Of a stretch of 64,000 bases of DNA, positions 1-64,000 are shown in pieces. Source of the stretch: a virus (Duplodnaviria; Caudoviricetes); the IMG/VR virus record IMGVR_UViG_3300021400_001580, positions 25,281-89,280 of that record; one strand, 5' to 3'. Positions within the stretch are counted from its first letter, which is position 1. The number at the start of each line of letters is the position of its first letter. A program made the translations under genes and the position numbers. The notes under the pieces were generated by a model that was not told the DNA's origin, searched no databases, and saw only the letters and a program-made list of their open reading frames with translations.

Positions 1-3000
1 ACAGTTGATGGAACTGATACTAGTTATCCTCCAGTAGTCATTAATCGCTTTGAAGATTATTATTATAATACTAAAATGGTATAGCGCTCTAATAATTATT
101 ATGTGGAGCAATTTTTTACTTTAAAACCTGAAGTGTTATTTTAGTTGCATACTACACAAGCCCATCCAATTACAGTTAATTATATAATTTCTAACGCCGA
201 TACCTCCATTTACCTCGATGCTCTTGAAGTTTCCAAAGAAAATGCTTTTCCAAAGGTATCTTATGAGATTACTCCGAGTGCGATTGATCATAGTGTTATG
301 CGTAAACTATATAAGTAGCTCGCGCGTGTAATTATGATTAATGACGTGGAATTAAAGTTAGAGGATGTATTTGGTTATATCTCTTCTATAGATTTGGACT
401 TAGATAGACCTTGGGAAGATACTATTACAGTTCAAAATTATACTAACAAATTTGAGGATTTGTTCTCTTCAATTGTTGCCGCCAGTGAGGCTATGCAGAA
501 ATCATAGGGTATGATTGGTAATATGCTTGCGGGCGGAGTGCCTATGAGTCCTGATGCGTTCGCTAATTCCTTAAATATGAACTAGACTATTTTAGATGCA
601 TATTTAGATTCTCATTTTGATAGCAGTTAGGTAGTTACTGATAGATTAACACAATTATTTGATGAATTAGGTTTAATTCTTGGTAATGCGTCATCCGCCC
701 TTGGAGATTTATATAGTTTAAGTGAATAGGGCGCTGCAATTCTCGGTGGACTTGCACGTAATGTCGCGGACGATTTAGCTGTCCATATATATACTGGTGA
801 TACACGGCCAAGTAAATTTAAAATGGGTGATCTTTGGGTCAAAACAGAAACTGATGAAGATGGAAATACTTATACCAAGCGAATGGTTGCTACTAGTAAT
901 TCTGGGAATCTAACATTTAATAGAGAAGTAGATCCTGCAACTACTGGTTTTACTACTACCTATGACGGTTCTTTGGCCTCTATTACTGGCGCGAATATGG
1001 CCTATGACGCGGAAGAAGGGACTGTTGATATTTATGGTGAGCATAATATTGATATTAAATCTGGTGGATCTATATACATTGGCGCTAATGATCATATTGC
1101 AATGGTTGGTAATAAAACAGTAAATATTGGCGGTAGTAGAATTAATATTATTTCTGATGATTCTGGTAATGTTAGCAATATTACTTCTGGAATTTTATTA
1201 TAGGCAGTACGCGCTAAAAATAATAGTTCTGCGCCTATTACTTTTATTTAGACTGAAATCTTAGCTAAACGCACTAGTAGTAAAAATCCAAAAGCAGATG
1301 ATGATTTTAAAGCAGCAGTGGATTCTCATTTAGTTATTCCATCTACTGGTACCAACGCCATATTTAAACATTTTATTAATCCTACAATTAGTTATACGGT
1401 TTCTAAAAGTGATGTATTAGGAAACAATGACGTGATAGATTATGATAAAGTAGAGGCTCTATTAAAGAGTAATATTAATATTGCTTCTTCTATTTAGCTT
1501 TCTCCTATTGCAATTGACATGCAAGCGGCAGTCTTACAGCTATCTGCATCTAGTAGTATTAATTTACTTGCTTCAGATGGATCAAATACTTCCGTAATTA
1601 CAATTGGTACTCAAACGGGAATTAAGTTGGCATCAAGTCAAGGAATTTTTCTGCATTCGGGGACAGTCGAAAGTGCGGTGGAGACAGAAATTACGTCATA
1701 GCATTTTTTAGCAGGCGCGAGCGCGGGTGCTACCGGATCAGCTATTGAAATTACAAAAGATTATGCGATTATCGCAGCAGGATCAACAAATCGGGATACA
1801 ATTGCTAATTAGGGTATTGATCTATCAAACTCCACTATAACTGGAATGGAATTGCGATCCAATAAATTTGGTCTCGCTGTTAAGAGCGGGACTACTTATT
1901 CTGGTGTTATCATTGATAATACTGGTATATTAGTAGGTGTAGGAGCAGCGCCCACTACTACTGGTTCATATATTTATTTAAGACCACAAAAATTAGAAAT
2001 TGGATCGCATGCTGATTTATATATTAATACTAATAATTGTAAATTATAGACAAATTATAGTAATAGTAGTACTCAGAATATTGGAACTACCATCTTTGCA
2101 ATTGGTACTAATTTGAATGGTATTAATCCGGCTACTAAACTTTCTGAAGTGGACGTAAGCAAGGTTAATTTCCTTGTAAATCAGGATGGCGCGTATATTA
2201 ATGGTACTATATATGCTGCGGCAGGCGCGATTGGAAATGGTAAATATAAAATAAACATCGGGACACGTGCTGATAATTCATATATCTACTCTGGCATAAC
2301 ATCAATACCTCAAAGCGGTCCTACTACTACTTCTGGATTTTATTTAGGTACAGACGGTCTTATTGTGGGCACATCAGGTAGTTATTTAAAATATACCGCT
2401 AGTAGCGGTTTAACAGTTCAAGGCGCAATTACCGCGACGAGTGGTAGTATTGGATCTGGTAGTTATAAGATTACTATTGGTGAAGAAACTAATAGCAGAG
2501 CTTATATCCATTCCGGAATCACTAATATTAATGAAACTGGCTCTGGTTTCTATTTGGGTACGAATGGATTTAAAGTTGGTAATGATAATTCTTATTTAAA
2601 GTACGCTGATAGTAAACTGACGGTCAAAGGTGAAATTACCGCGACTAAATTTACTTTAGGCGCTGGAGTACAATTGTTGGGCGGTTTGAGCGAATAGAAC
2701 GCTAAGTATAGAAACACCGTAAAAGCTACAGCGGATCGTCCGGTTGTTGAACTTGCGGGTAAAACGATAGTTATTTCTGGCGAGGACGAGGGACAACAAG
2801 GATTATATATTGCTCCTGATATAAGCGCATATGATAAAAATAATTCTAGTAGCCGGGTATATTTAAATACATCAAGGGCGCGTATTACTCCAGCAAGAAT
2901 TTATCTAGATTTAGATGAACAAACATCTCTTCATATGGACAAGAATGGGCTTACTTTACAAGGTTCGCGTGTTACGATCAACGGCAAAGAAATTTGGGGT

Positions 3001-3603
3001 CGAGATGATATTATTTTCTCGGAAAAAGAACCGCGTAAAAAGGAATATCCAGCCGATCGAGATTGGATTTGGATTAAGCCTAGAGCAAATGTTGATGTAT
3101 ATTATGATTATGTTGCTCAAGCAGACGCAGGTGATTATAAGCCTAATCCGATTTCACTAACAACGGATAGTGATGGAGGAGTCAGCGATTCTAACAAAGG
3201 ATACAATTATAGTATTAAAATGACTATTTAGTTCGGTGTTGATTCTACTTATACAAGACAAACCTATGATAATGTTCATTTCGAAGGAATTCTGACTGTC
3301 TAGGGATCATCAGCGATAAAGGAATTTAAAACAAATATTATAGCTGAGGTAAGTGGCTTCTCGCAAGCTTCTAAACGGTGGACGTATACTTTTACGGCAA
3401 ATGTACACACTGGAAGTGCCAATTTTGGCGCGAATCCAAAGAGACATATATTAATCAAAAATCTTCAAATGTACACTAGTCAAAGTGGCTCAGAGTTAAA
3501 TTTTTATGTGTTACAGGCACAAGTGGTATGTTTAAACGTGGGTGTTGCTGGTGGCACAACTTGTGATGTTATTTACTATCCAGCAGGAGCTGGTCCATCA
3601 TAA
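1..3603 (+). CDS. Large tail/host-specificity protein, C-terminal ~1200 aa (5' truncated by window); TAG read-through
   Basis: Frame 1 has no TAA/TGA from 1 to TAA at 3601-3603 but 16 in-frame TAGs (82,142,316,505,583,628,727,1201,1249,1495,1699,1810,2047,2695,3229,3301). Track ORFs 823,1519,1846,2113,2935 are all in this frame. G/S/T-rich beta-type sequence with an internal repeat (GFYLGT.G...G...SYLKY twice). Tail identity is inference from composition. Confidence 0.8.
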
Positions 3604-3604
3604 T

Positions 3605-3642
3605 AAAAAATAGCCCCTCCATTCGGAGGGGCCTCTTTTTTT
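3605..3642. terminator. Bidirectional intrinsic terminator between convergent tail and replication transcripts
   Basis: A-run 3605-3610, stem GCCCCTCC(3613-3620)/GGAGGGGC(3625-3632), T-run 3636-3642. Confidence 0.9.
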
Positions 3643-3644
3643 AT

Positions 3645-4034
3645 TTACTCACCAAAATCTATAAACGGTTCAAGCCGTGCCATCTCAGATGGCGTAAAGT
3701 TTACACTTTCTAGCGCATTAATATCTAACTTATTAGCATTAATTTCAACTTCACCCTTGAGTAGCTCTGAAATTTCATCATTAAAATCTGTTAGATGCTC
3801 TGGCGCGATCTTACAATTTCCATTCTCATCCGTTACAAGCTCGCCGTTATCGTCCTTAACACCACACTTATTAATTACCTTTAGCCGAGCATCATTAAAT
3901 CCCTGCATTTCAGCTTCAGCAGACTTTAGTAGCCTGCTAACTTCCCACGCCAGCTTAGCCTTTAATTCGGCGTTAGCTAGCTTCTGTAGCACTTCTGTGC
4001 TGTTCACCAAATCTCCAATGGTTAACTTAATCAT
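3645..4034 (-). CDS. Hypothetical phage protein (129 aa)
   Basis: Clean ORF, TAA stop at terminator, start coupled to upstream TGA. Confidence 0.75.
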   Translation of the reverse strand: MIKLTIGDLVNSTEVLQKLANAELKAKLAWEVSRLLKSAEAEMQGFNDARLKVINKCGVKDDNGELVTDENGNCKIAPEHLTDFNDEISELLKGEVEINANKLDINALESVNFTPSEMARLEPFIDFGE

Positions 4035-4777
4035 ATATCTTCACCCCAATTAATTGTTTTTATTTGTCCACAAAAATATTTTCCAATACAAATTGCATCT
4101 GCTTCATCTTCTGTGCAATCTATATCATACCAAATTTTTACTTTCGCCTACGCGGCTTTTTTGCGTGCGTCTCGGTGCATGTCACCGGTACTTACGCCGC
4201 AATACGCGCGCCATTCGCTAGGATACACCAAATCACTATCAACACATGCCTCAAATAACGTATCTAATATTACACCTTGCAAATTTGCCAGTGTCTAGAA
4301 CGTTTTTACCTGCGTTTGTGACTTATTAGGGCCATAGCTTTGTAGCTATATGTTCTCGGCTCCTACAAAGTTCGGGTCCCACTCCTTCAATGCGGCTTTA
4401 AGCCAATTCTTTACTTGATTAATTCGTTCTACTGTTGGTAATGCCGCATTTGTTCTAAAAGTTCCATATCCAACTAAGGTCTTGTCATCGTAAATAGAGT
4501 ATCCAGTAACACCAGTTGCTGCATCCAGCGCAAGAATACGTGTTGTGTTTGTGCCCTTATTGGGCACCTTATTTTTTTTGACTTTATACGGGTCTCCTGC
4601 CATACAGACATCGCATATCTTATGTTTGCGCCAATATTCAAATGTTTGTTCCTATTCATGTCCATAAGGACACTTCATTTTTAATGGCGTTTTTAAATTT
4701 GTATATGTTTCACTAATTAACTACCAATTTTCGGCTTCTAAGGCATTCTATACAATGTATATATTAATTTTACTCAT
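4031..4777 (-). CDS. ruvC: RuvC-like Holliday junction resolvase with N-terminal Zn-ribbon-like extension (248 aa, 6 TAG read through)
   Basis: Read-through gives RILALDAATGVTGYSIY...GAENIQLQ...EDEADAICIG (RuvC acidic motifs); N-terminal CPYGH...CDVC; ATG 4777 to TGA 4031 in one frame. Confidence 0.8.
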
Positions 4778-5565
4778 TATACGCCAGTAGATCCAAAGCC
4801 GCCGTCATTGCGGTCTGACGCCGCTAGAATATCTACTGCATGCGCCTGAAAACGATCATTCGGCATTACTAGCAGCTGCGCTATGCGTGCGCCTGCTTCG
4901 ATAGGATAATCTTCATTAGATGTATTATCATATAGAACGCCAAGTTCACCGCGATAGGAAGAATCAATTAATCCAACACTATTGCTTAGCCGTAGCGGCG
5001 TTTTCGCGCCAATACTAGATCGCGGTAGAATAAATGCCATCCATCCTTCTGGTAGCTGAATACTAACACCAGTTCTGATTTTATTCCCGTAAGAATGCGC
5101 CGGAACTGTTACATTCTCAAGTGCATATAAGTCCGCTGCCGCATCAGTAGGATGCGCGTAAGTCGGCATTGTGGCACCATTGTCTAATTTAATTGGTAGT
5201 TCGATTGAATAAGAGTGGTACTTCTGTTTAACAGTATCGAAGATTTCCTGCACTCCAGACATCACTTTATCAATTAAAATCTTCTTATTACCAGTGAGTA
5301 CCTCTTCACCATATACCAACTCTTTTAAAGTACTTGATAGCGCGTCAAGTGAGTTGATTGCTTCTTCCTTATTAAGACCTTGCGCGTTTAGATTGGAGAT
5401 GATCTGATTTACAGACTGCATTACAGCCGTACCATTAAAATTGGTTTCAAGCATCTGCATAACACGCGCCATGGTGCTTTCGGTTAAATCTTCCTCAGAA
5501 AGATTCTTTAAATTATCAAGCGCTTGCATTATTTCATTTAATTCCGCGCTTACAATCTCGTCCAT
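4777..5565 (-). CDS. dut: Trimeric dUTPase with ~115-aa N-terminal extension
   Basis: Motifs AAADLYA, PRSSIG, GLIDSSYRGEL, RIAQL, RNDGGFGSTG. Confidence 0.95.
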   Translation of the reverse strand: MDEIVSAELNEIMQALDNLKNLSEEDLTESTMARVMQMLETNFNGTAVMQSVNQIISNLNAQGLNKEEAINSLDALSSTLKELVYGEEVLTGNKKILIDKVMSGVQEIFDTVKQKYHSYSIELPIKLDNGATMPTYAHPTDAAADLYALENVTVPAHSYGNKIRTGVSIQLPEGWMAFILPRSSIGAKTPLRLSNSVGLIDSSYRGELGVLYDNTSNEDYPIEAGARIAQLLVMPNDRFQAHAVDILAASDRNDGGFGSTGV

Positions 5566-5576
5566 TTTATACCTCC

Positions 5577-5792
5577 TTAAGTCTCATAAGATACTGTGAT
5601 TTCAACCATCCACCATTCTTCAGTAATCTCACCAGTCTTACGATCCTTCTTAGTCTTATAATCAATTTTCGTTTTTACTACAGTATACCCTTCAGTAATT
5701 GCGCGCGCCTTGTAATCGTCAACAAGCGCAGCAGCATCCTGCTCTGTGTATGCCCGGTAAACCTCAGTCTTCTTTGTCATTGTGCTCAGCAT
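5577..5792 (-). CDS. Hypothetical protein (~71 aa)
   Basis: ORF MLSTMTKK...VSYET with purine-rich RBS. Confidence 0.65.
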   Translation of the reverse strand: MLSTMTKKTEVYRAYTEQDAAALVDDYKARAITEGYTVVKTKIDYKTKKDRKTGEITEEWWMVEITVSYET

Positions 5793-6132
5793 TTTCTTTT
5801 TCCTTCCTTTCATTTAATGCGCGTAGTTTTTGAATAAGATTGATATAATCTAGTTTTTTCGCAGTTTCACTAACTGCATTTAATGCGTCATCATTACTTT
5901 GAATCAGTTCAGCGTATTTTTTCGCGCCCATCTTCTTGCGTAATGCTCTGCGTTTAGCACGATTCATTGGTATTTGCGTACTATTGATCTTTTCAATAGT
6001 GAAATCCTGAATCTTTTTTAATGTTTCTTCTGGTGTTTCAGCGCCTATTTGTGTGCGCGCTTCATCTTTACTAATATTCTATACTTGCGCGAAGCGCTCT
6101 ATTAATTCGTCAACGGATAAGTGCTCGTCCAT
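5764..6132 (-). CDS. Hypothetical protein (122 aa, 1 TAG read through)
   Basis: ATG 6132 next to the upstream stop; MDEHLSVDE...AQV[TAG]NISK... runs in frame into track ORF 5764..5967. Confidence 0.7.
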
Positions 6133-6133
6133 A

Positions 6134-7123
6134 TTACCCTCCAGCAGTGCGGTTATACCCAACTTCTTGGGTCTTAAAGAATTCTATGTAATACTTTTCC
6201 AATTCGTTTAATTTATCTTTATCACAATAAGTTATTACTTCAATAGCCCAATTCCAGAAACCTTCTTTAAGAATAGCATGATGTACTGCTTGGTCTGCGA
6301 TTGAACGGATTCCGATAGAAGACTTAAAGTGATCTGCAATTCGTGTTTTCACATTAGTACTCTTACCAATATAACATTTACCCGTGTTAATATTTGTTAT
6401 TTTATATATACCAGGTTCAGGCTTAATTTCTATTCGTTTAAAGGTATCATCTAAGTTTGGTTTAACATATTCTGCCCAAACTAGTTTTGATATGATATCT
6501 GGATGCTGTACTTTTGCGGCGACAGTTGTCAATAAGAACTCAATATCATCTTTATATTCATCTGGTAGTTGAATTGTATAATATAATCGTTGCTATTTCT
6601 CTAAATCATACTACTGTAATGTATTTTTAATCCCTTCAAACTTTTCTCGCGCAGCATTTATTTGTATCCGATAATCTTCACACTAAGCTTCCGCTAAAAG
6701 TTTAGCATTTTCTACTTGCTAAGTTAGATCAGCAATCTAACTATCACGTATATGTTCTTTTCGGTCAAGTTCTTGCGCGAGCTCGTGTGCTTTTAACTAA
6801 AAAGCATTCTCTAATGCTTTCTCTTTAGCCGCGATTTCACGTTTAAGGTTTTCTTCCTACTCATACCGCTATTCTTCAAAAAATTCTTCTAATTCTTCAG
6901 AACGGTCACGAATAGCATCTGTATAACGCTTATGCTCCTATTCCGTATCGTGCCGTAATTTTTCTAAATCATTCTCAAGCGTTGCTTTCTATTGTTGTAA
7001 TACAGTTACAGCGGTATTTAATTCATTGCGCGCGGTTTGATCTAAAATCTATTTCTCGTGATATTTATAAATAAGGAAGAATAGCGGAATTAGCATAACA
7101 AGGAATACTATCCAACCGTTCAT
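6134..7123 (-). CDS. Membrane-anchored coiled-coil GIY-YIG nuclease (329 aa, 11 TAG read through)
   Basis: N-terminal hydrophobic helix MNGWIVFLVMLIPLFFLIY; E/K/Q-rich coiled coil; C-terminal PGIYKITNINTGKCYIGKS...ELEKYYI...GYN; RBS GAGGTGAG. Confidence 0.8.
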
Positions 7124-7153
7124 CTTCTCACCTCACTCTTTTTCTTATATCTT

Positions 7154-7182
7154 ATTATATCAAAAATTTCTGAAAATGTCAA
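7154..7182 (-). promoter_or_regulatory. Sigma-A/70-type promoter
   Basis: TTGACA-17 nt-TATAAT on minus strand. Confidence 0.85.
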
Positions 7183-7185
7183 ATA

Positions 7186-7222
7186 ATAAAAAAAAGAGGA
7201 CGAGCATTTTACTGCTCGTCCT
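7186..7222 (-). terminator. Intrinsic terminator after the nrd/FNT operon
   Basis: Stem AGGACGAGCA/TGCTCGTCCT followed by a T-run on minus strand. Confidence 0.85.
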
Positions 7223-7772
7223 AAATACTGAAATTACTAAAAATGATACCGCCAATAATATTGCCTAAAATCGTTGCGATAAAAGACCAAGTAAACGAAT
7301 GAGTTATGGATAAATAATAATAATCTGCAATACAGTGATTAAATCCCGCGAGTATAAATCCCATAACGCACAGAATACACATCCATAGAGGCGACTTCTT
7401 ACATGTTGCCAATGACATTAATATTCCGCAACCAACTCCCTTTATGAGTGCATCACCAAAAGATTGTGAAGCTTTTATTATACTTATACTATCCGCCGCA
7501 TTTATTACTAGATTACGAGAAATGACTGTAATTAATGTAACTCCAATAAAATTCCCTACAAGAAAAATAATATAATCATACCATTTATATTCACGTGTAA
7601 TCATATATTGAATTTTCCCTGTAAATAAATTTAAATTGTAAATACGCACTGCTAATAGTCCACATGAGAATAAGAACGCACCTATAATAGGATTAGATAC
7701 AGATAAGTACATCCAGCCACTTAACGCAATAATTAATCCGGCAAGAACTGATTTATGTATTTTTGTTAGCAT
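7221..7772 (-). CDS. Formate/nitrite transporter (FocA/NirC family), compact
   Basis: Hydrophobic helices; LNLFTGK, GCGILM and FILAGFNHCIAD motifs typical of FNT channels. Confidence 0.85.
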   Translation of the reverse strand: MLTKIHKSVLAGLIIALSGWMYLSVSNPIIGAFLFSCGLLAVRIYNLNLFTGKIQYMITREYKWYDYIIFLVGNFIGVTLITVISRNLVINAADSISIIKASQSFGDALIKGVGCGILMSLATCKKSPLWMCILCVMGFILAGFNHCIADYYYLSITHSFTWSFIATILGNIIGGIIFSNFSI

Positions 7773-8253
7773 AATAATCCTCCATCATAATAATACGTTG
7801 ATTAGGAGACCCTCGCAAAGGTAATGTGGTATCGCGAGTATTGATATCAAATCGGCCATCAATCAAACAAGTAATATTACGCAAAATGGCAGATAATGCC
7901 CAATTATTACGTTCTTCTAATTCTTCGATTGTATATCCGGTCCATAGATAAATTTTTAATTGCGGAAATTCATGTTTACACCAGCCAATTAATAGTGCTA
8001 CATCTTGTAAATTCTCATCCGCTAGCGGCTCGCCGCCGAGTATACACAAAGTACGCATTACGCCATTTTTATTTAATTTCTTAATAATTTCAAATAGTGT
8101 TCCTACCGTAAAGTCTTCGCCATAGTTAAAATCTTGTGCTTCGGGATTATGGCATCCGGGGCAATGGAAATGACATCCCGAAAAATACACTGAGAGGGAG
8201 ATACCTGGCGCCGCCGCGGTATCATCCCAATAGATTCCTGCAATCTTACTCAT
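7753..8253 (-). CDS. nrdG: Anaerobic ribonucleotide reductase activase (radical SAM)
   Basis: FSGCHFHCPGCHNP, ILGGEP, LRGSPNQR; adjacent to nrdD. Confidence 0.95.
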   Translation of the reverse strand: MSKIAGIYWDDTAAAPGISLSVYFSGCHFHCPGCHNPEAQDFNYGEDFTVGTLFEIIKKLNKNGVMRTLCILGGEPLADENLQDVALLIGWCKHEFPQLKIYLWTGYTIEELEERNNWALSAILRNITCLIDGRFDINTRDTTLPLRGSPNQRIIMMEDYYANKNT

Positions 8254-10493
8254 TAGTGTATATGCTTAACGCGATCTTCAGTTTCTTTCTGCTTGCCCCA
8301 ATTGAACGCGTCTTTATACGAGCCTGTTAAATAGCCAGTTACTCTACGAAGTCTTGAAATATTCTTACTGCCGCACTCAGGGCAGCTTTCACCAATTTCA
8401 TCCTGATAGCCGCAGTCATTACACATGTCCAGCGGCACGTTCAAAGCGAAATACGGTATGTCGTGGTCCATAGCGTAATTTACTATGGTTTCGAGCGCGG
8501 GAATGTTATTCTTTACTCCAGAAGGTACTTCTACATATGTAATACATCCGGCGCTAGAATAACCCGTTAGTTGGCTTTCAATATCAATCTTGTCAAATAC
8601 TGAAATATCGTGCCATACTGGGACGTGAATGCTATTTGTAAAATATTCACGGTCGGAAACATTTGGAATTTCGCCGTATTTTGCCTTGAACTTCTTCATG
8701 GCTGTGTAGCAGAGATTTTCGGCAGGAGTGTAATATACTCCAAAGTTGAGGTGATATTCCTTTTTAAACTCTGCACATCTGTCTTTAAATAGCTGCTCGA
8801 TCTCCTTAGCGAGTTTCATTCCTTTTTCAGTAGTATGGTCACAGCCAATTAAGATTTGAAGGGTTTCCGCAAGTCCTAGCTGCCCAATAACAATAGTGCC
8901 GTGTTTCAATGCAGAGCGAATACCTTCTTCTGGATGATAACCTAGCATTGTATTATTTTCATACATAAACTTCGCAGATGCAGGAGATTGCTTGCAAATC
9001 CACTCAAAACGTTCAAGTAGCATATCTTTTGCTTCATGGATTTTTTTATCTAGTAATGACATAAAAGCAGTAATATAATCATCTACATCTGGATAAGCAG
9101 CATCTACTGCGTTTTTTGCTTCCATAGCCAATGTTGGCATAATAATAGTGACAGGACAAATATTTCCGCGGCCATCCTTACGTTGAGGATTAACACCGGG
9201 TTCTGCATTTATGTCTGCGCCATTTGCGGTACGACACCCCATTGTGCTGAAATACGTGGTTGGATCGTTTGGATCATATCCTGCATTTCCAGACCAATCA
9301 ATATTGGCATAATTTGGATAGATGCGCTTGGCAGTGGATTCGAGCGCGAGTTGATATAAATCATAATTCGGATCACCGGGCGCGCGATTAATACCCTTTC
9401 CAAGCTGGAAAATACCACATGGGAATATGGGAGTTTTATGATATTTACCTACGCCTTTAATAGAGCCTTCTAGCAATGCCTTAATTACCATACGACCTTC
9501 GGGCAATGTACAAGTACCATAGTTAATAGACGTGAAAGGTAGCTGATTTCCGCTTCTAGATTGAAGCGTGTTAAGATTGTGATACATGCCCTCAACTGCC
9601 TGTTGAAGCTCACGCGTGGTCATGTCCATAGCATATTCATATGCTTTTCTATTATATGGTGCATTCACTATAGGATCTGTAAATGAAAGTTCTTTTGGTA
9701 TCTTTTCTTCATCAATAACATCTGGTGGGCATAAATATTTAAGTCCATCTTTAAAATGCTTAGCAAAACTTTTCCTCACATAAGGAACCATAGTCCAATC
9801 TAAATGAGTTGCGCTAACGCCGCCAAACTGCATTAGAGATTGAAGTTGAAATATAACTGCTACAAGTTGGAAAGCAGTATTGATAGAATTGGCAGGACGC
9901 ACATCCGTTTGCCGTGTGTTAAAGCCCTTGGCTAGTAAATCATCAAATGGAATACTTAAACAATTATGCATACCAACAGCATACGCGCTTAAATCATGAA
10001 TATAAATTTCATTATTTAAATGGTTCGCGCGCGCCATAGGTGAGATACAATAATCTAACGCATACTGTTTCATCATTTCATCAGAGGCTTCGCCAACCCG
10101 GCCGCCGAATGAATGCTCGTCTACATTTGCATTTTGATTTTGCACATTAGATGCTTGAAGTTTTTCACTAATAGCACGAATAAATTCGGTTGAATTTGCG
10201 CGCATAATACCATGCTTATAGCGATATTTAATATATGCTTTACCGACTTTTAAATCATAATCGGTTAAATAATCTTCAACCAATTCTTGAATATCTTCTA
10301 CGCCCATTGGTGCGTCTAATTCCTGCGCAACATATTCTACTTCATCGGCAATTTCTTCAGCATAGCGTGGGAATCCTTTCTCTGTAGGATACACCTCGTG
10401 CCAGGCTTTGCATATAGCGGTTTGAATTTTTTCTTTATCAAATGGTACTAACTGTCCAGTACGTTTACGAATTTGCAATTTCATATGAATCAC
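8253..10493 (-). CDS. nrdD: Class III anaerobic ribonucleotide reductase with ATP cone
   Basis: N-terminal ATP cone (IRKRTGQLVPFDKEKI), YIHDL, TPAENLC, C-terminal CNDCG...CPECG and glycyl loop RRVTGYL. Confidence 0.97.
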   Translation of the reverse strand: MIHMKLQIRKRTGQLVPFDKEKIQTAICKAWHEVYPTEKGFPRYAEEIADEVEYVAQELDAPMGVEDIQELVEDYLTDYDLKVGKAYIKYRYKHGIMRANSTEFIRAISEKLQASNVQNQNANVDEHSFGGRVGEASDEMMKQYALDYCISPMARANHLNNEIYIHDLSAYAVGMHNCLSIPFDDLLAKGFNTRQTDVRPANSINTAFQLVAVIFQLQSLMQFGGVSATHLDWTMVPYVRKSFAKHFKDGLKYLCPPDVIDEEKIPKELSFTDPIVNAPYNRKAYEYAMDMTTRELQQAVEGMYHNLNTLQSRSGNQLPFTSINYGTCTLPEGRMVIKALLEGSIKGVGKYHKTPIFPCGIFQLGKGINRAPGDPNYDLYQLALESTAKRIYPNYANIDWSGNAGYDPNDPTTYFSTMGCRTANGADINAEPGVNPQRKDGRGNICPVTIIMPTLAMEAKNAVDAAYPDVDDYITAFMSLLDKKIHEAKDMLLERFEWICKQSPASAKFMYENNTMLGYHPEEGIRSALKHGTIVIGQLGLAETLQILIGCDHTTEKGMKLAKEIEQLFKDRCAEFKKEYHLNFGVYYTPAENLCYTAMKKFKAKYGEIPNVSDREYFTNSIHVPVWHDISVFDKIDIESQLTGYSSAGCITYVEVPSGVKNNIPALETIVNYAMDHDIPYFALNVPLDMCNDCGYQDEIGESCPECGSKNISRLRRVTGYLTGSYKDAFNWGKQKETEDRVKHIH

Positions 10494-10696
10494 CCCTTAA
10501 ACTTTTTTCCACAATAGGGGCATTCATCACCATTTGAAAAATCATACGCTCCTATGTTGTGCGGGCATAAATTCTGTAGCTCTTTAATTTCATTTCTAAT
10601 TGTAAAAATTCGATCAGAGCGTTCCATTTTACTTAACTCTTTCTTTAAAGCCGTACTTAATTCATCATACTTTAACTTAATATCGTTGACTTCCAT
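10490..10696 (-). CDS. Hypothetical protein with Zn-ribbon (CPH...CPYCG)
   Basis: 68-aa ORF coupled to nrdD start. Confidence 0.7.
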   Translation of the reverse strand: MEVNDIKLKYDELSTALKKELSKMERSDRIFTIRNEIKELQNLCPHNIGAYDFSNGDECPYCGKKFKG

Positions 10697-11777
10697 ATTT
10701 CCAAAAACCTCCTTGTTTCACTGTCTCCATAGTTTGATAAAACAAGTTCTTTTGAGAAGGATATTTCTTTAATATTATTTCAAGCTGTTCGCGCTCAGGG
10801 CGAATTTCAGTCATACTTTTATCTTTAGGAATCCTTTCTGCTATAGATTTATACCTACTTGTTTCACCTTGTGTCCAAGTCGCAATTAGCTTGGATATAT
10901 CTGTAATCGGATTGTAATATCCCATTGCTGGTTCTTCGTATTTAATCTTTAACGGAATTTTACAGCTCCAAAATACATACAATAAATTTAATTTGTAAAT
11001 AATATCTTTAAAATAATCAGTTTGATAACGAAATGAGCCGCCAAGTGATAAATATACTTGCGCGCTTGGAGGAATGACTGCCAATAACCGATTTTTATAA
11101 TGCTTCATTAAAACAGATGTTTCTTTAAGCGGGATATCTAAATCGAGATAAGCGTCATTCCCTCGTGCAATTAAACTATTTTCACGCACTTCTAAAAAGT
11201 CTGATATTCGTTTATAATGTGCTGGATGAATGAATTGTATAGATGAGGGATTACGTTGAATTATTTTATCAATAACTGTGCGCCATCCTTCACGAAAAAA
11301 GTCTATATCATAGATATAAAGGCGATGCCGTTTACGAATTGCTGGCAAGGGTAAGACTTCCTCGCCGGCATGCCAACGGTAGTAAGCATTATCTAATAAT
11401 TTCTCTATTTCTTTATCTACCAGTCCAGCCGCGCGCTTATCTTTTAAAAAATTCTAATAAATACTAGTACGCGGTAAGGTGAAATCAATTAATTTATTCT
11501 CGAATGGCACGTATGTTCCATTTGTGAACGCGGTGCCGCCGTATATAACATTTGGCGCTCGCGCGAATGCATCTGGAACTTTGGTAAACTCTTTTGACTC
11601 GCTAAAAATATAGATTTTTTCGTAAGCCGATAATTCAGTTTCATCTAAATTAATTAAGCGGCAAAATTTATTTTCTTCTGATTGATAATAATTTGCTAGC
11701 TTCATTATCTCAAGATTGGGAGGACAGAGTTGAGGCTTAGGCCAGCTCTGTAATGCTAAATCCACTAGGCCAATCAT
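10677..11777 (-). CDS. Radical-SAM-associated-like hypothetical protein (366 aa, 1 TAG read through)
   Basis: Track ORFs 11454..11777 and 10677..11348 are in frame and joined across TAG 11454-11456. N-terminus MIGLVD...PPNLEIMKLANYY...YEKIYI...GGTAF resembles phage proteins starting IGLID..PNLALMK; no CxxxCxxC seen. Confidence 0.65.
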
Positions 11778-14700
11778 TACTCCACCACCTCAACTCGTTC
11801 CGTCTGGAACTCTAAAGTTCCATCATCATGTATTGCTGTAATTTTAGAAATTACAGGATAAAAACTATCTTTCCGCTTTTTAGGAATAAAGTCACTTTCG
11901 CGCCTGATTCCCTGAACCATTAACAATGTACCTCTGGAGAACCAGCTCTTTTCCAAAGTGTGTTTGTGACCATCTGATCCAACTTGAGAAATCTGCTTAT
12001 CAAACATTGCATACTGATTTTTATATACTTTAACATTAACTACGCCTGTCGGGGTTAATAATGTTACAGTATTCTTCATTTTATTCTTATCAATAACTGT
12101 GCCAATAATTCGTCTTAACTTATATACTCTAACTTCATTACCGTCTTTACCATTAAAAGTATAATCTACTTCTGGCTCTTCCGGTAGTTTAAAGAAATTA
12201 TCATATAGATATTGAGAATTAGCTAATTCATGTGGATGGCTGTAAAATGAAACAGATTCCATTTCCCAATGCGATATACTACCTGCCGCGTATTTATTAA
12301 ACATTTCATCATATAATGCTTTGTTTAGCTTATTCAAGACTTCTTCTTTATGCCCTTTTAAGTACGCACGCATCGGATCCATACCTCGTTGATATAGATT
12401 ATCCCACACTGTTGCGGAAATAGTTATACCATTTGAAATATAGTCCGCACTGAAATGATTAGCAATAAAGTTAATAGCTGCATCATTTAATTGATAATTA
12501 TCAACTTTCTTTTGCTGCTTTAAAAACTTATTAAATAAGAATAACTTTTTACAAAAAATAAGCTCATCTGGAATTAAATTATAGTTAATAAGCATTTGCA
12601 TATTCTGTAATGTTAATCTTTGTTTCTTATCAGCTATCATACTAATATATGTTGCCATAATTTCTTCACGAGGCAAATCTACTAATTCATCAAATGCTCC
12701 GCATTTAATTAAGTTAGACATTTGAATCTTGTTTACTTTAACTCTATCTATGAAGTCTTGGACTGAATGAAAAGGTCGCTTGGAGATGATTTCCTGAATG
12801 ATGGAAGTTGAGAGTCTTGTAATTCCTCGTAGACCATACAAGATTTCATTTCGTTCAACAACTGGGGTGAAAGTATAAGATGAGCTATTGATATTCGGTG
12901 GGGAAACCACAATTCCATAAGTACTGAACCGTCCGATTGCGGAAGCCACTTTGCCGTAATCGACCGTTTTTGTTTTTTCTTTCTTTTTATCTTCTCGTTC
13001 ATCTGCGCTAGTAGTTTCATTTTCTTCCTCCCATTCTTCTTGCTCTTCTTCATCAAGATCTTCATCAGGTTCTGCTTCAACTACCAAAGATGCTTCACCG
13101 TCTTCATCATATTCAACAGTCTGAATACCACCGCTATCTACAATAAGATTTGCGGTATTCCAGAATATAATAGGGAAGAACCGAGCAAGATTCATTTCTT
13201 GTAATGCAACCATTGAGTACGAATACGTGTGTGCCGCATTAAATCCATATCCGCGACTCAATGCAATCTCAATATTCCATACATAATTACAGAACTTTTC
13301 ACTCAATCCTTTTTCTTTTACATTATCAAAGAATTGTTTTGTTAATGCATCATACTCTTTAGGATTCTTTTTTGCTATAGATTTTCTTAATTTATCTGCA
13401 AACTGTAAGTCCCAGCCGCCGCATTCAGGTAATTGAACCAACTGCATAAATTGTTCTTGTGTGATTGACATACCATCAGAAATATCTAATTCACGATGCA
13501 TAATCTTACGTTCTTCATCTGTAAGACCCATCTGAATCATTTCTTTATCCCAATCTTGCGGCTGCGCCCTAAATCGTGCATATTTGTCCAACGGACTTTC
13601 TGCGCCTTTTTCAGTTGCCATTAAGCGGATAACTGAATTAAGAACCGCAAGTTCGTCAACACTACGTGGATGCGTTAATGCGATACCACGCACACCACTT
13701 TGTTGTTCCATCTGAAACAAAGATACGATTTCATGATTTTGAACCATATCCCACATTTTCTTATCGTCACGATTTATCTTATAAACTCCAAGCGCATTTT
13801 CATACGTTTCTCTAAGATTCTTACCAACTTTAATATATCCTTGTTCACTCAATAAATCTAGACATGTATGAATCTTATCGGCTGCTTCAACGCTTAACAA
13901 GTCCATCTTAATCATTGAAACATCTTCAAGGTCATGTAGCTCAAACTGAGTAATGATTGTACCATCAGGTGCGCGCATTAATGCACTTGATTCTGTAAAA
14001 TCTTCATCTGTAAATACAACGCCGCCCGCGTGAATACCCTGGCCGCAAATCAAACCTTCAATTCTTTGAGCAACTTCCCAAAGCCCAGGATGCTTATTAA
14101 CTTCATTTATAAAAGTTTGATTGGGCGGGATTCCATTTTCTTCATCGCCATAATAAGTTTGCTTTAATGTATAAACCTGACCACGCTCTGCTTGAATAAG
14201 ATTGGAAATATAAGATGCTTCATCGTTATCTATACCTAAGCCGCGACAAGCTGTTTGAATTGCCGACTTAGACTTTTCTGTCTTAAAGGTTGCAACATTT
14301 GATACTCGGTTTTCTCCATATACCTTTCTCAAATGTTCCAAAGTCTGTGCTCTACGAACGCCCTCAATATCAACATCAATATCAAGTACAGAAACACGAG
14401 CTGGATTCAGAAAGCGCCAAGGATATGTCTTCGTCTTTTCACGCAAGCAATTAATCTGAATAATATCAAGTGCATAAAGTAATACGAATCCCATACCAGA
14501 TCCGCGCGCCGGCAATACAATCGTTCCTGCATTCCAACATTCATCTATAATCTTCTGTAGATTTAAGAAATATGCTGACCATTGCGCTTTATTTACTTCT
14601 GAAGAAACCCAAGTCATTTCCAGGCATTCATTTAATGCTTTATATGCTTTTTCATTTTGAAGATCTTCATGCTTTTTAATGCCATCTATTACTGCAAAAA

Positions 14701-15745
14701 ATAACTCACTATCTGCATAATGTTCAGAATGTAAAAACTTTTCTAGCGCAGGCATTAATGAAATATAATAATCTATTTCCTCTTGTGTTCTTGCGTGGAA
14801 ATTTCTCCACGGTAGGCTCGGAATCTTTAATGGCTTTAGAATACTAAAATCTTCACATTTATCTTTAATTTCTCTGATAGAAGCATACGCGGCTTCAATC
14901 TGTTCTTCAGTTAGATATGAGAAGAAATTTCTAATTTCTTCATCACTCATCATATACGTTGTCGCATAGAATGAACGAACTTCTCTATCACCATCTTGTG
15001 AATTAAGAAATGCCTCATGAATTTTAGCTTCTTCCGGCCGCCCATAATGGCTATCGGTTGTTATAATATATTTAATTCCAAGTTCCTTTGAAATTTTTAA
15101 CAATTGCTTATTAACAAATACCTGCTCTTTCCCATTTGAAGGTTGCATCTCCAAATAGAAATTGCCTTTACCAAATATATCTTCAATATATAAACACCAA
15201 CGCTTTGCAGTTTCATAAAATTCTTCATCACCTGTATCCATATATTGAAGTAAAAATCTATCTAACTGAGAACCTAGACATGCGCTACTTGCAATTAAAT
15301 GTCCTCGATCTGGTTTTACAATATCTTTTAAATCTTGATAGTAAGTTGGACGCCTACGTTGGCGCCGACTCATATACGAACGTTGCCACGCTCTTGTAGA
15401 TAACTGACAAATCTGTTTATATCCAATCTTATCTTTTGCAAGAAGAATAAAGTGAAAATATCTATCTTTCGTTTTATCGAAGTTTTTTGCGGTTAAACCG
15501 TTACGAGTAAGATATATTTCATTACCACGAATTAATTTAAAGTCAGGATGTGTTTCTTTAATCTTCTTATAATATTTTTCTGCCTTAATATAACTTGATA
15601 TAGTTTCATGGTCAGTGATTGCAACACATTCATGCCCAAGTTCAATTGCTAAATCAATTAATCCTTCAACACGATTTATACAGTCACGCAGTGTTTCATT
15701 ACTATACATTGTGTGATTATGACAGGACCCTGGATATTTCGACAT
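11777..15745 (-). CDS. dnaE: DNA polymerase III alpha subunit (PHP + polymerase + OB)
   Basis: PHP motifs HNHT, TDHE, GNE, TDSHY; PARGSG, LDIDVD, GIHAGG, KMDLL, YGFNAAH. Confidence 0.97.
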   Translation of the reverse strand: MSKYPGSCHNHTMYSNETLRDCINRVEGLIDLAIELGHECVAITDHETISSYIKAEKYYKKIKETHPDFKLIRGNEIYLTRNGLTAKNFDKTKDRYFHFILLAKDKIGYKQICQLSTRAWQRSYMSRRQRRRPTYYQDLKDIVKPDRGHLIASSACLGSQLDRFLLQYMDTGDEEFYETAKRWCLYIEDIFGKGNFYLEMQPSNGKEQVFVNKQLLKISKELGIKYIITTDSHYGRPEEAKIHEAFLNSQDGDREVRSFYATTYMMSDEEIRNFFSYLTEEQIEAAYASIREIKDKCEDFSILKPLKIPSLPWRNFHARTQEEIDYYISLMPALEKFLHSEHYADSELFFAVIDGIKKHEDLQNEKAYKALNECLEMTWVSSEVNKAQWSAYFLNLQKIIDECWNAGTIVLPARGSGMGFVLLYALDIIQINCLREKTKTYPWRFLNPARVSVLDIDVDIEGVRRAQTLEHLRKVYGENRVSNVATFKTEKSKSAIQTACRGLGIDNDEASYISNLIQAERGQVYTLKQTYYGDEENGIPPNQTFINEVNKHPGLWEVAQRIEGLICGQGIHAGGVVFTDEDFTESSALMRAPDGTIITQFELHDLEDVSMIKMDLLSVEAADKIHTCLDLLSEQGYIKVGKNLRETYENALGVYKINRDDKKMWDMVQNHEIVSLFQMEQQSGVRGIALTHPRSVDELAVLNSVIRLMATEKGAESPLDKYARFRAQPQDWDKEMIQMGLTDEERKIMHRELDISDGMSITQEQFMQLVQLPECGGWDLQFADKLRKSIAKKNPKEYDALTKQFFDNVKEKGLSEKFCNYVWNIEIALSRGYGFNAAHTYSYSMVALQEMNLARFFPIIFWNTANLIVDSGGIQTVEYDEDGEASLVVEAEPDEDLDEEEQEEWEEENETTSADEREDKKKEKTKTVDYGKVASAIGRFSTYGIVVSPPNINSSSYTFTPVVERNEILYGLRGITRLSTSIIQEIISKRPFHSVQDFIDRVKVNKIQMSNLIKCGAFDELVDLPREEIMATYISMIADKKQRLTLQNMQMLINYNLIPDELIFCKKLFLFNKFLKQQKKVDNYQLNDAAINFIANHFSADYISNGITISATVWDNLYQRGMDPMRAYLKGHKEEVLNKLNKALYDEMFNKYAAGSISHWEMESVSFYSHPHELANSQYLYDNFFKLPEEPEVDYTFNGKDGNEVRVYKLRRIIGTVIDKNKMKNTVTLLTPTGVVNVKVYKNQYAMFDKQISQVGSDGHKHTLEKSWFSRGTLLMVQGIRRESDFIPKKRKDSFYPVISKITAIHDDGTLEFQTERVEVVE

Positions 15746-15772
15746 TTACTCACTTCCTTTACTCTATATCTT

Positions 15773-15801
15773 ATTATATCATAAATTTTAATTTTTGTCA
15801 A
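15773..15801 (-). promoter_or_regulatory. Sigma-A promoter upstream of dnaE
   Basis: TTGACA-17-TATAAT. Confidence 0.85.
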
Positions 15802-16078
15802 TATTATCTAAGATGCCGACCTGCCATAATCTAAATAAAATATTATTAATTACAGCCATTTCTTCTGGGCTATCTTCTATATTTGTACCTTCAATCAATT
15901 TTTCTCGGCACATTTGAATTAATTCTTCTCTATTATCATTACAACATGAATTCATTTGTATTCTCTCCTTATAACAATTACACTTACTTCTGGCGTCCAT
16001 TTTACAATTAAATAAATTACACCGATCATAATACCACTCATAATATTTGCAAGTGTCACAACATTTTTTAGAAGTCAT
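15788..16078 (-). CDS. Cys-rich hypothetical protein
   Basis: Track ORF; an internal RBS+ATG (MNSCC) suggests an alternative start. Confidence 0.55.
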   Translation of the reverse strand: MTSKKCCDTCKYYEWYYDRCNLFNCKMDARSKCNCYKERIQMNSCCNDNREELIQMCREKLIEGTNIEDSPEEMAVINNILFRLWQVGILDNIDKN

Positions 16079-16133
16079 ATTTGCAGCTATCTTCCTTTAT
16101 TCATACCTATTATATAATAAAATTTAATATTTA

Positions 16134-16370
16134 TCAAAGCTTTCTACCACACCAAGGACAGTATACTATTTGTGTTTCTCCAACATACTCTTTCATATAT
16201 ATGTGAATATGATGTTCGTCTTCTCTTTGTGTATTTACCGAGTATGCTGATAGCCGCCATTTATTACCTTCATTTACTAATTGCATGTGTATACCATGCT
16301 CTCCTGCTATTACATGGTCCCTTTCATCAGTATTTTGTAGACAATATAAACATTGTTTATTAGAACTCAT
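16134..16370 (-). CDS. Hypothetical protein with Zn-ribbon (CLYC...CPWCGRKL)
   Basis: Track ORF, typical small phage Zn finger. Confidence 0.65.
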   Translation of the reverse strand: MSSNKQCLYCLQNTDERDHVIAGEHGIHMQLVNEGNKWRLSAYSVNTQREDEHHIHIYMKEYVGETQIVYCPWCGRKL

Positions 16371-18132
16371 ATTTACTATTATCCTCTACTAATTCATAGT
16401 CGGTAATGAATACTTGGACTGATTGTTTGCCCATCCATTCATTAAGATTCGCGCGCCCATAGACAGTTAACTTCTTGGTTCTATCATTCATAACTTCTTC
16501 AATGAAGTCTGTATCTTTAAATTTCACATAATCAATACCATTATATGAAATCTTAATACTATCTTTACTTGTGCCCATAACCATAACATTCATTAATGGG
16601 ATATTTTTAATAACAATCGTTGGTTCTTCAATATGATTGCCAAAATACTCTGGATGTGAAGCAAGACAACCAAGTAATTCATCATTATAATCATTACCAT
16701 CTAAGATATAATCTACAACATAACAATTTTCAAAGTCTTTTGCGCTTAAATGTTTATTAGCATAATTTAATAGAGAATCTAGTTTATCACCATTTAATCC
16801 CCAGCCGGCGGCATTATCATGCCCTGCAGTATATGTCACTAATCCGCTATCTTCCAAAAACTTTTTAAAACTAGGCAATCCAGCAAAATTTCCATCAGAT
16901 CGGATACTACCTTGAATTTCATTATCATTATTGCGGCGACCAATCATAACAGGCTTATGGTACTTACTTACAACATTCATTGCAATTAGGCCAGTTAGTT
17001 CTTGCGGAATATTATCCATTGCGTCTAATTCTACAAGAATAATATTATTATCGTCTAGGCCATCTTTCTGAATCTTAAAGTCTACTATACCCATAGCCTG
17101 TTCTTTTAATCTATCTTGCCGTGCTTTAGCATTCTTACCTACTCGTGCAGTCTGTTCGGCTGCATATTCAATATCTCCTGGGCGCGCGCCGCGTTTAGTA
17201 CTCTGCATTGGTTTATTGGGTTCAATAAAGCAATAGAACATGGTTTCTTTTTCTGTGATGGTACCTACGCGCGTAATAGCATTAATAAGAGGAGCAATAT
17301 AGAAAGCAATATCAATTGGAGTTAATCCGTTATATGGAAAAACGGCTTTATCTTTTAATGAATATGCTTGAGATTCAATAAGTGTTCTAAAGCCTTCATT
17401 ATGAATGTTCTTTAATCCTTCTATCATAATATAATTGGTTTCCACATCGGTTCTATCCATTACATCTGCGATTTCACCTAGCGCGGCCAAATCAATATAA
17501 TTATGTGCTTGACTTATACCTAGTTTTTCATCCAGCACTTCACAAAACTTATAAACCACGCCAGCGCCACATAATGATTTGTTTGGATAATCTGGCGATA
17601 GTTGATTATTTACTACAATAGTTGTCGGGAGGTTAGAAGTAACAGGATTACCCTAATCATCATATAATTGTTCATGATGATCTAAACAAATAACATCCAT
17701 ACCCATTTCTCCAAGCAAACGATGTTCTTTTACATCATATGAGCCAGCATCGGGTAAAATTACTAAGTCCCAACGTGCTTCATCTGTAATCCAATCTACT
17801 TTATCATTAAGGCCGTGTTGCTTATGATCGTGTACCGTAAATTCTAACTCTGCCTCTGGGAAGATATGTTTTATATATAACCAGAGAATTGCGCTTGATG
17901 TGAACCCATCACAGTCGGCATCTACAACAAAAAGAATTTTATGCTTTTCACGCAAGTGATGAAATAGTCTTTCTGCTGCGGCATCAATATTCTTTAATTG
18001 ATATGGATCGTTTTCACATAATATACTCGGGTTCATAAACTGTTCTATATCTTGAACTCCTCTATCTTGTAGGAGTTCTTTTAATGCTTTATCTGGGTTT
18101 GTACTATATTCTTTTCTTAATCTATATCTCAT
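16360..18132 (-). CDS. recJ: RecJ-like ssDNA exonuclease (DHH/DHHA1), 590 aa, 1 TAG read through
   Basis: DADCDGFTS, LPDAG, CLDHHE, then TAG 17653-17655, then in-frame YPNKSLCGAGVVYKF, ALGEIAD, AGHDNAAG. The two track ORFs are halves of one domain. Confidence 0.9.
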
Positions 18133-18143
18133 ATTATCTCCCT

Positions 18144-19262
18144 TCATCTCACTTTTATTCTATGTTTATAAAGTTCTTCAAAAACCTCTTGGCCTTTATC
18201 AAATGGGCTATCTTTATAGCCTAAAAGATTATCCATATCCCATATATATGAAAAAGTCGCTTGACTTCTATATTTTTTACATATATTTTCAAGTTTCATA
18301 CGATATGTGCGCGCCTGATCTGATCGCCAATCTTCATATTCTTTATCGAATGCAATGGTGATTTCATTCGCGCCTAATATATTGGTTAATAAGTTAATTT
18401 GAAACTTATTGATATTTGAGCCGCAACAGGCCACTGTATTGCTTAAGTTACCGTAAAATCCATCATCCAATAATACCGATTTTTCACCCTCTACAATAAT
18501 GGCGCTTTTTCGTGCTTTAATTCCCTCCTGATGTTCATAAATACCGTACAAATTAAAATGCAGTGGGTGAGCATATAAAGTTTGACCAATTTGTACAGGC
18601 CGATATTTTCCATATAATTCTACTTCTTCTGGTTCGAGAGCTCGCGCGCGAATGCCTATTAATCGTCCATTAATATCAAAATGTGGAATGGTAATTTTAT
18701 TTTGCGCACTCCAAAAACCAATATGGAATTTATCCATTACTTCTGGTTTAATCCCATCTCTCAGCCATAATGGATGGTATTTATGCATAAAGTATGATAG
18801 AACTTCTTTTGAATATTCTGGCAGCGGCGCAATATTAGAATCAAATTTATATTTATCCAAATTCAAATCGGATTTATAAACATGCGTGTTTGCTAAAATT
18901 AAATGCTTAATACATTTTTTTACATATTCCACTGCTTCGGGAAAGCTTACTGCCGTATAGTTTAATTGCATGAACTTTTGATAAAGGGTAAATATGGACA
19001 TTGCCTCATTACATTCAGTATAACATCTGAAAATTTTATTATTCTGATACCAATATAATTTCATAGAGGCTTCTTCATTTAACGGATTATGACAAATTGT
19101 AGGACAAATTAAATATCCTTTTTCAGGATAAAACGCTATTTGTTCTACTCCTAAGCTTTCTAGAAATACTTTGACATCTTCAATTGTTAAAGAATTAACG
19201 ATGTCTACTAATGTGACATCTAATAAATCTAGTTCAGGATCAGATGTTTGAAGAGTAGTCAA
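18144..19262 (-). CDS. dnaG: DNA primase (Zn finger + TOPRIM)
   Basis: CPTICH...CYTEC, ITIPHFD..GRLIGIRAR, IIVEGEKSVL, IAFDKE. Confidence 0.9.
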   Translation of the reverse strand: MTTLQTSDPELDLLDVTLVDIVNSLTIEDVKVFLESLGVEQIAFYPEKGYLICPTICHNPLNEEASMKLYWYQNNKIFRCYTECNEAMSIFTLYQKFMQLNYTAVSFPEAVEYVKKCIKHLILANTHVYKSDLNLDKYKFDSNIAPLPEYSKEVLSYFMHKYHPLWLRDGIKPEVMDKFHIGFWSAQNKITIPHFDINGRLIGIRARALEPEEVELYGKYRPVQIGQTLYAHPLHFNLYGIYEHQEGIKARKSAIIVEGEKSVLLDDGFYGNLSNTVACCGSNINKFQINLLTNILGANEITIAFDKEYEDWRSDQARTYRMKLENICKKYRSQATFSYIWDMDNLLGYKDSPFDKGQEVFEELYKHRIKVR

Positions 19263-19263
19263 T

Positions 19264-20859
19264 TTATTCAGTCTCCTTTATATTAATCGGAACTTCTGTA
19301 TTTCCCGCAAACAAATCAATGGGCTGAGTAATGGGTTGATTTTCTGCAGTAGTCATAAACATATCTTCTCTCTCGCCGGTACCTAGATGTAGACGTGTCC
19401 AAATACGCACCATTTTATATCGACCGCGGCGCATTTTATAAATATCTAAAATATGTGTCGGTTTATGGTCTAATATATCTGAAGAAATTATACCTTCTCG
19501 GATAGACATTTTTAAAGTTGGAACAATTGAATTCCAACCTTTTTCTGTAATTCGAGTCATCACATAGCCGACGTCTGCTTTATCTGCAGTTGCCTTAGAT
19601 CCTCGAATACTTTTTTCGTCCTTAAAACTCATCTCTTCATCCCCCATTGCCAATGCATTAACCTGCGTTGCTGAGAATATAAAGAGATTATAATCTTTAG
19701 CTAACTGTTTTAATTGATTTGACATTAACATTAGAACAACATCTTCACGCAATCCATTTTGTGCAAACTGACCCACCAGGCTCGCAGTTGTATGAATATA
19801 ATCATAAAACACATATTTCACATTATCAATGGTTGCGTACTTTCTTATTGTGGCTTCTACATTTTGTAGATTTGGTTCACTTATTTCTTCAATTAAAAAA
19901 TATCCGCTATACTCTTTCATAATTTGTGCGGCATACTTAACCCGCGTATACTCTCCTAATTCATATCTTCCTGTTAAAATATGATCTTCATCTACTCCCG
20001 AAAGATATGCCAGCATAATCGTTTGAATTTCTTCTTTATCCATTTCAGTAACAATGAATAGTACCTTACGTGGCTTACGAAATTCTCCATTAAAATCTAC
20101 TTCTTCAATAAATGAATTTAATTTCCACGACCATCGTTTTGGATATGCCAGACGACAGGCGTCAAAAATACTAGTACGAGATTTACCAGCACTCGTACTG
20201 GCGCTCTTTAAAAAGAAGCATCCTTCCCGCGCGCCGCGACAAATACTACTAAAAATACTTCCTTCCAAACTTGGCCCAATACTTGGAGATTGTTTTAATT
20301 CTTCAATTAATTCATTAATGCCTTCTGCCGGGTCTCCGTTAAGATGACCGCCATTTAAAAATTCATTACGGATGGCTGAATAATTTTTTTCAACGGAATT
20401 TAAAATCTCTTCCAGAGTTGCATTTTCTAATTTTGCTAGAATTTGTTGCTCTTTTAGAGGATTAGAAACTTCTTTATCATCAATATAATATTCACTAATA
20501 TCATATTTTGCTTTTTGTAATTTTCGTAATAGTGCATACTTTTTTAATCGTGTATAATAAAATTTAAAATTTGAAAGTTGAGTAATTTCATATGCACTTT
20601 TTAAGAACTCTAGTCCGCCTTCAACTTGGTATACTTGCGCGGAAATGCCGCCAAAATGTTCAATTTCTTGGTCAACTTCGAGTGGTGATAATTCTTCTGC
20701 GCCACCTTCATATAACTTTTTAATAGCATTCAGGCATACGCGCGCTGGTTTATAATCAAAATCCGATACAACAATATCTGGATATTCTACAAATAGTTGA
20801 GGACGATACATTAGCCCTCCGATAATTTGACGATAAGCCGTCATATCAGATAAGGTCAT
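19264..20859 (-). CDS. dnaB: Replicative DnaB-like helicase
   Basis: Walker A SASTSAGKS, TEMD, Walker B FYDYIH, SATQVN, RGSKATADKAD, KMRRG. Confidence 0.9.
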   Translation of the reverse strand: MTLSDMTAYRQIIGGLMYRPQLFVEYPDIVVSDFDYKPARVCLNAIKKLYEGGAEELSPLEVDQEIEHFGGISAQVYQVEGGLEFLKSAYEITQLSNFKFYYTRLKKYALLRKLQKAKYDISEYYIDDKEVSNPLKEQQILAKLENATLEEILNSVEKNYSAIRNEFLNGGHLNGDPAEGINELIEELKQSPSIGPSLEGSIFSSICRGAREGCFFLKSASTSAGKSRTSIFDACRLAYPKRWSWKLNSFIEEVDFNGEFRKPRKVLFIVTEMDKEEIQTIMLAYLSGVDEDHILTGRYELGEYTRVKYAAQIMKEYSGYFLIEEISEPNLQNVEATIRKYATIDNVKYVFYDYIHTTASLVGQFAQNGLREDVVLMLMSNQLKQLAKDYNLFIFSATQVNALAMGDEEMSFKDEKSIRGSKATADKADVGYVMTRITEKGWNSIVPTLKMSIREGIISSDILDHKPTHILDIYKMRRGRYKMVRIWTRLHLGTGEREDMFMTTAENQPITQPIDLFAGNTEVPINIKETE

Positions 20860-20876
20860 ATCATCCCTCCTTCGTT

Positions 20877-21365
20877 TTAATCATCAAATAGTCCGTCTGC
20901 TAAATTAATTTCAGGCCGAGTTGTATTATTTTCTTTAATTTTTACCACAGATTCTTTCATTTCCGTATGCGCAATCGCAGCTGCAATACTACTAGCTTGC
21001 GCCTTTTGACTAGCCTGCCATGCTTTCATATTGAATACGGTCTTTGGATTCACTAATCCTAATGATTCTTTTAAAATCTTTTTATTACATACTTTATACA
21101 TATAATCTAAACAATCAATAATAATATCATCCGTATATCCGTATGTATTCTGTAAATATTTACGTTGCGACCAAATTAATGGCCCAGGGGATTTAATTCC
21201 AAAAATTGAACAGACTTTATATGAAAACTTTTCTCGCGCCAATTTTTCTTCATAACAATTAGGACAAAACCAATATGTAGTTTTACCACTAAGTGTCGAG
21301 TACTGCAACATTTCATCCTTCCTAAATTCTTGTTTACAGCCGTGACAAACACGAGTAATTTTCAT
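20877..21365 (-). CDS. Zn-finger replication-associated hypothetical protein
   Basis: CHGC...CPNC; immediately upstream of the helicase. Confidence 0.7.
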   Translation of the reverse strand: MKITRVCHGCKQEFRKDEMLQYSTLSGKTTYWFCPNCYEEKLAREKFSYKVCSIFGIKSPGPLIWSQRKYLQNTYGYTDDIIIDCLDYMYKVCNKKILKESLGLVNPKTVFNMKAWQASQKAQASSIAAAIAHTEMKESVVKIKENNTTRPEINLADGLFDD

Positions 21366-21402
21366 AGTATCACTCCCTACTCTATATATTTATTCTATAT
21401 AT

Positions 21403-21431
21403 AGTATAGCATGATTTTTATAAAAAGTCAA
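21403..21431 (-). promoter_or_regulatory. Sigma-A promoter for the helicase/primase/RecJ operon
   Basis: TTGACT-17-TATACT. Confidence 0.75.
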
Positions 21432-21498
21432 ATAAAAACGAGGGCGCCCTCAAATGAGGGCGACCTCTCCACCTTTTCTACGCATGGTAGATAGGCAA

Positions 21499-22494
21499 TT
21501 ACATCAACTGTTTTACTTCATCAATAAAGTACTCAACAAGTGAAGACTGAGAAGGTACTGCCTGACTTAGCTTAAAGTCCTCAGACCCGAATACCTTCTT
21601 AATAATATCCTTCATAATCATCAAATGCTGATCTTTATTTTCTTCACCGCCAAGTTCAAGATACTTAATCCAAATTTTCTTGGCCTCTGCCATTACTTCT
21701 GTAAATGGACGATCCTTAATTTGTGCAATTTCAGTATGATCGGTAACCTGCGCGCCATCAAGCTCTACAGCCTTATCAATTGCTTCGCCAATTGCATCTA
21801 CTAGTTCCTGATATCCAAATTTAATCTTCGGAGCAAGATACTGATAACGGCTTCCGGCGAATACATATGGTGTAGATCTTGTATATAGATATCTTTCTGA
21901 GGTTCCATCCGGATTCATCTGTACTTGCAGGTAACCAATAATATCTACAATAGAATTAATAATTGTATAACACTGATTTGGTAAGTCAGGGCAAACCGCG
22001 GTAATAGCCTCACCATCTTCATTGCGCATTTCGGTCGGTTTATCTTTGCTATGAGCAATAAATAGGATACCGAAGCCCAATAGCGTAATTTCACGCCAAA
22101 ATTCAGAAAATTCTGTCTTTAGCATATTCCAGCCTTGGCCCCACGGTACATCCCTAATGCTATCAACGTTTTCTCGCTGGCATATATAACGTTCACACAG
22201 CTGCCAAGCAATAGATGCAGTGTCAACTACGATTGAATCGTACATTTCTTTTGCTTGAGGCTTACGAAGTTGTGTAAGAACTTTCTTAGCATCTGTCCAG
22301 CGAAGGATTGGAACGCTGCGAATACCGGCTAAAGCATTAGTTCCGTGCTCAAAGTTCATAAATAGCGAGCGCGGAAGTTGGCTACCAAACGTAGATTTGC
22401 CTGTTTTTGGCTGGCCGTAGATTAATAGAAACTTTCCCTTAAGATCACGCGAAATCTTAGAAGGCTCAAGAGAAAAGATGTCAATATCCGCCAT
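21499..22494 (-). CDS. AAA_24/Sak4-like phage recombination ATPase
   Basis: LIYGQPKTGKST, IVVDT, GQGW, LFIAH; adjacent to an SSB-like gene. Confidence 0.85.
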   Translation of the reverse strand: MADIDIFSLEPSKISRDLKGKFLLIYGQPKTGKSTFGSQLPRSLFMNFEHGTNALAGIRSVPILRWTDAKKVLTQLRKPQAKEMYDSIVVDTASIAWQLCERYICQRENVDSIRDVPWGQGWNMLKTEFSEFWREITLLGFGILFIAHSKDKPTEMRNEDGEAITAVCPDLPNQCYTIINSIVDIIGYLQVQMNPDGTSERYLYTRSTPYVFAGSRYQYLAPKIKFGYQELVDAIGEAIDKAVELDGAQVTDHTEIAQIKDRPFTEVMAEAKKIWIKYLELGGEENKDQHLMIMKDIIKKVFGSEDFKLSQAVPSQSSLVEYFIDEVKQLM

Positions 22495-22536
22495 TCAAAT
22501 CACCTCCAGTATATAAGTTAGAAGTAAGGATATACC

Positions 22537-23433
22537 TTACTCCCAACTATACTTTGTGGCTTCGGAGGCGTTAGCACTGCCAACGCCCTGCTTTGGAGCA
22601 ACATGCCGGGCATTGATCTGTAGCTGCTCAATATATGCCTTTCGCTCATTAAAAGCCTTCTTAATTTCAACGGGATCGTACGCGAAATCTTCTTCCTTAC
22701 ATGTATCATCACCCTTGGTAATGATCAGCTCACGAACAAAACGAGTGGTAACTTCAGGTACATCTTCGCCCCAGCCGCCTGACTGTACCTCTTCTTCCTG
22801 AGAGAGTACGCGAATACGGCCCTTTACGGTTACTGTTCCATTCGTCTCCCAGTTACGAGAAATGTATTCAACCGTATCAGGAGCTTCCACAATAAACTCA
22901 ACAACATCGAGTCGTCCGCCGTACTGCACAATGCCGCCCTTAATTACTAGCCGGCCAGTAGTATCACCTTCGCGATCTACTTCATCATGCATGTCCATGA
23001 TAAAAATTTCGGTTACAAATGAAGCGACATCAGGTACCCGCGCCTCATTAATGAATGAGCCACGAATCTGCCAACCATTAATTAGCTGACCAGTCCGAGA
23101 TACGAAATTGTTCTCCTGTAGAGACGCACCAGTTAGGCGAACATGCGATGCATGATCAATACCGACATTCTGCGCCGTCTTCATTAGCTTTAGATCATTC
23201 AAGCTCTTCCATGCCGGATTGTTCTTACCGGTAGAGGTATATTCTGTTGCGAACATACCAACCTGAATGTCACTGGTCTCTTCCTTACCACCAAACGTCT
23301 GCGTTACTCGAATTGTTACGGTTGCACGCTGATAGGGACGCCCATCCGATAGCTTACCATCACCAAATGACACATCCATTAGTGTGCCCGCAAGATTTAG
23401 CTTATTAGTAGACTGAATAGAAATACTCTTCAT
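22537..23433 (-). CDS. Putative ssDNA-binding protein (tandem OB-like)
   Basis: NKLNLAGTL... and NGTVTVKGRI segments, GWGED; context next to the Sak4-like ATPase (inference). Confidence 0.6.
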   Translation of the reverse strand: MKSISIQSTNKLNLAGTLMDVSFGDGKLSDGRPYQRATVTIRVTQTFGGKEETSDIQVGMFATEYTSTGKNNPAWKSLNDLKLMKTAQNVGIDHASHVRLTGASLQENNFVSRTGQLINGWQIRGSFINEARVPDVASFVTEIFIMDMHDEVDREGDTTGRLVIKGGIVQYGGRLDVVEFIVEAPDTVEYISRNWETNGTVTVKGRIRVLSQEEEVQSGGWGEDVPEVTTRFVRELIITKGDDTCKEEDFAYDPVEIKKAFNERKAYIEQLQINARHVAPKQGVGSANASEATKYSWE

Positions 23434-23486
23434 TTTATTTTTCTCCTTTTTTCTTTGCTTCGTTTCATTGTATAAATATTATTTAA

Positions 23487-23867
23487 TTAAAACTCCTGTG
23501 CAGCTTCCTTTGCAGCTTCCTTTGCAGCCTTAGCGGCGGCTTTCTCTGCAGCCTTGCGTTCCTTCTCCGCCTGCTTAGCCGCGAGCTTCGCCTGCTCTTC
23601 AGCGACTGGATCATAGGCTAGACCGGCCTCAGTTAGGGTATGATACTTCACAGTCTTAGTCTTCGCCTTGCGAGTCTCAGTCGCGGGCTCTAGTTCAATT
23701 ACTTCCTCACGCGTAAGAGTTACATACTTACGCTTCTCAAGTCCATTAATACTACCAACTACCGCAGGTAGAGAAATGGATAGCGCCTCAACTAGGTCCT
23801 GCTTAGAAAATTCCTGTCCATAATGTTCCTTTAGAAAATTTAGTACACGTTCTGAATTCTGAGTCAT
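23487..23867 (-). CDS. Winged-helix DNA-binding protein with A/K/E-rich tail
   Basis: VLNFLKE...SKQDLVEALSISLPAVVGSINGLEKRKYV...LTEAG. Confidence 0.7.
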   Translation of the reverse strand: MTQNSERVLNFLKEHYGQEFSKQDLVEALSISLPAVVGSINGLEKRKYVTLTREEVIELEPATETRKAKTKTVKYHTLTEAGLAYDPVAEEQAKLAAKQAEKERKAAEKAAAKAAKEAAKEAAQEF

Positions 23868-23972
23868 ATTATTCTCTCCTTTTAATCTTTAAATATAAAT
23901 TTTATTTAGTTATTTGAGTAAGAACCATTACTTTATCCCGCTCACGGGCTACTTCTCTTACTTTCTGTATAT

Positions 23973-24001
23973 ATTATACAATAAAATTATAAAATAGTCA
24001 A
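23973..24001 (-). promoter_or_regulatory. Sigma-A promoter
   Basis: TTGACT-17-TATAAT. Confidence 0.8.
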
Positions 24002-24005
24002 ATAT

Positions 24006-24398
24006 TTAATTATTTTCTGTGATAATAAATAATTCATTAACTAATGACATTACTGCATCATCAGACTTAGTATTATCTAACACTTGCTGGAGCTTAGGTA
24101 AAACATCGGTTTGATATCCAGTTAAAGCTTGCTTTAAGTTTTTAATACGGTCCTCAAGCTGTCGTGCAATAATTGTCGCTCCAATCAATAAACGAGCAAT
24201 TTCTGTCCTAGTAGGAACATAATTATCACCTGCGGCATTAATAGTGTCAACTAATGTTTGATAATCGTCGCGCATGGTGGCAGCAGTCTTTACGCCCTAA
24301 GTATCACTCTTGGTTTCATTATATTCCATAACAGTTTCCGCCGCCGCAGCGGTAGTCTGTGCAATTTCCTTAAATAAAGTTATATACTTCTTATCCAT
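24006..24398 (-). CDS. Hypothetical protein (130 aa, 1 TAG read through)
   Basis: RBS AAGGGAG + ATG 24398; MDKKYITLF...KSDT[TAG]GVKT... in frame with track ORF 24006..24275. Confidence 0.75.
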
Positions 24399-26472
24399 TT
24401 TTAACTCCCTTTACTGCTCTAGCAGTAAGTTTATAAGTGTTATCGCCTACCCATTTTGCTTCTTTTACTTCTTCATTTGTACTAAGCTTAATCGCCTTGA
24501 CTCCCTTAGTTAATCTGCCTGTATAAGATAATTCAGATAAAGGATAGCAATTGTAATAGTTATTAGTACTAATAATGGCCACCCTATCATCGTCATCACT
24601 ACTTAGAATTACTGACACTAGAGAGTCGCCCTCTTCTAGTTTAATTGCGGCAGCACCCTTTTTTGTACGAGTAAAGTATTCACTAACATGACTTTTTTTA
24701 ATGAAGCCATGTTTCGTGATACATGTAACCGACTGAAAGGCATTAAATGTACGAGTGTCGATAAGAAGAAGCGGCTTTTCCGCGCCGATAGGAAATATAT
24801 CGGTGAGCTTAATATCTTTACCATATTTAAGCTTACTAATTGATTCTGTATAAATCTTGCCGCCAGAAGTAAAAAGAATAAGTGTGCCGAGATTTGTTGT
24901 TAATATTTCTAGTTGCGCATTTCCACGTTTCCCACGGCTTGCATCTTTTTTAATAGCTTTAATTGTGTTGCCATTCTGAAGAACAATTATATCTTCTTCT
25001 TTAATTTCTTCTGGTTCTTCTTCGTCGCCTAATACATTTGTAATTTGCGTCCGTCTTGCGTCACCAAATTTTTGAGATACTAGATTTAGTATTTCAATCA
25101 ATTTTTCATCTAAAGCGGTAGGCTCAGATAATAAGTAATTACATTCACCAATAAATCTAGTAAGTTCTTTTAGTTCATCAGAAATTTTTATGCCGTCCAG
25201 TTTGCACAAGCGCGCCAGTTTCATATCTAAAATTGCATTAACCTGTTCTTCATTGAATTTATAACGCGCTATTAAAGTCTTTTTTGCTTCTGCTGGACTA
25301 TCACTACTTTTAATAATGGCAACAATATTATCAATATCAGCGAGAGCAATTAGTAGTCCATTCAGAATATTTTCGCGCGTGAGAGCTTTATCCAAATCAA
25401 ATTGAATCATGTTACGCTTACACTGCCTAATGTGTGCAATATAAGCATCACAAGCTTCGCGCCATCCAAATACTTTTGGGAAGCGTCCTCGATCCAACAG
25501 AATCATATTCACAGAAAAATGATTTTCAAGCGAAGTATCATGATATAATTTAGCAATCATTTTATCTGGATTTTGTCCTTTGGAAAGGTAAATGCGAATA
25601 TCAGCAGTTTTCTTTGTATGGTCAATAACCTTATCAATACCATAATCTGGATCGTCACTTACTAATGATGCAAGCTGATCTATTACAGTATTAGTAAATA
25701 CTCCATATGGAAGTTCGGTTGCTTGAAGCATGTTTTCTTTTGGTTGATAAGTTATTTTCGCACGTAACCGTATAGATTTACCACGTCCAATTCGCAAACT
25801 CTCTTTTACTTCAGCAGCATTTGTGAGAGTACCGCCAGTAGCAAAATCTGGTGCGCAATAAATTTGATCAAAATCAACCGAGGGGTTTTTGATGATTTTA
25901 ATAAGCGCATCATTAACCTCTCTAAGGTTAAATTGAGGCACAGATGTTGCCATTGCAACCGCTATTCCCTGACAGCCATTTACAATATTCCAATATCCAA
26001 TCGACGGGAATACGGATGGAATTTTCTCAGTGCTATCATAATTATCATACCATTCCGTAACAGCATTTTTCTTCAAGCCGTCAAACATAAAGTCTGCGAC
26101 TTCTCCCGCTTTCATTTCAACATAACGGGCGGCCGCATGACTATCCGGAGATGAAGGATTACCATAGCTTCCTTGAACATCTTCAAGTGGATAGCGGCTT
26201 GACCATGGCCGTGCCGCACGTATCAATGCGTCATACATTGCTACATCGCCGTGGACATACGACTGAGACATAGCCGCGGCCACACTCTTTTGAGCCTTTT
26301 GAAACTTATCTTTATGAGTGAGCTTGTTAGTAAACTGTGCATATAGACCTTGCCGCAAACCAATCTTTAACATGTCTCTTACATCAGGTAGAGACCTCTC
26401 CTGCGCGATTGATGCGCCATATTTTAGAAATGCATCCTCAATGGTAAGCTGAAAGTCTACGTTTTTAATCAT
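24391..26472 (-). CDS. gyrA: Type IIA topoisomerase subunit A (GyrA/ParC family)
   Basis: LPDVRDMLK, YVHGD, catalytic AAARYVE, NGCQGIAVAMAT; shortened pinwheel CTD, so gyrase vs topo IV is unresolved. Confidence 0.93.
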   Translation of the reverse strand: MIKNVDFQLTIEDAFLKYGASIAQERSLPDVRDMLKIGLRQGLYAQFTNKLTHKDKFQKAQKSVAAAMSQSYVHGDVAMYDALIRAARPWSSRYPLEDVQGSYGNPSSPDSHAAARYVEMKAGEVADFMFDGLKKNAVTEWYDNYDSTEKIPSVFPSIGYWNIVNGCQGIAVAMATSVPQFNLREVNDALIKIIKNPSVDFDQIYCAPDFATGGTLTNAAEVKESLRIGRGKSIRLRAKITYQPKENMLQATELPYGVFTNTVIDQLASLVSDDPDYGIDKVIDHTKKTADIRIYLSKGQNPDKMIAKLYHDTSLENHFSVNMILLDRGRFPKVFGWREACDAYIAHIRQCKRNMIQFDLDKALTRENILNGLLIALADIDNIVAIIKSSDSPAEAKKTLIARYKFNEEQVNAILDMKLARLCKLDGIKISDELKELTRFIGECNYLLSEPTALDEKLIEILNLVSQKFGDARRTQITNVLGDEEEPEEIKEEDIIVLQNGNTIKAIKKDASRGKRGNAQLEILTTNLGTLILFTSGGKIYTESISKLKYGKDIKLTDIFPIGAEKPLLLIDTRTFNAFQSVTCITKHGFIKKSHVSEYFTRTKKGAAAIKLEEGDSLVSVILSSDDDDRVAIISTNNYYNCYPLSELSYTGRLTKGVKAIKLSTNEEVKEAKWVGDNTYKLTARAVKGVKNG

Positions 26473-26496
26473 CTTCTCACTCCTTTCTTTTTATTT

Positions 26497-26525
26497 ATTA
26501 TAACATAAATTTTAGAGTTTGTCAA
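26497..26525 (-). promoter_or_regulatory. Sigma-A promoter upstream of topoisomerase A
   Basis: TTGACA-17-TATAAT. Confidence 0.8.
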
Positions 26526-26697
26526 ATAAACAATCTAGTTGTTGTTGTCTATATTCTCTTTCAATATTTTGCAGATATAAAATATAACGAGCAAATATTT
26601 CGGGTATAATAATCTTTTCACATGCGTTATCTGATACGCTAATAACTTCTTTTCCTCGAAAATATCCTATATAACCTGCGTCCATAATATCACCCAT
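26512..26697 (-). CDS. Small hypothetical protein
   Basis: 61-aa ORF coupled to the topoisomerase B stop. Confidence 0.5.
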   Translation of the reverse strand: MGDIMDAGYIGYFRGKEVISVSDNACEKIIIPEIFARYILYLQNIEREYRQQQLDCLFDKL

Positions 26698-28555
26698 TCA
26701 AAATATTAAAGTCCACATTCTCAAACAAGAAGTCTCGACGTCCCTCAACTTCCGTGCCCATTAGCATCTTTAGTGATTCGGCCGCGAGTTCAGCATCATT
26801 AATGGTAAGAATATCCAAGCGCCGATTTGTCGGATGCAACATAGACTCTTCCATATCTTCTGCCACCATCTCGCCCAAGCCTTTATAGCGACTCTGTTCC
26901 CACCCGCTATGAGTTTTCTTTAGTTCAGCAAGTTCATCTTCATCATAAGCATATACATGCTGTTTACCTTTACTTAATCTGTATAGTGGAGCACGCAACC
27001 AGCCAAGTCGTCCTTCTTCAATGAACTTTGGCATTAATACATAAAAGAGAGTTGCAATTAGACACATAATTGAATAACCATCAACATCGGCATCTGTCGC
27101 AATTGCGACTTTTCCATAATTAAGTTTCTTACTATTGTAACGGTCCTGAATACCACATCCAAGCGCCATAATGATATCAGATACTTCCTGATTCTCTAAG
27201 CATTCATCAAGTGGATGCTTCATTAGGTTCTTAACCTTACCGCGCACAGCATACAACGCTTCTGTTTTTACATCGCGCGCAGGCATTAGACCGCCCAATG
27301 CGGAATTACCTTCGCATATAATAAGCATTGAATCTTGGCCATGCTTTTCGCAATCTTTGAATTTGTCAGAGGAAGTAACCTTACGCTTACGCTGCTCAGT
27401 TTCTTTTTTCTCCATATTCATGACTGCATTACGGGCTTTTTCTGCGGCGGCATCTGCACGCGCTTCCTTAGTTAAAAGGCCAATGATTTTATTAAAATCT
27501 TCTCTATTCTTAGATGCCCATTCTTTAATAGCTTCTGTAAATACAGTCTGTGTATAGCCGCGTAATTCTTGATTCTGAATCTTATCTTTAACCTGATTCT
27601 GATAAACAGGATGCGGATGCTTAATATTGATAATAGTAACAAGCCCTTTACGAATCATATCGCCATCAAATGATTCTTTAGATAAGTCATTTATTGTACG
27701 CGTAAAAGCTGCCTTCATCCCGCTCACAGGTGTGCCCCCGCCACTATTTAAAGCACCATTGGAAAATACGTAGCACTTTTCGCGCCCGGCGGTCCATTGC
27801 GCGAAAACTTCAATATCAATATCTCCATCAAAAGTCTTGGTGCTATAAATATATTGCTTATGAAGAGGCTTTGTAATGTTATTTGCGGCAAAATCTTTTA
27901 GTCCATTCTTAGAAAGAAACTTTTCTACTTTATCGCCACTCTTATAAATAAAAGTAACATTTGGAATAAAATAACTAGTTAGTTCTAATTCTTTGCGGAT
28001 ACGCTCCTTTTCAAAAGAAGGCGTTGCCGCGTCCAAATGAAAAATAGATTTATCAGGCCTAAAATAAATAGTAGTACCAGTTTCTTTTGTTTTGCGAAGC
28101 TGACGTGCCTGTGTATCTTGAGGAATACCGTCTTTAAATTGTAGATGCCATTCTGCGCCATCACGCCTAGTCCATACTTCAAAGACTTCTGAACATACGC
28201 ATACGGTAGAAGAACCAATACCATGCATCCCACGCACGCGCTTATAGTTTTCAGAATCAAACTTACCTGAACTGTGCGCAGATGCGTAAATTTCAATTAA
28301 AACTTCTTCTGTATCTTTATTACGGCCACGAGGTACACCAGCTCCCTTATCAGATACTGTGATATCATTGTCATTAACTTCTACTGTAATTTCATTACCG
28401 CGGCCCATAATTGCTTCATCACAAGCATTATTTAGTATTTCCAAGAAACAGTTAAACATTGCATCTTGTCCGTCTGCACCAATGTACATGCCAGGGGTCG
28501 TTCTCGCCGCAGTACGAAAGTCTCGTACTTGTATCGAGTCTGCATTATATGCCAT
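26690..28555 (-). CDS. gyrB: Type IIA topoisomerase subunit B (GyrB/ParE family)
   Basis: PGMYIG, EILNNACDE, HSSGKF, GMHGIG, ICEGNSA, DADVDG, RYKGLGEM. Confidence 0.95.
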   Translation of the reverse strand: MAYNADSIQVRDFRTAARTTPGMYIGADGQDAMFNCFLEILNNACDEAIMGRGNEITVEVNDNDITVSDKGAGVPRGRNKDTEEVLIEIYASAHSSGKFDSENYKRVRGMHGIGSSTVCVCSEVFEVWTRRDGAEWHLQFKDGIPQDTQARQLRKTKETGTTIYFRPDKSIFHLDAATPSFEKERIRKELELTSYFIPNVTFIYKSGDKVEKFLSKNGLKDFAANNITKPLHKQYIYSTKTFDGDIDIEVFAQWTAGREKCYVFSNGALNSGGGTPVSGMKAAFTRTINDLSKESFDGDMIRKGLVTIINIKHPHPVYQNQVKDKIQNQELRGYTQTVFTEAIKEWASKNREDFNKIIGLLTKEARADAAAEKARNAVMNMEKKETEQRKRKVTSSDKFKDCEKHGQDSMLIICEGNSALGGLMPARDVKTEALYAVRGKVKNLMKHPLDECLENQEVSDIIMALGCGIQDRYNSKKLNYGKVAIATDADVDGYSIMCLIATLFYVLMPKFIEEGRLGWLRAPLYRLSKGKQHVYAYDEDELAELKKTHSGWEQSRYKGLGEMVAEDMEESMLHPTNRRLDILTINDAELAAESLKMLMGTEVEGRRDFLFENVDFNILNG

Positions 28556-28583
28556 TCTCTCACCTCTTTCTTTCTTACAATAT

Positions 28584-28630
28584 ATTATACCATAAATTTA
28601 AAAAAGAGTCAATTATTTAATTGACTCTTA
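28584..28630 (-). promoter_or_regulatory. Sigma-A promoter whose -35 lies in a palindrome/terminator stem
   Basis: TTGACT-17-TATAAT; inverted repeat AAGAGTCAAT/ATTGACTCTT overlaps the -35. Confidence 0.75.
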
Positions 28631-28642
28631 ATATTACCTCAT

Positions 28643-29092
28643 TTAAGTAAGTATCGTCTTGCATTTGCCGTGACTTGCTTCATGCGGATGTTCTAAAATC
28701 CATTTAAGCTCACTTTTAATACTGCCGTAATTCTGATTAAAATTGATAAAGCTAGTACTGCCCCAATAAGTCATCAGTGATGTTGGTTCATTAGTAATCT
28801 GAATTACATGCACTGGGATACCTTTTGCGAATGCATAGCCCTGCTCCCAATTAGTTCCAGACGTAGAATTTCTTCCAATACTAATCAAAATCACTGCTTC
28901 GCATGAATCAATCGCGGCCACATCAGCGATAAAAACGTGCTTTGCCCACTCTTCTTGCGGCATATCCCATGCATTTTCAATTTTTAATTCCCATGGGCAA
29001 TAGATATCTACTTCTTTTTCGCGCAAATATTTAGCTATTTGAACCATAAAAGTACGATTAGCAGAATCACACGGACCAGCAATATAGAACAT
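28643..29092 (-). CDS. Nucleoside 2-deoxyribosyltransferase family protein
   Basis: MFYIAGP...DVAAIDSCEAV...GTNWEQGYAFAKGIPV. Confidence 0.85.
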   Translation of the reverse strand: MFYIAGPCDSANRTFMVQIAKYLREKEVDIYCPWELKIENAWDMPQEEWAKHVFIADVAAIDSCEAVILISIGRNSTSGTNWEQGYAFAKGIPVHVIQITNEPTSLMTYWGSTSFINFNQNYGSIKSELKWILEHPHEASHGKCKTILT

Positions 29093-29093
29093 A

Positions 29094-29471
29094 TTATTCC
29101 TCCTCTTTGAAGTATCCAAGTTTATCTACTGCCGCTTCTACACATTCATACAGAATATGAGTTCTAATAAGACAATCAATGTAGCGTGCGGGCGCATGAT
29201 GAAATTCTTCCTTCATGGGTTTTGTAAAATTATATCCCCATTCTTCAAGAACTTCAACTAATTCTGGTAGCCCATAGCCGACATAACTAGCGCATTCTTC
29301 TTCAGTACCGTAATAGGAACCACCATTACCTGTAATTGCATCTACGTCCCAAAGTTCCTCATCCAACATTTCAATATATTCTTCTTCTGTCATGTCGGGC
29401 TCAGGTTCCATATAATTATCAACTACGTAATTCATAATGTCTTCAACCATTGCTTCTCTATAATTGTACAT
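29094..29471 (-). CDS. Acidic hypothetical protein
   Basis: Track ORF with RBS. Confidence 0.7.
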   Translation of the reverse strand: MYNYREAMVEDIMNYVVDNYMEPEPDMTEEEYIEMLDEELWDVDAITGNGGSYYGTEEECASYVGYGLPELVEVLEEWGYNFTKPMKEEFHHAPARYIDCLIRTHILYECVEAAVDKLGYFKEEE

Positions 29472-29473
29472 TA

Positions 29474-29764
29474 TTACCCCTCCATTCTGACACTGAAACC
29501 TCGTAAATCAAGATTAAAATCTTGCTTAAAATACTCCTGCATTACATCATCAAGTTTATGTACAAAAAGAGGCTTAGCAGCATCAAATTCACCGTAGAGT
29601 AAGTCATTGAGGTCAATAATATAAAGAGAATCAAATCCATATGCTTTTGCTTTTACTTGAAGCGCGCGTTTATTTGTAGTAAGAATAATACCATCTGCTT
29701 CAAGCGCCATTTCCATCAGTTCTTTCGTCTTACCAGTTCCAAGTGGTCGAGCAATAATTTTCAT
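29474..29764 (-). CDS. Small P-loop-like protein
   Basis: IIARPLGTGKT Walker-A-like motif. Confidence 0.6.
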   Translation of the reverse strand: MKIIARPLGTGKTKELMEMALEADGIILTTNKRALQVKAKAYGFDSLYIIDLNDLLYGEFDAAKPLFVHKLDDVMQEYFKQDFNLDLRGFSVRMEG

Positions 29765-30084
29765 TTTTCAATCTCCTTTACTTGAATTGCATCAGAATAT
29801 TCAAAGCGTTTTGTTATATCATATTTTTGATAAAATTCTTGAGCCGGCATATCAGTAATACGTACCACGTATTCATTATGATCGAATTTACTATTATGTA
29901 AAATAAACATAAATATTATTCCAACTAATGCAGCGATAAGACCAATAATAGCTACAATTGCTCCTGCATAATCAGTATTACGTAGACATATGGCCGCAAC
30001 CGCTGCAATTCCAAGACCAACAAAAAAAGTAATAACTGGCCACGCTGGTAGACCATAAATTGGAACAGTTTCAAGAATTTCCAT
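29761..30084 (-). CDS. Membrane protein (2 TM)
   Basis: RBS GGAGG + MEILETV; two hydrophobic stretches. Confidence 0.65.
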   Translation of the reverse strand: MEILETVPIYGLPAWPVITFFVGLGIAAVAAICLRNTDYAGAIVAIIGLIAALVGIIFMFILHNSKFDHNEYVVRITDMPAQEFYQKYDITKRFEYSDAIQVKEIEK

Positions 30085-30364
30085 ATTTCCTCCTAATACC
30101 GCAAATGGGGCAGAATTCATCTTCATTATATAGGATACTAACCGCTTTACATTCAGGACACTTATAAGCGATAACCTCGTCAGTGGTAATCGTTGGCGCT
30201 GTATCAATAACCGCTTGTGCCTTATCCAGCACTGCTATAGCAAAATTAAATATTTCTCTACTATCGGACATATGCATTTCATAAATTAAATCCCGAATCA
30301 TTTCATCACGTCCGAGAGATGGCGCATTAAGGTCACAATCATCACGATAAATTAATTCTCGCAT
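30071..30364 (-). CDS. Zn-ribbon hypothetical protein
   Basis: CPEC...FCPICG. Confidence 0.7.
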   Translation of the reverse strand: MRELIYRDDCDLNAPSLGRDEMIRDLIYEMHMSDSREIFNFAIAVLDKAQAVIDTAPTITTDEVIAYKCPECKAVSILYNEDEFCPICGIRRKYGNS

Positions 30365-30370
30365 GTCATT

Positions 30371-30688
30371 TTACCGCCTTTCCCCGTCAGCGCAGAACCA
30401 GTCTGCATTAACAAATTTTTTGATATGTTTGCAAAAGGGGACTCCGTTTGCAGGAGCATTAAGGTGCATGCAATCCTTGCATCGTACTACTTCAACCATA
30501 TCAGCCTTTTTATTCATGCTGCTTGTTAGCTAATCTAGCTGAGACGATTCATTAAAGTCGATATCATTGAAATAGCCGTTGCAATTCATACACTTATATT
30601 TATATGCTGTGGAGAAATCTCCCAGTGAAACCATATAGTTTGGATTCTTACATTTTGGGCAAATCCTGTTTACAAATTCAAGACTCAT
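30371..30688 (-). CDS. Double Zn-ribbon protein (105 aa, 1 TAG read through; absent from track)
   Basis: MSLEFVNRICPKC...CMNC...SQLD[TAG]LTSSMNKK...RCKDC...WFCADGERR; no RBS before the internal ATG. Confidence 0.6.
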
Positions 30689-30710
30689 TTGATTTTATGT
30701 CCTCTCATTC

Positions 30711-30975
30711 TCAATACTCGTGTTTTCGTACCTTAGGATTTCCGTTTGCATCAACGAGCATTGTTAGTGTTCCCTTATTGTGTGTACCTTCCGACATCCA
30801 GTATTCGACGTTCGTTTCACCGTCCATAACAATGCTCCCATACTCATAGCTTTCAATTTTTATAAATCTGGCGCTTTCATCTGGCTTGAGGTCTGTTTCA
30901 TTCATCATGCGGCCACAACCACATAATGTCAGCAACAGAATTATCATTAATGTAATAAGAATAATCTTTTTCATT
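30711..30975 (-). CDS. Putative lipoprotein
   Basis: MKKIILITLMIILLLTLCGC lipobox-like signal. Confidence 0.65.
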
Positions 30976-31234
30976 TGCTCACTGTCCTCTCCAATTGCGC
31001 CCGGTGGCATTCTGTATCAGAATCTAACGGGCATCTACAAAAGATATTATATGTATCACAATCGTCAATCTGTACTTTTAGAATGTCACAAACAGAAGTC
31101 CAATCATCCACCGACATATCCCATATATGCAAATGCGGACATTCTAGTGTACAATCCAAAGGAAAACATTTCATTCCCACTTCACCACTTTCCCATCGTG
31201 TCTGGATGTTCATCCCAATTTCTTTCCAACTCAA
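30971..31234 (-). CDS. Cys-rich hypothetical protein
   Basis: Track ORF; start uncertain. Confidence 0.5.
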   Translation of the reverse strand: MSWKEIGMNIQTRWESGEVGMKCFPLDCTLECPHLHIWDMSVDDWTSVCDILKVQIDDCDTYNIFCRCPLDSDTECHRAQLERTVSK

Positions 31235-31442
31235 ATTTTTTGATTTGTTCTTCCTGCTTTTTCAGTAGGGCAAGAGTATCGTCAGCTAACACATTTATGC
31301 ATGATCTCCAAACAGTAAAGGCATTCATGATGCCTTGATCTTTGTATGGGCACTCATCGCATCTATTCTTCTCGGGTTGAACGTTCCGTCGGCTCCACTT
31401 ACAACATTCTAGTCCTTTGATAACCATCGCTCTATTGGCCAT
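31182..31442 (-). CDS. Hypothetical protein of the local 'DALALL..Q' paralog family
   Basis: VIKGLECC...CDECPY...DTLALLKKQEEQ. Confidence 0.7.
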   Translation of the reverse strand: MANRAMVIKGLECCKWSRRNVQPEKNRCDECPYKDQGIMNAFTVWRSCINVLADDTLALLKKQEEQIKKFELERNWDEHPDTMGKW

Positions 31443-31447
31443 TTATT

Positions 31448-31780
31448 TTAGTATCCTTCCTGTGTTGGTTTTACAACGCAAATCCTCGCTTCAATTTCTG
31501 TAACATCTGCCATTGGTGGATATTTATTCTTGTTGCAAAAAAATTCTACATATCCTTCAGCAACGAGTTTTCTCGCTAGTTTATTTGCCATATCTGTTTT
31601 CACAAATTCGATTTCATGCATAAAATAATTTGGAACAACATTTCCTATCTTAAGCGTTTTAACATCTCTAGGAATTGTTATAATAGAAACGCGGGATTTT
31701 AGTGCTTGTTCTGCTATTATTCGTCTTTTGATTTCTCTATATAAACGATTTTGGTTACGCTTGTATGATTTTTTATTCAT
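31448..31780 (-). CDS. Hypothetical protein
   Basis: Track ORF; likely start MNKKS overlapping the upstream TGA. Confidence 0.6.
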   Translation of the reverse strand: MNKKSYKRNQNRLYREIKRRIIAEQALKSRVSIITIPRDVKTLKIGNVVPNYFMHEIEFVKTDMANKLARKLVAEGYVEFFCNKNKYPPMADVTEIEARICVVKPTQEGY

Positions 31781-32046
31781 TTCAATTTTCTCATCTTTCC
31801 ACAATTAGGACAGAAATTCATTGGAAATGGATTTCCTTCTGAGTCGGTATCACACCAATATTCGCCGCAATGCATACAACGAATATGGTGTCCATCTTTT
31901 ACAAATACTGTTTCCTACTCGTTCAACGCATGTATAGCTACATCGAAGTACATTTGACAGCGACTGTTCACCTTCATTGGAGCATACCTGGCCAATTCTT
32001 CCGCGGCTTTTCGTAGACCGTCAATAATACTATCCTTATTAATCAT
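31777..32046 (-). CDS. Zn-ribbon paralog (89 aa, 1 TAG read through; absent from track)
   Basis: MINKDSIIDGL...AIHALNE[TAG 31915]ETVF...CMHCG...NFCPNCG. Confidence 0.65.
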
Positions 32047-32425
32047 TCCACTTCACCTTTCTTTTGCAATGTGGGCAATAGTCCTCTCCAGCAGGTAGTT
32101 TCTCAAGACAATACCCGCATACCAGCCATTGTCTGAACCCATGTTTACTCATGCGCAGTTTTGGCCTTACAGACTCCTGCTCTTTCCTCCGTGGAGTAGG
32201 CTCCAGCTTAGTCGGAATCCTTAATGGATTGATTTTCTTCACGTCTTCCATAGTCAAAGTATGCGGCGTTCTCGTCTATTCTTGGAGCAATGTAAGAGCA
32301 TCTCTCATTAAATCCGCTTTGCATTCCGCTCTGGAAACGAGATTCTTGTACTCATATGGACATCCCTCTTTGCAACCATTGATGCAGACTTCAAGCCATT
32401 GCATCACTTTCTCCCTGTCAGGCAT
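32039..32425 (-). CDS. Zn-ribbon paralog (128 aa, 1 TAG read through)
   Basis: RBS GGAGGTG + MPDREKVMQWLEVC...DALTLLQE[TAG 32276]TRT... joins track ORF 32039..32257 ending CGYC...YCPHC. Confidence 0.7.
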
Positions 32426-32579
32426 CGGCGCTCACCTCCATCTCTGTTCCAGTTTGAAATTCATCGTCCCGAACTTCCGCTTTTTCAGATAGTGCCATGC
32501 AAGCGCAACCAGCCCGCAAAACAAATTTTTCTGTGGATAGAAGAACGGCTGTCCCTGACAGGTCACAACAACCACCCAC

Positions 32580-32792
32580 TCAGGCATCCCCGCTCACCTC
32601 CTCCGGTTGTTCCGCGACTGTCTTCACCGCTAATAAAATCGCAGCAAGCTCAGCTTTGGTGAAGTCTGTTTTTCTCACACGCACTTCAGATACCGTGTTC
32701 GTTGCTGTCTCCATCGTCTGCGGAAGCGAAATGACTATTCGGTTTCTATTTTTTTCATATGTGATTGAATATTCATTACAGGTTACTATCAT
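32580..32792 (-). CDS. Hypothetical protein
   Basis: Track ORF with RBS; GC-richer codons. Confidence 0.6.
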   Translation of the reverse strand: MIVTCNEYSITYEKNRNRIVISLPQTMETATNTVSEVRVRKTDFTKAELAAILLAVKTVAEQPEEVSGDA

Positions 32793-32842
32793 CTTCGGCT
32801 ACTCTCCACTCAAATCCTTTGATTACCTGCTCTATGTTAGCA

Positions 32843-33097
32843 TCAATTGGTTTCATTGTTTTTTACCATCCTTGCGCGAACAATGTCAGCTGCTTCATAA
32901 ATATTGTCTGCCTGTACTTTGTATCGGACCTGGTGGCAGCACGTACAAGTGAATAACCATTCGTGTCTAATTCCATCAGGCGCACTGGAGAAATCAATAA
33001 TTTTATTTTCAAAAACGCGCATCAAAGCACCGCACGCGGGGCAACTAATATCACTTGAGTGCCTAACATTGACTGTTTTCATTCTACTCTGCCTCAA
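32843..33097 (-). CDS. Zn-ribbon (Lar-like) hypothetical protein
   Basis: CPACG...CTCC. Confidence 0.6.
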   Translation of the reverse strand: MRQSRMKTVNVRHSSDISCPACGALMRVFENKIIDFSSAPDGIRHEWLFTCTCCHQVRYKVQADNIYEAADIVRARMVKNNETN

Positions 33098-33378
33098 TTC
33101 ATTAAAATGTCTTTGGCCATCTGCAAACCGCTACATAGACCTATATGTTTTTGTAGTGCTCCTGTTCTACAAACAACAATTTGAGCTTCTGTAATCTGTT
33201 TCAACCACTTTAATTTCTGTTCTTCTTGTTCTGTCAATAGCGCAAGGGCATCATGCGCGAACATTTTGATTTCATCCTCGGTGTATTCATCAAATGCTCT
33301 GCTCGGCGCGACGTAAACTTCATTTAGCCAATTTAAAGCACAATGTCTATCCATTTCTTTTGCTGATTCAAGCGTCAT
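33094..33378 (-). CDS. Hypothetical protein of the 'DALALL..Q' paralog family
   Basis: HDALALLTEQEEQ. Confidence 0.65.
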   Translation of the reverse strand: MTLESAKEMDRHCALNWLNEVYVAPSRAFDEYTEDEIKMFAHDALALLTEQEEQKLKWLKQITEAQIVVCRTGALQKHIGLCSGLQMAKDILMN

Positions 33379-33382
33379 TCTT

Positions 33383-33568
33383 TTACCGATCCTTCTCTTC
33401 TTTTAACATTTCAAATATCTGACAAATGTGTTTTGCGTTAATGCCTATTCCCTTTGTCACATCTGTTAAAGCCTTTATATCCTGTTGATTTTGATATGTT
33501 CCAAACGCAGAATACACGGATAAAACAGTGACCAATACAATCAAAATAATTACTGCTATCATTCTCAC
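33383..33568 (-). CDS. Small membrane protein
   Basis: N-terminal hydrophobic helix; promoter TTGACA-17-TATAAT at 33588-33616. Confidence 0.6.
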   Translation of the reverse strand: MRMIAVIILIVLVTVLSVYSAFGTYQNQQDIKALTDVTKGIGINAKHICQIFEMLKEEKDR

Positions 33569-33601
33569 TTCACCAATTTTTTCTTTTATTATAGCATAAT
33601 T

Positions 33602-33970
33602 TTATTTACTTGTCAAATGAAAAATTGAATTATCACGTTTATCTGTGACCGCTCGTAAATTTAATTCCACGTCTAAAGAGAAGCTATCTACACAAGAAAG
33701 TTCAGGGTTGCCTTCCCATCCTCCATAAATGCTAGTTGTATCATTTGTCATTTGCATTGTTTGAAGTACTGGTACAGCTAACATACTAAGATATACTTCT
33801 TTTCCGTTCATATTTTTAATATTATTTGGTAATTTGAAAATGAAATTCGCGGCTTCACCAGAAGCTAAATCTATTTCCGTCATATTGATATTCTTTGTGC
33901 CACAGAACGCACACTTCGGCGCAAAAATATCAAGGGCAGCACCACAATTACAACAATTTGTTTTACTCAT
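33602..33970 (-). CDS. Zn-ribbon hypothetical protein
   Basis: RBS GAGGAG + MSKTNCCNCGA...CAFCG. Confidence 0.7.
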   Translation of the reverse strand: MSKTNCCNCGAALDIFAPKCAFCGTKNINMTEIDLASGEAANFIFKLPNNIKNMNGKEVYLSMLAVPVLQTMQMTNDTTSIYGGWEGNPELSCVDSFSLDVELNLRAVTDKRDNSIFHLTSK

Positions 33971-33981
33971 TTTAACTCCTC

Positions 33982-34219
33982 GCGGCGGTTTGCGCGCCAG
34001 CGCAAACATGCGCCGCATTTATTATATTTTTATTATATTAATTTTATTATATTTTATTATATTATGTGTGTCTTCACGACACGGATGAAGAGTGTTCTCA
34101 CGACACACCTTCCGGATTTGAAGACACACATCAAGTGTGTCTTCACGACATACCTGTGTTCTCAAAACATACATTGATAAAGTGTGTCGTGAAGACACAG
34201 GTGTGTCTTCAAAACATAC
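33982..34219. repeat. Candidate replication origin: GC hairpin + AT-rich repeats + 7 iteron-like repeats
   Basis: Hairpin GCGGCG-GTTTGCGC/GCGCAAAC-CGCCGC 33982-34016. Four TTTATTATA units 34018-34061. Seven copies of TGTGT(CTTC/TCTC)A(CG/AA)ACA(C/T)AC at ~34066, 34092, 34117 (inverted, partial), 34135, 34155, 34182 (inverted), 34201. Confidence 0.75.
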
Positions 34220-34220
34220 A

Positions 34221-34556
34221 TCACTCCATAATTTTTTTATACATAATCTTAAGATATTTATATGGCTCATATTCTAAGAAACCACGTTCAATAAGCGCAT
34301 CGCGCGCAATATTATAACGTTTATGGTCAAAATTACACGCTTTAAGAATGGTTGCTTCTGCTGGGTGAAAATCACCATTTTGCCGCTGAAAAATTAAATA
34401 GAGTAATAAAGTTTTTTGTGCGCCGCTTTTATTATCAATTTTTTGGTTGATTTTTTCAAACATTTCGGGCGCGATTTGATAAAATAAGTTCTCTTCATTA
34501 TAAGTAGATTTATCTACATCGCTCAATAATGCGAGCGCTTTCTTTTCCGCTGCCAT
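34221..34556 (-). CDS. Winged-helix protein, candidate origin-binding initiator (111 aa)
   Basis: RBS GGAGGT + MAAEKK; LLLYLIF...PAEATILKACNF...YNIARDALIERGFL wHTH-like; its stop abuts the repeat array. Confidence 0.6.
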   Translation of the reverse strand: MAAEKKALALLSDVDKSTYNEENLFYQIAPEMFEKINQKIDNKSGAQKTLLLYLIFQRQNGDFHPAEATILKACNFDHKRYNIARDALIERGFLEYEPYKYLKIMYKKIME

Positions 34557-34575
34557 AACCTGAATACCTCCTGAA

Positions 34576-34758
34576 TTACCGCTTAGCCATTTTTGTAGCT
34601 GTGGGGATTGCCGCGCGGAGTTCAGGAGTATCTTCAAACCAATATACATCATATTGTGGCTTCTTTATATTTGGAGATACTTTTATAATTTTAAATCCTA
34701 ACTCTCTTAATGCGGCCGCCACTCGCGGCATATAAATAATATAAAGTTTATCTGTCAT
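34576..34758 (-). CDS. DUF5659-like small protein
   Basis: IIYMPRVAAALRELGF...NIKKPQYDVYWFEDTPEL pattern. Confidence 0.55.
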   Translation of the reverse strand: MTDKLYIIYMPRVAAALRELGFKIIKVSPNIKKPQYDVYWFEDTPELRAAIPTATKMAKR

Positions 34759-34954
34759 CTTTCATAGCCTCTTCTATTTTATCTAGCAATTTTACCGATG
34801 GATTCTTAGTTCCTTTAAAAATACGACTTAAATGTTCCTGACTGCACCCAATACGATTCGCTGCTTCAGTTTGCGTCCATCCTTTATTATATACAAACAA
34901 TTCATATTGTTTTATAATGTCTCGTGTCAATTTTCTCACCTGCCTCAAAGACAT
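34748..34954 (-). CDS. XRE-family HTH regulator
   Basis: GWTQTEAANRIGCSQEHLSRIFKGTKNPSVKLL. Confidence 0.85.
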   Translation of the reverse strand: MSLRQVRKLTRDIIKQYELFVYNKGWTQTEAANRIGCSQEHLSRIFKGTKNPSVKLLDKIEEAMKDDR

Positions 34955-35016
34955 AATCTAGAACAAAAGAAACATGACCTATCCACTATAGAATAAGTCA
35001 TAATATTACCTTTAAA

Positions 35017-35553
35017 TTATAGTAATTCTTGCTGCTCTCTAACAAATTTTTTTACGGCATCGGCGCTTGTAAATACATATCCACTTTGATATGCCTCCGG
35101 ATTAAATAAATATGCAACCTGTTCGCGCCGCCATTTATCTTTTCTATAATCTTCAAGCGGCCATCCCAATTCAATTGCCAATTCATCATCAGGAATTATA
35201 ACTCGCTCGGCATTATTTGCAAATGGGTCAATTTTTTCCCACCCAAAGTCCTCACTATAGGTAGCCGGATAAAATTCATCCGTATCATATGTTTCATTCA
35301 GATAACCCTTCACCCTATTAAAGCAAAAGCTCCAACATTCAAACTTTCTGATTAGCGGCAAAAAGACTACGAATGAATAGCAAGATGAATCTTCCCAGAA
35401 AGGATTATCGCGCCAGTGTTCAATATCATCGATATTTCTCCCGTGAGGCACGCTAAAAGATTGGTCTGTATTATACGCGCCGACAAGAGTATCATTAATC
35501 GGAAAATTTTCAATACAATTTTTAAACGTCATATTGCACATACTCCTTACCAA
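35017..35553 (-). CDS. Hypothetical protein
   Basis: Long clean ORF. Confidence 0.7.
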   Translation of the reverse strand: MVRSMCNMTFKNCIENFPINDTLVGAYNTDQSFSVPHGRNIDDIEHWRDNPFWEDSSCYSFVVFLPLIRKFECWSFCFNRVKGYLNETYDTDEFYPATYSEDFGWEKIDPFANNAERVIIPDDELAIELGWPLEDYRKDKWRREQVAYLFNPEAYQSGYVFTSADAVKKFVREQQELL

Positions 35554-35882
35554 TCATACATTAGGAAAAGCTTTCTTGGGTCTTCATCCTCTTGCCATCC
35601 TATATATTCATCGCGTAACTCACAAAGCTGAGGCACAGTATTATATGTTCCCCAATAGTCTTTATAATTACAAGCTACTTTAATCATTTCTTCAATATTT
35701 TCCAATGATAGCTCAATGGCATCGCCGCTCTTATAGTCACGCGGGATAAAAGAGCAATTTTCAACTAAATCCCAAAATTTACGAGCGTAGAACTTTTCCT
35801 GAACCTGCGCAGATTCCCACCACTTTTCATGCTTGAAAACTTCTCTATTGCGCGCGCTATATACATACAAATCCATTCCCAT
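35547..35882 (-). CDS. Hypothetical phage protein (MGMDLY...WRK-type family)
   Basis: MGMDLYVY...YARKFW...LMYDW. Confidence 0.7.
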   Translation of the reverse strand: MGMDLYVYSARNREVFKHEKWWESAQVQEKFYARKFWDLVENCSFIPRDYKSGDAIELSLENIEEMIKVACNYKDYWGTYNTVPQLCELRDEYIGWQEDEDPRKLFLMYDW

Positions 35883-36088
35883 TATTCATTCTCCTCTTCC
35901 CAATCAATTTGTTCTCCACAATAAGGACAATAATTCCAAGATTTATAAAAACGAGCTTCTTCTACGCTTCTTCCACAATTACCACAGCAAGCGGTCGTGC
36001 CTTTAGTGGTATGCGGCCCAATTTCATCGTAATAAGGCGATTGAAGGGTATAATGTGTAAAAGTATATTCTTTAAATTTTATTTTCAT
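35882..36088 (-). CDS. Zn-ribbon hypothetical protein
   Basis: CGNCG...YCPYCGEQIDW. Confidence 0.7.
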   Translation of the reverse strand: MKIKFKEYTFTHYTLQSPYYDEIGPHTTKGTTACCGNCGRSVEEARFYKSWNYCPYCGEQIDWEEENE

Positions 36089-36270
36089 TATTCATCATCC
36101 TTTCTCACAGATTCTTTTGGTAGAACACAACGATAAGGGATGCCATCATCTGGATAAAACATTACGTTACCACCATTTTTAGCAGTAAAAGTAAAATCAA
36201 TCATACCAGATTTTCCTTTAACAGGAGCGATTGGATTGTCTTCAATTGCTATGCCATGCACTTTTTCCAT
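36088..36270 (-). CDS. Hypothetical protein
   Basis: RBS; promoter TTGACT-16-TATAAT at 36303-36330. Confidence 0.6.
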   Translation of the reverse strand: MEKVHGIAIEDNPIAPVKGKSGMIDFTFTAKNGGNVMFYPDDGIPYRCVLPKESVRKDDE

Positions 36271-36446
36271 TAATTTGTCATCCTTTCTCTTTTTCTATAG
36301 TAATTATAACATAAATTTAAGAAAAGTCAAATAGGAGGAGTTGAAGTTTCAACTCCCCTTATTTTATTTCCATTGAAAATAGTCAATTACTTTCCATATA
36401 AGTACTGTTATACAGATAATGATTGTAATTATAATAATTACATCTT

Positions 36447-37709
36447 TCATACTTGCTTTTCCTTTAATATGAGATTAAGTATAATACCTACAATCATGGC
36501 TAATGCAGTTGTACCGATACTTACAATTCCAAAATTACAAACCGCACCGGAAACACCAAGTGTTAAGACAGCTGCGATAATAGTAACATTCTTATTATTA
36601 TTTAAATCAATATTACTATCTTTAATAGTGCGAATACCCGATAGAGTAATGTAGCCATAGAGAATGGCTGCGCAACCGCCAAAAATGGCGCTTGGAATAC
36701 TTACAAGGAAGGCTTGAAGAGGACCAATAAATGCGGCAATACCCATAATGATTGCAGCTAATGTAATCACATATTTAGAACAAATTTTACTAAATCCAGT
36801 GGTGCCGACTGACTCCCCGTAACTGGTGTTCGGGGTCGCGCCAATTAGAGTGCCAAGAGCTGTAGCTGCACCATCACCCATTAGAGTGTGTCCAAGGCCG
36901 GGCTTTTGTGTCAAATCAGTTCCGATAACCGCACTTAGTGCCTTGTGGTCTGATGTATGCTCACAAATTGTAACTAAGCTTAGTGGTAGGAATAGTAAAA
37001 GAATCTGTGGCAGATAACTCCAATCCCAAGTTCCAAAATGTAAGAAGGCAAAATCAGGTAGCTGAAAAATCTTTACACCATTAAATACGCTAAAATTAAT
37101 AATTGGTACTCCACAAACTGTTAGAATTGCGGCGAAAGCATATACAATTAGAATTGCTACAAGGAAAGGTAGATTCTTAATAAATCCTTTTCCATAGTGA
37201 GAAATTAATGCAGTAATAATAAGTGTAAGCATACCAAGTCCAAATCCAATTAGACTATACTGTCCATTAATTTGGAAATATGTAGGGATAAAAGTTGCAA
37301 GGTTCAGACCAATAACTGCTACGATTGGGCCTATTACAACTGGAGGTAATACTTTATTAATCCAAGCAGTACCGAAATGATTGATTGCTAGACCCACCGC
37401 GAAATATACAATACAAACAATTAGGCCGCCAATAAATACCGCAAGATAGTTAGGCGCAGTTCCAAGTGCTAATGCACCAAGTACGGCTGCAACAAATGCG
37501 CCCGAAGAGCTAATAAACATTGGTGATTGGCCTTTAGTAAATAGCTGATATAACAGTGTGCCTAAAGCAGCGCCTAACATAGCTGGTGCGATAGGTACTC
37601 CACAAATCTGTGGAATTAGTACAGTAGCAACGAAACAAGCAATTACCTGCTGCATTGCTGCGACAAAGAGCCTCTTTGCAGGTAGCTTATCATTAATTCC
37701 ATATAACAT
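36447..37709 (-). CDS. uraA: Nucleobase:cation symporter-2 (UraA/PyrP-like uracil-xanthine permease)
   Basis: Many TM helices; AMQQV, SSGAFV, PPVVIGP, EHTSD, PNTSYGESVGTTG NCS2 signature. Confidence 0.9.
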   Translation of the reverse strand: MLYGINDKLPAKRLFVAAMQQVIACFVATVLIPQICGVPIAPAMLGAALGTLLYQLFTKGQSPMFISSSGAFVAAVLGALALGTAPNYLAVFIGGLIVCIVYFAVGLAINHFGTAWINKVLPPVVIGPIVAVIGLNLATFIPTYFQINGQYSLIGFGLGMLTLIITALISHYGKGFIKNLPFLVAILIVYAFAAILTVCGVPIINFSVFNGVKIFQLPDFAFLHFGTWDWSYLPQILLLFLPLSLVTICEHTSDHKALSAVIGTDLTQKPGLGHTLMGDGAATALGTLIGATPNTSYGESVGTTGFSKICSKYVITLAAIIMGIAAFIGPLQAFLVSIPSAIFGGCAAILYGYITLSGIRTIKDSNIDLNNNKNVTIIAAVLTLGVSGAVCNFGIVSIGTTALAMIVGIILNLILKEKQV

Positions 37710-37714
37710 AATAT

Positions 37715-38077
37715 TTACCTCTTTCCTGAATTAGTATAAGTTTTAGGAGCGTTTATCCAATCTCCTGTTAATGAATCCTTATAATCACTACCGCCCACTA
37801 CTGGAGTTACATTTGTAGCATGTATGGTAGGGTCTGGATGAGCGTGAGAAGTGTCTGAAGTACAAGTAATTTCTCGCCACCATGGTGGATATGTCCAATC
37901 TGATGCATTATTTCGAGAACAATCACATTGCCTTACCCATGGAGCATTAATGCGGCCGCAGCGAGGACATTCCCAACCTTGCTCTGCTTTAGGCTAAGTA
38001 TATGGACAATGCCAAGTTGTACTTGTGCCAGCACCTGTCGTTGTGTCTCCAACCTAAACTTTATTATCTACTGTCAT
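37715..38077 (-). CDS. Hypothetical protein with GWECPRCG motif (120 aa, 2 TAG read through; absent from track)
   Basis: MTVDNKV[TAG]VG...PYT[TAG]PKAEQGWECPRCGRINAPWVRQCDC...TAA 37715. Confidence 0.7.
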
Positions 38078-38080
38078 ATG

Positions 38081-38629
38081 TTACCTCCAATCAGATATTG
38101 TCTCGACTGAATTTTCTTTAAATTCATTTTCGTGTTCTTTAATAAATGCAATAGCGTCATCAATATTGCTAACAAGAATGCCACCTTGCTTAATTAGACC
38201 AGTAACATAAAGATTCTGATAGCTATATTGCTGTTCTCCTAATGAAGCGGCACCACCCTTATCCTTAGCTTCGCTATGTGTTAGAAACATTTGTCTGTTA
38301 TCAGTGCAAATACCAACAATATATTTATGGTCGCCGCGCTCAATCTTCTCATGAAACTTACCGATTTCGGCGCAAGTTCCACTAGGCAGTACGTCGCCAT
38401 CAATACAGGCGATGAGAATATCGGTTTTATTTAGCCGAATGTTGTCTCCATTTGCAATTTCTTGGGAACCCGCAAATTTCTTTTTTCCTTCCACTCCATT
38501 GATATCTGTATTTTCAACAGGAGAATATAGATCTACTTCAGGAATAGCATCACGAATTTTTTTCGCCCATTCAGTATTACGCAAAAGGTCACCATAAGTA
38601 AAGATTGGGCCAGCTAAATAAATTCTCAT
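38081..38629 (-). CDS. Nucleoside 2-deoxyribosyltransferase family protein (second copy)
   Basis: MRIYLAGPIF...LYSP...DNIRLNKTDILIA..DG...SGTCAEIG. Confidence 0.88.
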   Translation of the reverse strand: MRIYLAGPIFTYGDLLRNTEWAKKIRDAIPEVDLYSPVENTDINGVEGKKKFAGSQEIANGDNIRLNKTDILIACIDGDVLPSGTCAEIGKFHEKIERGDHKYIVGICTDNRQMFLTHSEAKDKGGAASLGEQQYSYQNLYVTGLIKQGGILVSNIDDAIAFIKEHENEFKENSVETISDWR

Positions 38630-38800
38630 ATTAATCCTCCTTATGCGTCAAATCCCAAAGTATATCATACATTTCGAGTTTAAACCCCTCAGGCTGCTCT
38701 TCTAGCGGTAGCATCCACCAAGCGAGTCCTGCGTCTGGATGACGATTAAAATACTCATCAATCATCTGTTCATAAAAATTTTTCATATTATTCCTCCTTA

Positions 38801-39103
38801 TTAATCTAACGTTTCAAGAAAGTAATGGATTGCATCTTTACGTCCATTTTGATCTAAATAGTTTAATGCTTTCTCGTAATATTCATAGTATAAATCACCA
38901 TAATAATTAGATAACTCATTATTGTTATTATGATAATGTTCCCAGCATTTATGGTTTATAACCATTACTAGTTCCGTTAGATATTGAATATCATCCTTCC
39001 ACTCTGAGAATGCCCTCGCAGCCGTATCTTTAATTGCTGCCACACCAAATTTTTCAGCAATTGTAAAATCGCTCCAAAAGGTAGTTATATAGTTATAGCA
39101 CAT
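38801..39103 (-). CDS. Hypothetical phage protein
   Basis: TTFWSDFTIAEKFG...YLTELVMVINHK; promoter at 39129-39157. Confidence 0.75.
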   Translation of the reverse strand: MCYNYITTFWSDFTIAEKFGVAAIKDTAARAFSEWKDDIQYLTELVMVINHKCWEHYHNNNNELSNYYGDLYYEYYEKALNYLDQNGRKDAIHYFLETLD

Positions 39104-39190
39104 ATCATTTCCCCTTTTATTTTTTCTTATTATAACATGAATTTAAGAAAAAGTCAAATAAAAAAAAGAGGGGCGCTTTCGCGCCCCATT

Positions 39191-40408
39191 TTAATCAAGT
39201 AGATCTGCACATGCAGCAACTTTACTACGTTCTGTTTTCATTAATTTTACCATTCCAAATAAAGGATTCCCAGCCAAGCGTTCAATTAGTCGTGGAATAC
39301 CGCTCATTTTCTCATCCTTATAATCGCACTGTCGAATATCAGCACAGAAAATAATTTGACTGCCTTCTGCAACCCTTCCTAGTAGTAACTGAATATTAGA
39401 GATCAGCAGGTTCTCTGCTTCATCTACTAATATTAAACTATGCTTTAGATCGCGGCCGCGCAAGGTAGAAAGATGCGCGGGTTCAATTTTGCCATCGGTC
39501 AAATACTAATCAAATAACTGAGGGCCTAGATGATCTTCGATTTGCCGAAGCCACGGATATTGCTTATCAATTTCATCACCTGGTAAAGTACCAAGTTTTC
39601 CGGCTCCTTTCACATCCAAATTATTTTTAACAAAAACAATTTTATCATATTTGCCCTACATTAGCTGATTAGTGGCCCAAGTTTCTGCGAACATTGACTT
39701 ACCAGTTCCAAAATGACCTATGCATAATTTAATTGGTACTTCATCGTTCTATAATAAATCAAGATACATCTTTTGTTCTAGATTACGTGGACGAATGCGC
39801 TCTCCAGTTGGGGCGACAAATTCTTTATACTTTATATTTCTATACTCTTCTCCAGTCCATACTAGTATATCCTTTAATTCCGACCCTACATAAATTTCTG
39901 CAAATTCATTGGTCTGACACTTAAGAATATTTATTTTGGGATCAGAATATAACATGGCCATCTCTGACTCGTTAGGGTAATATTTACCCCATCCACTCCA
40001 CAGTTCGACCTTATCAATATTTTCTGAAGGCTTTATCGCAATCAGATGTGGTAATTGAGAAGCAAATATGTACTGTAATACATCATTCGTCACAAATGTG
40101 ATTTTTTGATTTTGTTCTTTAGCATAAAGTTCAGCCGCGAGTAAAATTCTATGATCATTGATATTCTGTAAAAATGAATAATGCTTTAAGTTTTTATCAA
40201 TTTTTCTATTATCTACGCTAACGATATGAATATTACCATTATGAAGAATAGCGCGCGTTGCTGCACGAGCTCGCGCCTTGACTTCTTCACTATGGCTATT
40301 GGATGTTTTGATATTTTCTAGTTCCTAAACAGTAATTGGACTTATTAGAACATCTGTGTCAAGATTTACTGTCTATCCAAGCAATGCAGACGTATCTGCA
40401 AAATACAT
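39191..40408 (-). CDS. phoH: PIN-domain + PhoH ATPase (PhoH2-like), 405 aa, 5 TAG read through
   Basis: PIN: ADTSALL, SPITV[TAG]ELENIK, NDHRIL, FVTND. PhoH: PRNLEQ, Walker A GHFGTGKS (between TAG 39749 and TAG 39656), LGTLPGD, LRGR, VDEAEN. Confidence 0.9.
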
Positions 40409-40410
40409 AA

Positions 40411-41022
40411 TCATATTTCATCACCATCTTGGCCAATAATCTTATCTACCATATTAAATTGTTTTAATTCATCAGCGTTCATGAACCATTGATGCCGAGA
40501 ATGCGATTCATAATCTTCTTCAGTAATATTTGTATTAGTAATTAAGAAATTTTTAATCTGTTCATCAACGCGATCATTAAATGCCATAATATCCGCGGCG
40601 GTCTTAGACTCTTGTGCCGCTAATGCTACATAACCATCATGAATTAGACCGTATGAGCATGGGAAACAATAACGTACTACATTCTTATTTTTCCCTCCAG
40701 CCGCAAGCAAGACGGCCGCCATGGAACAAGCATAGCCAGGCACAATAATATTTAATGGTTTAGAATAGTTAGCAATATAATATGCTAGGAAGAAGCCATC
40801 TGACACTGAGCCTCCGCTACTATTTAATATTAGAGTTACCGGAGCAGTATCGCTATCTAATTCAAAATCGCGTAGTGGCAGATAGACTTTTTCTACAACA
40901 GATTCTTGTACATCATCATTAAAAATAATTGTGCGATGGTTTAATAACTAATTAAAATACTGATAAGTTACTGGGTCAAAACCAGAAATTTGTATGTCAG
41001 TAAATAGTTCGTCTAAATCCAT
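40411..41022 (-). CDS. clpP: ClpP-family protease (203 aa, 1 TAG read through)
   Basis: RTIIFND, LNSSGGSV, ACSMAAVLL (Ser), LIHDG (His); RBS GGAGG + ATG 41022. Confidence 0.85.
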
Positions 41023-41057
41023 AGTGCCTCCTATCTTATTAACAGTAGTTAATAAGC

Positions 41058-42206
41058 TTAATTTAAAATTTTTGCTAGTGTGCAATCTGCCGGGTCAAGG
41101 TCACCCTTACGAAGTGATCGTAGAATAGGGTGGCGGATAGAAATACCTTCTCCATCAGCAGCTGCGCGCCGTTCAGATACCATCATTCCCGTAATTGTAA
41201 CAGCGGTACCGATCCAATTTTCAGGTTCATCGCGTAAAGCGGTTTTAAATTCTTCGGTAAGGCCGCTAACTTTACATAAAGGAATGAGAACATGGTCTTT
41301 ATTATAAACGCCTACTTGAATTGCAGCAGGCCAGTGATTATAATAGTTCTTTGTGACAGGTATATATGCTCCACCAAGTTGGTATTCACCAAAGTAGTCT
41401 CCGGTTACAAGCTCGCCAGAACGTTGATTTTCCCAGAGCTGCCAATGCGCGATGTCATCTCCATGGTATAATTTTTCTCCTGCGACAGAAGACATAATTA
41501 CAGCATCAATTTCTGACTCAATTTCCTGCTTTACTTTAATAGTAGTCCATGCGGAGCTGCGCTTTCCTGGCGTATAAAGGATGCCCTTTTTATAACATAC
41601 CGCGCCTTCGCCTCCGCGCGCGAAAATTTCTGCAATGTCATTAAAGAAATTTTCATCCATTTCATGAAATTCAATGCCTTTAACCAACGGGCTATTAATT
41701 CGTTTGATAACAGCCGGAATATATTTCACACGTTCTTCGATGGGCTGATCGAGAAAACTTTCTCCGTCAAGTGCTAATACATCAAAAATACGCCACTCTA
41801 CTGGCTGTTCTTTTTGCCGCGCAAGCGCCTTTGGAGGGAGGCAACGAAGAACACTGCCAACTGTCGCATCAACGCCGCCTGGAATATAACCTTCGCCAAG
41901 TAAAACTGTATCGCCGCGTGTAAATGCGCGACAAACATCGTCCCAAAATAATACTTTATCTTGGACTTCACCATAAGTCTTCGTCACGGTGCTAATGCCA
42001 CGAGTTTGTAGCACTTGATCTTCAGCAGTAATAATACCTCTTAGAAAATTACCGTCGAATTTCTCACTCCAAATATACTGGCCGCTTTCCATGGCCGCTT
42101 CTAGCTTCATACGTTTCATATCCTTCGATACTGAAGCAGTCGGAGCCCAGTATTTTTGAATACCAAGGGTTTTCCACTCATTACTTGTCATACGTTTCTC
42201 CTTCAA
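41058..42206 (-). CDS. ATP-dependent DNA ligase
   Basis: SEKFDG adenylation motif, LLGEG, RIFDVL, EGAV, KVK, C-terminal OB ...RHP. Confidence 0.9.
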   Translation of the reverse strand: MKEKRMTSNEWKTLGIQKYWAPTASVSKDMKRMKLEAAMESGQYIWSEKFDGNFLRGIITAEDQVLQTRGISTVTKTYGEVQDKVLFWDDVCRAFTRGDTVLLGEGYIPGGVDATVGSVLRCLPPKALARQKEQPVEWRIFDVLALDGESFLDQPIEERVKYIPAVIKRINSPLVKGIEFHEMDENFFNDIAEIFARGGEGAVCYKKGILYTPGKRSSAWTTIKVKQEIESEIDAVIMSSVAGEKLYHGDDIAHWQLWENQRSGELVTGDYFGEYQLGGAYIPVTKNYYNHWPAAIQVGVYNKDHVLIPLCKVSGLTEEFKTALRDEPENWIGTAVTITGMMVSERRAAADGEGISIRHPILRSLRKGDLDPADCTLAKILN

Positions 42207-42759
42207 GTAAATTTAGATCAATTAGAATTGCTTTTGCGCCATCGTTTAAATATTCTATGTCTTGATCATTATGAAGAATATAATCAAAATTATAACAATC
42301 GAGAGATGTTTCGCTAGGATGATTATGCTGCTCTGCAGTAAGTGTTGGATTTAACCACTGAGACCCATCTGCATTTGTGCGAATGATGCGTACACAAACG
42401 GGATCGGTTAGCATACTAGCCACAACTTCAATCTCATTTGGGAACCGTGCATCGGGAATTATTGCGACATCGAATTCATTGATGGGCTCAAAAGATTTTA
42501 ATAGGCCAGCTACAATTCCTGTCCAGAAATTAGGAAAAGAAGCTCGTACTACATCCGTGCCTACATATTGTAGTAGATGACGGCCATGATCATCTTTCAT
42601 TCCATCCCAATGAAAAAAATCACGTAGTACCCATTTAAGTGCATCGGCATAATGAATAACAATTACGCGTTTTCCGGCTTTTTCAAGAGCTTCACGCATC
42701 AATTGTGCGGTAGCATCTTTCCCCGAACCGGATTTACCGCTCAGAATCAGTGTTTTCAC
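42181..42759 (-). CDS. dNMP-kinase-like P-loop kinase
   Basis: LSGKSGSGKD, YADALK, RHLLQYVGTD, PDARFPNE, HPSETSLD. Confidence 0.85.
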   Translation of the reverse strand: MKTLILSGKSGSGKDATAQLMREALEKAGKRVIVIHYADALKWVLRDFFHWDGMKDDHGRHLLQYVGTDVVRASFPNFWTGIVAGLLKSFEPINEFDVAIIPDARFPNEIEVVASMLTDPVCVRIIRTNADGSQWLNPTLTAEQHNHPSETSLDCYNFDYILHNDQDIEYLNDGAKAILIDLNLLEGETYDK

Positions 42760-42961
42760 GTTTAAGTTCCTCCATTTTCATATTAAAATAAAATTGAAGA
42801 AAATTAATTTCATCTTCTGTATTAAAATTCTTTAAATAATTTACTGTATCATTAAGAAAATTCGCGGCTTTAACCGCATTTGTCTGTAAAGAAGCAATTG
42901 TCCAAATATTATTCGCTAGTTCCTTAGTCTGATCAGAAATATTAGTAAAAATCTCAGTCAT
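42734..42961 (-). CDS. Hypothetical protein
   Basis: Track ORF in operon. Confidence 0.6.
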   Translation of the reverse strand: MTEIFTNISDQTKELANNIWTIASLQTNAVKAANFLNDTVNYLKNFNTEDEINFLQFYFNMKMEELKRENTDSER

Positions 42962-43274
42962 TTTGCTTCTCCTTTTGAATTTTATTTAGCGCGTCAAAGA
43001 AACTTTGGACTTCTTCCTGCGTTTTTAATTCAATTTTACGAATACGCTTAGGCGGCAAGCAATCTTCATTACGTGGGAGATTAAATACATAATACTCCTC
43101 TTCTCCATCATTGGAAATAAGACGTGTAGTAAAATGTAATCCTTGCTTATTTTTAACTTTAATACTTGTACCCCAATCTTCATGATATGTTTCAACATCA
43201 GAAGTTTGGGGATTAATTTGCGCGATTACGCCGGCGTATTCATCTCTACTAACCTTATATACTTCATTATTCAT
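42954..43274 (-). CDS. Hypothetical protein
   Basis: Track ORF in operon. Confidence 0.65.
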   Translation of the reverse strand: MNNEVYKVSRDEYAGVIAQINPQTSDVETYHEDWGTSIKVKNKQGLHFTTRLISNDGEEEYYVFNLPRNEDCLPPKRIRKIELKTQEEVQSFFDALNKIQKEKQND

Positions 43275-43788
43275 ATGCCTGTTCTCCTTGAAAATTGTCT
43301 TTTAGTCGCTGTGCTTCTAATTGCGCTAATCGGTCACATTCATTATTCCATGCATTAGATGAATGTCCTTTAACTTTCATAAATGTATACCAAAAGTCAT
43401 CAAAGTATGGAATAATAAGTTGCCATAAATCAATATTGGCAACTGGTTCCCCTTTTACATTGGTCCAACCGCGTCGATACCATCCTAAATACCATTCCTG
43501 TACATAACAGTTAATGATATAGGCGGAATCGCTATATATAACCACGCTTTCATTCGGCCGCCGGTTTTTACTAGCAAATTCTAACGCATTACAAACTGCC
43601 TGCAATTCCATACGTTGATTTGTTACTCCGTATTTTCCTCCGGCGGCCTCATGAATGCGCTCGCCACCACGAAGGGCAATGAAGCTCCAACCGCCAAACG
43701 TTGTATTGGCACCTATTTTTTTACATGAACCATCAGTATAGATTTCTAGTTGCGCCATTTGCATGTGACTACGTTTTTCTTGTATCAC
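43267..43788 (-). CDS. rnhA: Ribonuclease HI
   Basis: IYTDGSC, TNQRMEL, YSDSAY, KVKGH, NNECDRLA; promoter at 43816-43844. Confidence 0.95.
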   Translation of the reverse strand: MIQEKRSHMQMAQLEIYTDGSCKKIGANTTFGGWSFIALRGGERIHEAAGGKYGVTNQRMELQAVCNALEFASKNRRPNESVVIYSDSAYIINCYVQEWYLGWYRRGWTNVKGEPVANIDLWQLIIPYFDDFWYTFMKVKGHSSNAWNNECDRLAQLEAQRLKDNFQGEQAYE

Positions 43789-43847
43789 TTAATTGCCCTC
43801 CTTTTTCTTAATATTATTATACTATAAAATTAAGAATAAGTCAATAA

Positions 43848-44279
43848 TTAGGCGATTTCTCTTTCAGGTAATGCTTCAATTTCATGGTAATAGGCCGTGC
43901 CCTAACCATTACCTTCTAATTTTTTATTGTAGAGTTCGTAGATTTCCTTTACTTCGCGCATCTCCTCTTTAGTTTTCCATCCACGCTCTACAAGTAGTTT
44001 CCTCCAGCGATATAATGTCTCTAGAAGTTCAATTTTAGTGCCTCGTCCTATGGCTTCTAAACGGTCTCCCATATCCGTCATTGAGCCTTGTAAGTTGTCT
44101 ACTTTTGTTTCCAGGGTGGAGACTTTAGTGCTAAGATTTGATACAGCGGTGGTCATTTGACTAATAGTGTTAAAATTTACTTCTGCTGTAGAAAGAAATT
44201 TATCCATTTTTTCATTACGTATCACTTGTGCATCATATCTGCGCTTAAAGCCTAGAAAGAAGTCACTTAACTTCGACAT
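43848..44279 (-). CDS. Coiled-coil phage protein with C-terminal Y..L.GNG...LP motif, typically lysis-module associated (143 aa, 1 TAG read through)
   Basis: Read-through of TAG 43902 completes IYELYNKKLEGNG[Q]GTAYYHEIEALPE; family assignment from recall, not searched. Confidence 0.6.
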
Positions 44280-44335
44280 TGGAATCACCTCCTTGGGAAG
44301 AAATTTTATATATAAACTCTATTTTAGGATAGAGA

Positions 44336-46771
44336 TTATAAATTTGCGTTTAATATTTTAATAATGTCCAGCATGCCAGCGAGAAAAGTAATGTTTACAC
44401 TTACCGACTTTTTATTATAGTTAAATGTCTGACTCCATTGCTCTTGGGCAGTAACTATCTTTTCTTTTTTGCCTTGCTTATAATGCTCGCCTACCTATAA
44501 TGCTCTATTAACTGGATTAACAATTTCTGCATGTGAACCATTACTGATTTTATCAAAAGCGCTTGTACCAGATAATTTGTCTAATTGTAATATAGAAAAT
44601 ATTTCAGTTAATTTATTATAAGTTAACTATAATATGAATGATGAAGGATAATAAGTACCATTTAGATAATATAAATGTAAAAATTTACTACTATTGTTCG
44701 CGTCTAAATGATATTTTTCTCTTATCTATTGATTTAAATATACAGCTTGCTATCCAACATCATCAAACATGAGCATAACAGCAGCAGTCGTTAAGAAATG
44801 TTCAATTGGCTCTTTGTATTGTGATCCCATAAGTGCTGTACCAGAATTATATATAGTAAAAATAAGCCATTCTTTGTCAGGTAAATCTCCGCTGTTTAAT
44901 CCTCCATATTCAAATAATTTATATATATTATTTATCTAATTTTCTACTGTACCACCCAGTGAGCCACCGTGAAAGCCCTTACTACTATCATACTTATTGT
45001 AGCTTTTAACAGTGGAACCAATTTGGACATTATTCTTTAAAGCACTTAAAATCTATTCAATCTCTGTAGTTTTTATCTTGGCTTTTTCTAATATTTTTCT
45101 TACATTGATTAGTTCCTATTCTTTAATTGCGAGACGGCGCATAGTTTCAGCCTCAATAGAAAATTCTTTAGCACTAAAATGATTTGTTTTTCTAAATGCA
45201 GTTTCATCGAATGATAAATTAGAGGTATCAATATTAGAATCCTGTATGTTTAAAGTATTAATAAAACTTTGAGTGATTGTATTAGCAATTTTTTTCCATG
45301 GTATATTACCTTGATTAATCTTAACTTGTGCTATTTCAATACCGCTTACATCAGCTTTTTGTGTTCCAAAGGTTAAAATAGTTTCACCAATACGACCATC
45401 CTATAAAATTGCTTGAGAAATACCTATACGGTTAATAGATTCTGAAACGATGTTATCTTTTGCTGCAATATTGACTGTTATTAAAGGCTGATTTTCTAAT
45501 TGCTAATTAATAATATTAGCCATTTTATTCCAATCATATTTTCCTTTTACTTTTAAACCTTCTTTTGGAAAAGACTCTAATAAGGCTTTATATACCTCTT
45601 CTCTACCCCAGGCTATAGTATTAGAAACTGAAGTCTTTTGACGGTTATTTAATACAGTCTATAGCAAATCTATTATTTCTGGACCTAAATTATCTAATCC
45701 ACCATTATTATTAGCACTTACTTGTGTTTTTTCATCATAGGCTCGAATAATTCTATCATTACCATATTTTAATCGTTCACTTTGCGACATTAATTCTGAA
45801 TAACCTTTCATTAAATCATATATTTCAGAACTTTCAATTTTTTCTTTGGCAGATTTTCCTGGCATTGATTCAATTTTAGCTATAAATTGTTTAACTAAAG
45901 CCTGTTTATTTTCGCCACTTAATTTATAATATAAATTAGTATTCTAATTATTTAACATATCAATTATAACTGGAGTAGCCATTTTAGTAAAATTTAAAAT
46001 AAGTTCGGAGGTAAATTCTTTTTGGAAATTAGCCAGGCCATTATTCATCACGTAAGGTAAAATTTTTTCTCTAAAATCAATTGACTTCCATAATTGATTA
46101 AAAAGAGATTTAAATTCTGCCTATATTGTATTTGCAAGCGTTTTTGTATTAAAACCAAAATCTTGTTCTTCTTTAGTTAGCCAACCTTTTTTCAATCCGA
46201 CTTGTAAAAAATTACTAAAAGCAGCGTAGTAGTTTACATCTTTTTGTTCCATTCGTTGATTCTTCTTATCAAAAGTATTAATAGTATAAGTACCATCTTC
46301 ATTAGCATTATAATGTTTTTCAAATTTACGATATAATTTTTCTAGTTCCGACAAGCGATGAATTTCAAAATTTAAACTTTTTTTATATGCAAGCGCTCCA
46401 TCATAATATTCATTAATTAAATTAATGAAATCCTTATAATTTATAGTTGTGCCACCAATAGCTTTTTTACAATCATCACGTAATTGCTATGGCAATTTAC
46501 TATTATTTAAAATATTAATAGTAAAATATTCTCTTTCACTGCCTTGTTCAGCTTCAATCATTCGTTTTAAAAAATCCATCGCATTTTGAATTATGCGAAA
46601 TCCTTCACTATCTTTCTCTTTAAAATTTATCTAGGCAGCATGACTACCTAAAACACTTTCAACGGCACTCCCCAACTCGGTTTCTTTTAATGAATTAAAA
46701 AAGAAAAAACGATCAGAAGAAGATACATCAGATTTAGGAAAATACATATCAAAGTAATCTCCGTTAGCCAT
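44336..46771 (-). CDS. Large orphan protein (811 aa, ~14 TAG read through; only fragments in track)
   Basis: RBS GGAGGT + ATG 46771; open to TAA 44336 except for TAGs; track ORFs 46121..46354 and 45659..45865 are in this frame; very AT-rich. Confidence 0.8.
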
Positions 46772-46796
46772 ATATATACCTCCTAAAATAAAAATA

Positions 46797-46820
46797 AGCT
46801 ATCCTTTTATGAGGATAGCT
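46797..46820 (-). terminator. Intrinsic terminator directly upstream of the 811-aa gene
   Basis: Stem AGCTATCCT/AGGATAGCT followed by T-rich run on minus strand. Confidence 0.7.
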
Positions 46821-46845
46821 TTCTCTCCAATAAAAAGTATTTTTC

Positions 46846-47643
46846 TTAAAACTGAATCACTTCAATTTTTTCGATTTGATTATCTTTATATTTAAATCCC
46901 TGCGCTCGCATTCCTTCCACATCTAATACATACGCAATTTTAGTAAACGCTGCGCCAGTATCCATGTCTATCTTCCAGCCGCCACGCTTTTGCTTACCGC
47001 CCATCTTGTCTTGCCAAGCGCACGGATGTGCGCGAGAACTACTTTTATCATGCCCATATATTCCACTAGGTAAATATGGAGTTGGAGTATGTCCATGAAT
47101 ACATATCCGTCCTGTTTCCCAACCAAGCGCAATCCAATCGCGGTCCCAAATACATTTTTCAGCGGCGTAGGCACGTGGCATAGTGCCAGCGCATTCGGCA
47201 TCATTTACCTCTTTAAAAATTTTCCAAAGGCCGCCAGCATGACAAAAATCAATGTTTTTATATGTAGCTGTAAGCGGTAATGCCGCAATTCTATTAACAA
47301 ATTCAATATTAGCGCCGTCAAGAATCCAGTTATGTAGCGTGTCATAACCACCATTGTCCAATGCAAGCCCTATTGCGGTTGTATTATCTTTATCAAGTAC
47401 GAACTTATTTTTATTAATAAGTTCACGTGCGGCATTTACAAATAGATCTTCATGGTTGCCTTTTAAGTATACAACATGCGAATTTTGAAGAAGCTCTTTC
47501 ATAATTTTATATCCATCGGGGCCCCGGTCACATGCATCGCCGCAATAAATAATAGTTGCATCTGGATCCTGTTGATAACAATAATCCATGATTGCTTGAT
47601 AAAGTTCATACATACCGTGTATATCGGTAAAACTAAATAACAT
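46846..47643 (-). CDS. Calcineurin-like metallophosphoesterase (lambda protein phosphatase-like)
   Basis: TDIHG, GDACDRG, LKGNHE, CHAG, HGHTP, DTGA. Confidence 0.92.
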   Translation of the reverse strand: MLFSFTDIHGMYELYQAIMDYCYQQDPDATIIYCGDACDRGPDGYKIMKELLQNSHVVYLKGNHEDLFVNAARELINKNKFVLDKDNTTAIGLALDNGGYDTLHNWILDGANIEFVNRIAALPLTATYKNIDFCHAGGLWKIFKEVNDAECAGTMPRAYAAEKCIWDRDWIALGWETGRICIHGHTPTPYLPSGIYGHDKSSSRAHPCAWQDKMGGKQKRGGWKIDMDTGAAFTKIAYVLDVEGMRAQGFKYKDNQIEKIEVIQF

Positions 47644-47839
47644 TTTTAAATCCTTTCTATATAAAAATAGCCGATTTATTCGGCTACTTGTAGTTTTCTC
47701 AGTTTTCGGCGCAGTTTCTGAATAATTCCATGATTCATTTCTTCACCACGCGCAATTAGTAGGTTAATGCGATATAGGCACTTCAGGCGCATAATCTCTT
47801 CATTCATGATAAATAATCCTCCGATAAATTGTTTTAATT

Positions 47840-49069
47840 TCATCCATGATACTTTAGCAGAAAGCTGTTACTTACCGCCTTAAAGGACTTAGTGCCATCA
47901 GTAGAACGGAATACAATCCCTTCACGCGGCTTATCATCTTTTATAGAATCACCGTCTGCATATGCAAGAATAGCATCAACATTTTCAAACTGATTTATTT
48001 TCATACGAGGTTCAAGCACAGGTACACAAGGCACATCATATTCTGAAAGAATCTTTAGCATTTCCAGAGTGCCAACGCGACCTTTAGAAGAAAAAATCAA
48101 GTTAAAGGCAGCAAAATCACGTCCAGTCAGAGAATAATCGCGCTTCTGCACCCCTTCGCCATAAGTTTCGCCCTGGATAGTGATCCAATCTTCTTGCGGA
48201 TACTTTTCTAGCATCTTGGAAAGTACTTCAAAGATATTATACTTCTTTGCCATTTCCCAATATACATTGGTGTCATAATAGCAAGGCTTATTTTCTTCAC
48301 CAAAGCAAACATTACGAGAACATACGTAAAAGTTCTTTTTGCCAAACTTCCCGCGCTTCATAGTAAAGGTAGTGCTAGTACCATCGAGCTTCTCAGTGGC
48401 CACCCAGTCACCGGAGTCTTCCAATATCCACGGCATGTTCTGCACACGTTCTTCGTCAGTCTTAGATACCCAAGACGGCCATCCATTCTTCTGATCCTTT
48501 TTCTTACCAAAGAAGAAAAACATAACTTTACGGCCCCATTCATGACGCATCATCCAACGCGCCCAAGGCTTTTTAAAGATGTCGGGATGCCGCTGAGCCA
48601 TTTTCTTATACTTATCTACTGGGGCAGCCTTACGCTGATTATCTTCATCATCGGCATAAGTTACGTCAAGTTTCTTGGTCAGGAAACGAGATTCATTATC
48701 AGGATAATAACGTTCTTCGGTTTGATTGTTATAAATATACGGAATATTTTTTCCTTCGTCTATATACCAGTCCCAACCAAAATCAGACGGATGCATAAGC
48801 AAACCCTGAGAAATGGTTTTGCACATCTTCAAAGTCTTAACTTTGTAATTGCGCTTCTCAAGGAAAGCAAAACATTCCTTATCGGAAGGAACGCGAGAGT
48901 CAATCTCGAAATAAATAGCGGGATCGCCTACTTTAAATTGGCCCTTCTGCACAATTACACGCCAACCGCCGACAATCGCATGCTCTACACGGTCATAGCC
49001 AGGAATCGGTTCAATGCCGTCAATTAGAACTACGTATGCGAGTTCACGTTCTTGATCCTTATTCAGCAT
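47840..49069 (-). CDS. ATP-dependent RNA ligase (Rnl2/DRB0094-like)
   Basis: N-terminal IEPIPGYDRVE...YFEIDS; KTDEERVQN, ATEKLDGTS, QGETYG, FAAFNL, REGIVFR, FKAVS..FLL. Confidence 0.9.
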   Translation of the reverse strand: MLNKDQERELAYVVLIDGIEPIPGYDRVEHAIVGGWRVIVQKGQFKVGDPAIYFEIDSRVPSDKECFAFLEKRNYKVKTLKMCKTISQGLLMHPSDFGWDWYIDEGKNIPYIYNNQTEERYYPDNESRFLTKKLDVTYADDEDNQRKAAPVDKYKKMAQRHPDIFKKPWARWMMRHEWGRKVMFFFFGKKKDQKNGWPSWVSKTDEERVQNMPWILEDSGDWVATEKLDGTSTTFTMKRGKFGKKNFYVCSRNVCFGEENKPCYYDTNVYWEMAKKYNIFEVLSKMLEKYPQEDWITIQGETYGEGVQKRDYSLTGRDFAAFNLIFSSKGRVGTLEMLKILSEYDVPCVPVLEPRMKINQFENVDAILAYADGDSIKDDKPREGIVFRSTDGTKSFKAVSNSFLLKYHG

Positions 49070-49168
49070 TTAAATCATCCTTTCTCTCTTTCTTACGGAA
49101 TAATTATATCATAAATTTAGAAAATGTCAATTACTTTTTCTATGTTTAATCTGCCACTAGCCTAAAAT

Positions 49169-49387
49169 TCACTGCTCATACTCTGTCTTCTTATATAGCC
49201 ATTCTCCATTGCTTGTACGCCATACTCGATAAACTTTAATTTCATGGCCTAGACGCCCTCTTACAAATTTATCTGTAGAATCTGTTGTATGGTAAATATT
49301 ATAGATTTCATCCATTAAATGATGCTCATAAATAACGTTTACAACTTTTGAATGAAGCCATTCGTTATAATTATAAAAATTTGCCAT
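49169..49387 (-). CDS. Hypothetical protein
   Basis: Track ORF with RBS. Confidence 0.6.
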   Translation of the reverse strand: MANFYNYNEWLHSKVVNVIYEHHLMDEIYNIYHTTDSTDKFVRGRLGHEIKVYRVWRTSNGEWLYKKTEYEQ

Positions 49388-49473
49388 TTCTTACCTCACC
49401 ACAAATCATCACATACGGTAGGATTTTTCTTTATTTTCGCGCGAATCTAGAATCTTTATTGCGGCGCTAGTAA

Positions 49474-49746
49474 TCATTCTACATAAAAAAATTCGGTCCA
49501 ACTTCCCACGTCAATTTTTATCATTCCAGTCTCTTCATCTTCCCATTGCCGCCGATAATAACTCTTAAAGGGTATAACTTTCTTCGGATCATAATTTTCG
49601 CCATATTTTTTCTTGGCAATATTATGTTTATTTTTATTACACTGAATAATAAATTGGTCAATCGCTTCTTCCACTTCATCCCAATTATTACAGTGGTCTT
49701 TAATTATCCTACGAACACCATCGGCATTCTCAAACCACAGTTTCAT
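49474..49746 (-). CDS. Hypothetical protein
   Basis: Ends IDVGSWTEFF, recurrent small phage family. Confidence 0.65.
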   Translation of the reverse strand: MKLWFENADGVRRIIKDHCNNWDEVEEAIDQFIIQCNKNKHNIAKKKYGENYDPKKVIPFKSYYRRQWEDEETGMIKIDVGSWTEFFYVE

Positions 49747-49933
49747 TAGTTGATTTCTCCTCTCGTATTAAACCATCATACGACAAGTCTAAGGGGACAC
49801 TAATTTTATTATGACACTAAATACAATAAATATAGTGATGTTCATATATATCAGCGGGTGTATATCCAAGTAAAGCCCCGCACTCATCACAATGTGTTAA
49901 TAATCCATTGTAATACTTACTAAGTAAAATCAT
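49730..49933 (-). CDS. Zn-ribbon protein (67 aa, 1 TAG read through; absent from track)
   Basis: CDECG...YC-I-[TAG 49817]-C: the TAG lies inside the second CxxC. Confidence 0.65.
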
Positions 49934-50659
49934 TTAAACTTCCTTGCAATACCACACTACAGTCGCTTTATGATTTTCGTAGGGTGTATGCGCCTTAACT
50001 TTCATTTTTAAATTAATTTGCGATTTGACTGAAAAATTTTTTGCTCCAGTCTCCCACATATATATGTTGTTTTCATTATCCTTCATTACATATAAATGCT
50101 TTTCTCCATAATAAGAGTTTTTTGATGTTTTTTTAATTATAAATAAATTTTTTGTAAGCCATTCGCCAACGTTTCCCTGATATTCACCCATCGCGGCGGC
50201 ATCGATGATTAAAGACCGAACCATGCTTTCAACTACATCATGCGGCCGCATATACACGTCATGATTACAAACCTGCGACCAATCTAAACGAATAGGGATG
50301 ATATCGGCGGGAATGTTTTCAGGCAATTCAAAGCGCGAGGGTACATAATTTAAGAAAGTCAAATTATAACGTACCACATCTCGATGTTCGTCTGCCCACT
50401 CTTTAATATAATCCTGATCACCCTTAAAAATAGTAATATATCCATGTGTATCGAACCCAAATGCATGACAGGCATCAAAGTCCATAATATCTTTTATTGG
50501 GGCGTTCTCATTATGATACATACGAGCGTATTCCTGTTCAGTATACCAACGCACCTTTTTCGCGCCCGTTTTACTGAGCACATATACATACATACGCTTG
50601 TTTTCCATAAAAGGCTCGCCCTGCTGGGGCATTTTAGCATAAGTTTTTGCAACTGGCAT
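49934..50659 (-). CDS. Hypothetical protein with C-terminal OB-fold-like domain
   Basis: GNVGEWL...SYYG...KDNENNIYMW...VKAH pattern; promoter at 50686-50713. Confidence 0.65.
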   Translation of the reverse strand: MPVAKTYAKMPQQGEPFMENKRMYVYVLSKTGAKKVRWYTEQEYARMYHNENAPIKDIMDFDACHAFGFDTHGYITIFKGDQDYIKEWADEHRDVVRYNLTFLNYVPSRFELPENIPADIIPIRLDWSQVCNHDVYMRPHDVVESMVRSLIIDAAAMGEYQGNVGEWLTKNLFIIKKTSKNSYYGEKHLYVMKDNENNIYMWETGAKNFSVKSQINLKMKVKAHTPYENHKATVVWYCKEV

Positions 50660-50727
50660 CTATTTCTCTCCCCTTTCTATAAAAAATTATAGCATAATTT
50701 TTAAAAAAGTCAAATAGCAGAATGGAA

Positions 50728-51375
50728 TCATTCTGCTACATAATCTTTATATTTATACCAAATTTCTTGTAAATATCCAGATTTGATAAGGGATTCTGGG
50801 GTAGAGGTAATAAGTGCCGTTGGGCAGCCAGACAGTATGTGATTATCAGCATATTCTAGATCTAGAAAAATCGTGTCCAGCATCAATTTATTCGCCGGGT
50901 GCATAGCGCAATGATCACGTTTACCTATCCACCAATCGTTTTCACTGCTAAAACTAAAATGTTCCCGATCGCCGCCTTGATAGGTAATTCCTGCAGCAAT
51001 ATAATCGCATACCAATTCTACAAAATCGTCTCGCGGCATTAGTAATGGAATACCGCCGCTATCAAAGTTATCCATGTAATATTCATAATGATGAGGATTG
51101 CGACCGCGATGATGTAACCACGCGCGCGAATACCCCTGCTCTTGTTTTGCCCGATTAATTGGAGAAGAAGTGCCGGTATAGTATCGCGCAGACTCTAAAA
51201 ATTCTATTGGGCTGTACTTAGATAAATCATGTTTAATACCACGCCAAGTTAGGCCAGCTAAGCGACAATAATGTCTAACTAATTTTCGATGTTGCCGCAC
51301 AGTTCGCCAATGTCCATAGCATTTACGAATTGTCAATCTCGGCTTCATTTTATACACTCCTAATAATATATTCAA
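50728..51375 (-). CDS. DUF5662/HD-like protein
   Basis: HRKLV, HDLSKYSPIEF, AWLHHRGRNPHHYEY, MP...VCDYIAA. Confidence 0.8.
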   Translation of the reverse strand: MNILLGVYKMKPRLTIRKCYGHWRTVRQHRKLVRHYCRLAGLTWRGIKHDLSKYSPIEFLESARYYTGTSSPINRAKQEQGYSRAWLHHRGRNPHHYEYYMDNFDSGGIPLLMPRDDFVELVCDYIAAGITYQGGDREHFSFSSENDWWIGKRDHCAMHPANKLMLDTIFLDLEYADNHILSGCPTALITSTPESLIKSGYLQEIWYKYKDYVAE

Positions 51376-51733
51376 AGGGTTGCTTTTCGATCCAGTTTTT
51401 ATTGTACTTCGCTACCGGATAATATCCGTATTCATTATCTGCGACAAAAGCATTCTCTTGATGATAATCAAAATCTTCGTCGCGCATAAATTCAATATAT
51501 TGTTCTTTAGTCATGTAATATTCTGGATATTCATGCACCCATGACTCCAACTTAAAACTATTTAAAAACATATCATTAATTTCGCTTGTAATAAGCTCGC
51601 CATCCATAGTAATAATTGGAATGTATAGGCCATGTTCGTTAATAGTTGCGGCGCCCGTAGCAATTTCGCCTGCGTGCCACTGTCCATTTTCCTTATAAAG
51701 TACCCGCTTACCCGCTTTAATGTCTAGTTCCAT
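51350..51733 (-). CDS. Hypothetical protein
   Basis: Track ORF with RBS. Confidence 0.65.
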   Translation of the reverse strand: MELDIKAGKRVLYKENGQWHAGEIATGAATINEHGLYIPIITMDGELITSEINDMFLNSFKLESWVHEYPEYYMTKEQYIEFMRDEDFDYHQENAFVADNEYGYYPVAKYNKNWIEKQPFEYIIRSV

Positions 51734-51744
51734 TTTATCTCCTC

Positions 51745-52503
51745 TTATAGAATATATTTAAGGTAATACTGCATGAGTTCTTTCTGAAAGTCCTCAATAA
51801 GCTGTAAACCTTTTTCTTGTACATTTGCTTTGAACTCATTAAGCTCAAATTCTTCTTTTTGTTTATTTAATAAATCAGCAATGGTGTCGCATTCCATGTT
51901 ATAATAGTCTTCCAAAGCATCACTCTTGTCGCATTTAGCCTTATATGCTTGCTCATAAGCTTGCGGCGAAAGTTCAAGTAAGTGTGTGACATCGAGACTT
52001 TCTGTAAAGACATCCGCCGTACTACGTAGCCGCAAAGCGTGGGAAAGGCGTTTTCCTGCAGACATATTACGTTTAGTTAACTGATGCGTCATACCCGCAA
52101 TCGCATATAACATATGACGATAATTACAATGAGCCATAAAGTTAAGGCAAGATTTATCTTCTAGATACTTTTTCACAATTCCTTCGTATGCGGGCTCATA
52201 ATAACGATACTTACCTACAAAGTATTCGACGCTATTGGGAGAAGTTTTCTTAAGAAGATTAAGTGCAAAACGAATGTCTTTATACATACATTTACCATCT
52301 TCTACTTCAAACTCGCCATTCTTAGGTTCGCGCGCGAATGCTAAATCTTCGGCACTAGGAAAAATAAAGGTAAAAGTATCAATGTCGCTGTCTGCGCTAT
52401 CTAATTTATAATTTTGCGATCCGATTAACACTGTAAAAACAGGCTCATATCCCCGCTCTTTCACTTTCATATGATGCGTATAAACATCAGTAAGAATATC
52501 CAT
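51745..52503 (-). CDS. Pol-beta-superfamily nucleotidyltransferase
   Basis: LIGSQNYKLDSADSDID motif, KDIR, SPNSVE; promoter at 52527-52555. Confidence 0.85.
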   Translation of the reverse strand: MDILTDVYTHHMKVKERGYEPVFTVLIGSQNYKLDSADSDIDTFTFIFPSAEDLAFAREPKNGEFEVEDGKCMYKDIRFALNLLKKTSPNSVEYFVGKYRYYEPAYEGIVKKYLEDKSCLNFMAHCNYRHMLYAIAGMTHQLTKRNMSAGKRLSHALRLRSTADVFTESLDVTHLLELSPQAYEQAYKAKCDKSDALEDYYNMECDTIADLLNKQKEEFELNEFKANVQEKGLQLIEDFQKELMQYYLKYIL

Positions 52504-52600
52504 TCTATCCCTCCTCTTCTTTATCTATTATATCAAAAAATAGGAAAAAAGTCAAGCATTAAATATGCTTGACTTAAAAAGAAGGTGAAAAAATGGGTGA

Positions 52601-54094
52601 TTAGATCACGGAGAAAATGGCACGATAGCGATCACTTTCAAGCATTTCAAGCATCATTTCGACACCATCTTTTCCAGACAGTACTCCTTCAAGGGCACTC
52701 ATTGAAAAGCCGCTACAATATGAGAAACCGGGGCCAATTGCAGGAATATTATTCTGACGCGAATCAAGATTCCAGAAAATCACACGCGGAGCAGAATAGC
52801 CTGCGGCTTTCCATTCACGCGCTTTGCGTTCAATCAATGTATCAATTTCTGAGCGCTCAATGGTAGTATAATTCCATGAGCGCGGTCGACTATTGTTCAT
52901 CATGATGCAGTGGTCGAATTCCATGTCACTAAAAATATAAATTGTTTTTGGCATTTCTGCATCCGAGACATGATTACGTTTAGCAGTATTTAATAGTAGA
53001 TCAAATACGGCTTCAATATTAGTATTCTGGCCCCAATCAGCGTTTTCAGCACGAATAAATTTATCGTAGATATCAACGCCTTCAAACTCTACCAGTGTAG
53101 GAGCGGAGCTAAAAGTAATAAAATGATTCTGAAAAGGACCACGCCCGCGCTCTGCGATATAAGCGCCCATAGAAATTGCGGCCTCTATTGGTAAACCATA
53201 CATACTACCGCTTACATCGACAACAGCAATACCAGGTTCTTCGCGCCCGCCGTAATAATCTTTAAGATTATCCCAATACTTCTGCCAAGCCTGGCGCTCA
53301 GTAGCAGATGGGGTGCGCCAAGTTTCATAACTAAGAATCTGATGTGCAATTTCTACCGGGGTTAGTACGGAAGCATTAACTTTAGTATTCTTATTCGCCA
53401 TAAATTCAGCGTATCGCGCACGAATCTCTTCACGGCGCATAAAGGCGCTTTTATAAAGGAGCCCGGCGCGGGCAGGAAGATGCTCGAATGCAATTTCATC
53501 CCAACGGTTCTGGCTCATAAGGGTTTCGACAAGATTACATGCCTTACGTCCCTCAGAAAGCATCTTACGGTATTCACGAGGGGTCATATTAAAAGCTTCA
53601 CGTGTTTTGCGCGCGAAGCGCTTTGAATCCTTCGAGGAACAGTTTTCACTCTTTAGCCACTTATACACCAGATGGTCTTCATTCTGATTAATCACCTTAT
53701 ATAGATAATCAAACATTTCATTTTCACATGGCGTATTTTCTAGTACAAACAAGTCATCATAGCGTCCATACATGGCAACATATGGAATAAGATGAATTGC
53801 CTCTCGCTCATATTCCTGCGCGAGCCACTTATAGCAAACACGGAAGAAGCGTCGTTCGCCCGCGCCGCCGCGTGCGTCGCGCAGATAAAATAGACACTTT
53901 AGTGCAAGAGTTGCATCCTCTTCATATGCCGACTTAAACATAAGAATTACATCTTTGTCTGAGCGAGTACGCATAGAACCGCCCATAGCGAACATATCTA
54001 ACACTTTGTTTAGAGTTGATTTATGAGTAATAGCAGAATTTTCTGTAAAAGTGTAATTACTTTCCTTTTTCATTGCATTCAAAAAATCATTCAT
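52601..54094 (-). CDS. DUF2828 / TROVE (Ro60-like) protein with vWA domain
   Basis: FTENSA...LDMF...ALKCLFYLRDARGGAGERRFFR, YGRYDDL, vWA VVDVSGSM, FITFS, NTN, IFSDMEFD, FWNL, SGFS. Confidence 0.85.
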   Translation of the reverse strand: MNDFLNAMKKESNYTFTENSAITHKSTLNKVLDMFAMGGSMRTRSDKDVILMFKSAYEEDATLALKCLFYLRDARGGAGERRFFRVCYKWLAQEYEREAIHLIPYVAMYGRYDDLFVLENTPCENEMFDYLYKVINQNEDHLVYKWLKSENCSSKDSKRFARKTREAFNMTPREYRKMLSEGRKACNLVETLMSQNRWDEIAFEHLPARAGLLYKSAFMRREEIRARYAEFMANKNTKVNASVLTPVEIAHQILSYETWRTPSATERQAWQKYWDNLKDYYGGREEPGIAVVDVSGSMYGLPIEAAISMGAYIAERGRGPFQNHFITFSSAPTLVEFEGVDIYDKFIRAENADWGQNTNIEAVFDLLLNTAKRNHVSDAEMPKTIYIFSDMEFDHCIMMNNSRPRSWNYTTIERSEIDTLIERKAREWKAAGYSAPRVIFWNLDSRQNNIPAIGPGFSYCSGFSMSALEGVLSGKDGVEMMLEMLESDRYRAIFSVI

Positions 54095-54102
54095 GTTATT
54101 TA

Positions 54103-54132
54103 TCTCCTTTTCATCTTAGTCTTTGTCAAGAC
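54103..54132 (-). promoter_or_regulatory. Hairpin + RBS leader, copy 1 (in front of the DUF2828/TROVE gene)
   Basis: Minus strand GTCTT-GACA-AAGAC then TAAGATGAAAAGGAGA. Confidence 0.55.
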
Positions 54133-54380
54133 AGCGGGATATAAGTATCTTCAAATGCGTATTTTGTCATTACAAAACTATGTGTATTATCTATCACAAT
54201 ATAATCATTAATTGAGGCACTATAACTATCATTATTATCATTTAACAAAAGAGACAAACGCCCATTCTCCATGATACGTCCATATTTATACTTCTCTTTT
54301 AAAAAATCTTTAATCTCATTAATATTCATACCATTATAAACAATTGCATCAATAGTTTTTGGCTTCCGACAATATTGCAT
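54126..54380 (-). CDS. Hypothetical phage protein (YRKKP..I.A type)
   Basis: MQYCRKPKTIDAIVY...DYIV...FEDTY. Confidence 0.7.
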   Translation of the reverse strand: MQYCRKPKTIDAIVYNGMNINEIKDFLKEKYKYGRIMENGRLSLLLNDNNDSYSASINDYIVIDNTHSFVMTKYAFEDTYIPLS

Positions 54381-54386
54381 TTTAAT

Positions 54387-54416
54387 TCTCCTTTTCATCT
54401 TGGTCGTTGTCACGAC
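54387..54416 (-). promoter_or_regulatory. Hairpin + RBS leader, copy 2
   Basis: Minus strand GTCGT-GACA-ACGAC then CAAGATGAAAAGGAGA; promoter TTGACT-17-TATAAT at 54485-54513. Confidence 0.55.
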
Positions 54417-54508
54417 TGTAAGAGTATTTATAAAATGTGCATATCGAAAAGTTTATTAAGCATTTCTTATCTTCTAACATAACTATTATACCATAGATTT
54501 AGATAAAG

Positions 54509-55117
54509 TCAAATAATAGAAGTGTATGGATAAGTATCTTGCGGCTGAAGTGCTATCGGTAGACGCCCAATTTCTTCCCAACGCTGACGAATATCTGTGA
54601 TTACTTCGTCAATATGCACTGGTGTGCAATTATGAGCATCCATGCCTACATCGTACATGAAAGGATTACGTGGATCGATCCAAGGTTTCCTAGAATGTAC
54701 ATGCCCATGAAGGCTTAATACATGTTCGCTGAAATGCTTTTGGTCATAATTGCTCGTAAGCGTGGGGTAATGGCTCATATAGATAGAAAGTTTATTATAT
54801 TTAAACTGATGAGCATATCCTAGTGCAATCACATTAGGAAGCGAGCCAAGAAGCTTTTTACGTATATCACTATCGTGGTTGCCCCAGGTAATACTAATCT
54901 GCCCATTTAGTCGCTTAAAACATGCAAGGCCATGTGCGCTATCATTGAGCATAACGTCTCCAAGGTGTATTACCATGTCCTCTGGCTTAACCACTTTATT
55001 CCAATTTTCAATAATAGCTTCATCCATTTCTTCTACAGAAGAAAAACCTCTGGGTTTCCAAAGGAACTCGGGCTGATGCCCAAAGTGGGTGTCACTAGTT
55101 ACGAATATCTCACTCAT
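54509..55117 (-). CDS. Calcineurin-like metallophosphoesterase
   Basis: TSDTHFGH, HLGD, WGNHD, SHYP, LHGHVH. Confidence 0.9.
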   Translation of the reverse strand: MSEIFVTSDTHFGHQPEFLWKPRGFSSVEEMDEAIIENWNKVVKPEDMVIHLGDVMLNDSAHGLACFKRLNGQISITWGNHDSDIRKKLLGSLPNVIALGYAHQFKYNKLSIYMSHYPTLTSNYDQKHFSEHVLSLHGHVHSRKPWIDPRNPFMYDVGMDAHNCTPVHIDEVITDIRQRWEEIGRLPIALQPQDTYPYTSII

Positions 55118-55132
55118 AGGTGATTGTCTCCT

Positions 55133-55600
55133 TTACACACAGCAAATATCTACTATACGTTTATCTTCCTTCATATCGGGCATACGAAAATTATTATACA
55201 TCGTTTGAATCGCAGTTTTTGGTACACGTGCACGTCCTGTACGCGCTTCGTTATGCTTTAAACAAGTCTTTAAATTAGTTTTAAATACAATATACATGAT
55301 AGAATAATTACTAGTGTAGTTATCAATAGCATTGATAAGCTTTTTGCGCGAGCACTCATTTAAATGAGTCGCGTCAGCAATTACATCTTTGCCGTTTCTA
55401 AGCCCTTCAACGATGGTAGATACGAAATTTTTAAAAGTTTCTTTTTCATGCGCAAAGTACTCATCGGCATCTTTCATCATAGAAAAACGAATGGTGTCAC
55501 GAGACACATAAGTAATTTCAGGATGCTCCTTAATAAATTCTTTCGCCCAGGTAGTTTTACCACTTCCGCTTGGTCCGCACAAAACATAAAGTAACGGCAT
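55133..55600 (-). CDS. AAA_33 / polynucleotide 5'-kinase-like P-loop protein
   Basis: LCGPSGSGKTTWA, SRDTIR, IADATHL, HNEARTGRARVP; promoter at 55625-55653. Confidence 0.85.
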   Translation of the reverse strand: MPLLYVLCGPSGSGKTTWAKEFIKEHPEITYVSRDTIRFSMMKDADEYFAHEKETFKNFVSTIVEGLRNGKDVIADATHLNECSRKKLINAIDNYTSNYSIMYIVFKTNLKTCLKHNEARTGRARVPKTAIQTMYNNFRMPDMKEDKRIVDICCV

Positions 55601-55654
55601 TCTATCCTCTCCTTTCATACATTAATTATACTCTAATTTTCGATAAAAGTCAAA

Positions 55655-55684
55655 TAAAAAAAGTGGGACAGCAAATGCTGTCCC
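55655..55684 (-). terminator. Intrinsic terminator
   Basis: GGGACAGC/GCTGTCCC stem then T-run on minus strand. Confidence 0.8.
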
Positions 55685-55689
55685 GAAGT

Positions 55690-56070
55690 AAACTTGCCAG
55701 TCTTAAGGGGCGACTTTTGCTTAAAGCATTATCCCACTGGCGCCGTGCGGTGGCGATTTTAGGTGCCGCCGCCATCACACCTATGATGCACAGTCGTTAT
55801 TATACAGAGTGACTGGTACCTCTGAGGCCGATTTAACGAGCATGGCCGCGTACTCGAAGTGCCTAGCGTTTCAGGCTCTTTTAGGGTATTGTGACCTGCG
55901 CCCCTGCATTTATCAGGTGTACTTTAAATAGTAGTCACGTCCTTATTTACTACCCGCAGGAGTGATAATACCCATTCACGCATGACCGTTAGAGCCATAG
56001 GTCATAGGACTCACCTTGTATCTGGGTAAGCATTTCAGCTCCATGTCAGTACAAGGGATGGTTACATATT
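55690..56070 (-). ncRNA. Candidate large structured ncRNA (~380 nt), unidentified
   Basis: GC-richer non-coding gap with helices CCTTGTA/TACAAGG, ATGACC/GGTCAT, GTAGT/ACTAC, CAGTC/GACTG, GCGGTGGCG/TGCCGCCGC; ends at a terminator. Confidence 0.55.
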
Positions 56071-56097
56071 TTTAACCCGCCTATTCCCATCCGGCGG

Positions 56098-56310
56098 TTA
56101 TGGCTTAATTGCATTAAGAACGTTTTCCAGATCCTGCTGGGTTAGTACGTTCGTTGCATCCATTTCAGTTAGATAAATATCAGCGATATCATGGTATACG
56201 TCTGTAAGATACTTTAGCGCGGTAGCATAATCTGCAGCATGGACTACGCCGCCTTCCTCCGTTAGCTCATAGCTGTCTTCCACATAATTAATACGATACA
56301 TATAGAACAT
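56098..56310 (-). CDS. Acidic hypothetical protein
   Basis: Track ORF with RBS. Confidence 0.65.
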   Translation of the reverse strand: MFYMYRINYVEDSYELTEEGGVVHAADYATALKYLTDVYHDIADIYLTEMDATNVLTQQDLENVLNAIKP

Positions 56311-56319
56311 AATCTATCC

Positions 56320-56688
56320 TCACTTTCTATTCTTATGCTTACGATAATCAATACGATTTACACGCACGTCAGGTTGTTCTTGCCATACTCCACAACGAGT
56401 GACAATAAAATTATTAAAGTCAGACCAAAATTTCCATCCCATGTCTAGACCAGTATACCAGCTGGACCAAGTAATATCAGTTTTACGATCGTGCATAGTT
56501 ATATAGGCGCGCATAATGCCACCGCTCCCATCCTCAAACTTTTCCATGTCTCTTTGCTCGATCGTAATATAAAATCGGCCCATCCAGAGTTCATCATTGC
56601 GGATAACTCTATTTACATAATGTTTATACTGATTAAACCAAAGCTTATGACGCCAAGTCTGTCTCGTTCTCAAGTTATAATCTCTCAT
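56320..56688 (-). CDS. Hypothetical protein
   Basis: Track ORF; promoter at 56715-56743. Confidence 0.7.
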   Translation of the reverse strand: MRDYNLRTRQTWRHKLWFNQYKHYVNRVIRNDELWMGRFYITIEQRDMEKFEDGSGGIMRAYITMHDRKTDITWSSWYTGLDMGWKFWSDFNNFIVTRCGVWQEQPDVRVNRIDYRKHKNRK

Positions 56689-56738
56689 TATGCCATCCCC
56701 TTTCTTATACTTCTATTATACCTAAATTTTAATAAAAG

Positions 56739-57188
56739 TCAAATATTAGGATGCCACTCTTCTATCGAGATGTTATGTGCCCGAAACCAATCTTGTACGG
56801 GCCAACGTTCACTACAAGGATTATCATATTTTTCAAAGAACATGAATGCAAAGTCAAAATCTTTATCGGTTGCCGCGTAATCATTACATATCTTTTCATG
56901 AAGCCGATATAGCGTTTGCATAAAATCATCAAAATTAATTGCATCTAGTTGTTTGCGGTATTCGCGCAAGAAAGCGCAATCATTTGGGTGTTTTGGGTTA
57001 CATTTACCATTGCAGAGGCCGTCACAGGAATGTCCTGGCCGTAACGGTGGGCAATTAAGGCTAATTATGCCATTTTTATCAATACCACCGACTTTATACC
57101 ATTTCGGCGACCAAATCGTAGTATTTAATGCGATTAAATTTGAAGGAAAGCGGCGCACTTGCGCCCAGTAAGATGTATACAGTTTCAC
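56739..57188 (-). CDS. DUF488-like protein
   Basis: MKLYTSYW...FLREYRKQL...FEK...CSERW pattern. Confidence 0.6.
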   Translation of the reverse strand: MKLYTSYWAQVRRFPSNLIALNTTIWSPKWYKVGGIDKNGIISLNCPPLRPGHSCDGLCNGKCNPKHPNDCAFLREYRKQLDAINFDDFMQTLYRLHEKICNDYAATDKDFDFAFMFFEKYDNPCSERWPVQDWFRAHNISIEEWHPNI

Positions 57189-57209
57189 TTATTTACCTAC
57201 CTTTTTAAA

Positions 57210-57369
57210 TTACGGGGTGTGCAGTAGCTCCATAGAGTATCAATCACACGTATCTCTGAGAGATTTCACAGACTTGCTCTGCAGCGAATGCACGGAGTTG
57301 TCCCCTCCGAGTGTTCTCCCTTTACGAGCTGTATTTTCTTCGCGCCGTTTAATGCTTGGCTACCCGTAA
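57210..57369 (-). ncRNA. Candidate ~160-nt multi-branch structured RNA
   Basis: Terminal helix TTACGGG/CCCGTAA, inner AGCTC/GAGCT, hairpins CGGAG/CTCCG and ATCTC/GAGAT. Confidence 0.5.
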
Positions 57370-57373
57370 CTCA

Positions 57374-57667
57374 TTACATAGTAATACGTAGAGTAAAGCT
57401 TACACTAATTTCCTCTCCATTAAGGTTCTCATCGACAGAAACGAGATGAGCATCAATAGTACCGGCATCGTATAGTACCTTGTCATCCTTCATAATCTTA
57501 AGAGAAGTAATGGTTTCATTAGCAAGTGCATAGATATCATTACTAGTACTACGTACATAACAATATGCTTGACTAGTTATCTGCTCATTGCCCATTTCAA
57601 AATTAGTGTTACGATTGAAGCCGGTAAGTTCAGCCTCGAATGTGTTGTTTAGAATTAGTTTAATCAT
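57374..57667 (-). CDS. Hypothetical protein
   Basis: RBS AGGAGG; clean ORF. Confidence 0.7.
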   Translation of the reverse strand: MIKLILNNTFEAELTGFNRNTNFEMGNEQITSQAYCYVRSTSNDIYALANETITSLKIMKDDKVLYDAGTIDAHLVSVDENLNGEEISVSFTLRITM

Positions 57668-57698
57668 AAAAAGACCTCCTTTTTGATAATTGAGAATG

Positions 57699-57769
57699 CT
57701 GGGGTGGTTGGATTTGGACCAACGATGCAGGAGTCAAAGTCCTGTGCCTTGCCGCTTGGCTACACCCCA
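57699..57769 (-). tRNA. tRNA-Gln(TTG)
   Basis: TGGGGTG/CACCCCA acceptor; CAGGA-CT TTG AC-TCCTG; GTTGG-TCCAAAT-CCAAC. Confidence 0.92.
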
Positions 57770-57780
57770 TTGTTGATAAT

Positions 57781-57879
57781 TAATGCAGGTAAGGATTTGC
57801 ACCTTACATGTCCGCGCGTTCACCACCCAATTCTATCCGCGGACTGTGGCAAGCGTCTACCTATTCCGCCACTGCTCAT
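57781..57879 (-). ncRNA. Aberrant tRNA-like element (Leu-type D arm and T arm, no normal anticodon arm)
   Basis: TGGCGGAATAGGTAGACGC D arm; GTCCGCG/CGCGGAC stem with large loop; GTAAGG-TGCAAAT-CCTTAC T arm. Confidence 0.55.
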
Positions 57880-57896
57880 ATCGTTAAATGGCAATT

Positions 57897-58031
57897 TTAC
57901 TTCTCAGTACACGCCCGAATAGCGTTCATAATAGCATCCTGTACAGTTTCAAACTTGCCTTTTTCCATAAAAGCCATAATTTCGTCAAAGTCTTTCCAAT
58001 TAAATACAATATTGATAAGTTCTTCCTTCAT
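57897..58031 (-). CDS. 44-aa peptide between duplicated tRNA-like 5' halves (absent from track)
   Basis: RBS AAAGGAG + MKEELINIVFNWKDFDEIMAFMEKGKFETVQDAIMNAIRACTEK, TAA. Confidence 0.6.
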   Translation of the reverse strand: MKEELINIVFNWKDFDEIMAFMEKGKFETVQDAIMNAIRACTEK

Positions 58032-58094
58032 TGTTCTTTGCTCCTTTCCTTTTCGTCAATCGGCAATTTGGCACCGTATTGATTCATTTAAAGT

Positions 58095-58127
58095 TGTGGC
58101 AAGCGTCTACCTATTCCGCCACTGCAT
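58095..58127 (-). repeat. Second copy of the tRNA-like 5' half
   Basis: GCAGTGGCGGAATAGGTAGACGCTTGCCACA is identical to 57845-57875. Confidence 0.9.
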
Positions 58128-58130
58128 TAG

Positions 58131-58217
58131 CGGCGCCAGCACGACTTGAACGTGCATATCCTTTTACAGATACCCTCGTCTTAGCAGGACGGGGCGTTAC
58201 CATTCCGCCATAGCGCC
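58131..58217 (-). tRNA. tRNA-Ser(GCT)
   Basis: GGCGCTA/TGGCGCC acceptor, CT GCT AA loop, long variable arm, GCACG-TTCAAGT-CGTGC. Confidence 0.9.
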
Positions 58218-58373
58218 ATTTTAGATGTGCTGTTACGCCAAATTTCTTATCTATTGCCCATTCGCACATCATACTTATAGGACACATAATTGTAAGCCTA
58301 TAATACATTTCGCGCAAACGGAGAAGAGAAAACTCCTTAGCTGATGGCTGCTTCTAAGCCTACAGTTCTAAAT

Positions 58374-58589
58374 TTAGACTTCGGTAATTTTAAATTCAGT
58401 AGTGAAATATGTACCACAAAAATCACATCTTCCATGCCCAAATGATAGTTCAAATGTACCACCGCATTTCGGGCAGGTAATTGGATGTGCTTCAATTAAT
58501 TTACATTGAAGCGCATATGTTTTTCCATCTGGCAATCGTACCCTGCTAATAAAACCGTCTACTTGTGTTCCGTCCTCTAATGTATACAT
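58374..58589 (-). CDS. Zn-ribbon hypothetical protein
   Basis: RBS GGAGG + MYTLEDG; CPKCGG...CDFCG. Confidence 0.7.
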   Translation of the reverse strand: MYTLEDGTQVDGFISRVRLPDGKTYALQCKLIEAHPITCPKCGGTFELSFGHGRCDFCGTYFTTEFKITEV

Positions 58590-58727
58590 ATTTCCTCCAA
58601 TAAGAAAACGCCGCGGAAGAGTTGTAGATACTACTCTACCTCTTTCAAATAGGGCTCTTCCACCATAAGGTTCCCAACGCGGCAATCTAGTAAGATCCCC
58701 GAGGGTATCTTCTATTCAAATAAAAAC

Positions 58728-58789
58728 TAGGCCATATTAAAAATTATCATTTCTCATTTAATCTTGTTTGTAATTGCTGTAATGGCCTA
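58728..58789 (-). ncRNA. Y-RNA-like small RNA 2 (terminal stem + TACAGCA + A/U-rich loop)
   Basis: Minus strand TAGGCCAT-TACAGCA-...-ATGGCCTA (8-bp terminal stem). Confidence 0.6.
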
Positions 58790-58796
58790 TAAATAC

Positions 58797-58910
58797 TAGA
58801 CAGCTTCATAATTAATTGCTCTACCAACTGAGCTACTTCTCCAATGGAGAAGATTGGATTTGAACCAATAACACATTACTTCTATGTAAGCAAACTGCTG
58901 TAACTGTCTA
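58797..58910 (-). ncRNA. Circularly permuted tRNA-mimic RNA with YrlA/Y-RNA-like topology
   Basis: Minus strand 5' TAGACAG-TTACAGCA...TAAT-GTGTT-[ATTGG TTCAAAT CCAAT]-CTTCTCC-ATT-GGAGAAG-TA-[GCTC AGTTGGTA GAGC]-A-ATTA...G-CTGTCTA 3'. Order: T arm, capped acceptor stem, D arm, inside a 7-bp terminal stem. Confidence 0.8.
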
Positions 58911-58916
58911 TCTGTG

Positions 58917-58989
58917 TCGAAGACGTCAGATTTGAACTGCAATTGGGGCTCCCGAAGCTCCCGTGTTACCGGATTACACTACGTCCTCG
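58917..58989 (-). tRNA. tRNA-Pro(CGG), atypical
   Basis: TT CGG GA loop; 8-bp acceptor CGAGGACG/CGTCTTCG; weak T stem and an A-C mismatch in the anticodon stem. Confidence 0.65.
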
Positions 58990-59094
58990 ATAAATGCGGC
59001 TTTCGCCGCGAGAAAGGAGATGCTCTTTTCTAAATCTTTTGCAACAAATTTTCAAATTGCCTTTTATGTAAATCTTATCTCACTTTCTATAATC

Positions 59095-59123
59095 ATTATA
59101 TCAGAAATTCTCTTCATTGTCAA
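59095..59123 (-). promoter_or_regulatory. Sigma-A promoter upstream of the tRNA-Pro/Y-like RNA cluster
   Basis: TTGACA-17-TATAAT. Confidence 0.75.
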
Positions 59124-59379
59124 GTATCTGATCTTCCATTTCTTCAATACGCCGTTCATCACGAATAGACCAATTTTTTCCACCGCTCCAAATCTGCTTA
59201 TTTTTAGCGGTTTTCGCGCGGCAGAAAGGACAGGAACAATGCACTTTATTTTTGCTAAACTGGTGCAAATTATCATACCAATCCTGATTCAAACGATACA
59301 CTTTTCGGCTAATTTCCCGTTTGCGAATTGCTTTCTTCCAGTCATTATGACGTTTTTCTGCACGATTCCGCATAAACAT
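59101..59379 (-). CDS. Basic hypothetical protein (HCSCPFC motif)
   Basis: MRNRAEKRH...SKNKVHCSCPFC. Confidence 0.7.
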   Translation of the reverse strand: MFMRNRAEKRHNDWKKAIRKREISRKVYRLNQDWYDNLHQFSKNKVHCSCPFCRAKTAKNKQIWSGGKNWSIRDERRIEEMEDQILDNEENF

Positions 59380-59573
59380 CAGCTCCGTTGTACATAATCG
59401 AAAAAGAAATCAAGAAATTCCTGGTCTTCTGCATAAAAGGCATCATATCCTTTTTCGCGCGTAAATTCACTCGTGCCTAGTAATATTAATTGAGTAAGCC
59501 GAAGGTCTGGATATTGACGCCATATTTCCGCTAACTTGGCGCAGCAAGACTCAATTCTTGAAATATCACGCAT
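59379..59573 (-). CDS. Hypothetical protein (MRDxxRI family)
   Basis: MRDISRI...IWRQYPDLRLTQL. Confidence 0.75.
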   Translation of the reverse strand: MRDISRIESCCAKLAEIWRQYPDLRLTQLILLGTSEFTREKGYDAFYAEDQEFLDFFFDYVQRS

Positions 59574-59862
59574 TTTGCTGCTCCTTTAACCATTTTTCAA
59601 AAGTATTCCAAGTTTGAATATCGCAGGGGTCTCCGAGAGCTTTATCACCCATTTTTCGTTGGTCATTAATATCACGTAACATTATTTTAATAGTATTTGG
59701 AGAAAGCTTATGATTACAAGTACCCATAATCCATTTAGTTACAAGGTCAGGCATATAAGTACGACGGCCAAGACAATATCTAACGGCGCAAAGTAATACA
59801 GCATCAAAATCTTCGCTTTTATAAACGCGCCTAGACATTACAGCAGAGCGAACATCATCCAT
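59566..59862 (-). CDS. Hypothetical protein
   Basis: CAVRYCLGRRTYMP...LGDPCDIQTW; promoter at 59893-59920. Confidence 0.75.
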   Translation of the reverse strand: MDDVRSAVMSRRVYKSEDFDAVLLCAVRYCLGRRTYMPDLVTKWIMGTCNHKLSPNTIKIMLRDINDQRKMGDKALGDPCDIQTWNTFEKWLKEQQNA

Positions 59863-59925
59863 ATCTTATCTCCTTTCCTTTTTACTACATTAATTATAGC
59901 ATAATTTTTATAATTGTCAAATATT

Positions 59926-60000
59926 TGGTACCGGAGTAGGGAGTCGAATCCTAATCAAGAGATTAGAAGTCTCTTGTCGTATCCGTTGGACCACTCCAGC
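59926..60000 (-). tRNA. tRNA-Arg(TCT)
   Basis: GCTGGAG/CTCCGGT, AGAGA-CT TCT AA-TCTCT, encoded CCA. Confidence 0.88.
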
Positions 60001-60007
60001 ATATGAG

Positions 60008-60079
60008 TGCACCACACGGGAGTTGGACCCGCCTAACCCACATTAAAAGTGTGGTGCCTCACCGCTAGGCTAATGGTGC
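60008..60079 (-). tRNA. tRNA-Lys(TTT)
   Basis: GCACCAT/GTGGTGC, CCACA-CT TTT AA-TGTGG, GCGGG-TCCAACT-CCCGT. Confidence 0.88.
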
Positions 60080-60082
60080 ATA

Positions 60083-60178
60083 TGGCGTGCCAGGATAAGA
60101 ATTGCACTTTCAACATCATCGCTAGCATGATGATACCAGACCTATGCGCTGGTTCCTTACCTACTTGGATACTGACAC
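60083..60178 (-). tRNA. Atypical class II tRNA, anticodon unresolved
   Basis: 7-bp acceptor GTGTCAG/CTGGCAC, G73, encoded CCA, long variable arm ATCATC/GATGAT; 4-bp anticodon stem enclosing CGCATAGGT. Confidence 0.65.
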
Positions 60179-60219
60179 ATATAGAGCGGAAGTTTCCGCT
60201 CAAGAAAAGTTAATAGGGC

Positions 60220-60768
60220 TTAGGGCCATTCTCCAAGCGGCATTCCGAGACCTGCACGTACAACATGGGTATTATAGAATACACCCTCAGTTGCAGGCCC
60301 AGTTAGAAGCTCACTAGCAATTGTCTCATATAGGGTACTAATTACTCCGTGGCAGTCATTTAGATTATCCGCGGCAAACTGTACTACACAGTTATTAAAT
60401 ACAACGTAGGTAGTACCAATCCACTGGTATCCCTCTTCCGCAGGACACACAGAATATGCGTAAGCAGGGTTCTTGGCAAAAGCAGTATCAAATAGTTCAA
60501 CCTTACTTGTGAAAGCACGATTGCTGGGCTCACCATCAACAATTACCTTTAGTGTAACATTGCCAAATTTAACTTCTTCAGGTAGAATCTGTAGAAGAGC
60601 GGCAACCTTATCTCCGTTATTACAAGCAAGAACAACTGTAGGATGCTCGCCACTAAAGTCAACATTGAAAGCAATCTGAGGGTCACCGTCAAATAGCGCT
60701 TCTAGCTTGCGTATTACGAGAGTCCAAGGTGGAAGAATCTTTAGTCTCGGTTCATTCATATAATAGGT
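60220..60768 (-). CDS. Hypothetical phage protein
   Basis: RBS GGAGGT + MNEPRLKILPPW. Confidence 0.75.
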   Translation of the reverse strand, partial: TYYMNEPRLKILPPWTLVIRKLEALFDGDPQIAFNVDFSGEHPTVVLACNNGDKVAALLQILPEEVKFGNVTLKVIVDGEPSNRAFTSKVELFDTAFAKNPAYAYSVCPAEEGYQWIGTTYVVFNNCVVQFAADNLNDCHGVISTLYETIASELLTGPATEGVFYNTHVVRAGLGMPLGEWP

Positions 60769-60848
60769 ACCTCCAAAATGAATTTGCGCTTTCGCGCCAA
60801 GTCTCCAGCCGACGATTTGAACGCCGATTTTGTGGTCCGTAGCCACAC

Positions 60849-60985
60849 GTTCTGTCCCTTAGACTAGCCGGAGATAATGTGCTACCTTCATTGGACGTGG
60901 TTCGCATGCAAAGCCTAAGCGTGTACCCTCTCTCAGTAGTAGCACGGGATGCGTCAAAATCCATCCACTGGGTTGTCAGCTGAAC
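60849..60985 (-). ncRNA. Candidate pseudoknotted RNA / leader
   Basis: Interleaved helices GTGCTAC/GTAGCAC and CTTAGGCT/AGTCTAAG; hairpin GGATG/CATCC. Confidence 0.45.
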
Positions 60986-60993
60986 AACAATTG

Positions 60994-61067
60994 TACCTCT
61001 CGTGAGATTCGGACTCACACTGTACGCGTTCTTAGCGCGCTATCTCTGCCAATTGGATTAGGGAGGC
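60994..61067 (-). tRNA. tRNA-Leu(AAG) with short variable loop
   Basis: GCGCG-CT AAG AA-CGCGT, GTGAG-TCCGAAT-CTCAC, 5-nt variable loop, one acceptor mismatch. Confidence 0.7.
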
Positions 61068-61245
61068 ATATTACCAACCACTCGCATCCCACCGCTTTAT
61101 TTATTTTAATTTAGTGGTACAAATGATATTAGCAGAGCAGGCGTACCTGTTTCAGAGTTTTGCTATTCGTCAATAGCTCATTTGGTTACTAATATCTCCC
61201 ACAACCTTAAAATATCACGCGCCAAAGCCTTGTCCGTTGGTAAAG

Positions 61246-61316
61246 AGCTTCCACGGTGAATCGGACACCGATTAAAGGCTTACGAAGCCTCCGCATTACC
61301 ATTATGCTATGGAAGC
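61246..61316 (-). tRNA. tRNA-Thr(CGT)
   Basis: GCTTCCA/TGGAAGC, GAGGC-TT CGT AA-GCCTT, CGGTG-TCCGATT-CACCG. Confidence 0.88.
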
Positions 61317-61455
61317 AATTAGGTACGAGGATGATTCCCGTACCATGATATAAATAAGGCGGTAAGTAACAGGAAACCAATTATAATAGTACCAACATTT
61401 GTATCTAATATTGATTCAATTATTATTTCCATAATTACTCACCTCTTAAAGAAAG

Positions 61456-61537
61456 TGCCCGTACTCGGACTTGAACCGAGACGACCGAAGTCAATAGATT
61501 TTGAGTCTATAGTGTCTGCCTTTTCCACCATACGGGC
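61456..61537 (-). tRNA. tRNA-Leu(CAA)
   Basis: GCCCGTA/TACGGGC, ATAGA-CT CAA AA-TCTAT, variable arm GACTTCGGTC. Confidence 0.93.
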
Positions 61538-61610
61538 CAGAAATACAGGATTTGTTTCCTAGGTGCACCGAGTATTAAGTGAAATAGCGTCTCATCACTC
61601 CTGTATTCGT

Positions 61611-61842
61611 AATGGCGTAAAACCCCAAACTAGCCATCATCGCGTCCGGCCGGACCGCATGTTTTCTGCCTTGAACCCGCTATCCCGCATGGTTGGCAAG
61701 GATTACATTCTTGTTTAGGGAACTTTCCCAGAGTCAAGAAACACTCTGTGCCGAAGTTCATCGAGCACTGGGACCAGGACCTCGCAGTCAGCCCCAACGG
61801 CGGTTTTTCGTCATGCTGGACTTTTTTTACCTAGGCGCCATT
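61611..61842 (-). ncRNA. Candidate ~230-nt pseudoknotted RNA
   Basis: Terminal AATGGCG..GTAAAA/TTTTAC..GCCATT; crossing helices AGTCCAGCAT/ATGATGGCT and CCCTAAAC/GTTTGGGG; several internal hairpins. Confidence 0.5.
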
Positions 61843-62079
61843 CATTTAACTCATTTAGTTATATTTATAAGTTGTTGCTGTGCGCGCCTATTTAATTAAT
61901 TGCACTTTACTTCGCTTCTTTATATACCGTTTTCCGCTAAGCCACATATCATTGACTCCCTCACGCCTTTGGGCTGAGATTTCCATTTAGGTCTACAGTC
62001 AAATGTCGGTGGTAGTTTAAGTGCTAAATTCGTGTTAACGGTGGATTGCATTTATTACACGCCGTGCATCCTGGCGTAC

Positions 62080-62154
62080 TGGTACCCTATCGGAGAATTG
62101 AACTCCGCACTTCGGCTTGAGAGGCCGATGGCTTTACCGACTGCCCCATAGGGC
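62080..62154 (-). tRNA. tRNA-Glu(CTC)
   Basis: GCCCTAT/ATAGGGT, TCGGC-CT CTC AA-GCCGA, CCA. Confidence 0.92.
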
Positions 62155-62207
62155 ATATACCTATCTAAGATAGGTATACTCAAATTGCTAAGATACGCCT
62201 TCGCGTA

Positions 62208-62283
62208 TGGTACCCCGTCCGAGAGTTGAACTCGGTACTTTGGCTTGAAGGGCCAACGGCTTAAACCGGCTGCCACACGGGGC
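62208..62283 (-). tRNA. tRNA-Glu(TTC)
   Basis: GCCCCGT/ACGGGGT, TTGGC-CC TTC AA-GCCAA, CCA. Confidence 0.92.
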
Positions 62284-62451
62284 ATTTGGCGCTTTCGCGC
62301 CACGCTGCCAACAAGGTGTAAAACTGGGTCAAAGGATTAAATGTTTCTATTGTTGGCGCGTAGTCTTTTAAGGTAAAGGCTTTCATCATAACCCCACATC
62401 TGCATTAATGTTTATTTACTGCCAAGCTACATTTGGTCATCAAAGCACGAG

Positions 62452-62523
62452 CGACCTTACGCAGAATTGAACTGCGGTTTTAGGCGTGACAAGCCTACGT
62501 AATTACCACTATACGATAAGGCC
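62452..62523 (-). tRNA. tRNA-Asp(GTC)
   Basis: GGCCTTA/TAAGGTC, TAGGC-TT GTC AC-GCCTA, CGCAG-TTCAATT-CTGCG. Confidence 0.93.
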
Positions 62524-62586
62524 AAGGGTAGCAGGGAGGTTCCGGCCCTGCTGAAAAATATCGAATGACCGTCATGTCTTTCGAAG

Positions 62587-62746
62587 CGGCTCCTGTAGGA
62601 CTCGAACCTACGACGCTTCGGTTATTGGAAAATATGAGATTTGCACTCATCCTTCCGGCTGTATGGGCGCACCATTGCCTCCAGTATGCTACTAACCACA
62701 TTCATTTTCCACAGCCGAATGCTCTAGCCAACTGAGCTAAGGAGCC
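62587..62746 (-). tRNA. tRNA-Asn(GTT)-type body interrupted in the anticodon by an 86-nt tRNA-shaped insert (62625-62710)
   Basis: GGCTCCT/AGGAGCC, D arm GCTCAGTTGGCTAGAGC, TTCGG-CTGT[insert]TAA-CCGAA, GTAGG-TTCGAGT-CCTAC, G73. Confidence 0.8.
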
Positions 62747-62803
62747 ATATAGCAGTAGGTTGCCAGCCGCACATCATTCTTTAAACTCGCATTTGCTCTG
62801 AGC

Positions 62804-62879
62804 TGGTGGCGGGAACGGGATTTGGACCCGTGTTTGCTGGGTATGAGCCAACCGTGCTAGACCTCTGTACTATCCCGCG
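62804..62879 (-). tRNA. tRNA-Met(CAT), initiator-like acceptor
   Basis: CGCGGGA/TCCCGCC with unpaired C1, GTTGG-CT CAT AC-CCAGC, CCA. Confidence 0.88.
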
Positions 62880-62976
62880 ATATAAAGGTCAACCTGTCGC
62901 GACCAAGTTGACCGAGGTAATCTTAGCTACTGAAACCTATCCATGAGCGCACCATCTGCCGAGTCGCCAATACGTA

Positions 62977-63053
62977 GCGACCCGCTGGACTTGAACCAGT
63001 TCTCTATTATCTAGGCTGTCCCTCTTCCCAGATCGGTCCTGAGATACGGCCGC
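62977..63053 (-). pseudogene. Degenerate tRNA-like sequence
   Basis: Acceptor-like GCGGCC/GGTCGC and T arm CTGG-TTCAAGT-CCAG; no recognisable anticodon arm. Confidence 0.45.
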
Positions 63054-63094
63054 AACTTCTTGTAAATAATGTACCAGTTGCCGGTATAATCGCG

Positions 63095-63165
63095 ATGCTC
63101 TCAGAGGATTCGGACCTCATTTCCGCTTTAGCGGGCGGCGTTTTCTCCATTAAACTATTTGGGCA
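63095..63165 (-). pseudogene. Degenerate tRNA with possible CTA (amber) or GCT anticodon
   Basis: D arm GTTT-AATGGAGA-AAAC, CCGC-CCGCTAAA-GCGG (8-nt loop), GAGG-TCCGAAT-CCTC; acceptor only 4/7 paired. Confidence 0.45.
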
Positions 63166-63269
63166 TGATGGTGGTTTGATATCCGAGGTCCCACCACTCG
63201 GTCATATGATACCGCTGATTCAGAGTGAGCGGCGAGTTTCCCGACTTGCTCTGACAAGTTTGTTGGTTC

Positions 63270-64000
63270 CTCATATCATATGAAAATGGCCTACACTGTG
63301 TGACGGGGGTAGTTGATGAAACTACTTCCTTTTCAGTTTGGGAGCTACCCAAAGCTGATCGGGACTACCAATCCTTTTCCCTGCCCTCCCGTTTTTCAGC
63401 CGTAACTAGCGATAAGAACCCTTCATTCTTATTTTATGGTCCACTAGTGCTTACTTTGCTCCTCTTTTATAATGCGCCGAGCAATCTGGCATATGCATAG
63501 CCGTACAGTTTGCGCGTTGTATGACGGGTGCGACTACTATTAATCGCTTTTCCGAGGTTTTAACCTGGGTAAGGACAAGAGAACTAGTTTCCTTCCATCC
63601 CGTCTTCAACTATGGCTGTTCGTCAAACTCCATTTAACCTTTTCCTATGTGATGAAAATCACAGTAGCTACTTGTGACCCGACCTCAAATTCCTCCTTCA
63701 CCACAATACTAGGCACCTTAATAGACTATTGCGAACTTGCGGTCTATTAGCGCGGCACCTTTTTATACTGGGTCTGTATCCAGTTACTCTGCCTGCCTAC
63801 CAGAGTTGCAGCAGTTTGCCCCTGCTTGCCGAGACCGCTTACTTATATACCGCGAACGATGTGCGGTTTACCATTTCTAAGAATGGACTCGGGATGTTTA
63901 ATGTCGCCCTCTCGACTTAATCACTCTCCGGTGGCCGCCTTTGAGCGAGGCTATCTTGCGTCCAAGAAATTCTCCATACCATCCTCACCAGAGCACTGGG
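63270..64000 (-). ncRNA. Candidate giant structured ncRNA (>700 nt, runs past window end)
   Basis: No RBS-led ORF or tRNA; dense hairpins at 63306-63328, 63334-63357, 63719-63749, 63767-63784, 63786-63806, 63849-63867; strand inferred from flanking genes. Confidence 0.55.

What the first reader, a model, noticed from the sequence alone, without database searches (positions are those of the whole stretch)
1..46771. Genome uses TAG as a sense codon (genetic code 15-like)
Seen: many reading frames are interrupted only by TAG, never by TAA/TGA: tail 16, 811-aa orphan ~14, GIY-YIG 11, RuvC 6, PIN-PhoH 5, single TAGs in RecJ, ClpP and others. Read-through reunites split motifs: RecJ DHH with YPNKSLCGAGV; PhoH Walker A between two TAGs; a CxxC containing a TAG at 49817. 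Every genuine gene end I checked is TAA or TGA. Established: amber-to-Gln recoding occurs in gut phages, including Firmicutes phages. Standard-code annotation misses whole genes here.
Basis: partly seen in the sequence, partly recalled or inferred. Interest (0 to 1): 0.78.

Follow-up and report, generated by a model that had tools for sequence, protein, structure and literature searches.

The report
Phage reads TAG as glutamine
This is half of a large ruminant-gut phage genome that uses the stop codon TAG as a glutamine codon, mostly in its virion genes and a few nucleases; this kind of recoding is already well described, so it is a clean new example rather than a new phenomenon.

Summary
The window is 64 kb of an 89,280-bp phage contig (about 50% complete by CheckV). 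Under TAG=sense, 17 window genes carry 66 in-frame TAGs, plus one in a small zinc-ribbon ORF.

- **Coding density.** Over the contig, cover by ORFs of 200 aa or more rises from 0.35 to 0.70 with TAG as sense. TGA gives 0.42 and TAA 0.48.
- **Meaning of TAG.** A homolog-column test recovered all 61 sense codons and assigns TAG to Gln (185 columns, bootstrap 2000/2000). Relatives have CAA, CAG or TAG at those sites.
- **Distribution.** TAG supplies 43% of Gln codons in the virion module and 9% in the replication module. There, four genes hold 36 of the 50 TAGs.
- **Stops.** All 80 complete ORFs end in TAA or TGA. One TAG lies 3 codons before a TAA and is ambiguous.
- **Suppressor tRNA.** The contig has no tRNA(CUA). 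Complete relatives of 181-190 kb do, with a Gln-type acceptor end and a long extra arm.

This matches the published TAG-recoded gut phages (Borges et al.), so it is a new member of a known kind.

In passing, a distant 172-kb relative reads TAG as glutamate. The scan has already noted TAG=Glu on other phage DNA.

The parts
1..3603 (+). 3' part of a 2098-aa virion-module ORF (contig 22587-28883). It has 16 in-frame TAGs in the window and 41 in all, and ends in TAA.
   Evidence: No PHROG family matched, so the 'tail' label is unverified.
4031..4777 (-). RuvC-like Holliday-junction resolvase, 248 aa, 6 TAGs (46% of its Gln-type codons)
   Evidence: phrog_827 at 7.5e-20 and phrog_159
5764..6162 (-). 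132-aa ORF with 1 TAG; the relatives' consensus at that column is Q
6134..7123 (-). 329-aa protein with a C-terminal GIY-YIG nuclease domain, 11 TAGs (48% of Gln-type codons)
   Evidence: PF01541 at 3.9e-09, residues 237-321
7209..7772 (-). Formate/nitrite-transporter-family channel. Its TAG lies 3 codons before the TAA, and this is the only ambiguous TAG (sense or stop).
   Evidence: PF01226. Relatives' C-terminal tails are 6-9 aa, which fits read-through slightly better.
10677..11777 (-). 366-aa ORF with 1 TAG at codon 108. Homolog alignments run across it, so it is one gene.
16360..18147 (-). RecJ-like exonuclease, 595 aa, with a single TAG (Q165) just after the DHH motif
   Evidence: DHH, DHHA1 and RecJ_OB lie on either side of the TAG
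24006..24398 (-). 130-aa ORF with 1 TAG
28643..29197 (-). Nucleoside 2-deoxyribosyltransferase-like protein, 184 aa, 2 TAGs near the N-terminus
   Evidence: PF05014
29761..30282 (-). 173-aa ORF with 1 TAG
37715..38077 (-). 120-aa ORF with 2 TAGs; relatives also have TAG at the first
39191..40414 (-). PIN-PhoH protein, 407 aa, 5 TAGs (Q14, Q30, Q222, Q253, Q303). It served as the test gene for the codon-level alignment.
   Evidence: PF13638 and PF02562. Relatives have CAA, CAG or TAG at 4 of the 5 sites.
40411..41085 (-). ClpP-like protease, 224 aa, 1 TAG (codon 46). All relatives have Q or TAG there.
   Evidence: PF00574
43848..44288 (-). 146-aa ORF with 1 TAG at codon 129. Relatives have Q or TAG there and align for 17 residues beyond it.
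44336..46771 (-). 811-aa ORF with no family match, 14 TAGs, in a stretch of 30% G+C
   Evidence: Relatives align over the C-terminal third.
49730..49933 (-). 67-aa zinc-ribbon-like ORF (CDEC...CIQC) whose second CxxC contains the TAG at 49817
50728..51495 (-). DUF5662 protein, 255 aa, 1 TAG
   Evidence: PF18907
8253..28555 (-). Core of the TAG-poor replication block: NrdD, DNA polymerase (1322 aa), DnaB-like helicase and two topoisomerase II subunits, all with 0 TAG. The few single-TAG genes inside this span are listed above.
   Evidence: 36 TAG-free genes of the minus-strand module hold 367 CAA/CAG codons.
57698..62879 (-). tRNA array: 13 ordinary tRNAs plus one with an 86-nt insert (62586-62746). 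None has a CUA anticodon.
63096..63164 (-). Weak tRNA-like hit (31.6 bits) whose loop contains CUA. Rejected as a suppressor.
   Evidence: Three acceptor-stem mismatches. ARAGORN does not call it, even when relaxed. Its fold is no better than shuffled sequence, z +0.40.

Best explanation
The contig is about half of a ruminant-gut phage genome of roughly 180-190 kb that translates TAG as glutamine (table-15-like). TAA and TGA are its only stops.

Shown:
- TAG is in frame in real, conserved genes.
- Glutamine is what relatives have at those sites.
- Usage is bimodal. The plus-strand virion module uses TAG for 43% of its Gln codons. Most replication genes have none. Four minus-strand genes are as TAG-rich as virion genes: the RuvC-like resolvase, the GIY-YIG protein, PIN-PhoH and the 811-aa orphan.

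Inferred:
- Decoding is by a phage tRNA(CUA) charged with Gln, like the one in complete relatives. Those tRNAs have a weak 1-72 pair, G2-C71 and G73, and one shares its acceptor stem with that phage's own tRNA-Gln(UUG).
- In this phage that gene would lie in the missing half of the genome.
- TAG-free genes can be translated by the host's standard code as soon as the phage enters the cell. TAG-bearing genes yield only stubs until the suppressor takes over, so the code change works as a timer for virion and DNA-processing proteins.
- A 4248-aa ORF with 124 TAGs needs suppression close to 100% per codon (0.99^124 is about 0.29). RF1 termination must therefore be nearly abolished late in infection, by means not visible here.
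For: - **Coding density.**
- **Gene set.** 81 ORFs with 283 in-frame TAGs, all ending in TAA or TGA.
- **Domains.** Pfam and PHROG domains span the TAGs.
- **Codon alignment.** In the PhoH alignment against 14 relatives, TAG swaps with CAA and CAG.
- **Column test.** All 61 of 61 sense codons were recovered. TAG scores Q 1.07, E 0.72 and K 0.53 over 185 columns, with bootstrap 2000/2000. A first run gave 139 columns and 4998/5000.
- **Reciprocal signal.** Relatives' in-frame stops align with this phage's TAG (10.9%), CAA (3.9%) and CAG (1.8%).
- **Conserved columns.** TAG gives Q in 55%, against 70% for CAA and 80% for CAG.
- **Module contrast.** 21.4 versus 3.4 TAG per 1000 codons. Four genes hold 36 of the 50 minus-strand TAGs, Fisher 4e-19.
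- **Relatives' tRNA.** G001, G003 and G004 carry tRNA(CUA). The G004 acceptor stem matches its own tRNA-Gln(UUG) in six of seven pairs.
- **Completeness.** The contig is 50% complete.
- **Published precedent.** 10.1101/2021.08.26.457843; PMC9523058.
Against: - No tRNA(CUA) is on the contig. The slot where G001 has its suppressor holds only the flanking elements here.
- No release-factor gene was found in this contig or in four relatives, so how RF1 is overcome is unknown.
- 16 of 52 minus-strand genes, including RecJ and ClpP, carry at least one TAG, so the early/late split is not clean.
- TAG columns are less Gln-rich than CAA or CAG columns and show a small Glu excess.
- The timing of expression is inferred from gene content only.
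- No protein-level evidence exists.
Confidence: 0.88

Rival explanations
1. TAG is a sense codon but stands for glutamate, or for a Gln/Glu mixture, as in the distant relative G005. This could arise if the suppressor is charged with Glu and only partly converted to Gln by the host's transamidation route.
For: G005 clearly reads TAG as Glu: 395 columns, E 1.96 against Q 0.85, with GAA as the main aligned codon. In this phage E is the second-best call (0.72). E is the consensus in 14% of conserved TAG columns, against 5% for CAA.
Against: Q wins every bootstrap for this contig. It also wins for its three closest complete relatives, at 1802-2000 of 2000 bootstraps. Invariant-Q columns such as PhoH Q222 and ClpP codon 46 hold TAG. 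The small E excess (4 of 29 against 2 of 40) is not significant by my estimate from these counts; no test was run. It could also reflect TAG arising from GAG by one base change.
Confidence: 0.06
2. TAG is read through without any phage suppressor tRNA. The reader would be a host tRNA, or near-cognate reading by tRNA-Gln, helped by a phage factor that disables RF1.
For: No tRNA(CUA) is on the contig, and the G001 suppressor slot is empty here. The contig does encode tRNA-Gln(UUG). Borges et al. found suppressors in only 40% of TAG-recoded genomes.
Against: Half the genome is missing. Three of the four relatives of the Gln-reading lineage that were checked (G001, G003, G004) encode tRNA(CUA); none was found in the 19 kb read from G002. 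Near-cognate read-through is far too inefficient for an ORF with 124 TAGs (inference). An anticodon UUG does not pair with UAG.
Confidence: 0.08
3. The TAGs are real stops. The genes would then be pseudogenes, split genes or assembly errors in a standard-code phage.
For: None beyond the standard-code reading itself.
Against: 283 in-frame TAGs stand against zero TAA or TGA in the same frames. Domains and homolog alignments continue across the TAGs. Relatives from other samples share TAG at the same columns. TAG-specific opening of long ORFs is seen in four genomes.
Confidence: 0.01

Closest known systems
TAG-recoded large gut phages of Borges et al. (Agate, Sapphire and Jade clades; bioRxiv 10.1101/2021.08.26.457843)
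   Same: Genomes of 150-210 kb from animal guts including cattle, with many tRNAs. The recoded stop is concentrated in structural genes and variable in replication genes. Close standard-code relatives exist, and a suppressor tRNA is found in only part of the genomes. All of this is seen here.
   Different: Clade membership was not tested, because no marker tree was built. No RF2 gene was found. Here a set of nucleases inside the replication module is as heavily recoded as the virion genes.
Genetic code 15 in crAss-like phages, validated by metaproteomics (Peters et al., PMC9523058)
   Same: TAG is read as Gln in late genes of a phage whose host is presumed to use the standard code.
   Different: A different phage group, with no protein-level evidence here. 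The relatives' suppressor tRNA has a long variable arm.
phAss-1 group of human-gut phages with TAG in 41 ORFs (PMC10607447)
   Same: A genome of about 136 kb with TAG in many ORFs and a suppressor tRNA (abstract).
   Different: Relatedness was not tested and the paper was not read beyond its abstract.
TAG=Glu phages
   Same: Same general phage type and habitat. They share genes (PhoH at 41% identity), recode late genes with TAG, and have the same anticodon stem-loop in the suppressor (CGGUCUCUAAAACCG).
   Different: The meaning of TAG differs: Glu there and Gln here. The suppressor there is an ordinary short-arm tRNA. In this phage's close relatives it has a long extra arm.

Membership tests
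Genetic code 15-type recoding (TAG = Gln; TAA and TGA = stop) | TAG occurs in frame inside conserved protein-coding genes | tested here: met
   66 (+1) TAGs in 17 (+1) window genes and 283 on the contig. Pfam domains and homolog alignments span them.
Genetic code 15-type recoding (TAG = Gln; TAA and TGA = stop) | Homologs have glutamine at the TAG positions | tested here: met
   The column test gives Q, with bootstrap 2000/2000 and 61 of 61 control codons correct. CAA and CAG are the aligned codons.
Genetic code 15-type recoding (TAG = Gln; TAA and TGA = stop) | TAA and TGA still terminate, and TAG is not used as a terminator | tested here: met
   80 of 80 complete ORFs end in TAA (55) or TGA (25). 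Making TGA or TAA sense gives much less gain than TAG. One TAG, 3 codons before a TAA, is ambiguous.
Genetic code 15-type recoding (TAG = Gln; TAA and TGA = stop) | A tRNA with anticodon CUA is available | tested here: inconclusive
   None on this 50%-complete contig. Present in relatives G001, G003 and G004 with a Gln-type acceptor end.
Genetic code 15-type recoding (TAG = Gln; TAA and TGA = stop) | Gln is found at TAG sites in the proteins themselves | not testable with these tools
   Needs metaproteomics.
Late-gene recoding as a lytic-cycle timer (Borges et al. model) | The recoded codon is enriched in structural or lysis genes | tested here: met
   21.4 versus 3.4 TAG per 1000 codons, and 43% versus 9% of Gln codons. 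No lysis genes were identified.
Late-gene recoding as a lytic-cycle timer (Borges et al. model) | Early and replication genes are readable in the standard code | tested here: inconclusive
   36 of 52 minus-strand genes are TAG-free, including the polymerase, helicase, topoisomerase and NrdD. RecJ, ClpP and 14 others carry TAG.
Late-gene recoding as a lytic-cycle timer (Borges et al. model) | The host uses the standard code, and the code change happens during infection | not testable with these tools
   The host is unknown, with only a weak Firmicutes hint. No expression data exist.

The most novel reading that the evidence does not exclude
This phage's lineage may decode TAG with an unusual long-arm tRNA(CUA) that enters the host's glutamine pathway. 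Among related ruminant-gut phages the same codon, with the same anticodon stem-loop, has been given two meanings (Gln here, Glu in G005), while other relatives keep the standard code. If the Gln suppressor is charged through the Glu-then-amidation route, Gln and Glu meanings would be one step apart. The slight Glu excess at TAG columns here would then be a trace of mixed decoding.
Probability: 0.12. Interest if true: 0.7.

Novelty: new member of a known kind. Interest (0 to 1): 0.3.

Why it matters
For annotation, a standard-code gene call on this contig loses or fragments about half of the coding sequence. That includes the whole virion module and several nucleases. Pipelines must use TAG=Gln here, and should not assume Gln for every TAG-recoded relative.

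For biology, it is a sharp example of gene-by-gene use of a recoded stop. Four DNA-processing or unknown genes inside an otherwise standard-code replication block are recoded as heavily as virion genes. That fits the published idea that the code change times the production of proteins that would be harmful or useless early in infection.

It does not open a new question by itself.

Tried and rejected
- I could therefore not check the DNA behind the 120 database homologs of PhoH. Their Q residues may come from code-15 gene calls. I relied on codon-level alignments to fetched loci instead.
- **No close phage record.** Megablast of 22 kb against GenBank phages found nothing.
- **Weak tRNA-like hit at 63096-63164.** Its loop contains CUA, but I rejected it as a suppressor. 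It has three acceptor mismatches, ARAGORN does not call it, and its fold is no better than shuffled sequence.
- **Other searches for a suppressor.** A stem-loop pattern scan and BLAST with the relatives' suppressors found no orthologue. Alignment to the G001 suppressor slot found only the flanking 66-nt element.
- **Release factors.** No RF-1 domain gene in this contig or four relatives.
- **An apparent TAG=Lys signal.** It appeared in five loci and is an artefact. Those loci are standard-code relatives. Their 'in-frame TAGs' therefore probably come from spurious or antisense ORFs; this was inferred, not examined.
- **Pyrrolysine.** ARAGORN's 'tRNA-Pyl' label is only the name it gives to a CUA anticodon. 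The alignments show Gln.
- **Virion protein search.** The search for related loci with the 567-aa virion protein found no relatives.
Full report
**What the sequence is.** The window is bases 25281-89280 of a single 89,280-bp virus contig. CheckV rates it 50% complete and it has no terminal repeats.

It has two modules:
- A plus-strand virion module runs from contig base 1 to 28883, which is window 1-3603.
- A minus-strand module covers window 3645 to about 57000. It holds replication, nucleotide-metabolism and other genes: NrdD, a 1322-aa DNA polymerase, a DnaB-like helicase, two topoisomerase II subunits, RecJ, ClpP and PIN-PhoH.

A tRNA array follows at 57698-62879. Relatives come from ruminant-gut metagenomes. 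The closest complete ones are 181-190 kb with direct terminal repeats.

| Gene | Window position | In-frame TAGs |
|---|---|---|
| Virion-module ORF (3' part) | 1-3603 | 16 |
| 811-aa orphan | 44336-46771 | 14 |
| GIY-YIG protein | 6134-7123 | 11 |
| RuvC-like resolvase | 4031-4777 | 6 |
| PIN-PhoH | 39191-40414 | 5 |
| RecJ, ClpP and others | various | 1 each |

The quoted motifs are there:
- DHH followed by Q165(TAG), and YPNKSLCGAGV, in RecJ.
- Walker A GHFGTGKS between two TAGs in PhoH.
- CIQC with the TAG at 49817, in a 67-aa zinc-ribbon ORF.

Pfam and PHROG domains lie on both sides of the TAGs. With TAG as sense, a greedy gene set has 81 ORFs covering 89% of the contig, with 283 in-frame TAGs. 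All 80 complete ORFs end in TAA (55) or TGA (25).

Cover by stop-to-stop ORFs of 200 aa or more:

| Code assumed | Whole contig | Window only |
|---|---|---|
| Standard | 0.35 | 0.44 |
| TAG as sense | 0.70 | 0.62 |
| TGA as sense | 0.42 | 0.53 |
| TAA as sense | 0.48 | 0.53 |

The window contrast is smaller because it is mostly the TAG-poor module. The signal is strongest just upstream of the window, in a 4248-aa ORF with 124 TAGs.

**Which amino acid.** The 120 database homologs of PIN-PhoH have Q at four of the five TAG sites. So I fetched DNA of relatives and aligned codons. In PhoH, TAG in one phage lines up with CAA, CAG or TAG in the others.

I then ran a small Codetta-like test:
- All ORFs were translated with X at TAG and compared by tblastn with about 100 related loci and three whole relatives.
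- Each codon was assigned the residue that best fits the aligned columns.
- The test recovers all 61 sense codons.
- It gives TAG = Q (Q 1.07, E 0.72, K 0.53) over 185 columns, with Q winning 2000 of 2000 bootstraps. A first run gave 139 columns and 4998 of 5000.

Reciprocally, relatives' in-frame stops fall on this phage's TAG (10.9%), CAA (3.9%) and CAG (1.8%) far more than on any other codon. In conserved columns of TAG-bearing genes, TAG gives Q in 55%. CAA gives 70% and CAG 80%, so TAG behaves like a somewhat less constrained Gln codon.

Many of the reference loci are standard-code relatives (standard-code cover 0.8-0.9). They give an unbiased reading of the ancestral residues.

**The test can tell Gln from Glu.** A distant relative is G005: 171,958 bp, with terminal repeats and PhoH at 41% identity. 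It has 725 in-frame TAGs that align with Glu. E scores 1.96 against Q 0.85 over 395 columns, with 2000 of 2000 bootstraps.

- The main aligned codon is GAA, two base changes away from TAG.
- In conserved columns TAG gives E in 78%, like GAA at 82%.
- A second contig from another sample (L013) gives the same result.
- The three closest complete or large relatives of the window phage (G001, G003, G004) all give Gln.

So Gln for this window is a tested result, not a default. An apparent Lys signal in five loci is an artefact. Those loci are standard-code, so their in-frame TAGs probably sit in spurious or antisense ORFs; this was inferred, not examined.

**How TAG is distributed.** TAG supplies 43% of Gln codons in the virion module (21.4 per 1000 codons) and 9% in the minus-strand module (3.4 per 1000). 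Within the minus-strand module:
- Four genes hold 36 of the 50 TAGs: the RuvC-like resolvase, the GIY-YIG protein, PIN-PhoH and the 811-aa orphan. Their TAG share is 26-48%, like virion genes.
- The remaining 48 genes average 3% (Fisher 4e-19).
- 36 genes with 367 ordinary Gln codons have no TAG at all.

This is the pattern Borges et al. describe for large recoded gut phages: structural genes recoded and replication genes variably so. Sixteen minus-strand genes, including RecJ and ClpP, have at least one TAG, so the division is not absolute.

**TAG as a stop.** If TAG also terminated some genes, single TAGs would pile up just before the next TAA or TGA. Only one real gene shows this. The FNT-family channel (7209-7772) has a TAG three codons before its TAA. 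Relatives end with variable 6-9-residue tails, which fits read-through slightly better but does not decide it.

**The decoding machinery.**
- *This contig.* ARAGORN (with and without introns, and relaxed), Rfam, a stem-loop pattern scan and BLAST with the relatives' suppressors find no tRNA(CUA).
- *The weak hit.* A weak Rfam tRNA hit at 63096-63164 has CUA in its loop. It also has three acceptor mismatches and folds no better than shuffled sequence, so I reject it.
- *Relatives.* G001, G003 and G004 each carry one tRNA(CUA) at the head of their tRNA array.
- *Shape of those tRNAs.* They have a weak first pair (U1-A72 or A1-U72), G2-C71, G73 and a long extra arm. The G004 acceptor stem differs at one position (base 72) from that of its own tRNA-Gln(UUG).
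- *What that suggests.* From textbook knowledge of tRNA-Gln identity this points to Gln charging. That is a lead, not a test.
- *The slot in this window.* In G001 the order is tRNA(CUA), a cow-rumen-3-like element, then a 66-nt element. The window has the last two (61768-61866 and 61613-61676, the latter 98% identical) but no tRNA in front.
- *Where the suppressor is.* It is therefore either in the missing half of the genome or absent.
- *Release factors.* No release-factor gene was found in this contig or in four relatives.

A 124-TAG ORF needs near-complete suppression (0.99^124 is about 0.29). Termination at TAG must therefore be almost switched off late in infection. How that happens is not visible here.

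**Comparison with what is known.** TAG-to-Gln recoding in gut phages is established by prediction (Borges et al., 10.1101/2021.08.26.457843) and by proteomics (PMC9523058). It is now surveyed in jumbo phages, with the highest rates in rumen (PMC13037316). This contig has the same size class, habitat, tRNA richness and late-gene bias, and it has standard-code relatives. It is a new member of a known kind.

I did not build a marker tree, so clade assignment (Agate, Sapphire or Jade) is open. The host is unknown. NrdD is closest to bins of rumen Bacilli, Clostridia and Erysipelotrichaceae, which is a weak hint only.

**The Glu side observation.** I found no paper in the held library describing TAG=Glu in phages. 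The phrase search is not exhaustive. Earlier notes of this scan report TAG=Glu in at least eight other phage genomes, one of them 172 kb. I reproduced it independently on G005. It lies outside this window and does not change the verdict here.

**Verdict.** It is an ordinary though very clean case of a known recoding. Interest is low to moderate.

Noticed in passing
L104-L112 (G005, 171,958 bp); also L013, L014, L073: A distant relative reads TAG as glutamate, not glutamine. It has 725 in-frame TAGs. Over 395 homolog columns E scores 1.96 against Q 0.85, GAA is the main aligned codon, and conserved columns are 78% E. Its tRNA(CUA) (L073 7571-7644) is a short-arm tRNA with a 4-nt variable loop. 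No paper on this turned up in the library searches. Earlier notes of this scan report the same on other genomes.
   Followed up: yes
L067 2547-2631; L069 5318-5410 (minus strand); L071 2469-2558: The amber suppressor tRNAs of the Gln-reading relatives are 85-93 nt long with a long, hairpin-forming variable arm (the class II shape). Their acceptor ends are Gln-like: a weak 1-72 pair, G2-C71 and G73. All share the anticodon stem-loop CGGUCUCUAAAACCG with the Glu-type suppressor of G005.
   Followed up: partly
L074-L082, L086, L087, L091, L096, L098 versus L083, L085, L097, L102: The virion module has close relatives (59-69% identity in one protein) in plain standard code (standard-code cover 0.77-0.91). 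Others are as heavily TAG-recoded as this contig (standard-code cover 0.12-0.33, TAG-sense 0.80-0.92).
   Followed up: partly
window 62586-62746 (-): A tRNA gene interrupted by an insert of about 86 nt in the anticodon loop. Rfam scores the tRNA at 50 bits. ARAGORN reads it as His(GTG) with the intron at position 38. Other splice points would give Asn or Ile. Similar interrupted tRNAs occur in G001, G002 and G005.
   Followed up: no
window 61768-61866 (-) and 61613-61676 (-): A partial match to the Rfam cow-rumen-3 RNA (46 bits, below the 86.7-bit cut-off). Next to it is a 66-nt element 98% identical to one that follows the suppressor tRNA in G001.
   Followed up: partly
window 58811-58877 (-): A sub-threshold match to the Y-RNA-like YrlA family (38 bits, cut-off 69) inside the tRNA array.
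   Followed up: no
window 7209-10493 (-): A formate/nitrite-transporter-family channel gene lies close downstream of the anaerobic ribonucleotide reductase gene NrdD (8253-10493), with one 166-aa ORF (7753-8253) between them.
   Followed up: no
L151, L169, L173, L174, L177, L178, L180, L182: Several bacterial-bin NrdD matches span 3.1-3.3 kb for a 2.2-kb query. The gene is therefore interrupted there by about 1 kb, possibly an intein or an intron.
   Followed up: no
contig 8105-20851 (+), upstream of the window (L028, L029): A single 4248-aa ORF with 124 in-frame TAGs. Making it full-length needs almost complete suppression at every TAG.
   Followed up: no

What the first reader, a model, noticed from the sequence alone, without database searches (positions are those of the whole stretch)
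58728..58789. Sister small RNA sharing the terminal-stem + TACAGCA motif
Immediately downstream of the permuted tRNA-mimic is a second element with a different 8-bp terminal stem (TAGGCCAT/ATGGCCTA). The same TACAGCA follows its 5' strand, and the interior is unstructured and A/U-rich. A different stem sequence with a conserved adjacent motif is what a shared protein-binding site looks like. Inference: two ligands of one Ro-like protein, one tRNA-like and one with a single-stranded loop, as in bacteria that carry two Y RNAs.
Basis: partly seen in the sequence, partly recalled or inferred. Interest (0 to 1): 0.72.

Follow-up and report, generated by a model that had tools for sequence, protein, structure and literature searches.

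The report
Phage Y-like RNA for Ro-like protein
This 63-base phage RNA gene is real: it is a minimal member of a large, apparently undescribed family of small RNAs that share one "handle" (a 7-bp closing stem, two bases, ACAGCAA, a trailing G). The family sits beside genes for a Ro60-shaped protein in very different phages and gut bacteria, which points to a second kind of Ro/Y-RNA particle.

Summary
On the minus strand at 58789-58727 lies UAGGCCA-UU-ACAGCAA, a 39-nt interior that is 85% A/U, then UGGCCUA-G. It follows directly after a YrlA-like tRNA mimic (58910-58796) that has the same handle. A third copy sits at 61890-61831.

The handle is invariant in 16 orthologous loci, and one stem pair shows a compensatory change. 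A covariance model built only from other phages finds the element at E 3e-8.

The same handle (7-bp stem, 2 nt, ACAGCAA, trailing G) occurs beside DUF2828/DUF7788 genes in Mycobacterium, Bacillus, Listeria, Enterococcus, Staphylococcus, E. coli, Campylobacter and Vibrio phages. It also occurs in 73 of 80 bacterial-assembly loci. It lies almost always on the gene's strand. In the metagenomic loci that I tallied it lies upstream of the gene.

In the reverse direction, 18 of 19 near-complete viral genomes that carry the RNA encode the protein. The protein's predicted fold matches Ro60 and nothing else over its whole length.

The reading "two ligands of one Ro-like protein" is therefore supported by comparative evidence. 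Binding and expression are not shown.

The motif differs from the GNCGAA motif of canonical Y RNAs. It matches the unexplained Class I RNAs of dictyostelid amoebae. This scan has already found the same system on other DNA (at least 88 genomes). I found no published description.

The parts
58727..58789 (-). Element B (the finding): a 63-nt handle RNA. 5' strand UAGGCCA 58789-58783; spacer UU 58782-58781; ACAGCAA 58780-58774; A/U-rich interior 58773-58735; 3' strand UGGCCUA 58734-58728; trailing G 58727.
   Evidence: Sequence. Model R1, built from other phages, scores 43.2 bits, E 3e-8, full length. 16 orthologs have an invariant handle and one compensatory pair.
58796..58910 (-). Element A: the same handle (UAGACAG-UU-ACAGCAG ... 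CUGUCUA-G) enclosing a circularly permuted tRNA-like module (T arm, capped acceptor hairpin, D arm) of YrlA type.
   Evidence: Rfam RF02553 YrlA, 38.1 bits, E 1e-6, model positions 23-88, below the gathering score of 69. Fold -35 kcal/mol, z -3.4. In relatives the stem shows TAGACAG/CTGTCTA versus TAGACGG/CCGTCTA, and the cargo is deleted in L005 and L001.
61831..61890 (-). Element C: a third handle RNA of the genome, UAGGCGC-GC-ACAGCAA ... GCGCCUA-G, 60 nt, in the tRNA array.
   Evidence: Pattern scans. R1 scores 33.3 bits, E 1e-5. Sequence.
58916..58989 (-). tRNA-Pro(CGG), the first gene of the transcription unit. It ends 6 nt before element A.
   Evidence: ARAGORN and Rfam tRNA. Spacers CACAGA and UAUUUA separate the units.
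59095..59123 (-). Consensus sigma-70-type promoter (TTGACA, 17 nt, TG-n-TATAAT) that probably drives tRNA-Pro, A and B.
   Evidence: 12 of 12 consensus matches with an extended -10 TG. The hexamers are invariant in all 7 related loci.
52601..54094 (-). Gene for the 497-aa DUF2828 + DUF7788 (vWA) protein with a Ro60 fold, the proposed protein partner. It lies 4.6 kb downstream of B on the same strand.
   Evidence: Pfam PF25043 4e-40 and PF11443 1e-24. AF2 pLDDT 87.5. Foldseek best hits 1yvr E 2e-8, 2nvo, 2i91, 9kop; the 12 best are all Ro60.

Best explanation
Element B is a small non-coding RNA of about 63 nt. It is probably transcribed on the minus strand from the consensus promoter at 59123-59095 as part of one precursor (tRNA-Pro, element A, element B) and then cut out.

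Its ends form a 7-bp closing stem. Directly after the 5' strand come two bases and the single-stranded ACAGCAA, and one G follows the 3' strand. This 'handle' is the constant part of a large RNA family. It is most likely the binding site for the phage's Ro60-fold protein (DUF2828/DUF7788, gene at 54094-52601). By analogy, Ro60 recognises a short motif on the 5' strand next to the closing stem of Y RNAs.

The interior is the variable 'cargo'. In other members it is a permuted tRNA (as in element A), a T arm, an anticodon-like hairpin, or nothing structured. B is a minimal member with an 85% A/U single-stranded interior. It would either occupy or gate the protein, or offer a single-stranded tether for another factor, as Y RNA loops do for PNPase in Deinococcus.

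Shown: the sequence architecture, its conservation, family membership, co-occurrence with the protein gene, and the protein's Ro60-like fold. Inferred: transcription and processing, binding, and any downstream function.

The genomic company is RNA-repair-type genes: an AAA_33 kinase, a metallophosphoesterase and an RlaP nucleotidyltransferase in the window, and RtcB and RNA ligase in Listeria phage. A published counter-defence phenotype exists for the Bas63 homolog gp130. Together these suggest a role in RNA repair, quality control or counter-defence during infection.
For: Architecture and coordinates.

Ortholog conservation. The handle is invariant in 16 loci while the interior diverges. Stem pairing is 100%, with GC/AU/GU at pair 4.

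Independent model. R1 was built without the window or its orthologs. It gives B 43.2 bits, E 3e-8, and C at E 1e-5, with nothing else below E 2 in 64 kb.

Family statistics:
- Strict hits number 255 against 29 in the reversed-sequence control over 1.1 Mb.
- 121 of 173 ACAGCAA sites have the stem at spacing 2, against 3-9 of 173 at other spacings.
- 169 elements lie upstream on the gene strand, against 7 downstream and 6 antisense.
- 189 unique elements have stem consensus AAGACAC, spacer WU and ACAGCAA; median length is 78 nt and the lower quartile 64 nt, so short forms like B are common.

Cultivated phages carrying the handle next to the gene:
- Mycobacterium phage Wamburgrxpress: 3 copies, the middle one an Rfam YrlA hit.
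- Bacillus phage Thrax4: 5 copies.
- Listeria LP-125: 3 copies; Enterococcus VRE9_4: 1 copy.
- E. coli HY02: 4; Campylobacter CP30A: 2; Staphylococcus S-CoN_Ph8: 3; KVP40: 2.
- Bas63: 3 copies beside bas63_0130.

Bacterial assemblies: 73 of 80 loci carry the handle, in tandem arrays of up to 9 that end just before the gene.

RNA to protein: 4 of 5 contigs; 42 of 50 contigs; 18 of 19 near-complete genomes.

Protein fold: Ro60.

Literature. [quoted passage not shown] Thermus phage Ro60 binds two upstream Y-like RNAs through a CGAA motif beside the closing stem (PMC12135203). Bas63 gp130 is Ro60-like and counters the ppl defence, and its authors only guessed at the Y RNAs (PMC11482910).
Against: - There is no binding or expression evidence for this RNA or any relative. 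RNA-library contigs from ruminant gut samples cover relatives of A and of B's handle, but they cannot show transcription or RNA ends.
- In this phage B lies 4.6 kb from the protein gene, with tRNAs and other genes between. That is further than in most loci (median 1.8 kb).
- B has lost the hairpins that most of its orthologs carry, so this copy could be decaying.
- Most positions of the closing stem are conserved in sequence. Within B's orthologs only one pair covaries.
- The family scan required pairing, which is partly circular. The spacing control and the independent model address this.
- In Dictyostelium, RNAs with the same motif were shown to bind an RRM protein (Rnp1A/CIBP) directly. The handle could therefore be read by a protein other than DUF2828.
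- The handle also tracks tRNA arrays, a possible confounder. It is weakened by the Mycobacterium phage locus, which has three copies beside the gene and no tRNA in 13 kb.
Confidence: 0.7

Rival explanations
1. The handle is a real RNA signature, but a factor other than the DUF2828 protein reads it. Candidates are a processing nuclease, an RNA-repair enzyme (RtcB, RNA ligase, kinase-phosphatase) or an RRM/KH-type host protein. On this view the protein gene merely belongs to the same pathway or gene island.
For: In Dictyostelium the only direct binder shown for an ACAGCAA-bearing Class I RNA is the RRM protein Rnp1A/CIBP (bioRxiv 10.1101/2020.04.05.026054). RNA-repair-type genes lie in the same neighbourhoods. 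The 7-bp stem plus one 3' base resembles a tRNA acceptor end, and the elements fill gaps in tRNA arrays, which would suit tRNA-processing enzymes.
Against: The co-occurrence is with DUF2828 specifically and holds across eight phage groups whose other neighbouring genes differ. In bacterial assemblies the arrays end 20-40 nt before the DUF2828 start codon. The Mycobacterium phage has the RNAs beside the gene with no tRNA or repair genes nearby. The protein has the fold of a known Y-RNA binder.
Confidence: 0.15
2. Element B is a decaying, non-functional remnant of a longer handle RNA that has lost its T-arm and anticodon-like hairpins, kept only by recent descent.
For: 12 of the 15 orthologous copies aligned carry a T-arm-like hairpin that the window lacks. 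The alignment shows a gap of roughly 35-50 nt in the window's copy. The fold z-score is only -1.89.
Against: The handle is intact and invariant while the interior is free to vary. Short, unstructured members are the commonest class family-wide (lower quartile 64 nt; the Listeria, Staphylococcus and Campylobacter phages carry members of 56-64 nt). B scores higher against the family model than C and than many training-set members. Other short forms occur in L007 and L031/L133.
Confidence: 0.1
3. The hairpin is a transcription terminator or processing spacer of the tRNA operon, or a DNA-level inverted repeat (a protein-binding site or miniature mobile element), rather than a functional RNA.
For: A U-rich run (GUUUUUAUUU) follows the 3' strand in the window. 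The element sits at the end of a tRNA + YrlA-like unit.
Against: The loop is 48 nt between the 7-bp strands, and the terminator scan does not call it. The U run is not conserved in relatives. The elements are strongly strand-specific relative to the protein gene (169 against 6), which argues for RNA rather than DNA function. Many elements lie in tandem, where a terminator would be counter-productive. Stems change by compensatory substitutions while interiors differ completely between copies, unlike transposon copies.
Confidence: 0.04

Closest known systems
Bacterial and phage Y RNAs with Ro60/Rsr: YrlA and YrlB (Salmonella, M. smegmatis, mycobacteriophages), Yrn1/Yrn2 (Deinococcus); Rfam RF02553; Chen et al. 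2014, PMC4201824
   Same: Small RNAs of 50-130 nt are closed by a 5'/3' stem, with a short conserved motif on the 5' side. They are encoded near the gene of a Ro60-fold protein and on the same strand. There are two or more per genome, one with a permuted tRNA-like module (element A here) and one simpler (B here). They are processed from a common precursor in M. smegmatis, and RNA-repair genes lie nearby.
   Different: The motif is NN-ACAGCAA after a 7-bp stem, not GNCGAAN0-1G. The protein matches Pfam DUF2828/DUF7788, not TROVE, and is about 12-13% identical to solved Ro60s. B has no Rfam match, and A reaches only 38 of the 69 bits required. Copy number can reach 9 in tandem. Binding is not shown.
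Thermus phage phiLo Ro60 with Yrl1/Yrl2 (PMC12135203; PDB 9KOP, 9L5Y)
   Same: A phage-encoded Ro60-fold protein has two Y-like RNAs encoded upstream of its gene. A short motif beside the closing stem is needed for binding. 9KOP is among the best structural matches of the window's protein (E 2e-6).
   Different: phiLo uses the canonical CGAA motif and a TROVE-type protein. The window protein is not detectably similar to it in sequence.
Class I RNAs of dictyostelid social amoebae (Kjellin et al. 2021, PMC7919456)
   Same: The design is the same: about 60 nt, low GC, a short stem joining the 5' and 3' ends, an 11-nt motif CCUUACAGCAA directly after the 5' strand, and a variable rest. B reads CAUUACAGCAA at the same place (10 of 11), in the same 7 + 2 + 7 register (supplement files 19 and 46).
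   Different: Class I RNAs are eukaryotic genes with their own DUSE promoter. They have an invariant 5' G and a 3' CUGU end, a 6-bp stem, no tRNA-like cargo, and were reported as unique to Dictyostelia. Their shown direct binder is an RRM protein. Whether amoebae pair them with a DUF2828 protein was not testable here.
Escherichia phage Bas63 (JohannRWettstein) gp130, a counter of the ppl defence (PhageMaP preprint, PMC11482910)
   Same: bas63_0130 is a homolog of the window's protein (28% identity, E 7e-40; locus tag). Three handle RNAs lie in the gaps of the tRNA array just downstream of it.
   Different: The preprint only supposed that some annotated tRNAs might be Y RNAs. It did not identify the RNAs or the motif. 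No phenotype is known for the window's phage.

Membership tests
ACAGCAA-handle small RNAs beside DUF2828/DUF7788 genes (family defined here; no published name found) | 7-bp closing stem joining the 5' and 3' ends | tested here: met
   UAGGCCA / UGGCCUA, 7 of 7 Watson-Crick pairs, plus a possible eighth U-A pair. Paired in all 16 orthologs.
ACAGCAA-handle small RNAs beside DUF2828/DUF7788 genes (family defined here; no published name found) | Exactly 2 nt, then ACAGCAA, directly after the 5' strand; one G after the 3' strand | tested here: met
   UU + ACAGCAA at 58782-58774 and G at 58727. Family profile: A74 C100 A100 G100 C100 A100 A91 % (the CAGCA core was required by the search), with spacer W/U. 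The spacing is specific: 121 of 173 at 2 nt.
ACAGCAA-handle small RNAs beside DUF2828/DUF7788 genes (family defined here; no published name found) | Significant match to a covariance model built from members in other genomes | tested here: met
   R1 scores 43.2 bits, E 3e-8, model positions 1-64 of 64. It is the best hit in the window.
ACAGCAA-handle small RNAs beside DUF2828/DUF7788 genes (family defined here; no published name found) | Encoded on the same strand as a DUF2828/DUF7788 gene and within a few kb of it | tested here: met
   Both are on the minus strand, and B ends 4,633 nt upstream of the start codon. Family distances run from 0.3 kb (10th percentile) to 5.1 kb (90th percentile).
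Y RNA / YrlA-YrlB (Rfam RF02553; Chen et al. 2014) | GNCGAAN0-1G motif near the 5' end (proposed Ro60 contact) | tested here: not met
   B and A carry UUACAGCAA/G instead. No GNCGAA is present.
Y RNA / YrlA-YrlB (Rfam RF02553; Chen et al. 2014) | Reaches the Rfam gathering score | tested here: not met
   B has no YrlA match at E up to 10. A reaches 38.1 bits against the 69 required, and only the tRNA-like core aligns.
Y RNA / YrlA-YrlB (Rfam RF02553; Chen et al. 2014) | Encoded near a Ro60 ortholog (TROVE + vWA ring protein) on the same strand | tested here: inconclusive
   The neighbour has the Ro60 fold: its 12 best PDB matches are all Ro60, with TM 0.5-0.58 for most of them. It matches Pfam DUF2828/DUF7788, not TROVE, and no solved Ro60 by sequence.
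Y RNA / YrlA-YrlB (Rfam RF02553; Chen et al. 2014) | Bound and stabilised by the Ro60 protein | not testable with these tools
   This needs RIP, EMSA or a deletion strain. No protein-RNA modelling tool was on hand.
Dictyostelid Class I RNAs (PMC7919456) | 42-65 nt, with a short terminal stem and the 11-nt motif CCUUACAGCAA next to its 5' strand | tested here: met
   B is 63 nt with a 7-bp stem. CAUUACAGCAA matches 10 of the 11 motif positions in the same register as DdR-28, DdR-35 and others.
Dictyostelid Class I RNAs (PMC7919456) | DUSE promoter about 60 nt upstream, invariant 5' G, 3' CUGU end, dictyostelid genome | tested here: not met
   This is a bacterial-type promoter and polycistronic unit. 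The 5' base is U and the 3' end is G-U. The contig is a phage contig whose relatives turn up in ruminant gut samples.
Intrinsic (Rho-independent) terminator | G+C-rich hairpin with a 3-8 nt loop followed by a U run | tested here: not met
   The loop is 48 nt between the 7-bp strands. The consensus scan does not call it. The U run is not conserved.

The most novel reading that the evidence does not exclude
The ACAGCAA-handle RNAs and the DUF2828 Ro60-fold proteins form an ancient ribonucleoprotein distinct from the canonical Ro60/Y RNA particle. It would be shared by phages of Gram-positive, Gram-negative and actinobacterial hosts, by gut bacteria, and (according to earlier notes of this scan) by giant viruses. 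The 'orphan' Class I RNAs of dictyostelid amoebae would be its eukaryotic members. Their missing partner may be a DUF2828 protein, possibly the uncharacterised DDB_G0281243 that was pulled down with DdR-21. In phages the particle would display interchangeable tRNA-like parts, or a bare handle like B, to repair, shield or decoy RNA during the conflict with host defences.
Probability: 0.35. Interest if true: 0.92.

Novelty: new variant of a known kind. Interest (0 to 1): 0.78.

Why it matters
Ro60 and Y RNAs are a classic but still poorly understood RNP, studied in autoimmunity, RNA quality control and RNA repair. This finding adds a second, sequence-defined RNA handle tied to a second, much more widespread branch of Ro60-fold proteins. 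Homologs occur in about 1.4% of deposited phage genomes and in more than 6,000 protein clusters in metagenomes.

The work gives a simple rule and a covariance model for finding the partner RNAs. Many of these are currently unannotated or mis-annotated as tiny ORFs.

It supplies concrete RNA candidates for the one member with a phenotype, Bas63 gp130, which counters the ppl defence.

It also makes the 20-year-old puzzle of the Dictyostelium Class I RNAs testable from a new angle. Element B itself is a convenient minimal substrate: a handle with no cargo.

Tried and rejected
- blastn of the region against 50,697 phage records found only a tRNA-like 52-nt match, with no close cultivated relative.
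- phmmer of the protein against PDB sequences found nothing. The relation to Ro60 is visible only by fold.
- TACAGCA alone is not informative: it occurs 15 times in 89 kb, against 3 for the reversed control.
- The 15-mer and 16-mer collection scans return many chance matches. Only 13 of 109 and 71 of 114 loci have the 3' strand.
- The '16-mer without stem' set was meant as a negative control, but it is contaminated. 8 of 42 contigs do encode the protein, probably with variant or long elements. I therefore used the phage-database base rate instead.
- Metatranscriptomes: four ruminant-gut runs hold small shares of the stretch. Their contigs cover relatives of A plus B's handle, and the downstream structured RNA. 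They diverge inside B. They also cover the promoter region. Contigs cannot show transcription, strand or ends, so there is no verdict on expression.
- Terminator reading: not supported.
- I tried to learn whether Dictyostelium DDB_G0281243 is a DUF2828 protein. The paper search, the supplement search and the homolog search gave nothing usable.
- No binding prediction was attempted, because the complex tool does not take RNA.

Full report
WHAT IS THERE

The finding must be read on the minus strand.

Six nucleotides upstream on the RNA strand ends element A (58910-58796): UAGACAG UU ACAGCAG ... CUGUCUA G. Its interior is a circularly permuted tRNA (T arm, capped acceptor hairpin, D arm). It matches Rfam YrlA at 38.1 bits, E 1e-6, below the gathering score of 69, and folds at -35 kcal/mol, z -3.4.

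Six nucleotides before A ends a tRNA-Pro(CGG). Upstream of that is a perfect TTGACA-17-TGnTATAAT promoter at 59123-59095. The likely unit is therefore promoter, leader, tRNA-Pro, A, B.

IS IT MORE THAN CHANCE?

Taken alone, B is weak evidence. The MFE is -11.2 kcal/mol, nearly all from the closing stem, with z -1.89. TACAGCA occurs 15 times in the 89-kb viral contig. Comparison settles the question.

The DUF2828 protein of the window (54094-52601) led to seven related viral contigs at 66-78% protein identity. The tRNA/A/B region aligns in all of them. B is present in 7 of 7 with an invariant handle, and L006 has the compensatory stem UAGACCA/UGGUCUA.

With nine further orthologs found by a DNA pattern, the alignment of 16 sequences shows the following:
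- The first 15 and last 9 positions are conserved, apart from the one covarying pair.
- All stem cells are paired, and pair 4 is GC in 12, AU in 3 and GU in 1.
- The interior is poorly conserved.

A covariance model (R1) was built from 62 short members from other phages, leaving out the window and B's orthologs. It finds B as the best hit in the window (43.2 bits, E 3e-8, full length) and a third element, C (61890-61831, UAGGCGC GC ACAGCAA ... GCGCCUA G), at E 1e-5. Nothing else scores below E 2. In the whole genome only A, B and C fit the full pattern.

THE FAMILY

The same architecture appeared where I looked for distant homologs of the protein.

Beside the 'Ro-like RNA binding protein' of Mycobacterium phage Wamburgrxpress, which scans as DUF2828/DUF7788 and not TROVE, lie three elements. 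The middle one is an Rfam YrlA hit.

Other cultivated phages:
- Bacillus phage Thrax4 has five upstream of the gene. In its 169-kb genome, 5 of 7 matches to a loose 5' pattern fall in those 1.6 kb.
- Listeria LP-125 has three, directly upstream of the gene.
- Enterococcus VRE9_4 has one.
- E. coli phage HY02 has four.
- Campylobacter CP30A has two.
- Staphylococcus S-CoN_Ph8 has three.
- KVP40 has two long ones.
- Bas63 has three, next to bas63_0130.

In 80 more viral loci at 40-74% protein identity, a strict pattern was scanned: a 7-bp stem with at most one G-U, 2 nt, N[C/G]AGCA, then the 3' strand followed by G. It gave 255 hits against 29 in reversed sequence.

Of the NCAGCAA elements, 169 lie upstream on the gene strand, 0 in the gene, 7 downstream and 6 antisense.

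The non-circular control looks at the 173 ACAGCAA heptamers on the gene strand upstream of the gene. Of these, 121 have a perfect stem at spacing 2, against 3-9 at spacings 0, 1, 3, 4 and 5. The heptamer itself is five- to eight-fold enriched there.

The profile of 189 unique elements gives stem AAGACAC, spacer W-U, ACAGCAA, and 3' GUGUCUU-G-U. Lengths are 54-151 nt, with a median of 78. Short, cargo-less members like B are therefore ordinary.

In 80 loci from bacterial genome assemblies, 73 carry the elements. These are mostly gut and rumen Bacillota, including isolates of Butyrivibrio and Ruminococcus flavefaciens. The elements often form tandem arrays of up to nine that end just before the start codon.

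In the reverse direction, 4 of 5 contigs with B-type RNAs encode the protein. So do 42 of 50 contigs with an AAGACAC-type element, and 18 of the 19 that are at least 90% complete. The base rate is 698 of 50,697 phage records.

THE PROTEIN

Pfam finds DUF7788 (a vWA-like domain) and DUF2828. No solved structure matches by sequence.

An AF2 model from a 34-sequence alignment is confident, with pLDDT 87.5 and pTM 0.87. Its 12 best Foldseek matches in the PDB are all Ro60 over the full length. They include Xenopus 1yvr (E 2e-8, TM 0.58), Deinococcus 2nvo, Thermus phage 9kop and human 9nen. Isolated vWA domains follow far behind. 'Ro-like' is thus supported by fold, at 12-13% sequence identity.

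COMPARISON WITH WHAT IS KNOWN

Chen et al. 2014 (PMC4201824) found YrlA RNAs near Ro60 genes in 254 bacteria and 22 phages, usually with a second, simpler Y RNA. They proposed GNCGAAN0-1G near the 5' end as the Ro60 contact.

Thermus phage phiLo Ro60 binds two upstream Y-like RNAs through CGAA (PMC12135203).

Here the place of that motif is taken by NN-ACAGCAA. No Rfam family matches B or a nine-element array.

The PhageMaP preprint (PMC11482910) reports that Bas63 gp130 is Ro60-like and counters the ppl defence. It only supposes that some neighbouring tRNA genes are Y RNAs. The three model hits in the gaps of that tRNA array are concrete candidates.

Following a lead from earlier notes of this scan, I checked the dictyostelid Class I RNAs. 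Their curated sequences read GUUGACC UU ACAGCAA ... GUCAAC UG, and the authors' 11-nt motif is CCUUACAGCAA (PMC7919456 supplement). Size, register and motif are thus the same as in B (10 of 11). That paper calls them unique to Dictyostelia.

One of the four proteins pulled down with a Class I RNA is the uncharacterised DDB_G0281243. I could not find out whether it belongs to DUF2828.

HOW IT MOST LIKELY WORKS

Shown: the handle, its conservation, its linkage to the gene, and the Ro60 fold.

Inferred: the precursor is processed into A and B. The handle docks on the Ro-like ring as the 5'-strand motif of Y RNAs does on Ro60. The variable interior then determines what the particle does or recruits.

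B has lost the T-arm and anticodon-like hairpins of most of its orthologs and offers only an A/U-rich single strand. It may gate or occupy the protein, or it may tether a single-strand-binding partner as Deinococcus Y RNA tethers PNPase (PMC4201824).

The neighbouring AAA_33 kinase, metallophosphoesterase and RlaP-type nucleotidyltransferase genes and the Bas63 phenotype point to RNA repair, RNA quality control or counter-defence.

RIVALS

- Another factor reads the handle (0.15).
- B is a decaying copy (0.10).
- It is a terminator, spacer or DNA repeat (0.04).

The reasons for and against each are given in the fields above.

LIMITS

There is no evidence of expression. Ruminant-gut RNA-library contigs cover relatives of the region but cannot show transcripts or ends. 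No binding test was possible.

The handle also tracks tRNA arrays. The Mycobacterium phage locus, which has three copies and no tRNA in 13 kb, and the bacterial arrays argue that the link is to the protein. A full census was not run.

The same system has been reported repeatedly by this scan on other DNA. My counts and tests here were made independently of those notes.

Noticed in passing
window 58604-58712, minus strand: Directly after B lies a small covarying hairpin and then a roughly 90-nt RNA that is almost invariant in all 7 relatives. It has an outer stem GCCGCG/CGCGGC, a variable-length inner hairpin with GGG/CCC, GGA/UCC and AGG/CCU variants, and a conserved UAUUUGAAAGAGG. It ends in a U run, immediately followed by the RBS and start of a small ORF (the zinc-ribbon ORF 58589-58374 in the window). 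The layout looks like a riboswitch or attenuator leader. No Rfam match at E up to 10.
   Followed up: partly
L064:50-142, L069:694-785, L063:7213-7305 (-), L084:5173-5266, L004:4259-4352: In otherwise near-identical orthologs of B, a hairpin AUGU-[7 nt]-ACAU has loops CUGUAAA, CUGUUAA, CUGCAAA, CUGCGAA and UUGAGAA. These are anticodon-loop-like (U33-like base, purine after the triplet), with different 'anticodons' GUA, GUU, GCA, GCG and GAG. This is a fast-changing anticodon mimic inside a conserved RNA.
   Followed up: partly
L211:7519-7608 and 7738-7866; L407:5388-5540: Tiny 'hypothetical protein' CDS annotated in Staphylococcus phage S-CoN_Ph8 and in Bas63 (bas63_0137, antisense) overlap predicted handle RNAs. 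They are probably annotation artefacts.
   Followed up: no
L384:4885-5963, L401:4627-5685, L341:4888-5961: In gut Bacillota assemblies, tandem arrays of 8-9 handle RNAs end just before the DUF2828 start codon. Two members of L384 score as partial tRNAs in Rfam (44.6 and 30.5 bits).
   Followed up: partly
L198:6001-8181, L199:6001-7675, L200:2476-4665: The DUF2828 match spans 1.7-2.2 kb instead of about 1.5 kb in these viral contigs. This suggests an insertion (intron, intein or homing-endonuclease gene) inside the Ro-like gene.
   Followed up: no
L158:6001-7533: The DUF2828 reading frame of this 163-kb viral contig contains one in-frame stop under table 11. Possible causes are a recoded stop codon, a sequencing error or a pseudogene.
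   Followed up: no
L212:353-565 and 2595-2841 (Vibrio phage KVP40): Two unusually long candidates (213 and 247 nt) have the handle AGACAAU/AGACAUU + AU/GU + ACAGCAA inside the tRNA array. Their cargo was not examined.
   Followed up: no
window 59893-59920 and 59095-59123, minus strand: There are two perfect 12-of-12 consensus promoters with extended -10 TG within 800 nt. Ruminant-gut RNA-library contigs pile up on the promoter-proximal 59095-59150 stretch and then diverge, as if this promoter cassette is repeated in many related phages.
   Followed up: no
[quoted passage not shown]: Dictyostelium protein DDB_G0281243, of unknown function, was pulled down with the ACAGCAA-bearing Class I RNA DdR-21. 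Whether it is a DUF2828/vWA protein could not be checked here.
   Followed up: partly

Follow-up and report, generated by a model that had tools for sequence, protein, structure and literature searches.

In a phage from the rumen, a tRNA-Asn(GUU) gene occupies positions 62746-62587 on the minus strand, and its anticodon is interrupted by 86 nt that are themselves shaped like a tRNA. The stretch of 64,000 nucleotides analysed here (the window) forms the right-hand end of a virus record of 89,280 bp that is approximately 50% complete. The Rfam tRNA model aligns to precisely 62587-62746 (50 bits, E 1.5e-8) and places a large insertion within the anticodon loop. This loop reads CTGT[86 nt, 62710-62625]TAA, the gap being located between anticodon positions 35 and 36, and removal of the insert in silico generates a 75-nt tRNA that ARAGORN calls as tRNA-Asn(GTT), with a score of approximately 120 (median of the intact tRNAs of the clade, 116). 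The spliced tRNA carries the discriminator G73, and its CCA end is not encoded. A nearly identical tRNA-Asn without interruption, at locus L169, fixes a single excision register, at 35/36. Two other registers were considered: the His call returned by ARAGORN for the split gene (GTG register) is ruled out by G73 and by this uninterrupted homolog, and an Ile register (GAT) by the homolog and the discriminator. A second Asn tRNA was not found in the contig, which ends 1.25 kb upstream of the gene. The parts of the gene, all on the minus strand, are as follows.

62711..62746, minus: 5' exon of tRNA-Asn(GUU), with the acceptor 5' strand, D arm, anticodon stem 5' strand and loop nucleotides 32-35
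62625..62710, minus: tRNA-shaped insert, 86 nt, between 35 and 36; same-site copies 94-97% identical in L195 and L196
62704..62710, minus: inner acceptor stem, 5' strand; its first base is the insert boundary and the inferred RNase P site
62686..62701, minus: inner D-arm-like hairpin (4 bp, 8-nt loop, G19/A21 equivalents), from constrained folds of L195 and L196 and inferred for the window copy
62651..62684, minus: irregular middle hairpin and linker, replacing the anticodon arm, without a 7-nt anticodon loop
62634..62650, minus: inner T arm (5 bp, 7-nt loop), with G53-C61, C56 and purine 57 kept and G at 55
62627..62633, minus: inner acceptor stem, 3' strand, partner in the 7-bp stem
62625..62626, minus: insert tail AA, 2 nt, forming a CAA end with inner C72
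62587..62624, minus: 3' exon of tRNA-Asn, with loop nucleotides 36-38, anticodon stem, T arm, acceptor 3' strand and G73

An earlier reading of this DNA, made from the sequence only, had described an intact tRNA-Asn body, an 86-nt insert in its loop, and an inner 7-bp acceptor stem stacked on a T arm of 5 bp and 7 nt; sequence, Rfam and ARAGORN bear out all of these, and the presence of a tRNA-shaped insert in the anticodon of tRNA-Asn is real. The inner acceptor and T stems form 12 of 12 pairs, a geometry found in a fraction of 5e-5 of insert shuffles, and in L195 an A-to-G change in the acceptor stem retains the pair as G.U. Two details of that reading required revision. The segment CTGGAGG, proposed as D-loop-like, gives way to a better D arm at 62701-62686, whose G19 and A21 equivalents lie at canonical spacing, and the CAT triplet of CC-CAT-AC, proposed as a degenerate anticodon loop, is more likely one strand of a small predicted helix. 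The insert has no 7-nt anticodon loop, and the inner tRNA is not called by ARAGORN at either the default or the 90% threshold. Energy minimisation of the insert favours, by 3.6 kcal/mol, a long rod that lacks the T arm, and the probability of the T arm in folding is 0.01 for the window copy versus approximately 0.43 for the homolog in L196; because the energy fold favours the rod, it is comparison, and not folding energy, that supports the T arm.

Boundaries and spread of related inserts

Related inserts were sought in 69 loci gathered via a neighbouring conserved gene, from source phages of up to ~190 kb in a clade of 130-190 kb. The boundaries of each insert were set from the nearest intron-less tRNA, without reference to inner structure, and 40 distinct inserts of 43-116 nt were kept; L099, from another phage group, was excluded from later counts, leaving 39 inserts that form 22-29 sequence clusters. 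They interrupt nine types of host tRNA, namely Asn (14), Leu, Lys, Gln, Ile, Trp, Thr, Glu and Pro, and are located after position 34 (21), 35 (14), 32 (3) or 36 (1). With the first base of the insert taken as the start of the stem, at least 11 of the 12 acceptor and T-stem pairs are present in 32 of 40 inserts; with the register shifted by 1-3 nt this number falls to just 0-2 of 40, and the corresponding frequency in shuffles is 7e-4. Once the inserts are collapsed to 22-29 clusters, every representative forms six or seven of the seven acceptor pairs, versus 13-15% for swapped partners, and up to five standard pair types occur per position in the insert stems. The expectation that related phages retain such inserts with covarying stems is thus substantiated, by pair-type and partner-swap tests on 39 inserts.

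Conservation is concentrated in the elbow: G53-C61 is retained in 39/39, C56 in 35/36 and purine 57 in 36/36, while U54/U55, the D arm and the anticodon arm drift or vanish and the linker varies from 8 to 81 nt. The elbow of a tRNA is read by both RNase P and RNase Z (PMC4810234), and the conserved part of the inserts, as judged by sequence comparison, is the portion of a tRNA that these two enzymes read. In addition, the 5' end of the inserts corresponds in geometry to +1 of the inner acceptor stem, the position of RNase P cleavage; the RNase P-like 5' site that had been suggested for the window copy therefore coincides, as regards geometry, with the insert end across the family (32/40). Excision at this +1 boundary yields, in nearly all cases, an exact 7-nt loop and the anticodon of the homolog.

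The 3' boundary follows a different rule. The tail past inner position 72 measures 4 nt in 28 inserts, 2 nt in nine and 1 nt in two (n=39), and since these lengths differ, no single ruler gives the 3' junction. The final three bases are CCA in 23/39 and CAA in 10/39 (33/39 together), with C at -3 in 37/39; in the 2-nt-tail class, to which the window copy belongs, the C of the CAA end is inner position 72 and is paired. A cut by RNase Z after the discriminator would miss the junction by one base and leave an 8-nt loop in tRNA-Asn, a caveat raised beforehand and verified on the window copy. A canonical RNase Z cut consequently fails as the 3' junction here and in 37/39 members, a 1-nt tail being present in just 2/39. 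Long-tail and short-tail inserts share one cluster in L127, L130, L151 and L167, which suggests, from sequence, that the 2-nt tail arose from a 4-nt tail by a 2-nt deletion that kept the CAA end; the 2-nt tail is seen again across 5-6 clusters, and three phages with different hosts have it without change. The 3' cut would thus appear to read the C-(C/A)-A end. Cleavage directly after CCA is known for the RNase Z of T. maritima, of archaea (methanogen) and of B. subtilis (PMC7479834), and also for RNase E (PMC5291269); a literature search found no cut after CAA with a base-paired C.

The tRNA bodies that carry these inserts are well preserved. Spliced hosts have a median score of 118 and a minimum of 108, and an intact copy with the same anticodon accompanies only 2 of 51 split genes within the fetched locus (<=20 kb). 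Inserts also move between tRNA bodies. Same-site copies of the window insert are found in two metagenome contigs (L195 and L196; 94-97% identity), and in L195 the insert is identical to that of the window at 81 of 86 positions, as are 22 nt around the site, while the outer exon parts match at 15/20 and 21/31 and the host acceptor and T stems have been replaced with compensatory changes; this pattern, read from sequence, is that expected from transfer by recombination or homing. Inserts of 80-89% identity occur in different tRNA types, a free-standing, anticodon-less tRNA-like gene in L129 (~11965-12040) is 75% identical to the tRNA-Gln insert of L174, and the tRNA-Asn of a different phage (L032) contains, at this very site, a complete tRNA-Gly with its CCA end. 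Because split hosts score like intact tRNAs and inserts move between bodies, an inactive recombination relic, as had also been proposed, is unlikely, and the window insert is probably a functional member of an intron class. It is possible to envisage that such inserts arose by capture of a matured tRNA-like RNA into a broken anticodon loop, and that they persist by interrupting endonuclease target sites in tRNA genes, both of which we regard as probable. Genes for PD-(D/E)XK endonucleases are present in related tRNA clusters, either free-standing or within anticodon loops, one of them 88 nt from a split tRNA; a PD-(D/E)XK_5 endonuclease was not found in the window's own contig, in a search that had no positive control and covered a genome that is 50% complete.

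Searches beyond the clade were less productive. Most matches to a general pattern in IMG/VR were tandem tRNA pairs, and only L032, L088, L099 and L111 proved to be real inserts; scans specific to the insert yielded either nothing or sequence unrelated to it (L121-L125, L197-L199). In GenBank phages no copy of the insert was found, blastn matching exons only, in a family too divergent for a test of homology with the introns of Lak phages.

Other insertions in tRNA genes were encountered alongside this family. Those of L088, L099 and L111, in tRNA-Asn of other phage groups, are at the same site and do not obey the +1 rule, the tRNA-like top half lying 27-29 nt past the 5' boundary, behind an extra segment. 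Another class comprises inserts of 460-650 nt, located after anticodon position 36 and consisting nearly entirely of a PD-(D/E)XK endonuclease gene (PF11645). They have no room for a ribozyme and no T arm; their ends form a long stem, their last 3 nt pair with the anticodon, and the host exons are intact. As these inserts lack a T arm and yet occupy the same loops of intact-looking hosts, another removal route may exist in these phages. Finally, inserts of 175-726 nt that end in G, in CTA-suppressor and Leu(TAA) tRNAs, resemble group I introns, of which they are candidates.

L170:5554-6090, L190:12849-13385, L184:13802-14338, L127:5878-6420: PF11645 inserts
L164:10960-11512, L145:4480-5033, L173:12457-13202: PF11645 inserts, continued
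L130:1172-1434, L144:15832-16098, L134:9088-9434, L150:11538-12349 and others: inserts ending in G

Phage enzymes and the proposed route of removal

Two sets of genes encoded by the phage could take part in the joining of tRNA halves.

47840..49069, minus: ATP-dependent RNA ligase (PF09414 and PHA02142 OB domain, DRB0094/Rnl2-like), candidate sealing enzyme
54509..55618, minus: polynucleotide-kinase-like P-loop protein and adjacent metallophosphoesterase (end-healing pair)

The ligase, whose presence the sequence-only reading had announced, is indeed encoded there and appears intact, with the KLDG motif I and nucleotidyltransferase motifs III-V. A homolog is present in 4/4 complete relatives, one of them weak, that is in 5/5 genomes together with the window's own. 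The suggestion that this enzyme seals the tRNA halves stands as regards its existence, while its link to the intron, suggested by co-occurrence, is putative. RNA ligase and kinase are common tRNA-repair genes of large phages, for which reason their presence constitutes weak evidence; the kinase/phosphoesterase pair, in turn, is needed only if cleavage leaves a 5'-OH or a cyclic phosphate. An RNase Z-like protein (PF12706), RtcB, a CCA-adding enzyme, RNase III, EndA and RNase P RNA of types A and B were not found in the window's own half genome and four complete relatives, in searches with positive controls, so that cleavage would have to be carried out by host enzymes or by a protein not recognised as such. 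The host would in any case have to supply 3' maturation, as CCA is not encoded in the outer tRNA.

The insert differs from the tRNA introns that have been characterized. Group I introns occur in the anticodon loops of bacterial and phage tRNAs, such as tRNA-Leu UAA and tRNA-fMet with I-Ssp6803I, and the present inserts share with them the loop, the mobility and the PD-(D/E)XK endonucleases in the same clusters; however, 86 nt is too short for the catalytic core (P3-P9, usually >200 nt). No Rfam intron family is matched by the insert at E<=5, and although a U precedes the 5' site in the window, the last base is A; over the family, the last base is G in 0/39, and the U is found in 20/39. Group II features (domain V, the six-domain ribozyme, GUGYG/AY ends) are absent from the window insert. 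Archaeal and eukaryotic tRNA introns, processed by EndA/TSEN and RtcB/Trl1 at a bulge-helix-bulge (BHB) motif, are likewise short, protein-dependent and located in the anticodon loop, and are cut and then ligated as is proposed here. In the phage gene, in contrast, the site lies inside the anticodon and not at 37/38, the signal would be the intron's own tRNA shape, and genes for EndA and RtcB were not found in the complete relatives; the junction is a helix with a single 1-nt bulge, without the 3-4-3 BHB arrangement, and its geometry varies across the family. Size, Rfam, ends and junction fold thus all agree with the earlier claim that this is neither a group I or II nor a BHB intron.

Protein-dependent tRNA splicing is regarded as a feature of archaea and eukaryotes, and the tRNA introns of bacteria are self-splicing. 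The tRNA mimics known to us mature an RNA end, with no ligation of the flanks afterwards, and the phage tRNA repair that we know of follows attack by a nuclease, not removal of an encoded insert; the likeness to T4 Pnkp/Rnl repair is that a phage ligase would rejoin anticodon-loop halves. As in tRNA mimics for RNase P and RNase Z, the top half of a tRNA would act as the cutting signal (PMC4810234). The nearest published case is that of the Lak megaphages, whose tRNAs contain ‘enigmatic’ introns, one of them possibly encoding a tRNA (Devoto et al. 2019, PMC6784885, Fig. 4, Table S6); a 2026 survey reports the same for recoded jumbo phages, with tRNA introns in 77% of genomes (PMC13037316). A boundary rule, a family and a mechanism are absent from both papers, and literature searches for the mechanism of phage nested tRNA introns found none. 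Lak-type inserts are similar in that they lie in the anticodon loop, have intron-less alleles in relatives and are themselves tRNA-shaped. They differ in that a complete inner tRNA with an anticodon, also present in the relative L032, is absent from the window insert, and in that the inserts described here have an Asn host in a clade of 130-190 kb phages, +1 and C-(C/A)-A boundaries, and a 2-nt tail. The window insert therefore belongs to a barely described class of introns, from whose published case it is distinguished by the lack of an anticodon and by the 2-nt tail.

These observations lead us to favor, with modest confidence, a functional, mobile intron that mimics a tRNA and does not splice itself, its removal from the RNA being due to proteins or RNPs. 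The precursor would expose the top half of the inner tRNA, with its acceptor stem on the T arm and its elbow. Host RNase P would cut at the inner +1, leaving a 5' exon that ends at U35 with a 3'-OH, and a second endonuclease, possibly a CCA-reading RNase Z or an activity of the RNase E/G/Y type, would act immediately 3' of the C-(C/A)-A end, which is CAA in the window copy, so that U36 would carry a 5'-phosphate. These two ends could then be joined by the ATP-dependent RNA ligase of the phage, generating tRNA-Asn(GUU).

The alternatives assign other meanings to the tRNA shape. A dedicated splicing endonuclease, unrecognised as yet and of phage or host origin, could read the anticodon arm and the stem-closed insert and cut at both ends, with kinase, phosphoesterase and ligase healing and sealing the products and the tRNA shape serving as a docking signal or surviving as a trace of origin. 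This would explain the variable tails, the stem-closed PF11645 class without T arm, and the presence of a phage kinase and phosphoesterase that are superfluous for the RNase P route. We nevertheless judge it unlikely: an EndA-family gene was not found in the four complete relatives, insertion after 32, 34, 35 and 36 leaves no fixed host ruler, and the exact +1 rule and the conservation of the elbow are what RNase P reads. RNase III cuts leave a 2-nt 3' overhang with 5'-P and 3'-OH, so that a staggered cut of this type could free the 2-nt-tail inserts, including the window copy, in a single step from a long helix formed by the host anticodon stem, the loop and the inner acceptor stem. The freed insert would indeed bear exactly this overhang, and in its minimum-energy fold the gene forms a rod that runs almost without a break through the junction. 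Such a rule, however, fails in 30/39 inserts; even among short-tail clusters the junction is near-symmetric in only two of six (the others have 3 vs 6 nt), and short-tail inserts retain the T arm and are closely related to those with 4-nt tails (L127, L151, L167), which makes this mode of release very improbable.

It could also be argued that the gene is not spliced at all. The insert might be a dead remnant left by accidental ligation or recombination, or a selfish element propagated by homing, in which case the phage would depend on the host tRNA-Asn; to this reading we assign a low probability. Phage tRNAs are usually dispensable, and capture of a matured tRNA would by itself yield +1 and CCA ends. 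The 2-nt tail, which resembles a deletion from a 4-nt tail, could mean that the window copy is damaged; against this, it recurs in 5-6 clusters and is constant in three phages with different hosts. Spliced RNA was not observed in four metatranscriptome assemblies, in which only 8-10% of words are shared, the middle of the insert is uncovered and no joint appears at the site. The hosts, however, are still top-scoring tRNAs with compensatory stem changes, and the inserts have lost D and anticodon arms and yet keep 12 paired positions with covariation. Finally, the unspliced RNA might itself be functional: it could act on anticodon nucleases or on defences that sense tRNA, as a double tRNA mimic or decoy, or serve as the source of the inner tRNA-like RNA. 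The free-standing anticodon-less homolog of one insert and other tRNA-like RNAs in the cluster, such as a YrlA-like element, are in keeping with this, but the exact 7-nt loop and the homolog's anticodon after +1 excision would be left unexplained, and it is the option to which we attach least weight. The sequence-only reading had also raised a conditional or anti-anticodon-nuclease tRNA as a possible role.

Should the favored reading of a tRNA-mimic intron hold, phage RNA ligases would gain a routine role beyond repair, and the 2-nt-tail copies would demonstrate that it is sequence, and not distance, that guides the 3' cut. It would follow that tRNA finders miscall such genes (His for Asn here, Thr for Asn in relatives) and that the minimal removable cassette is 43 nt. 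Whether tRNA-mimic introns, host maturation nucleases and a phage ligase amount to a further route of tRNA splicing, carried by small mobile elements without a protein of their own, we consider an evenly balanced proposition. The boundary rules reduce the question to a small in vitro experiment on a 160-nt RNA, for which the window copy is useful, its 2-nt tail separating rival models of the 3' cut.

Neighbouring elements of the tRNA cluster

The late region of the genome is recoded at TAG, coding density rising from ~0.2 to ~1.0 under code 15. Relatives encode CTA suppressor tRNAs; the window's own contig has no more than a weak tRNA-like element, at 63096-63164 on the minus strand. A frame of 811 aa (44336-46771, minus), beside the ligase region, is open only under code 15, with 14 TAG codons, and Pfam and PHROG searches with it gave no match. 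A protein of 179 aa from the tRNA cluster (60223-60759, minus) is 62-93% identical across the clade and has 813 distant representatives. Its model (pLDDT 91) displays two small alpha/beta domains, and it was tried as a candidate nuclease; it has no family match and no Foldseek match, and fold comparison gave Z <=3.4 (Z 5.5 with a first, poorer model).

Several elements on the same strand appear to be structured or conserved RNAs. The segment at 61885-62050 (minus) is a conserved non-coding element, present in 27 related loci and without an Rfam match; similar pieces, which may stem from other organisms, are covered at high depth in RNA assemblies from the rumen. At 61600-61856 (minus) lies a structured RNA of ~240 nt, whose 5' part matches cow-rumen-3 with 46 bits, below the gathering score, and whose 3' extension is conserved in 15 related loci; an RNase P-like identity was rejected for it, RNase P models being unmatched. 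The YrlA-like RNA is located at 58811-58877 (minus; 38 bits, below the gathering score), and a DUF2828/DUF7788 protein is encoded at 52601-54094 (minus), near the RNA-repair genes.
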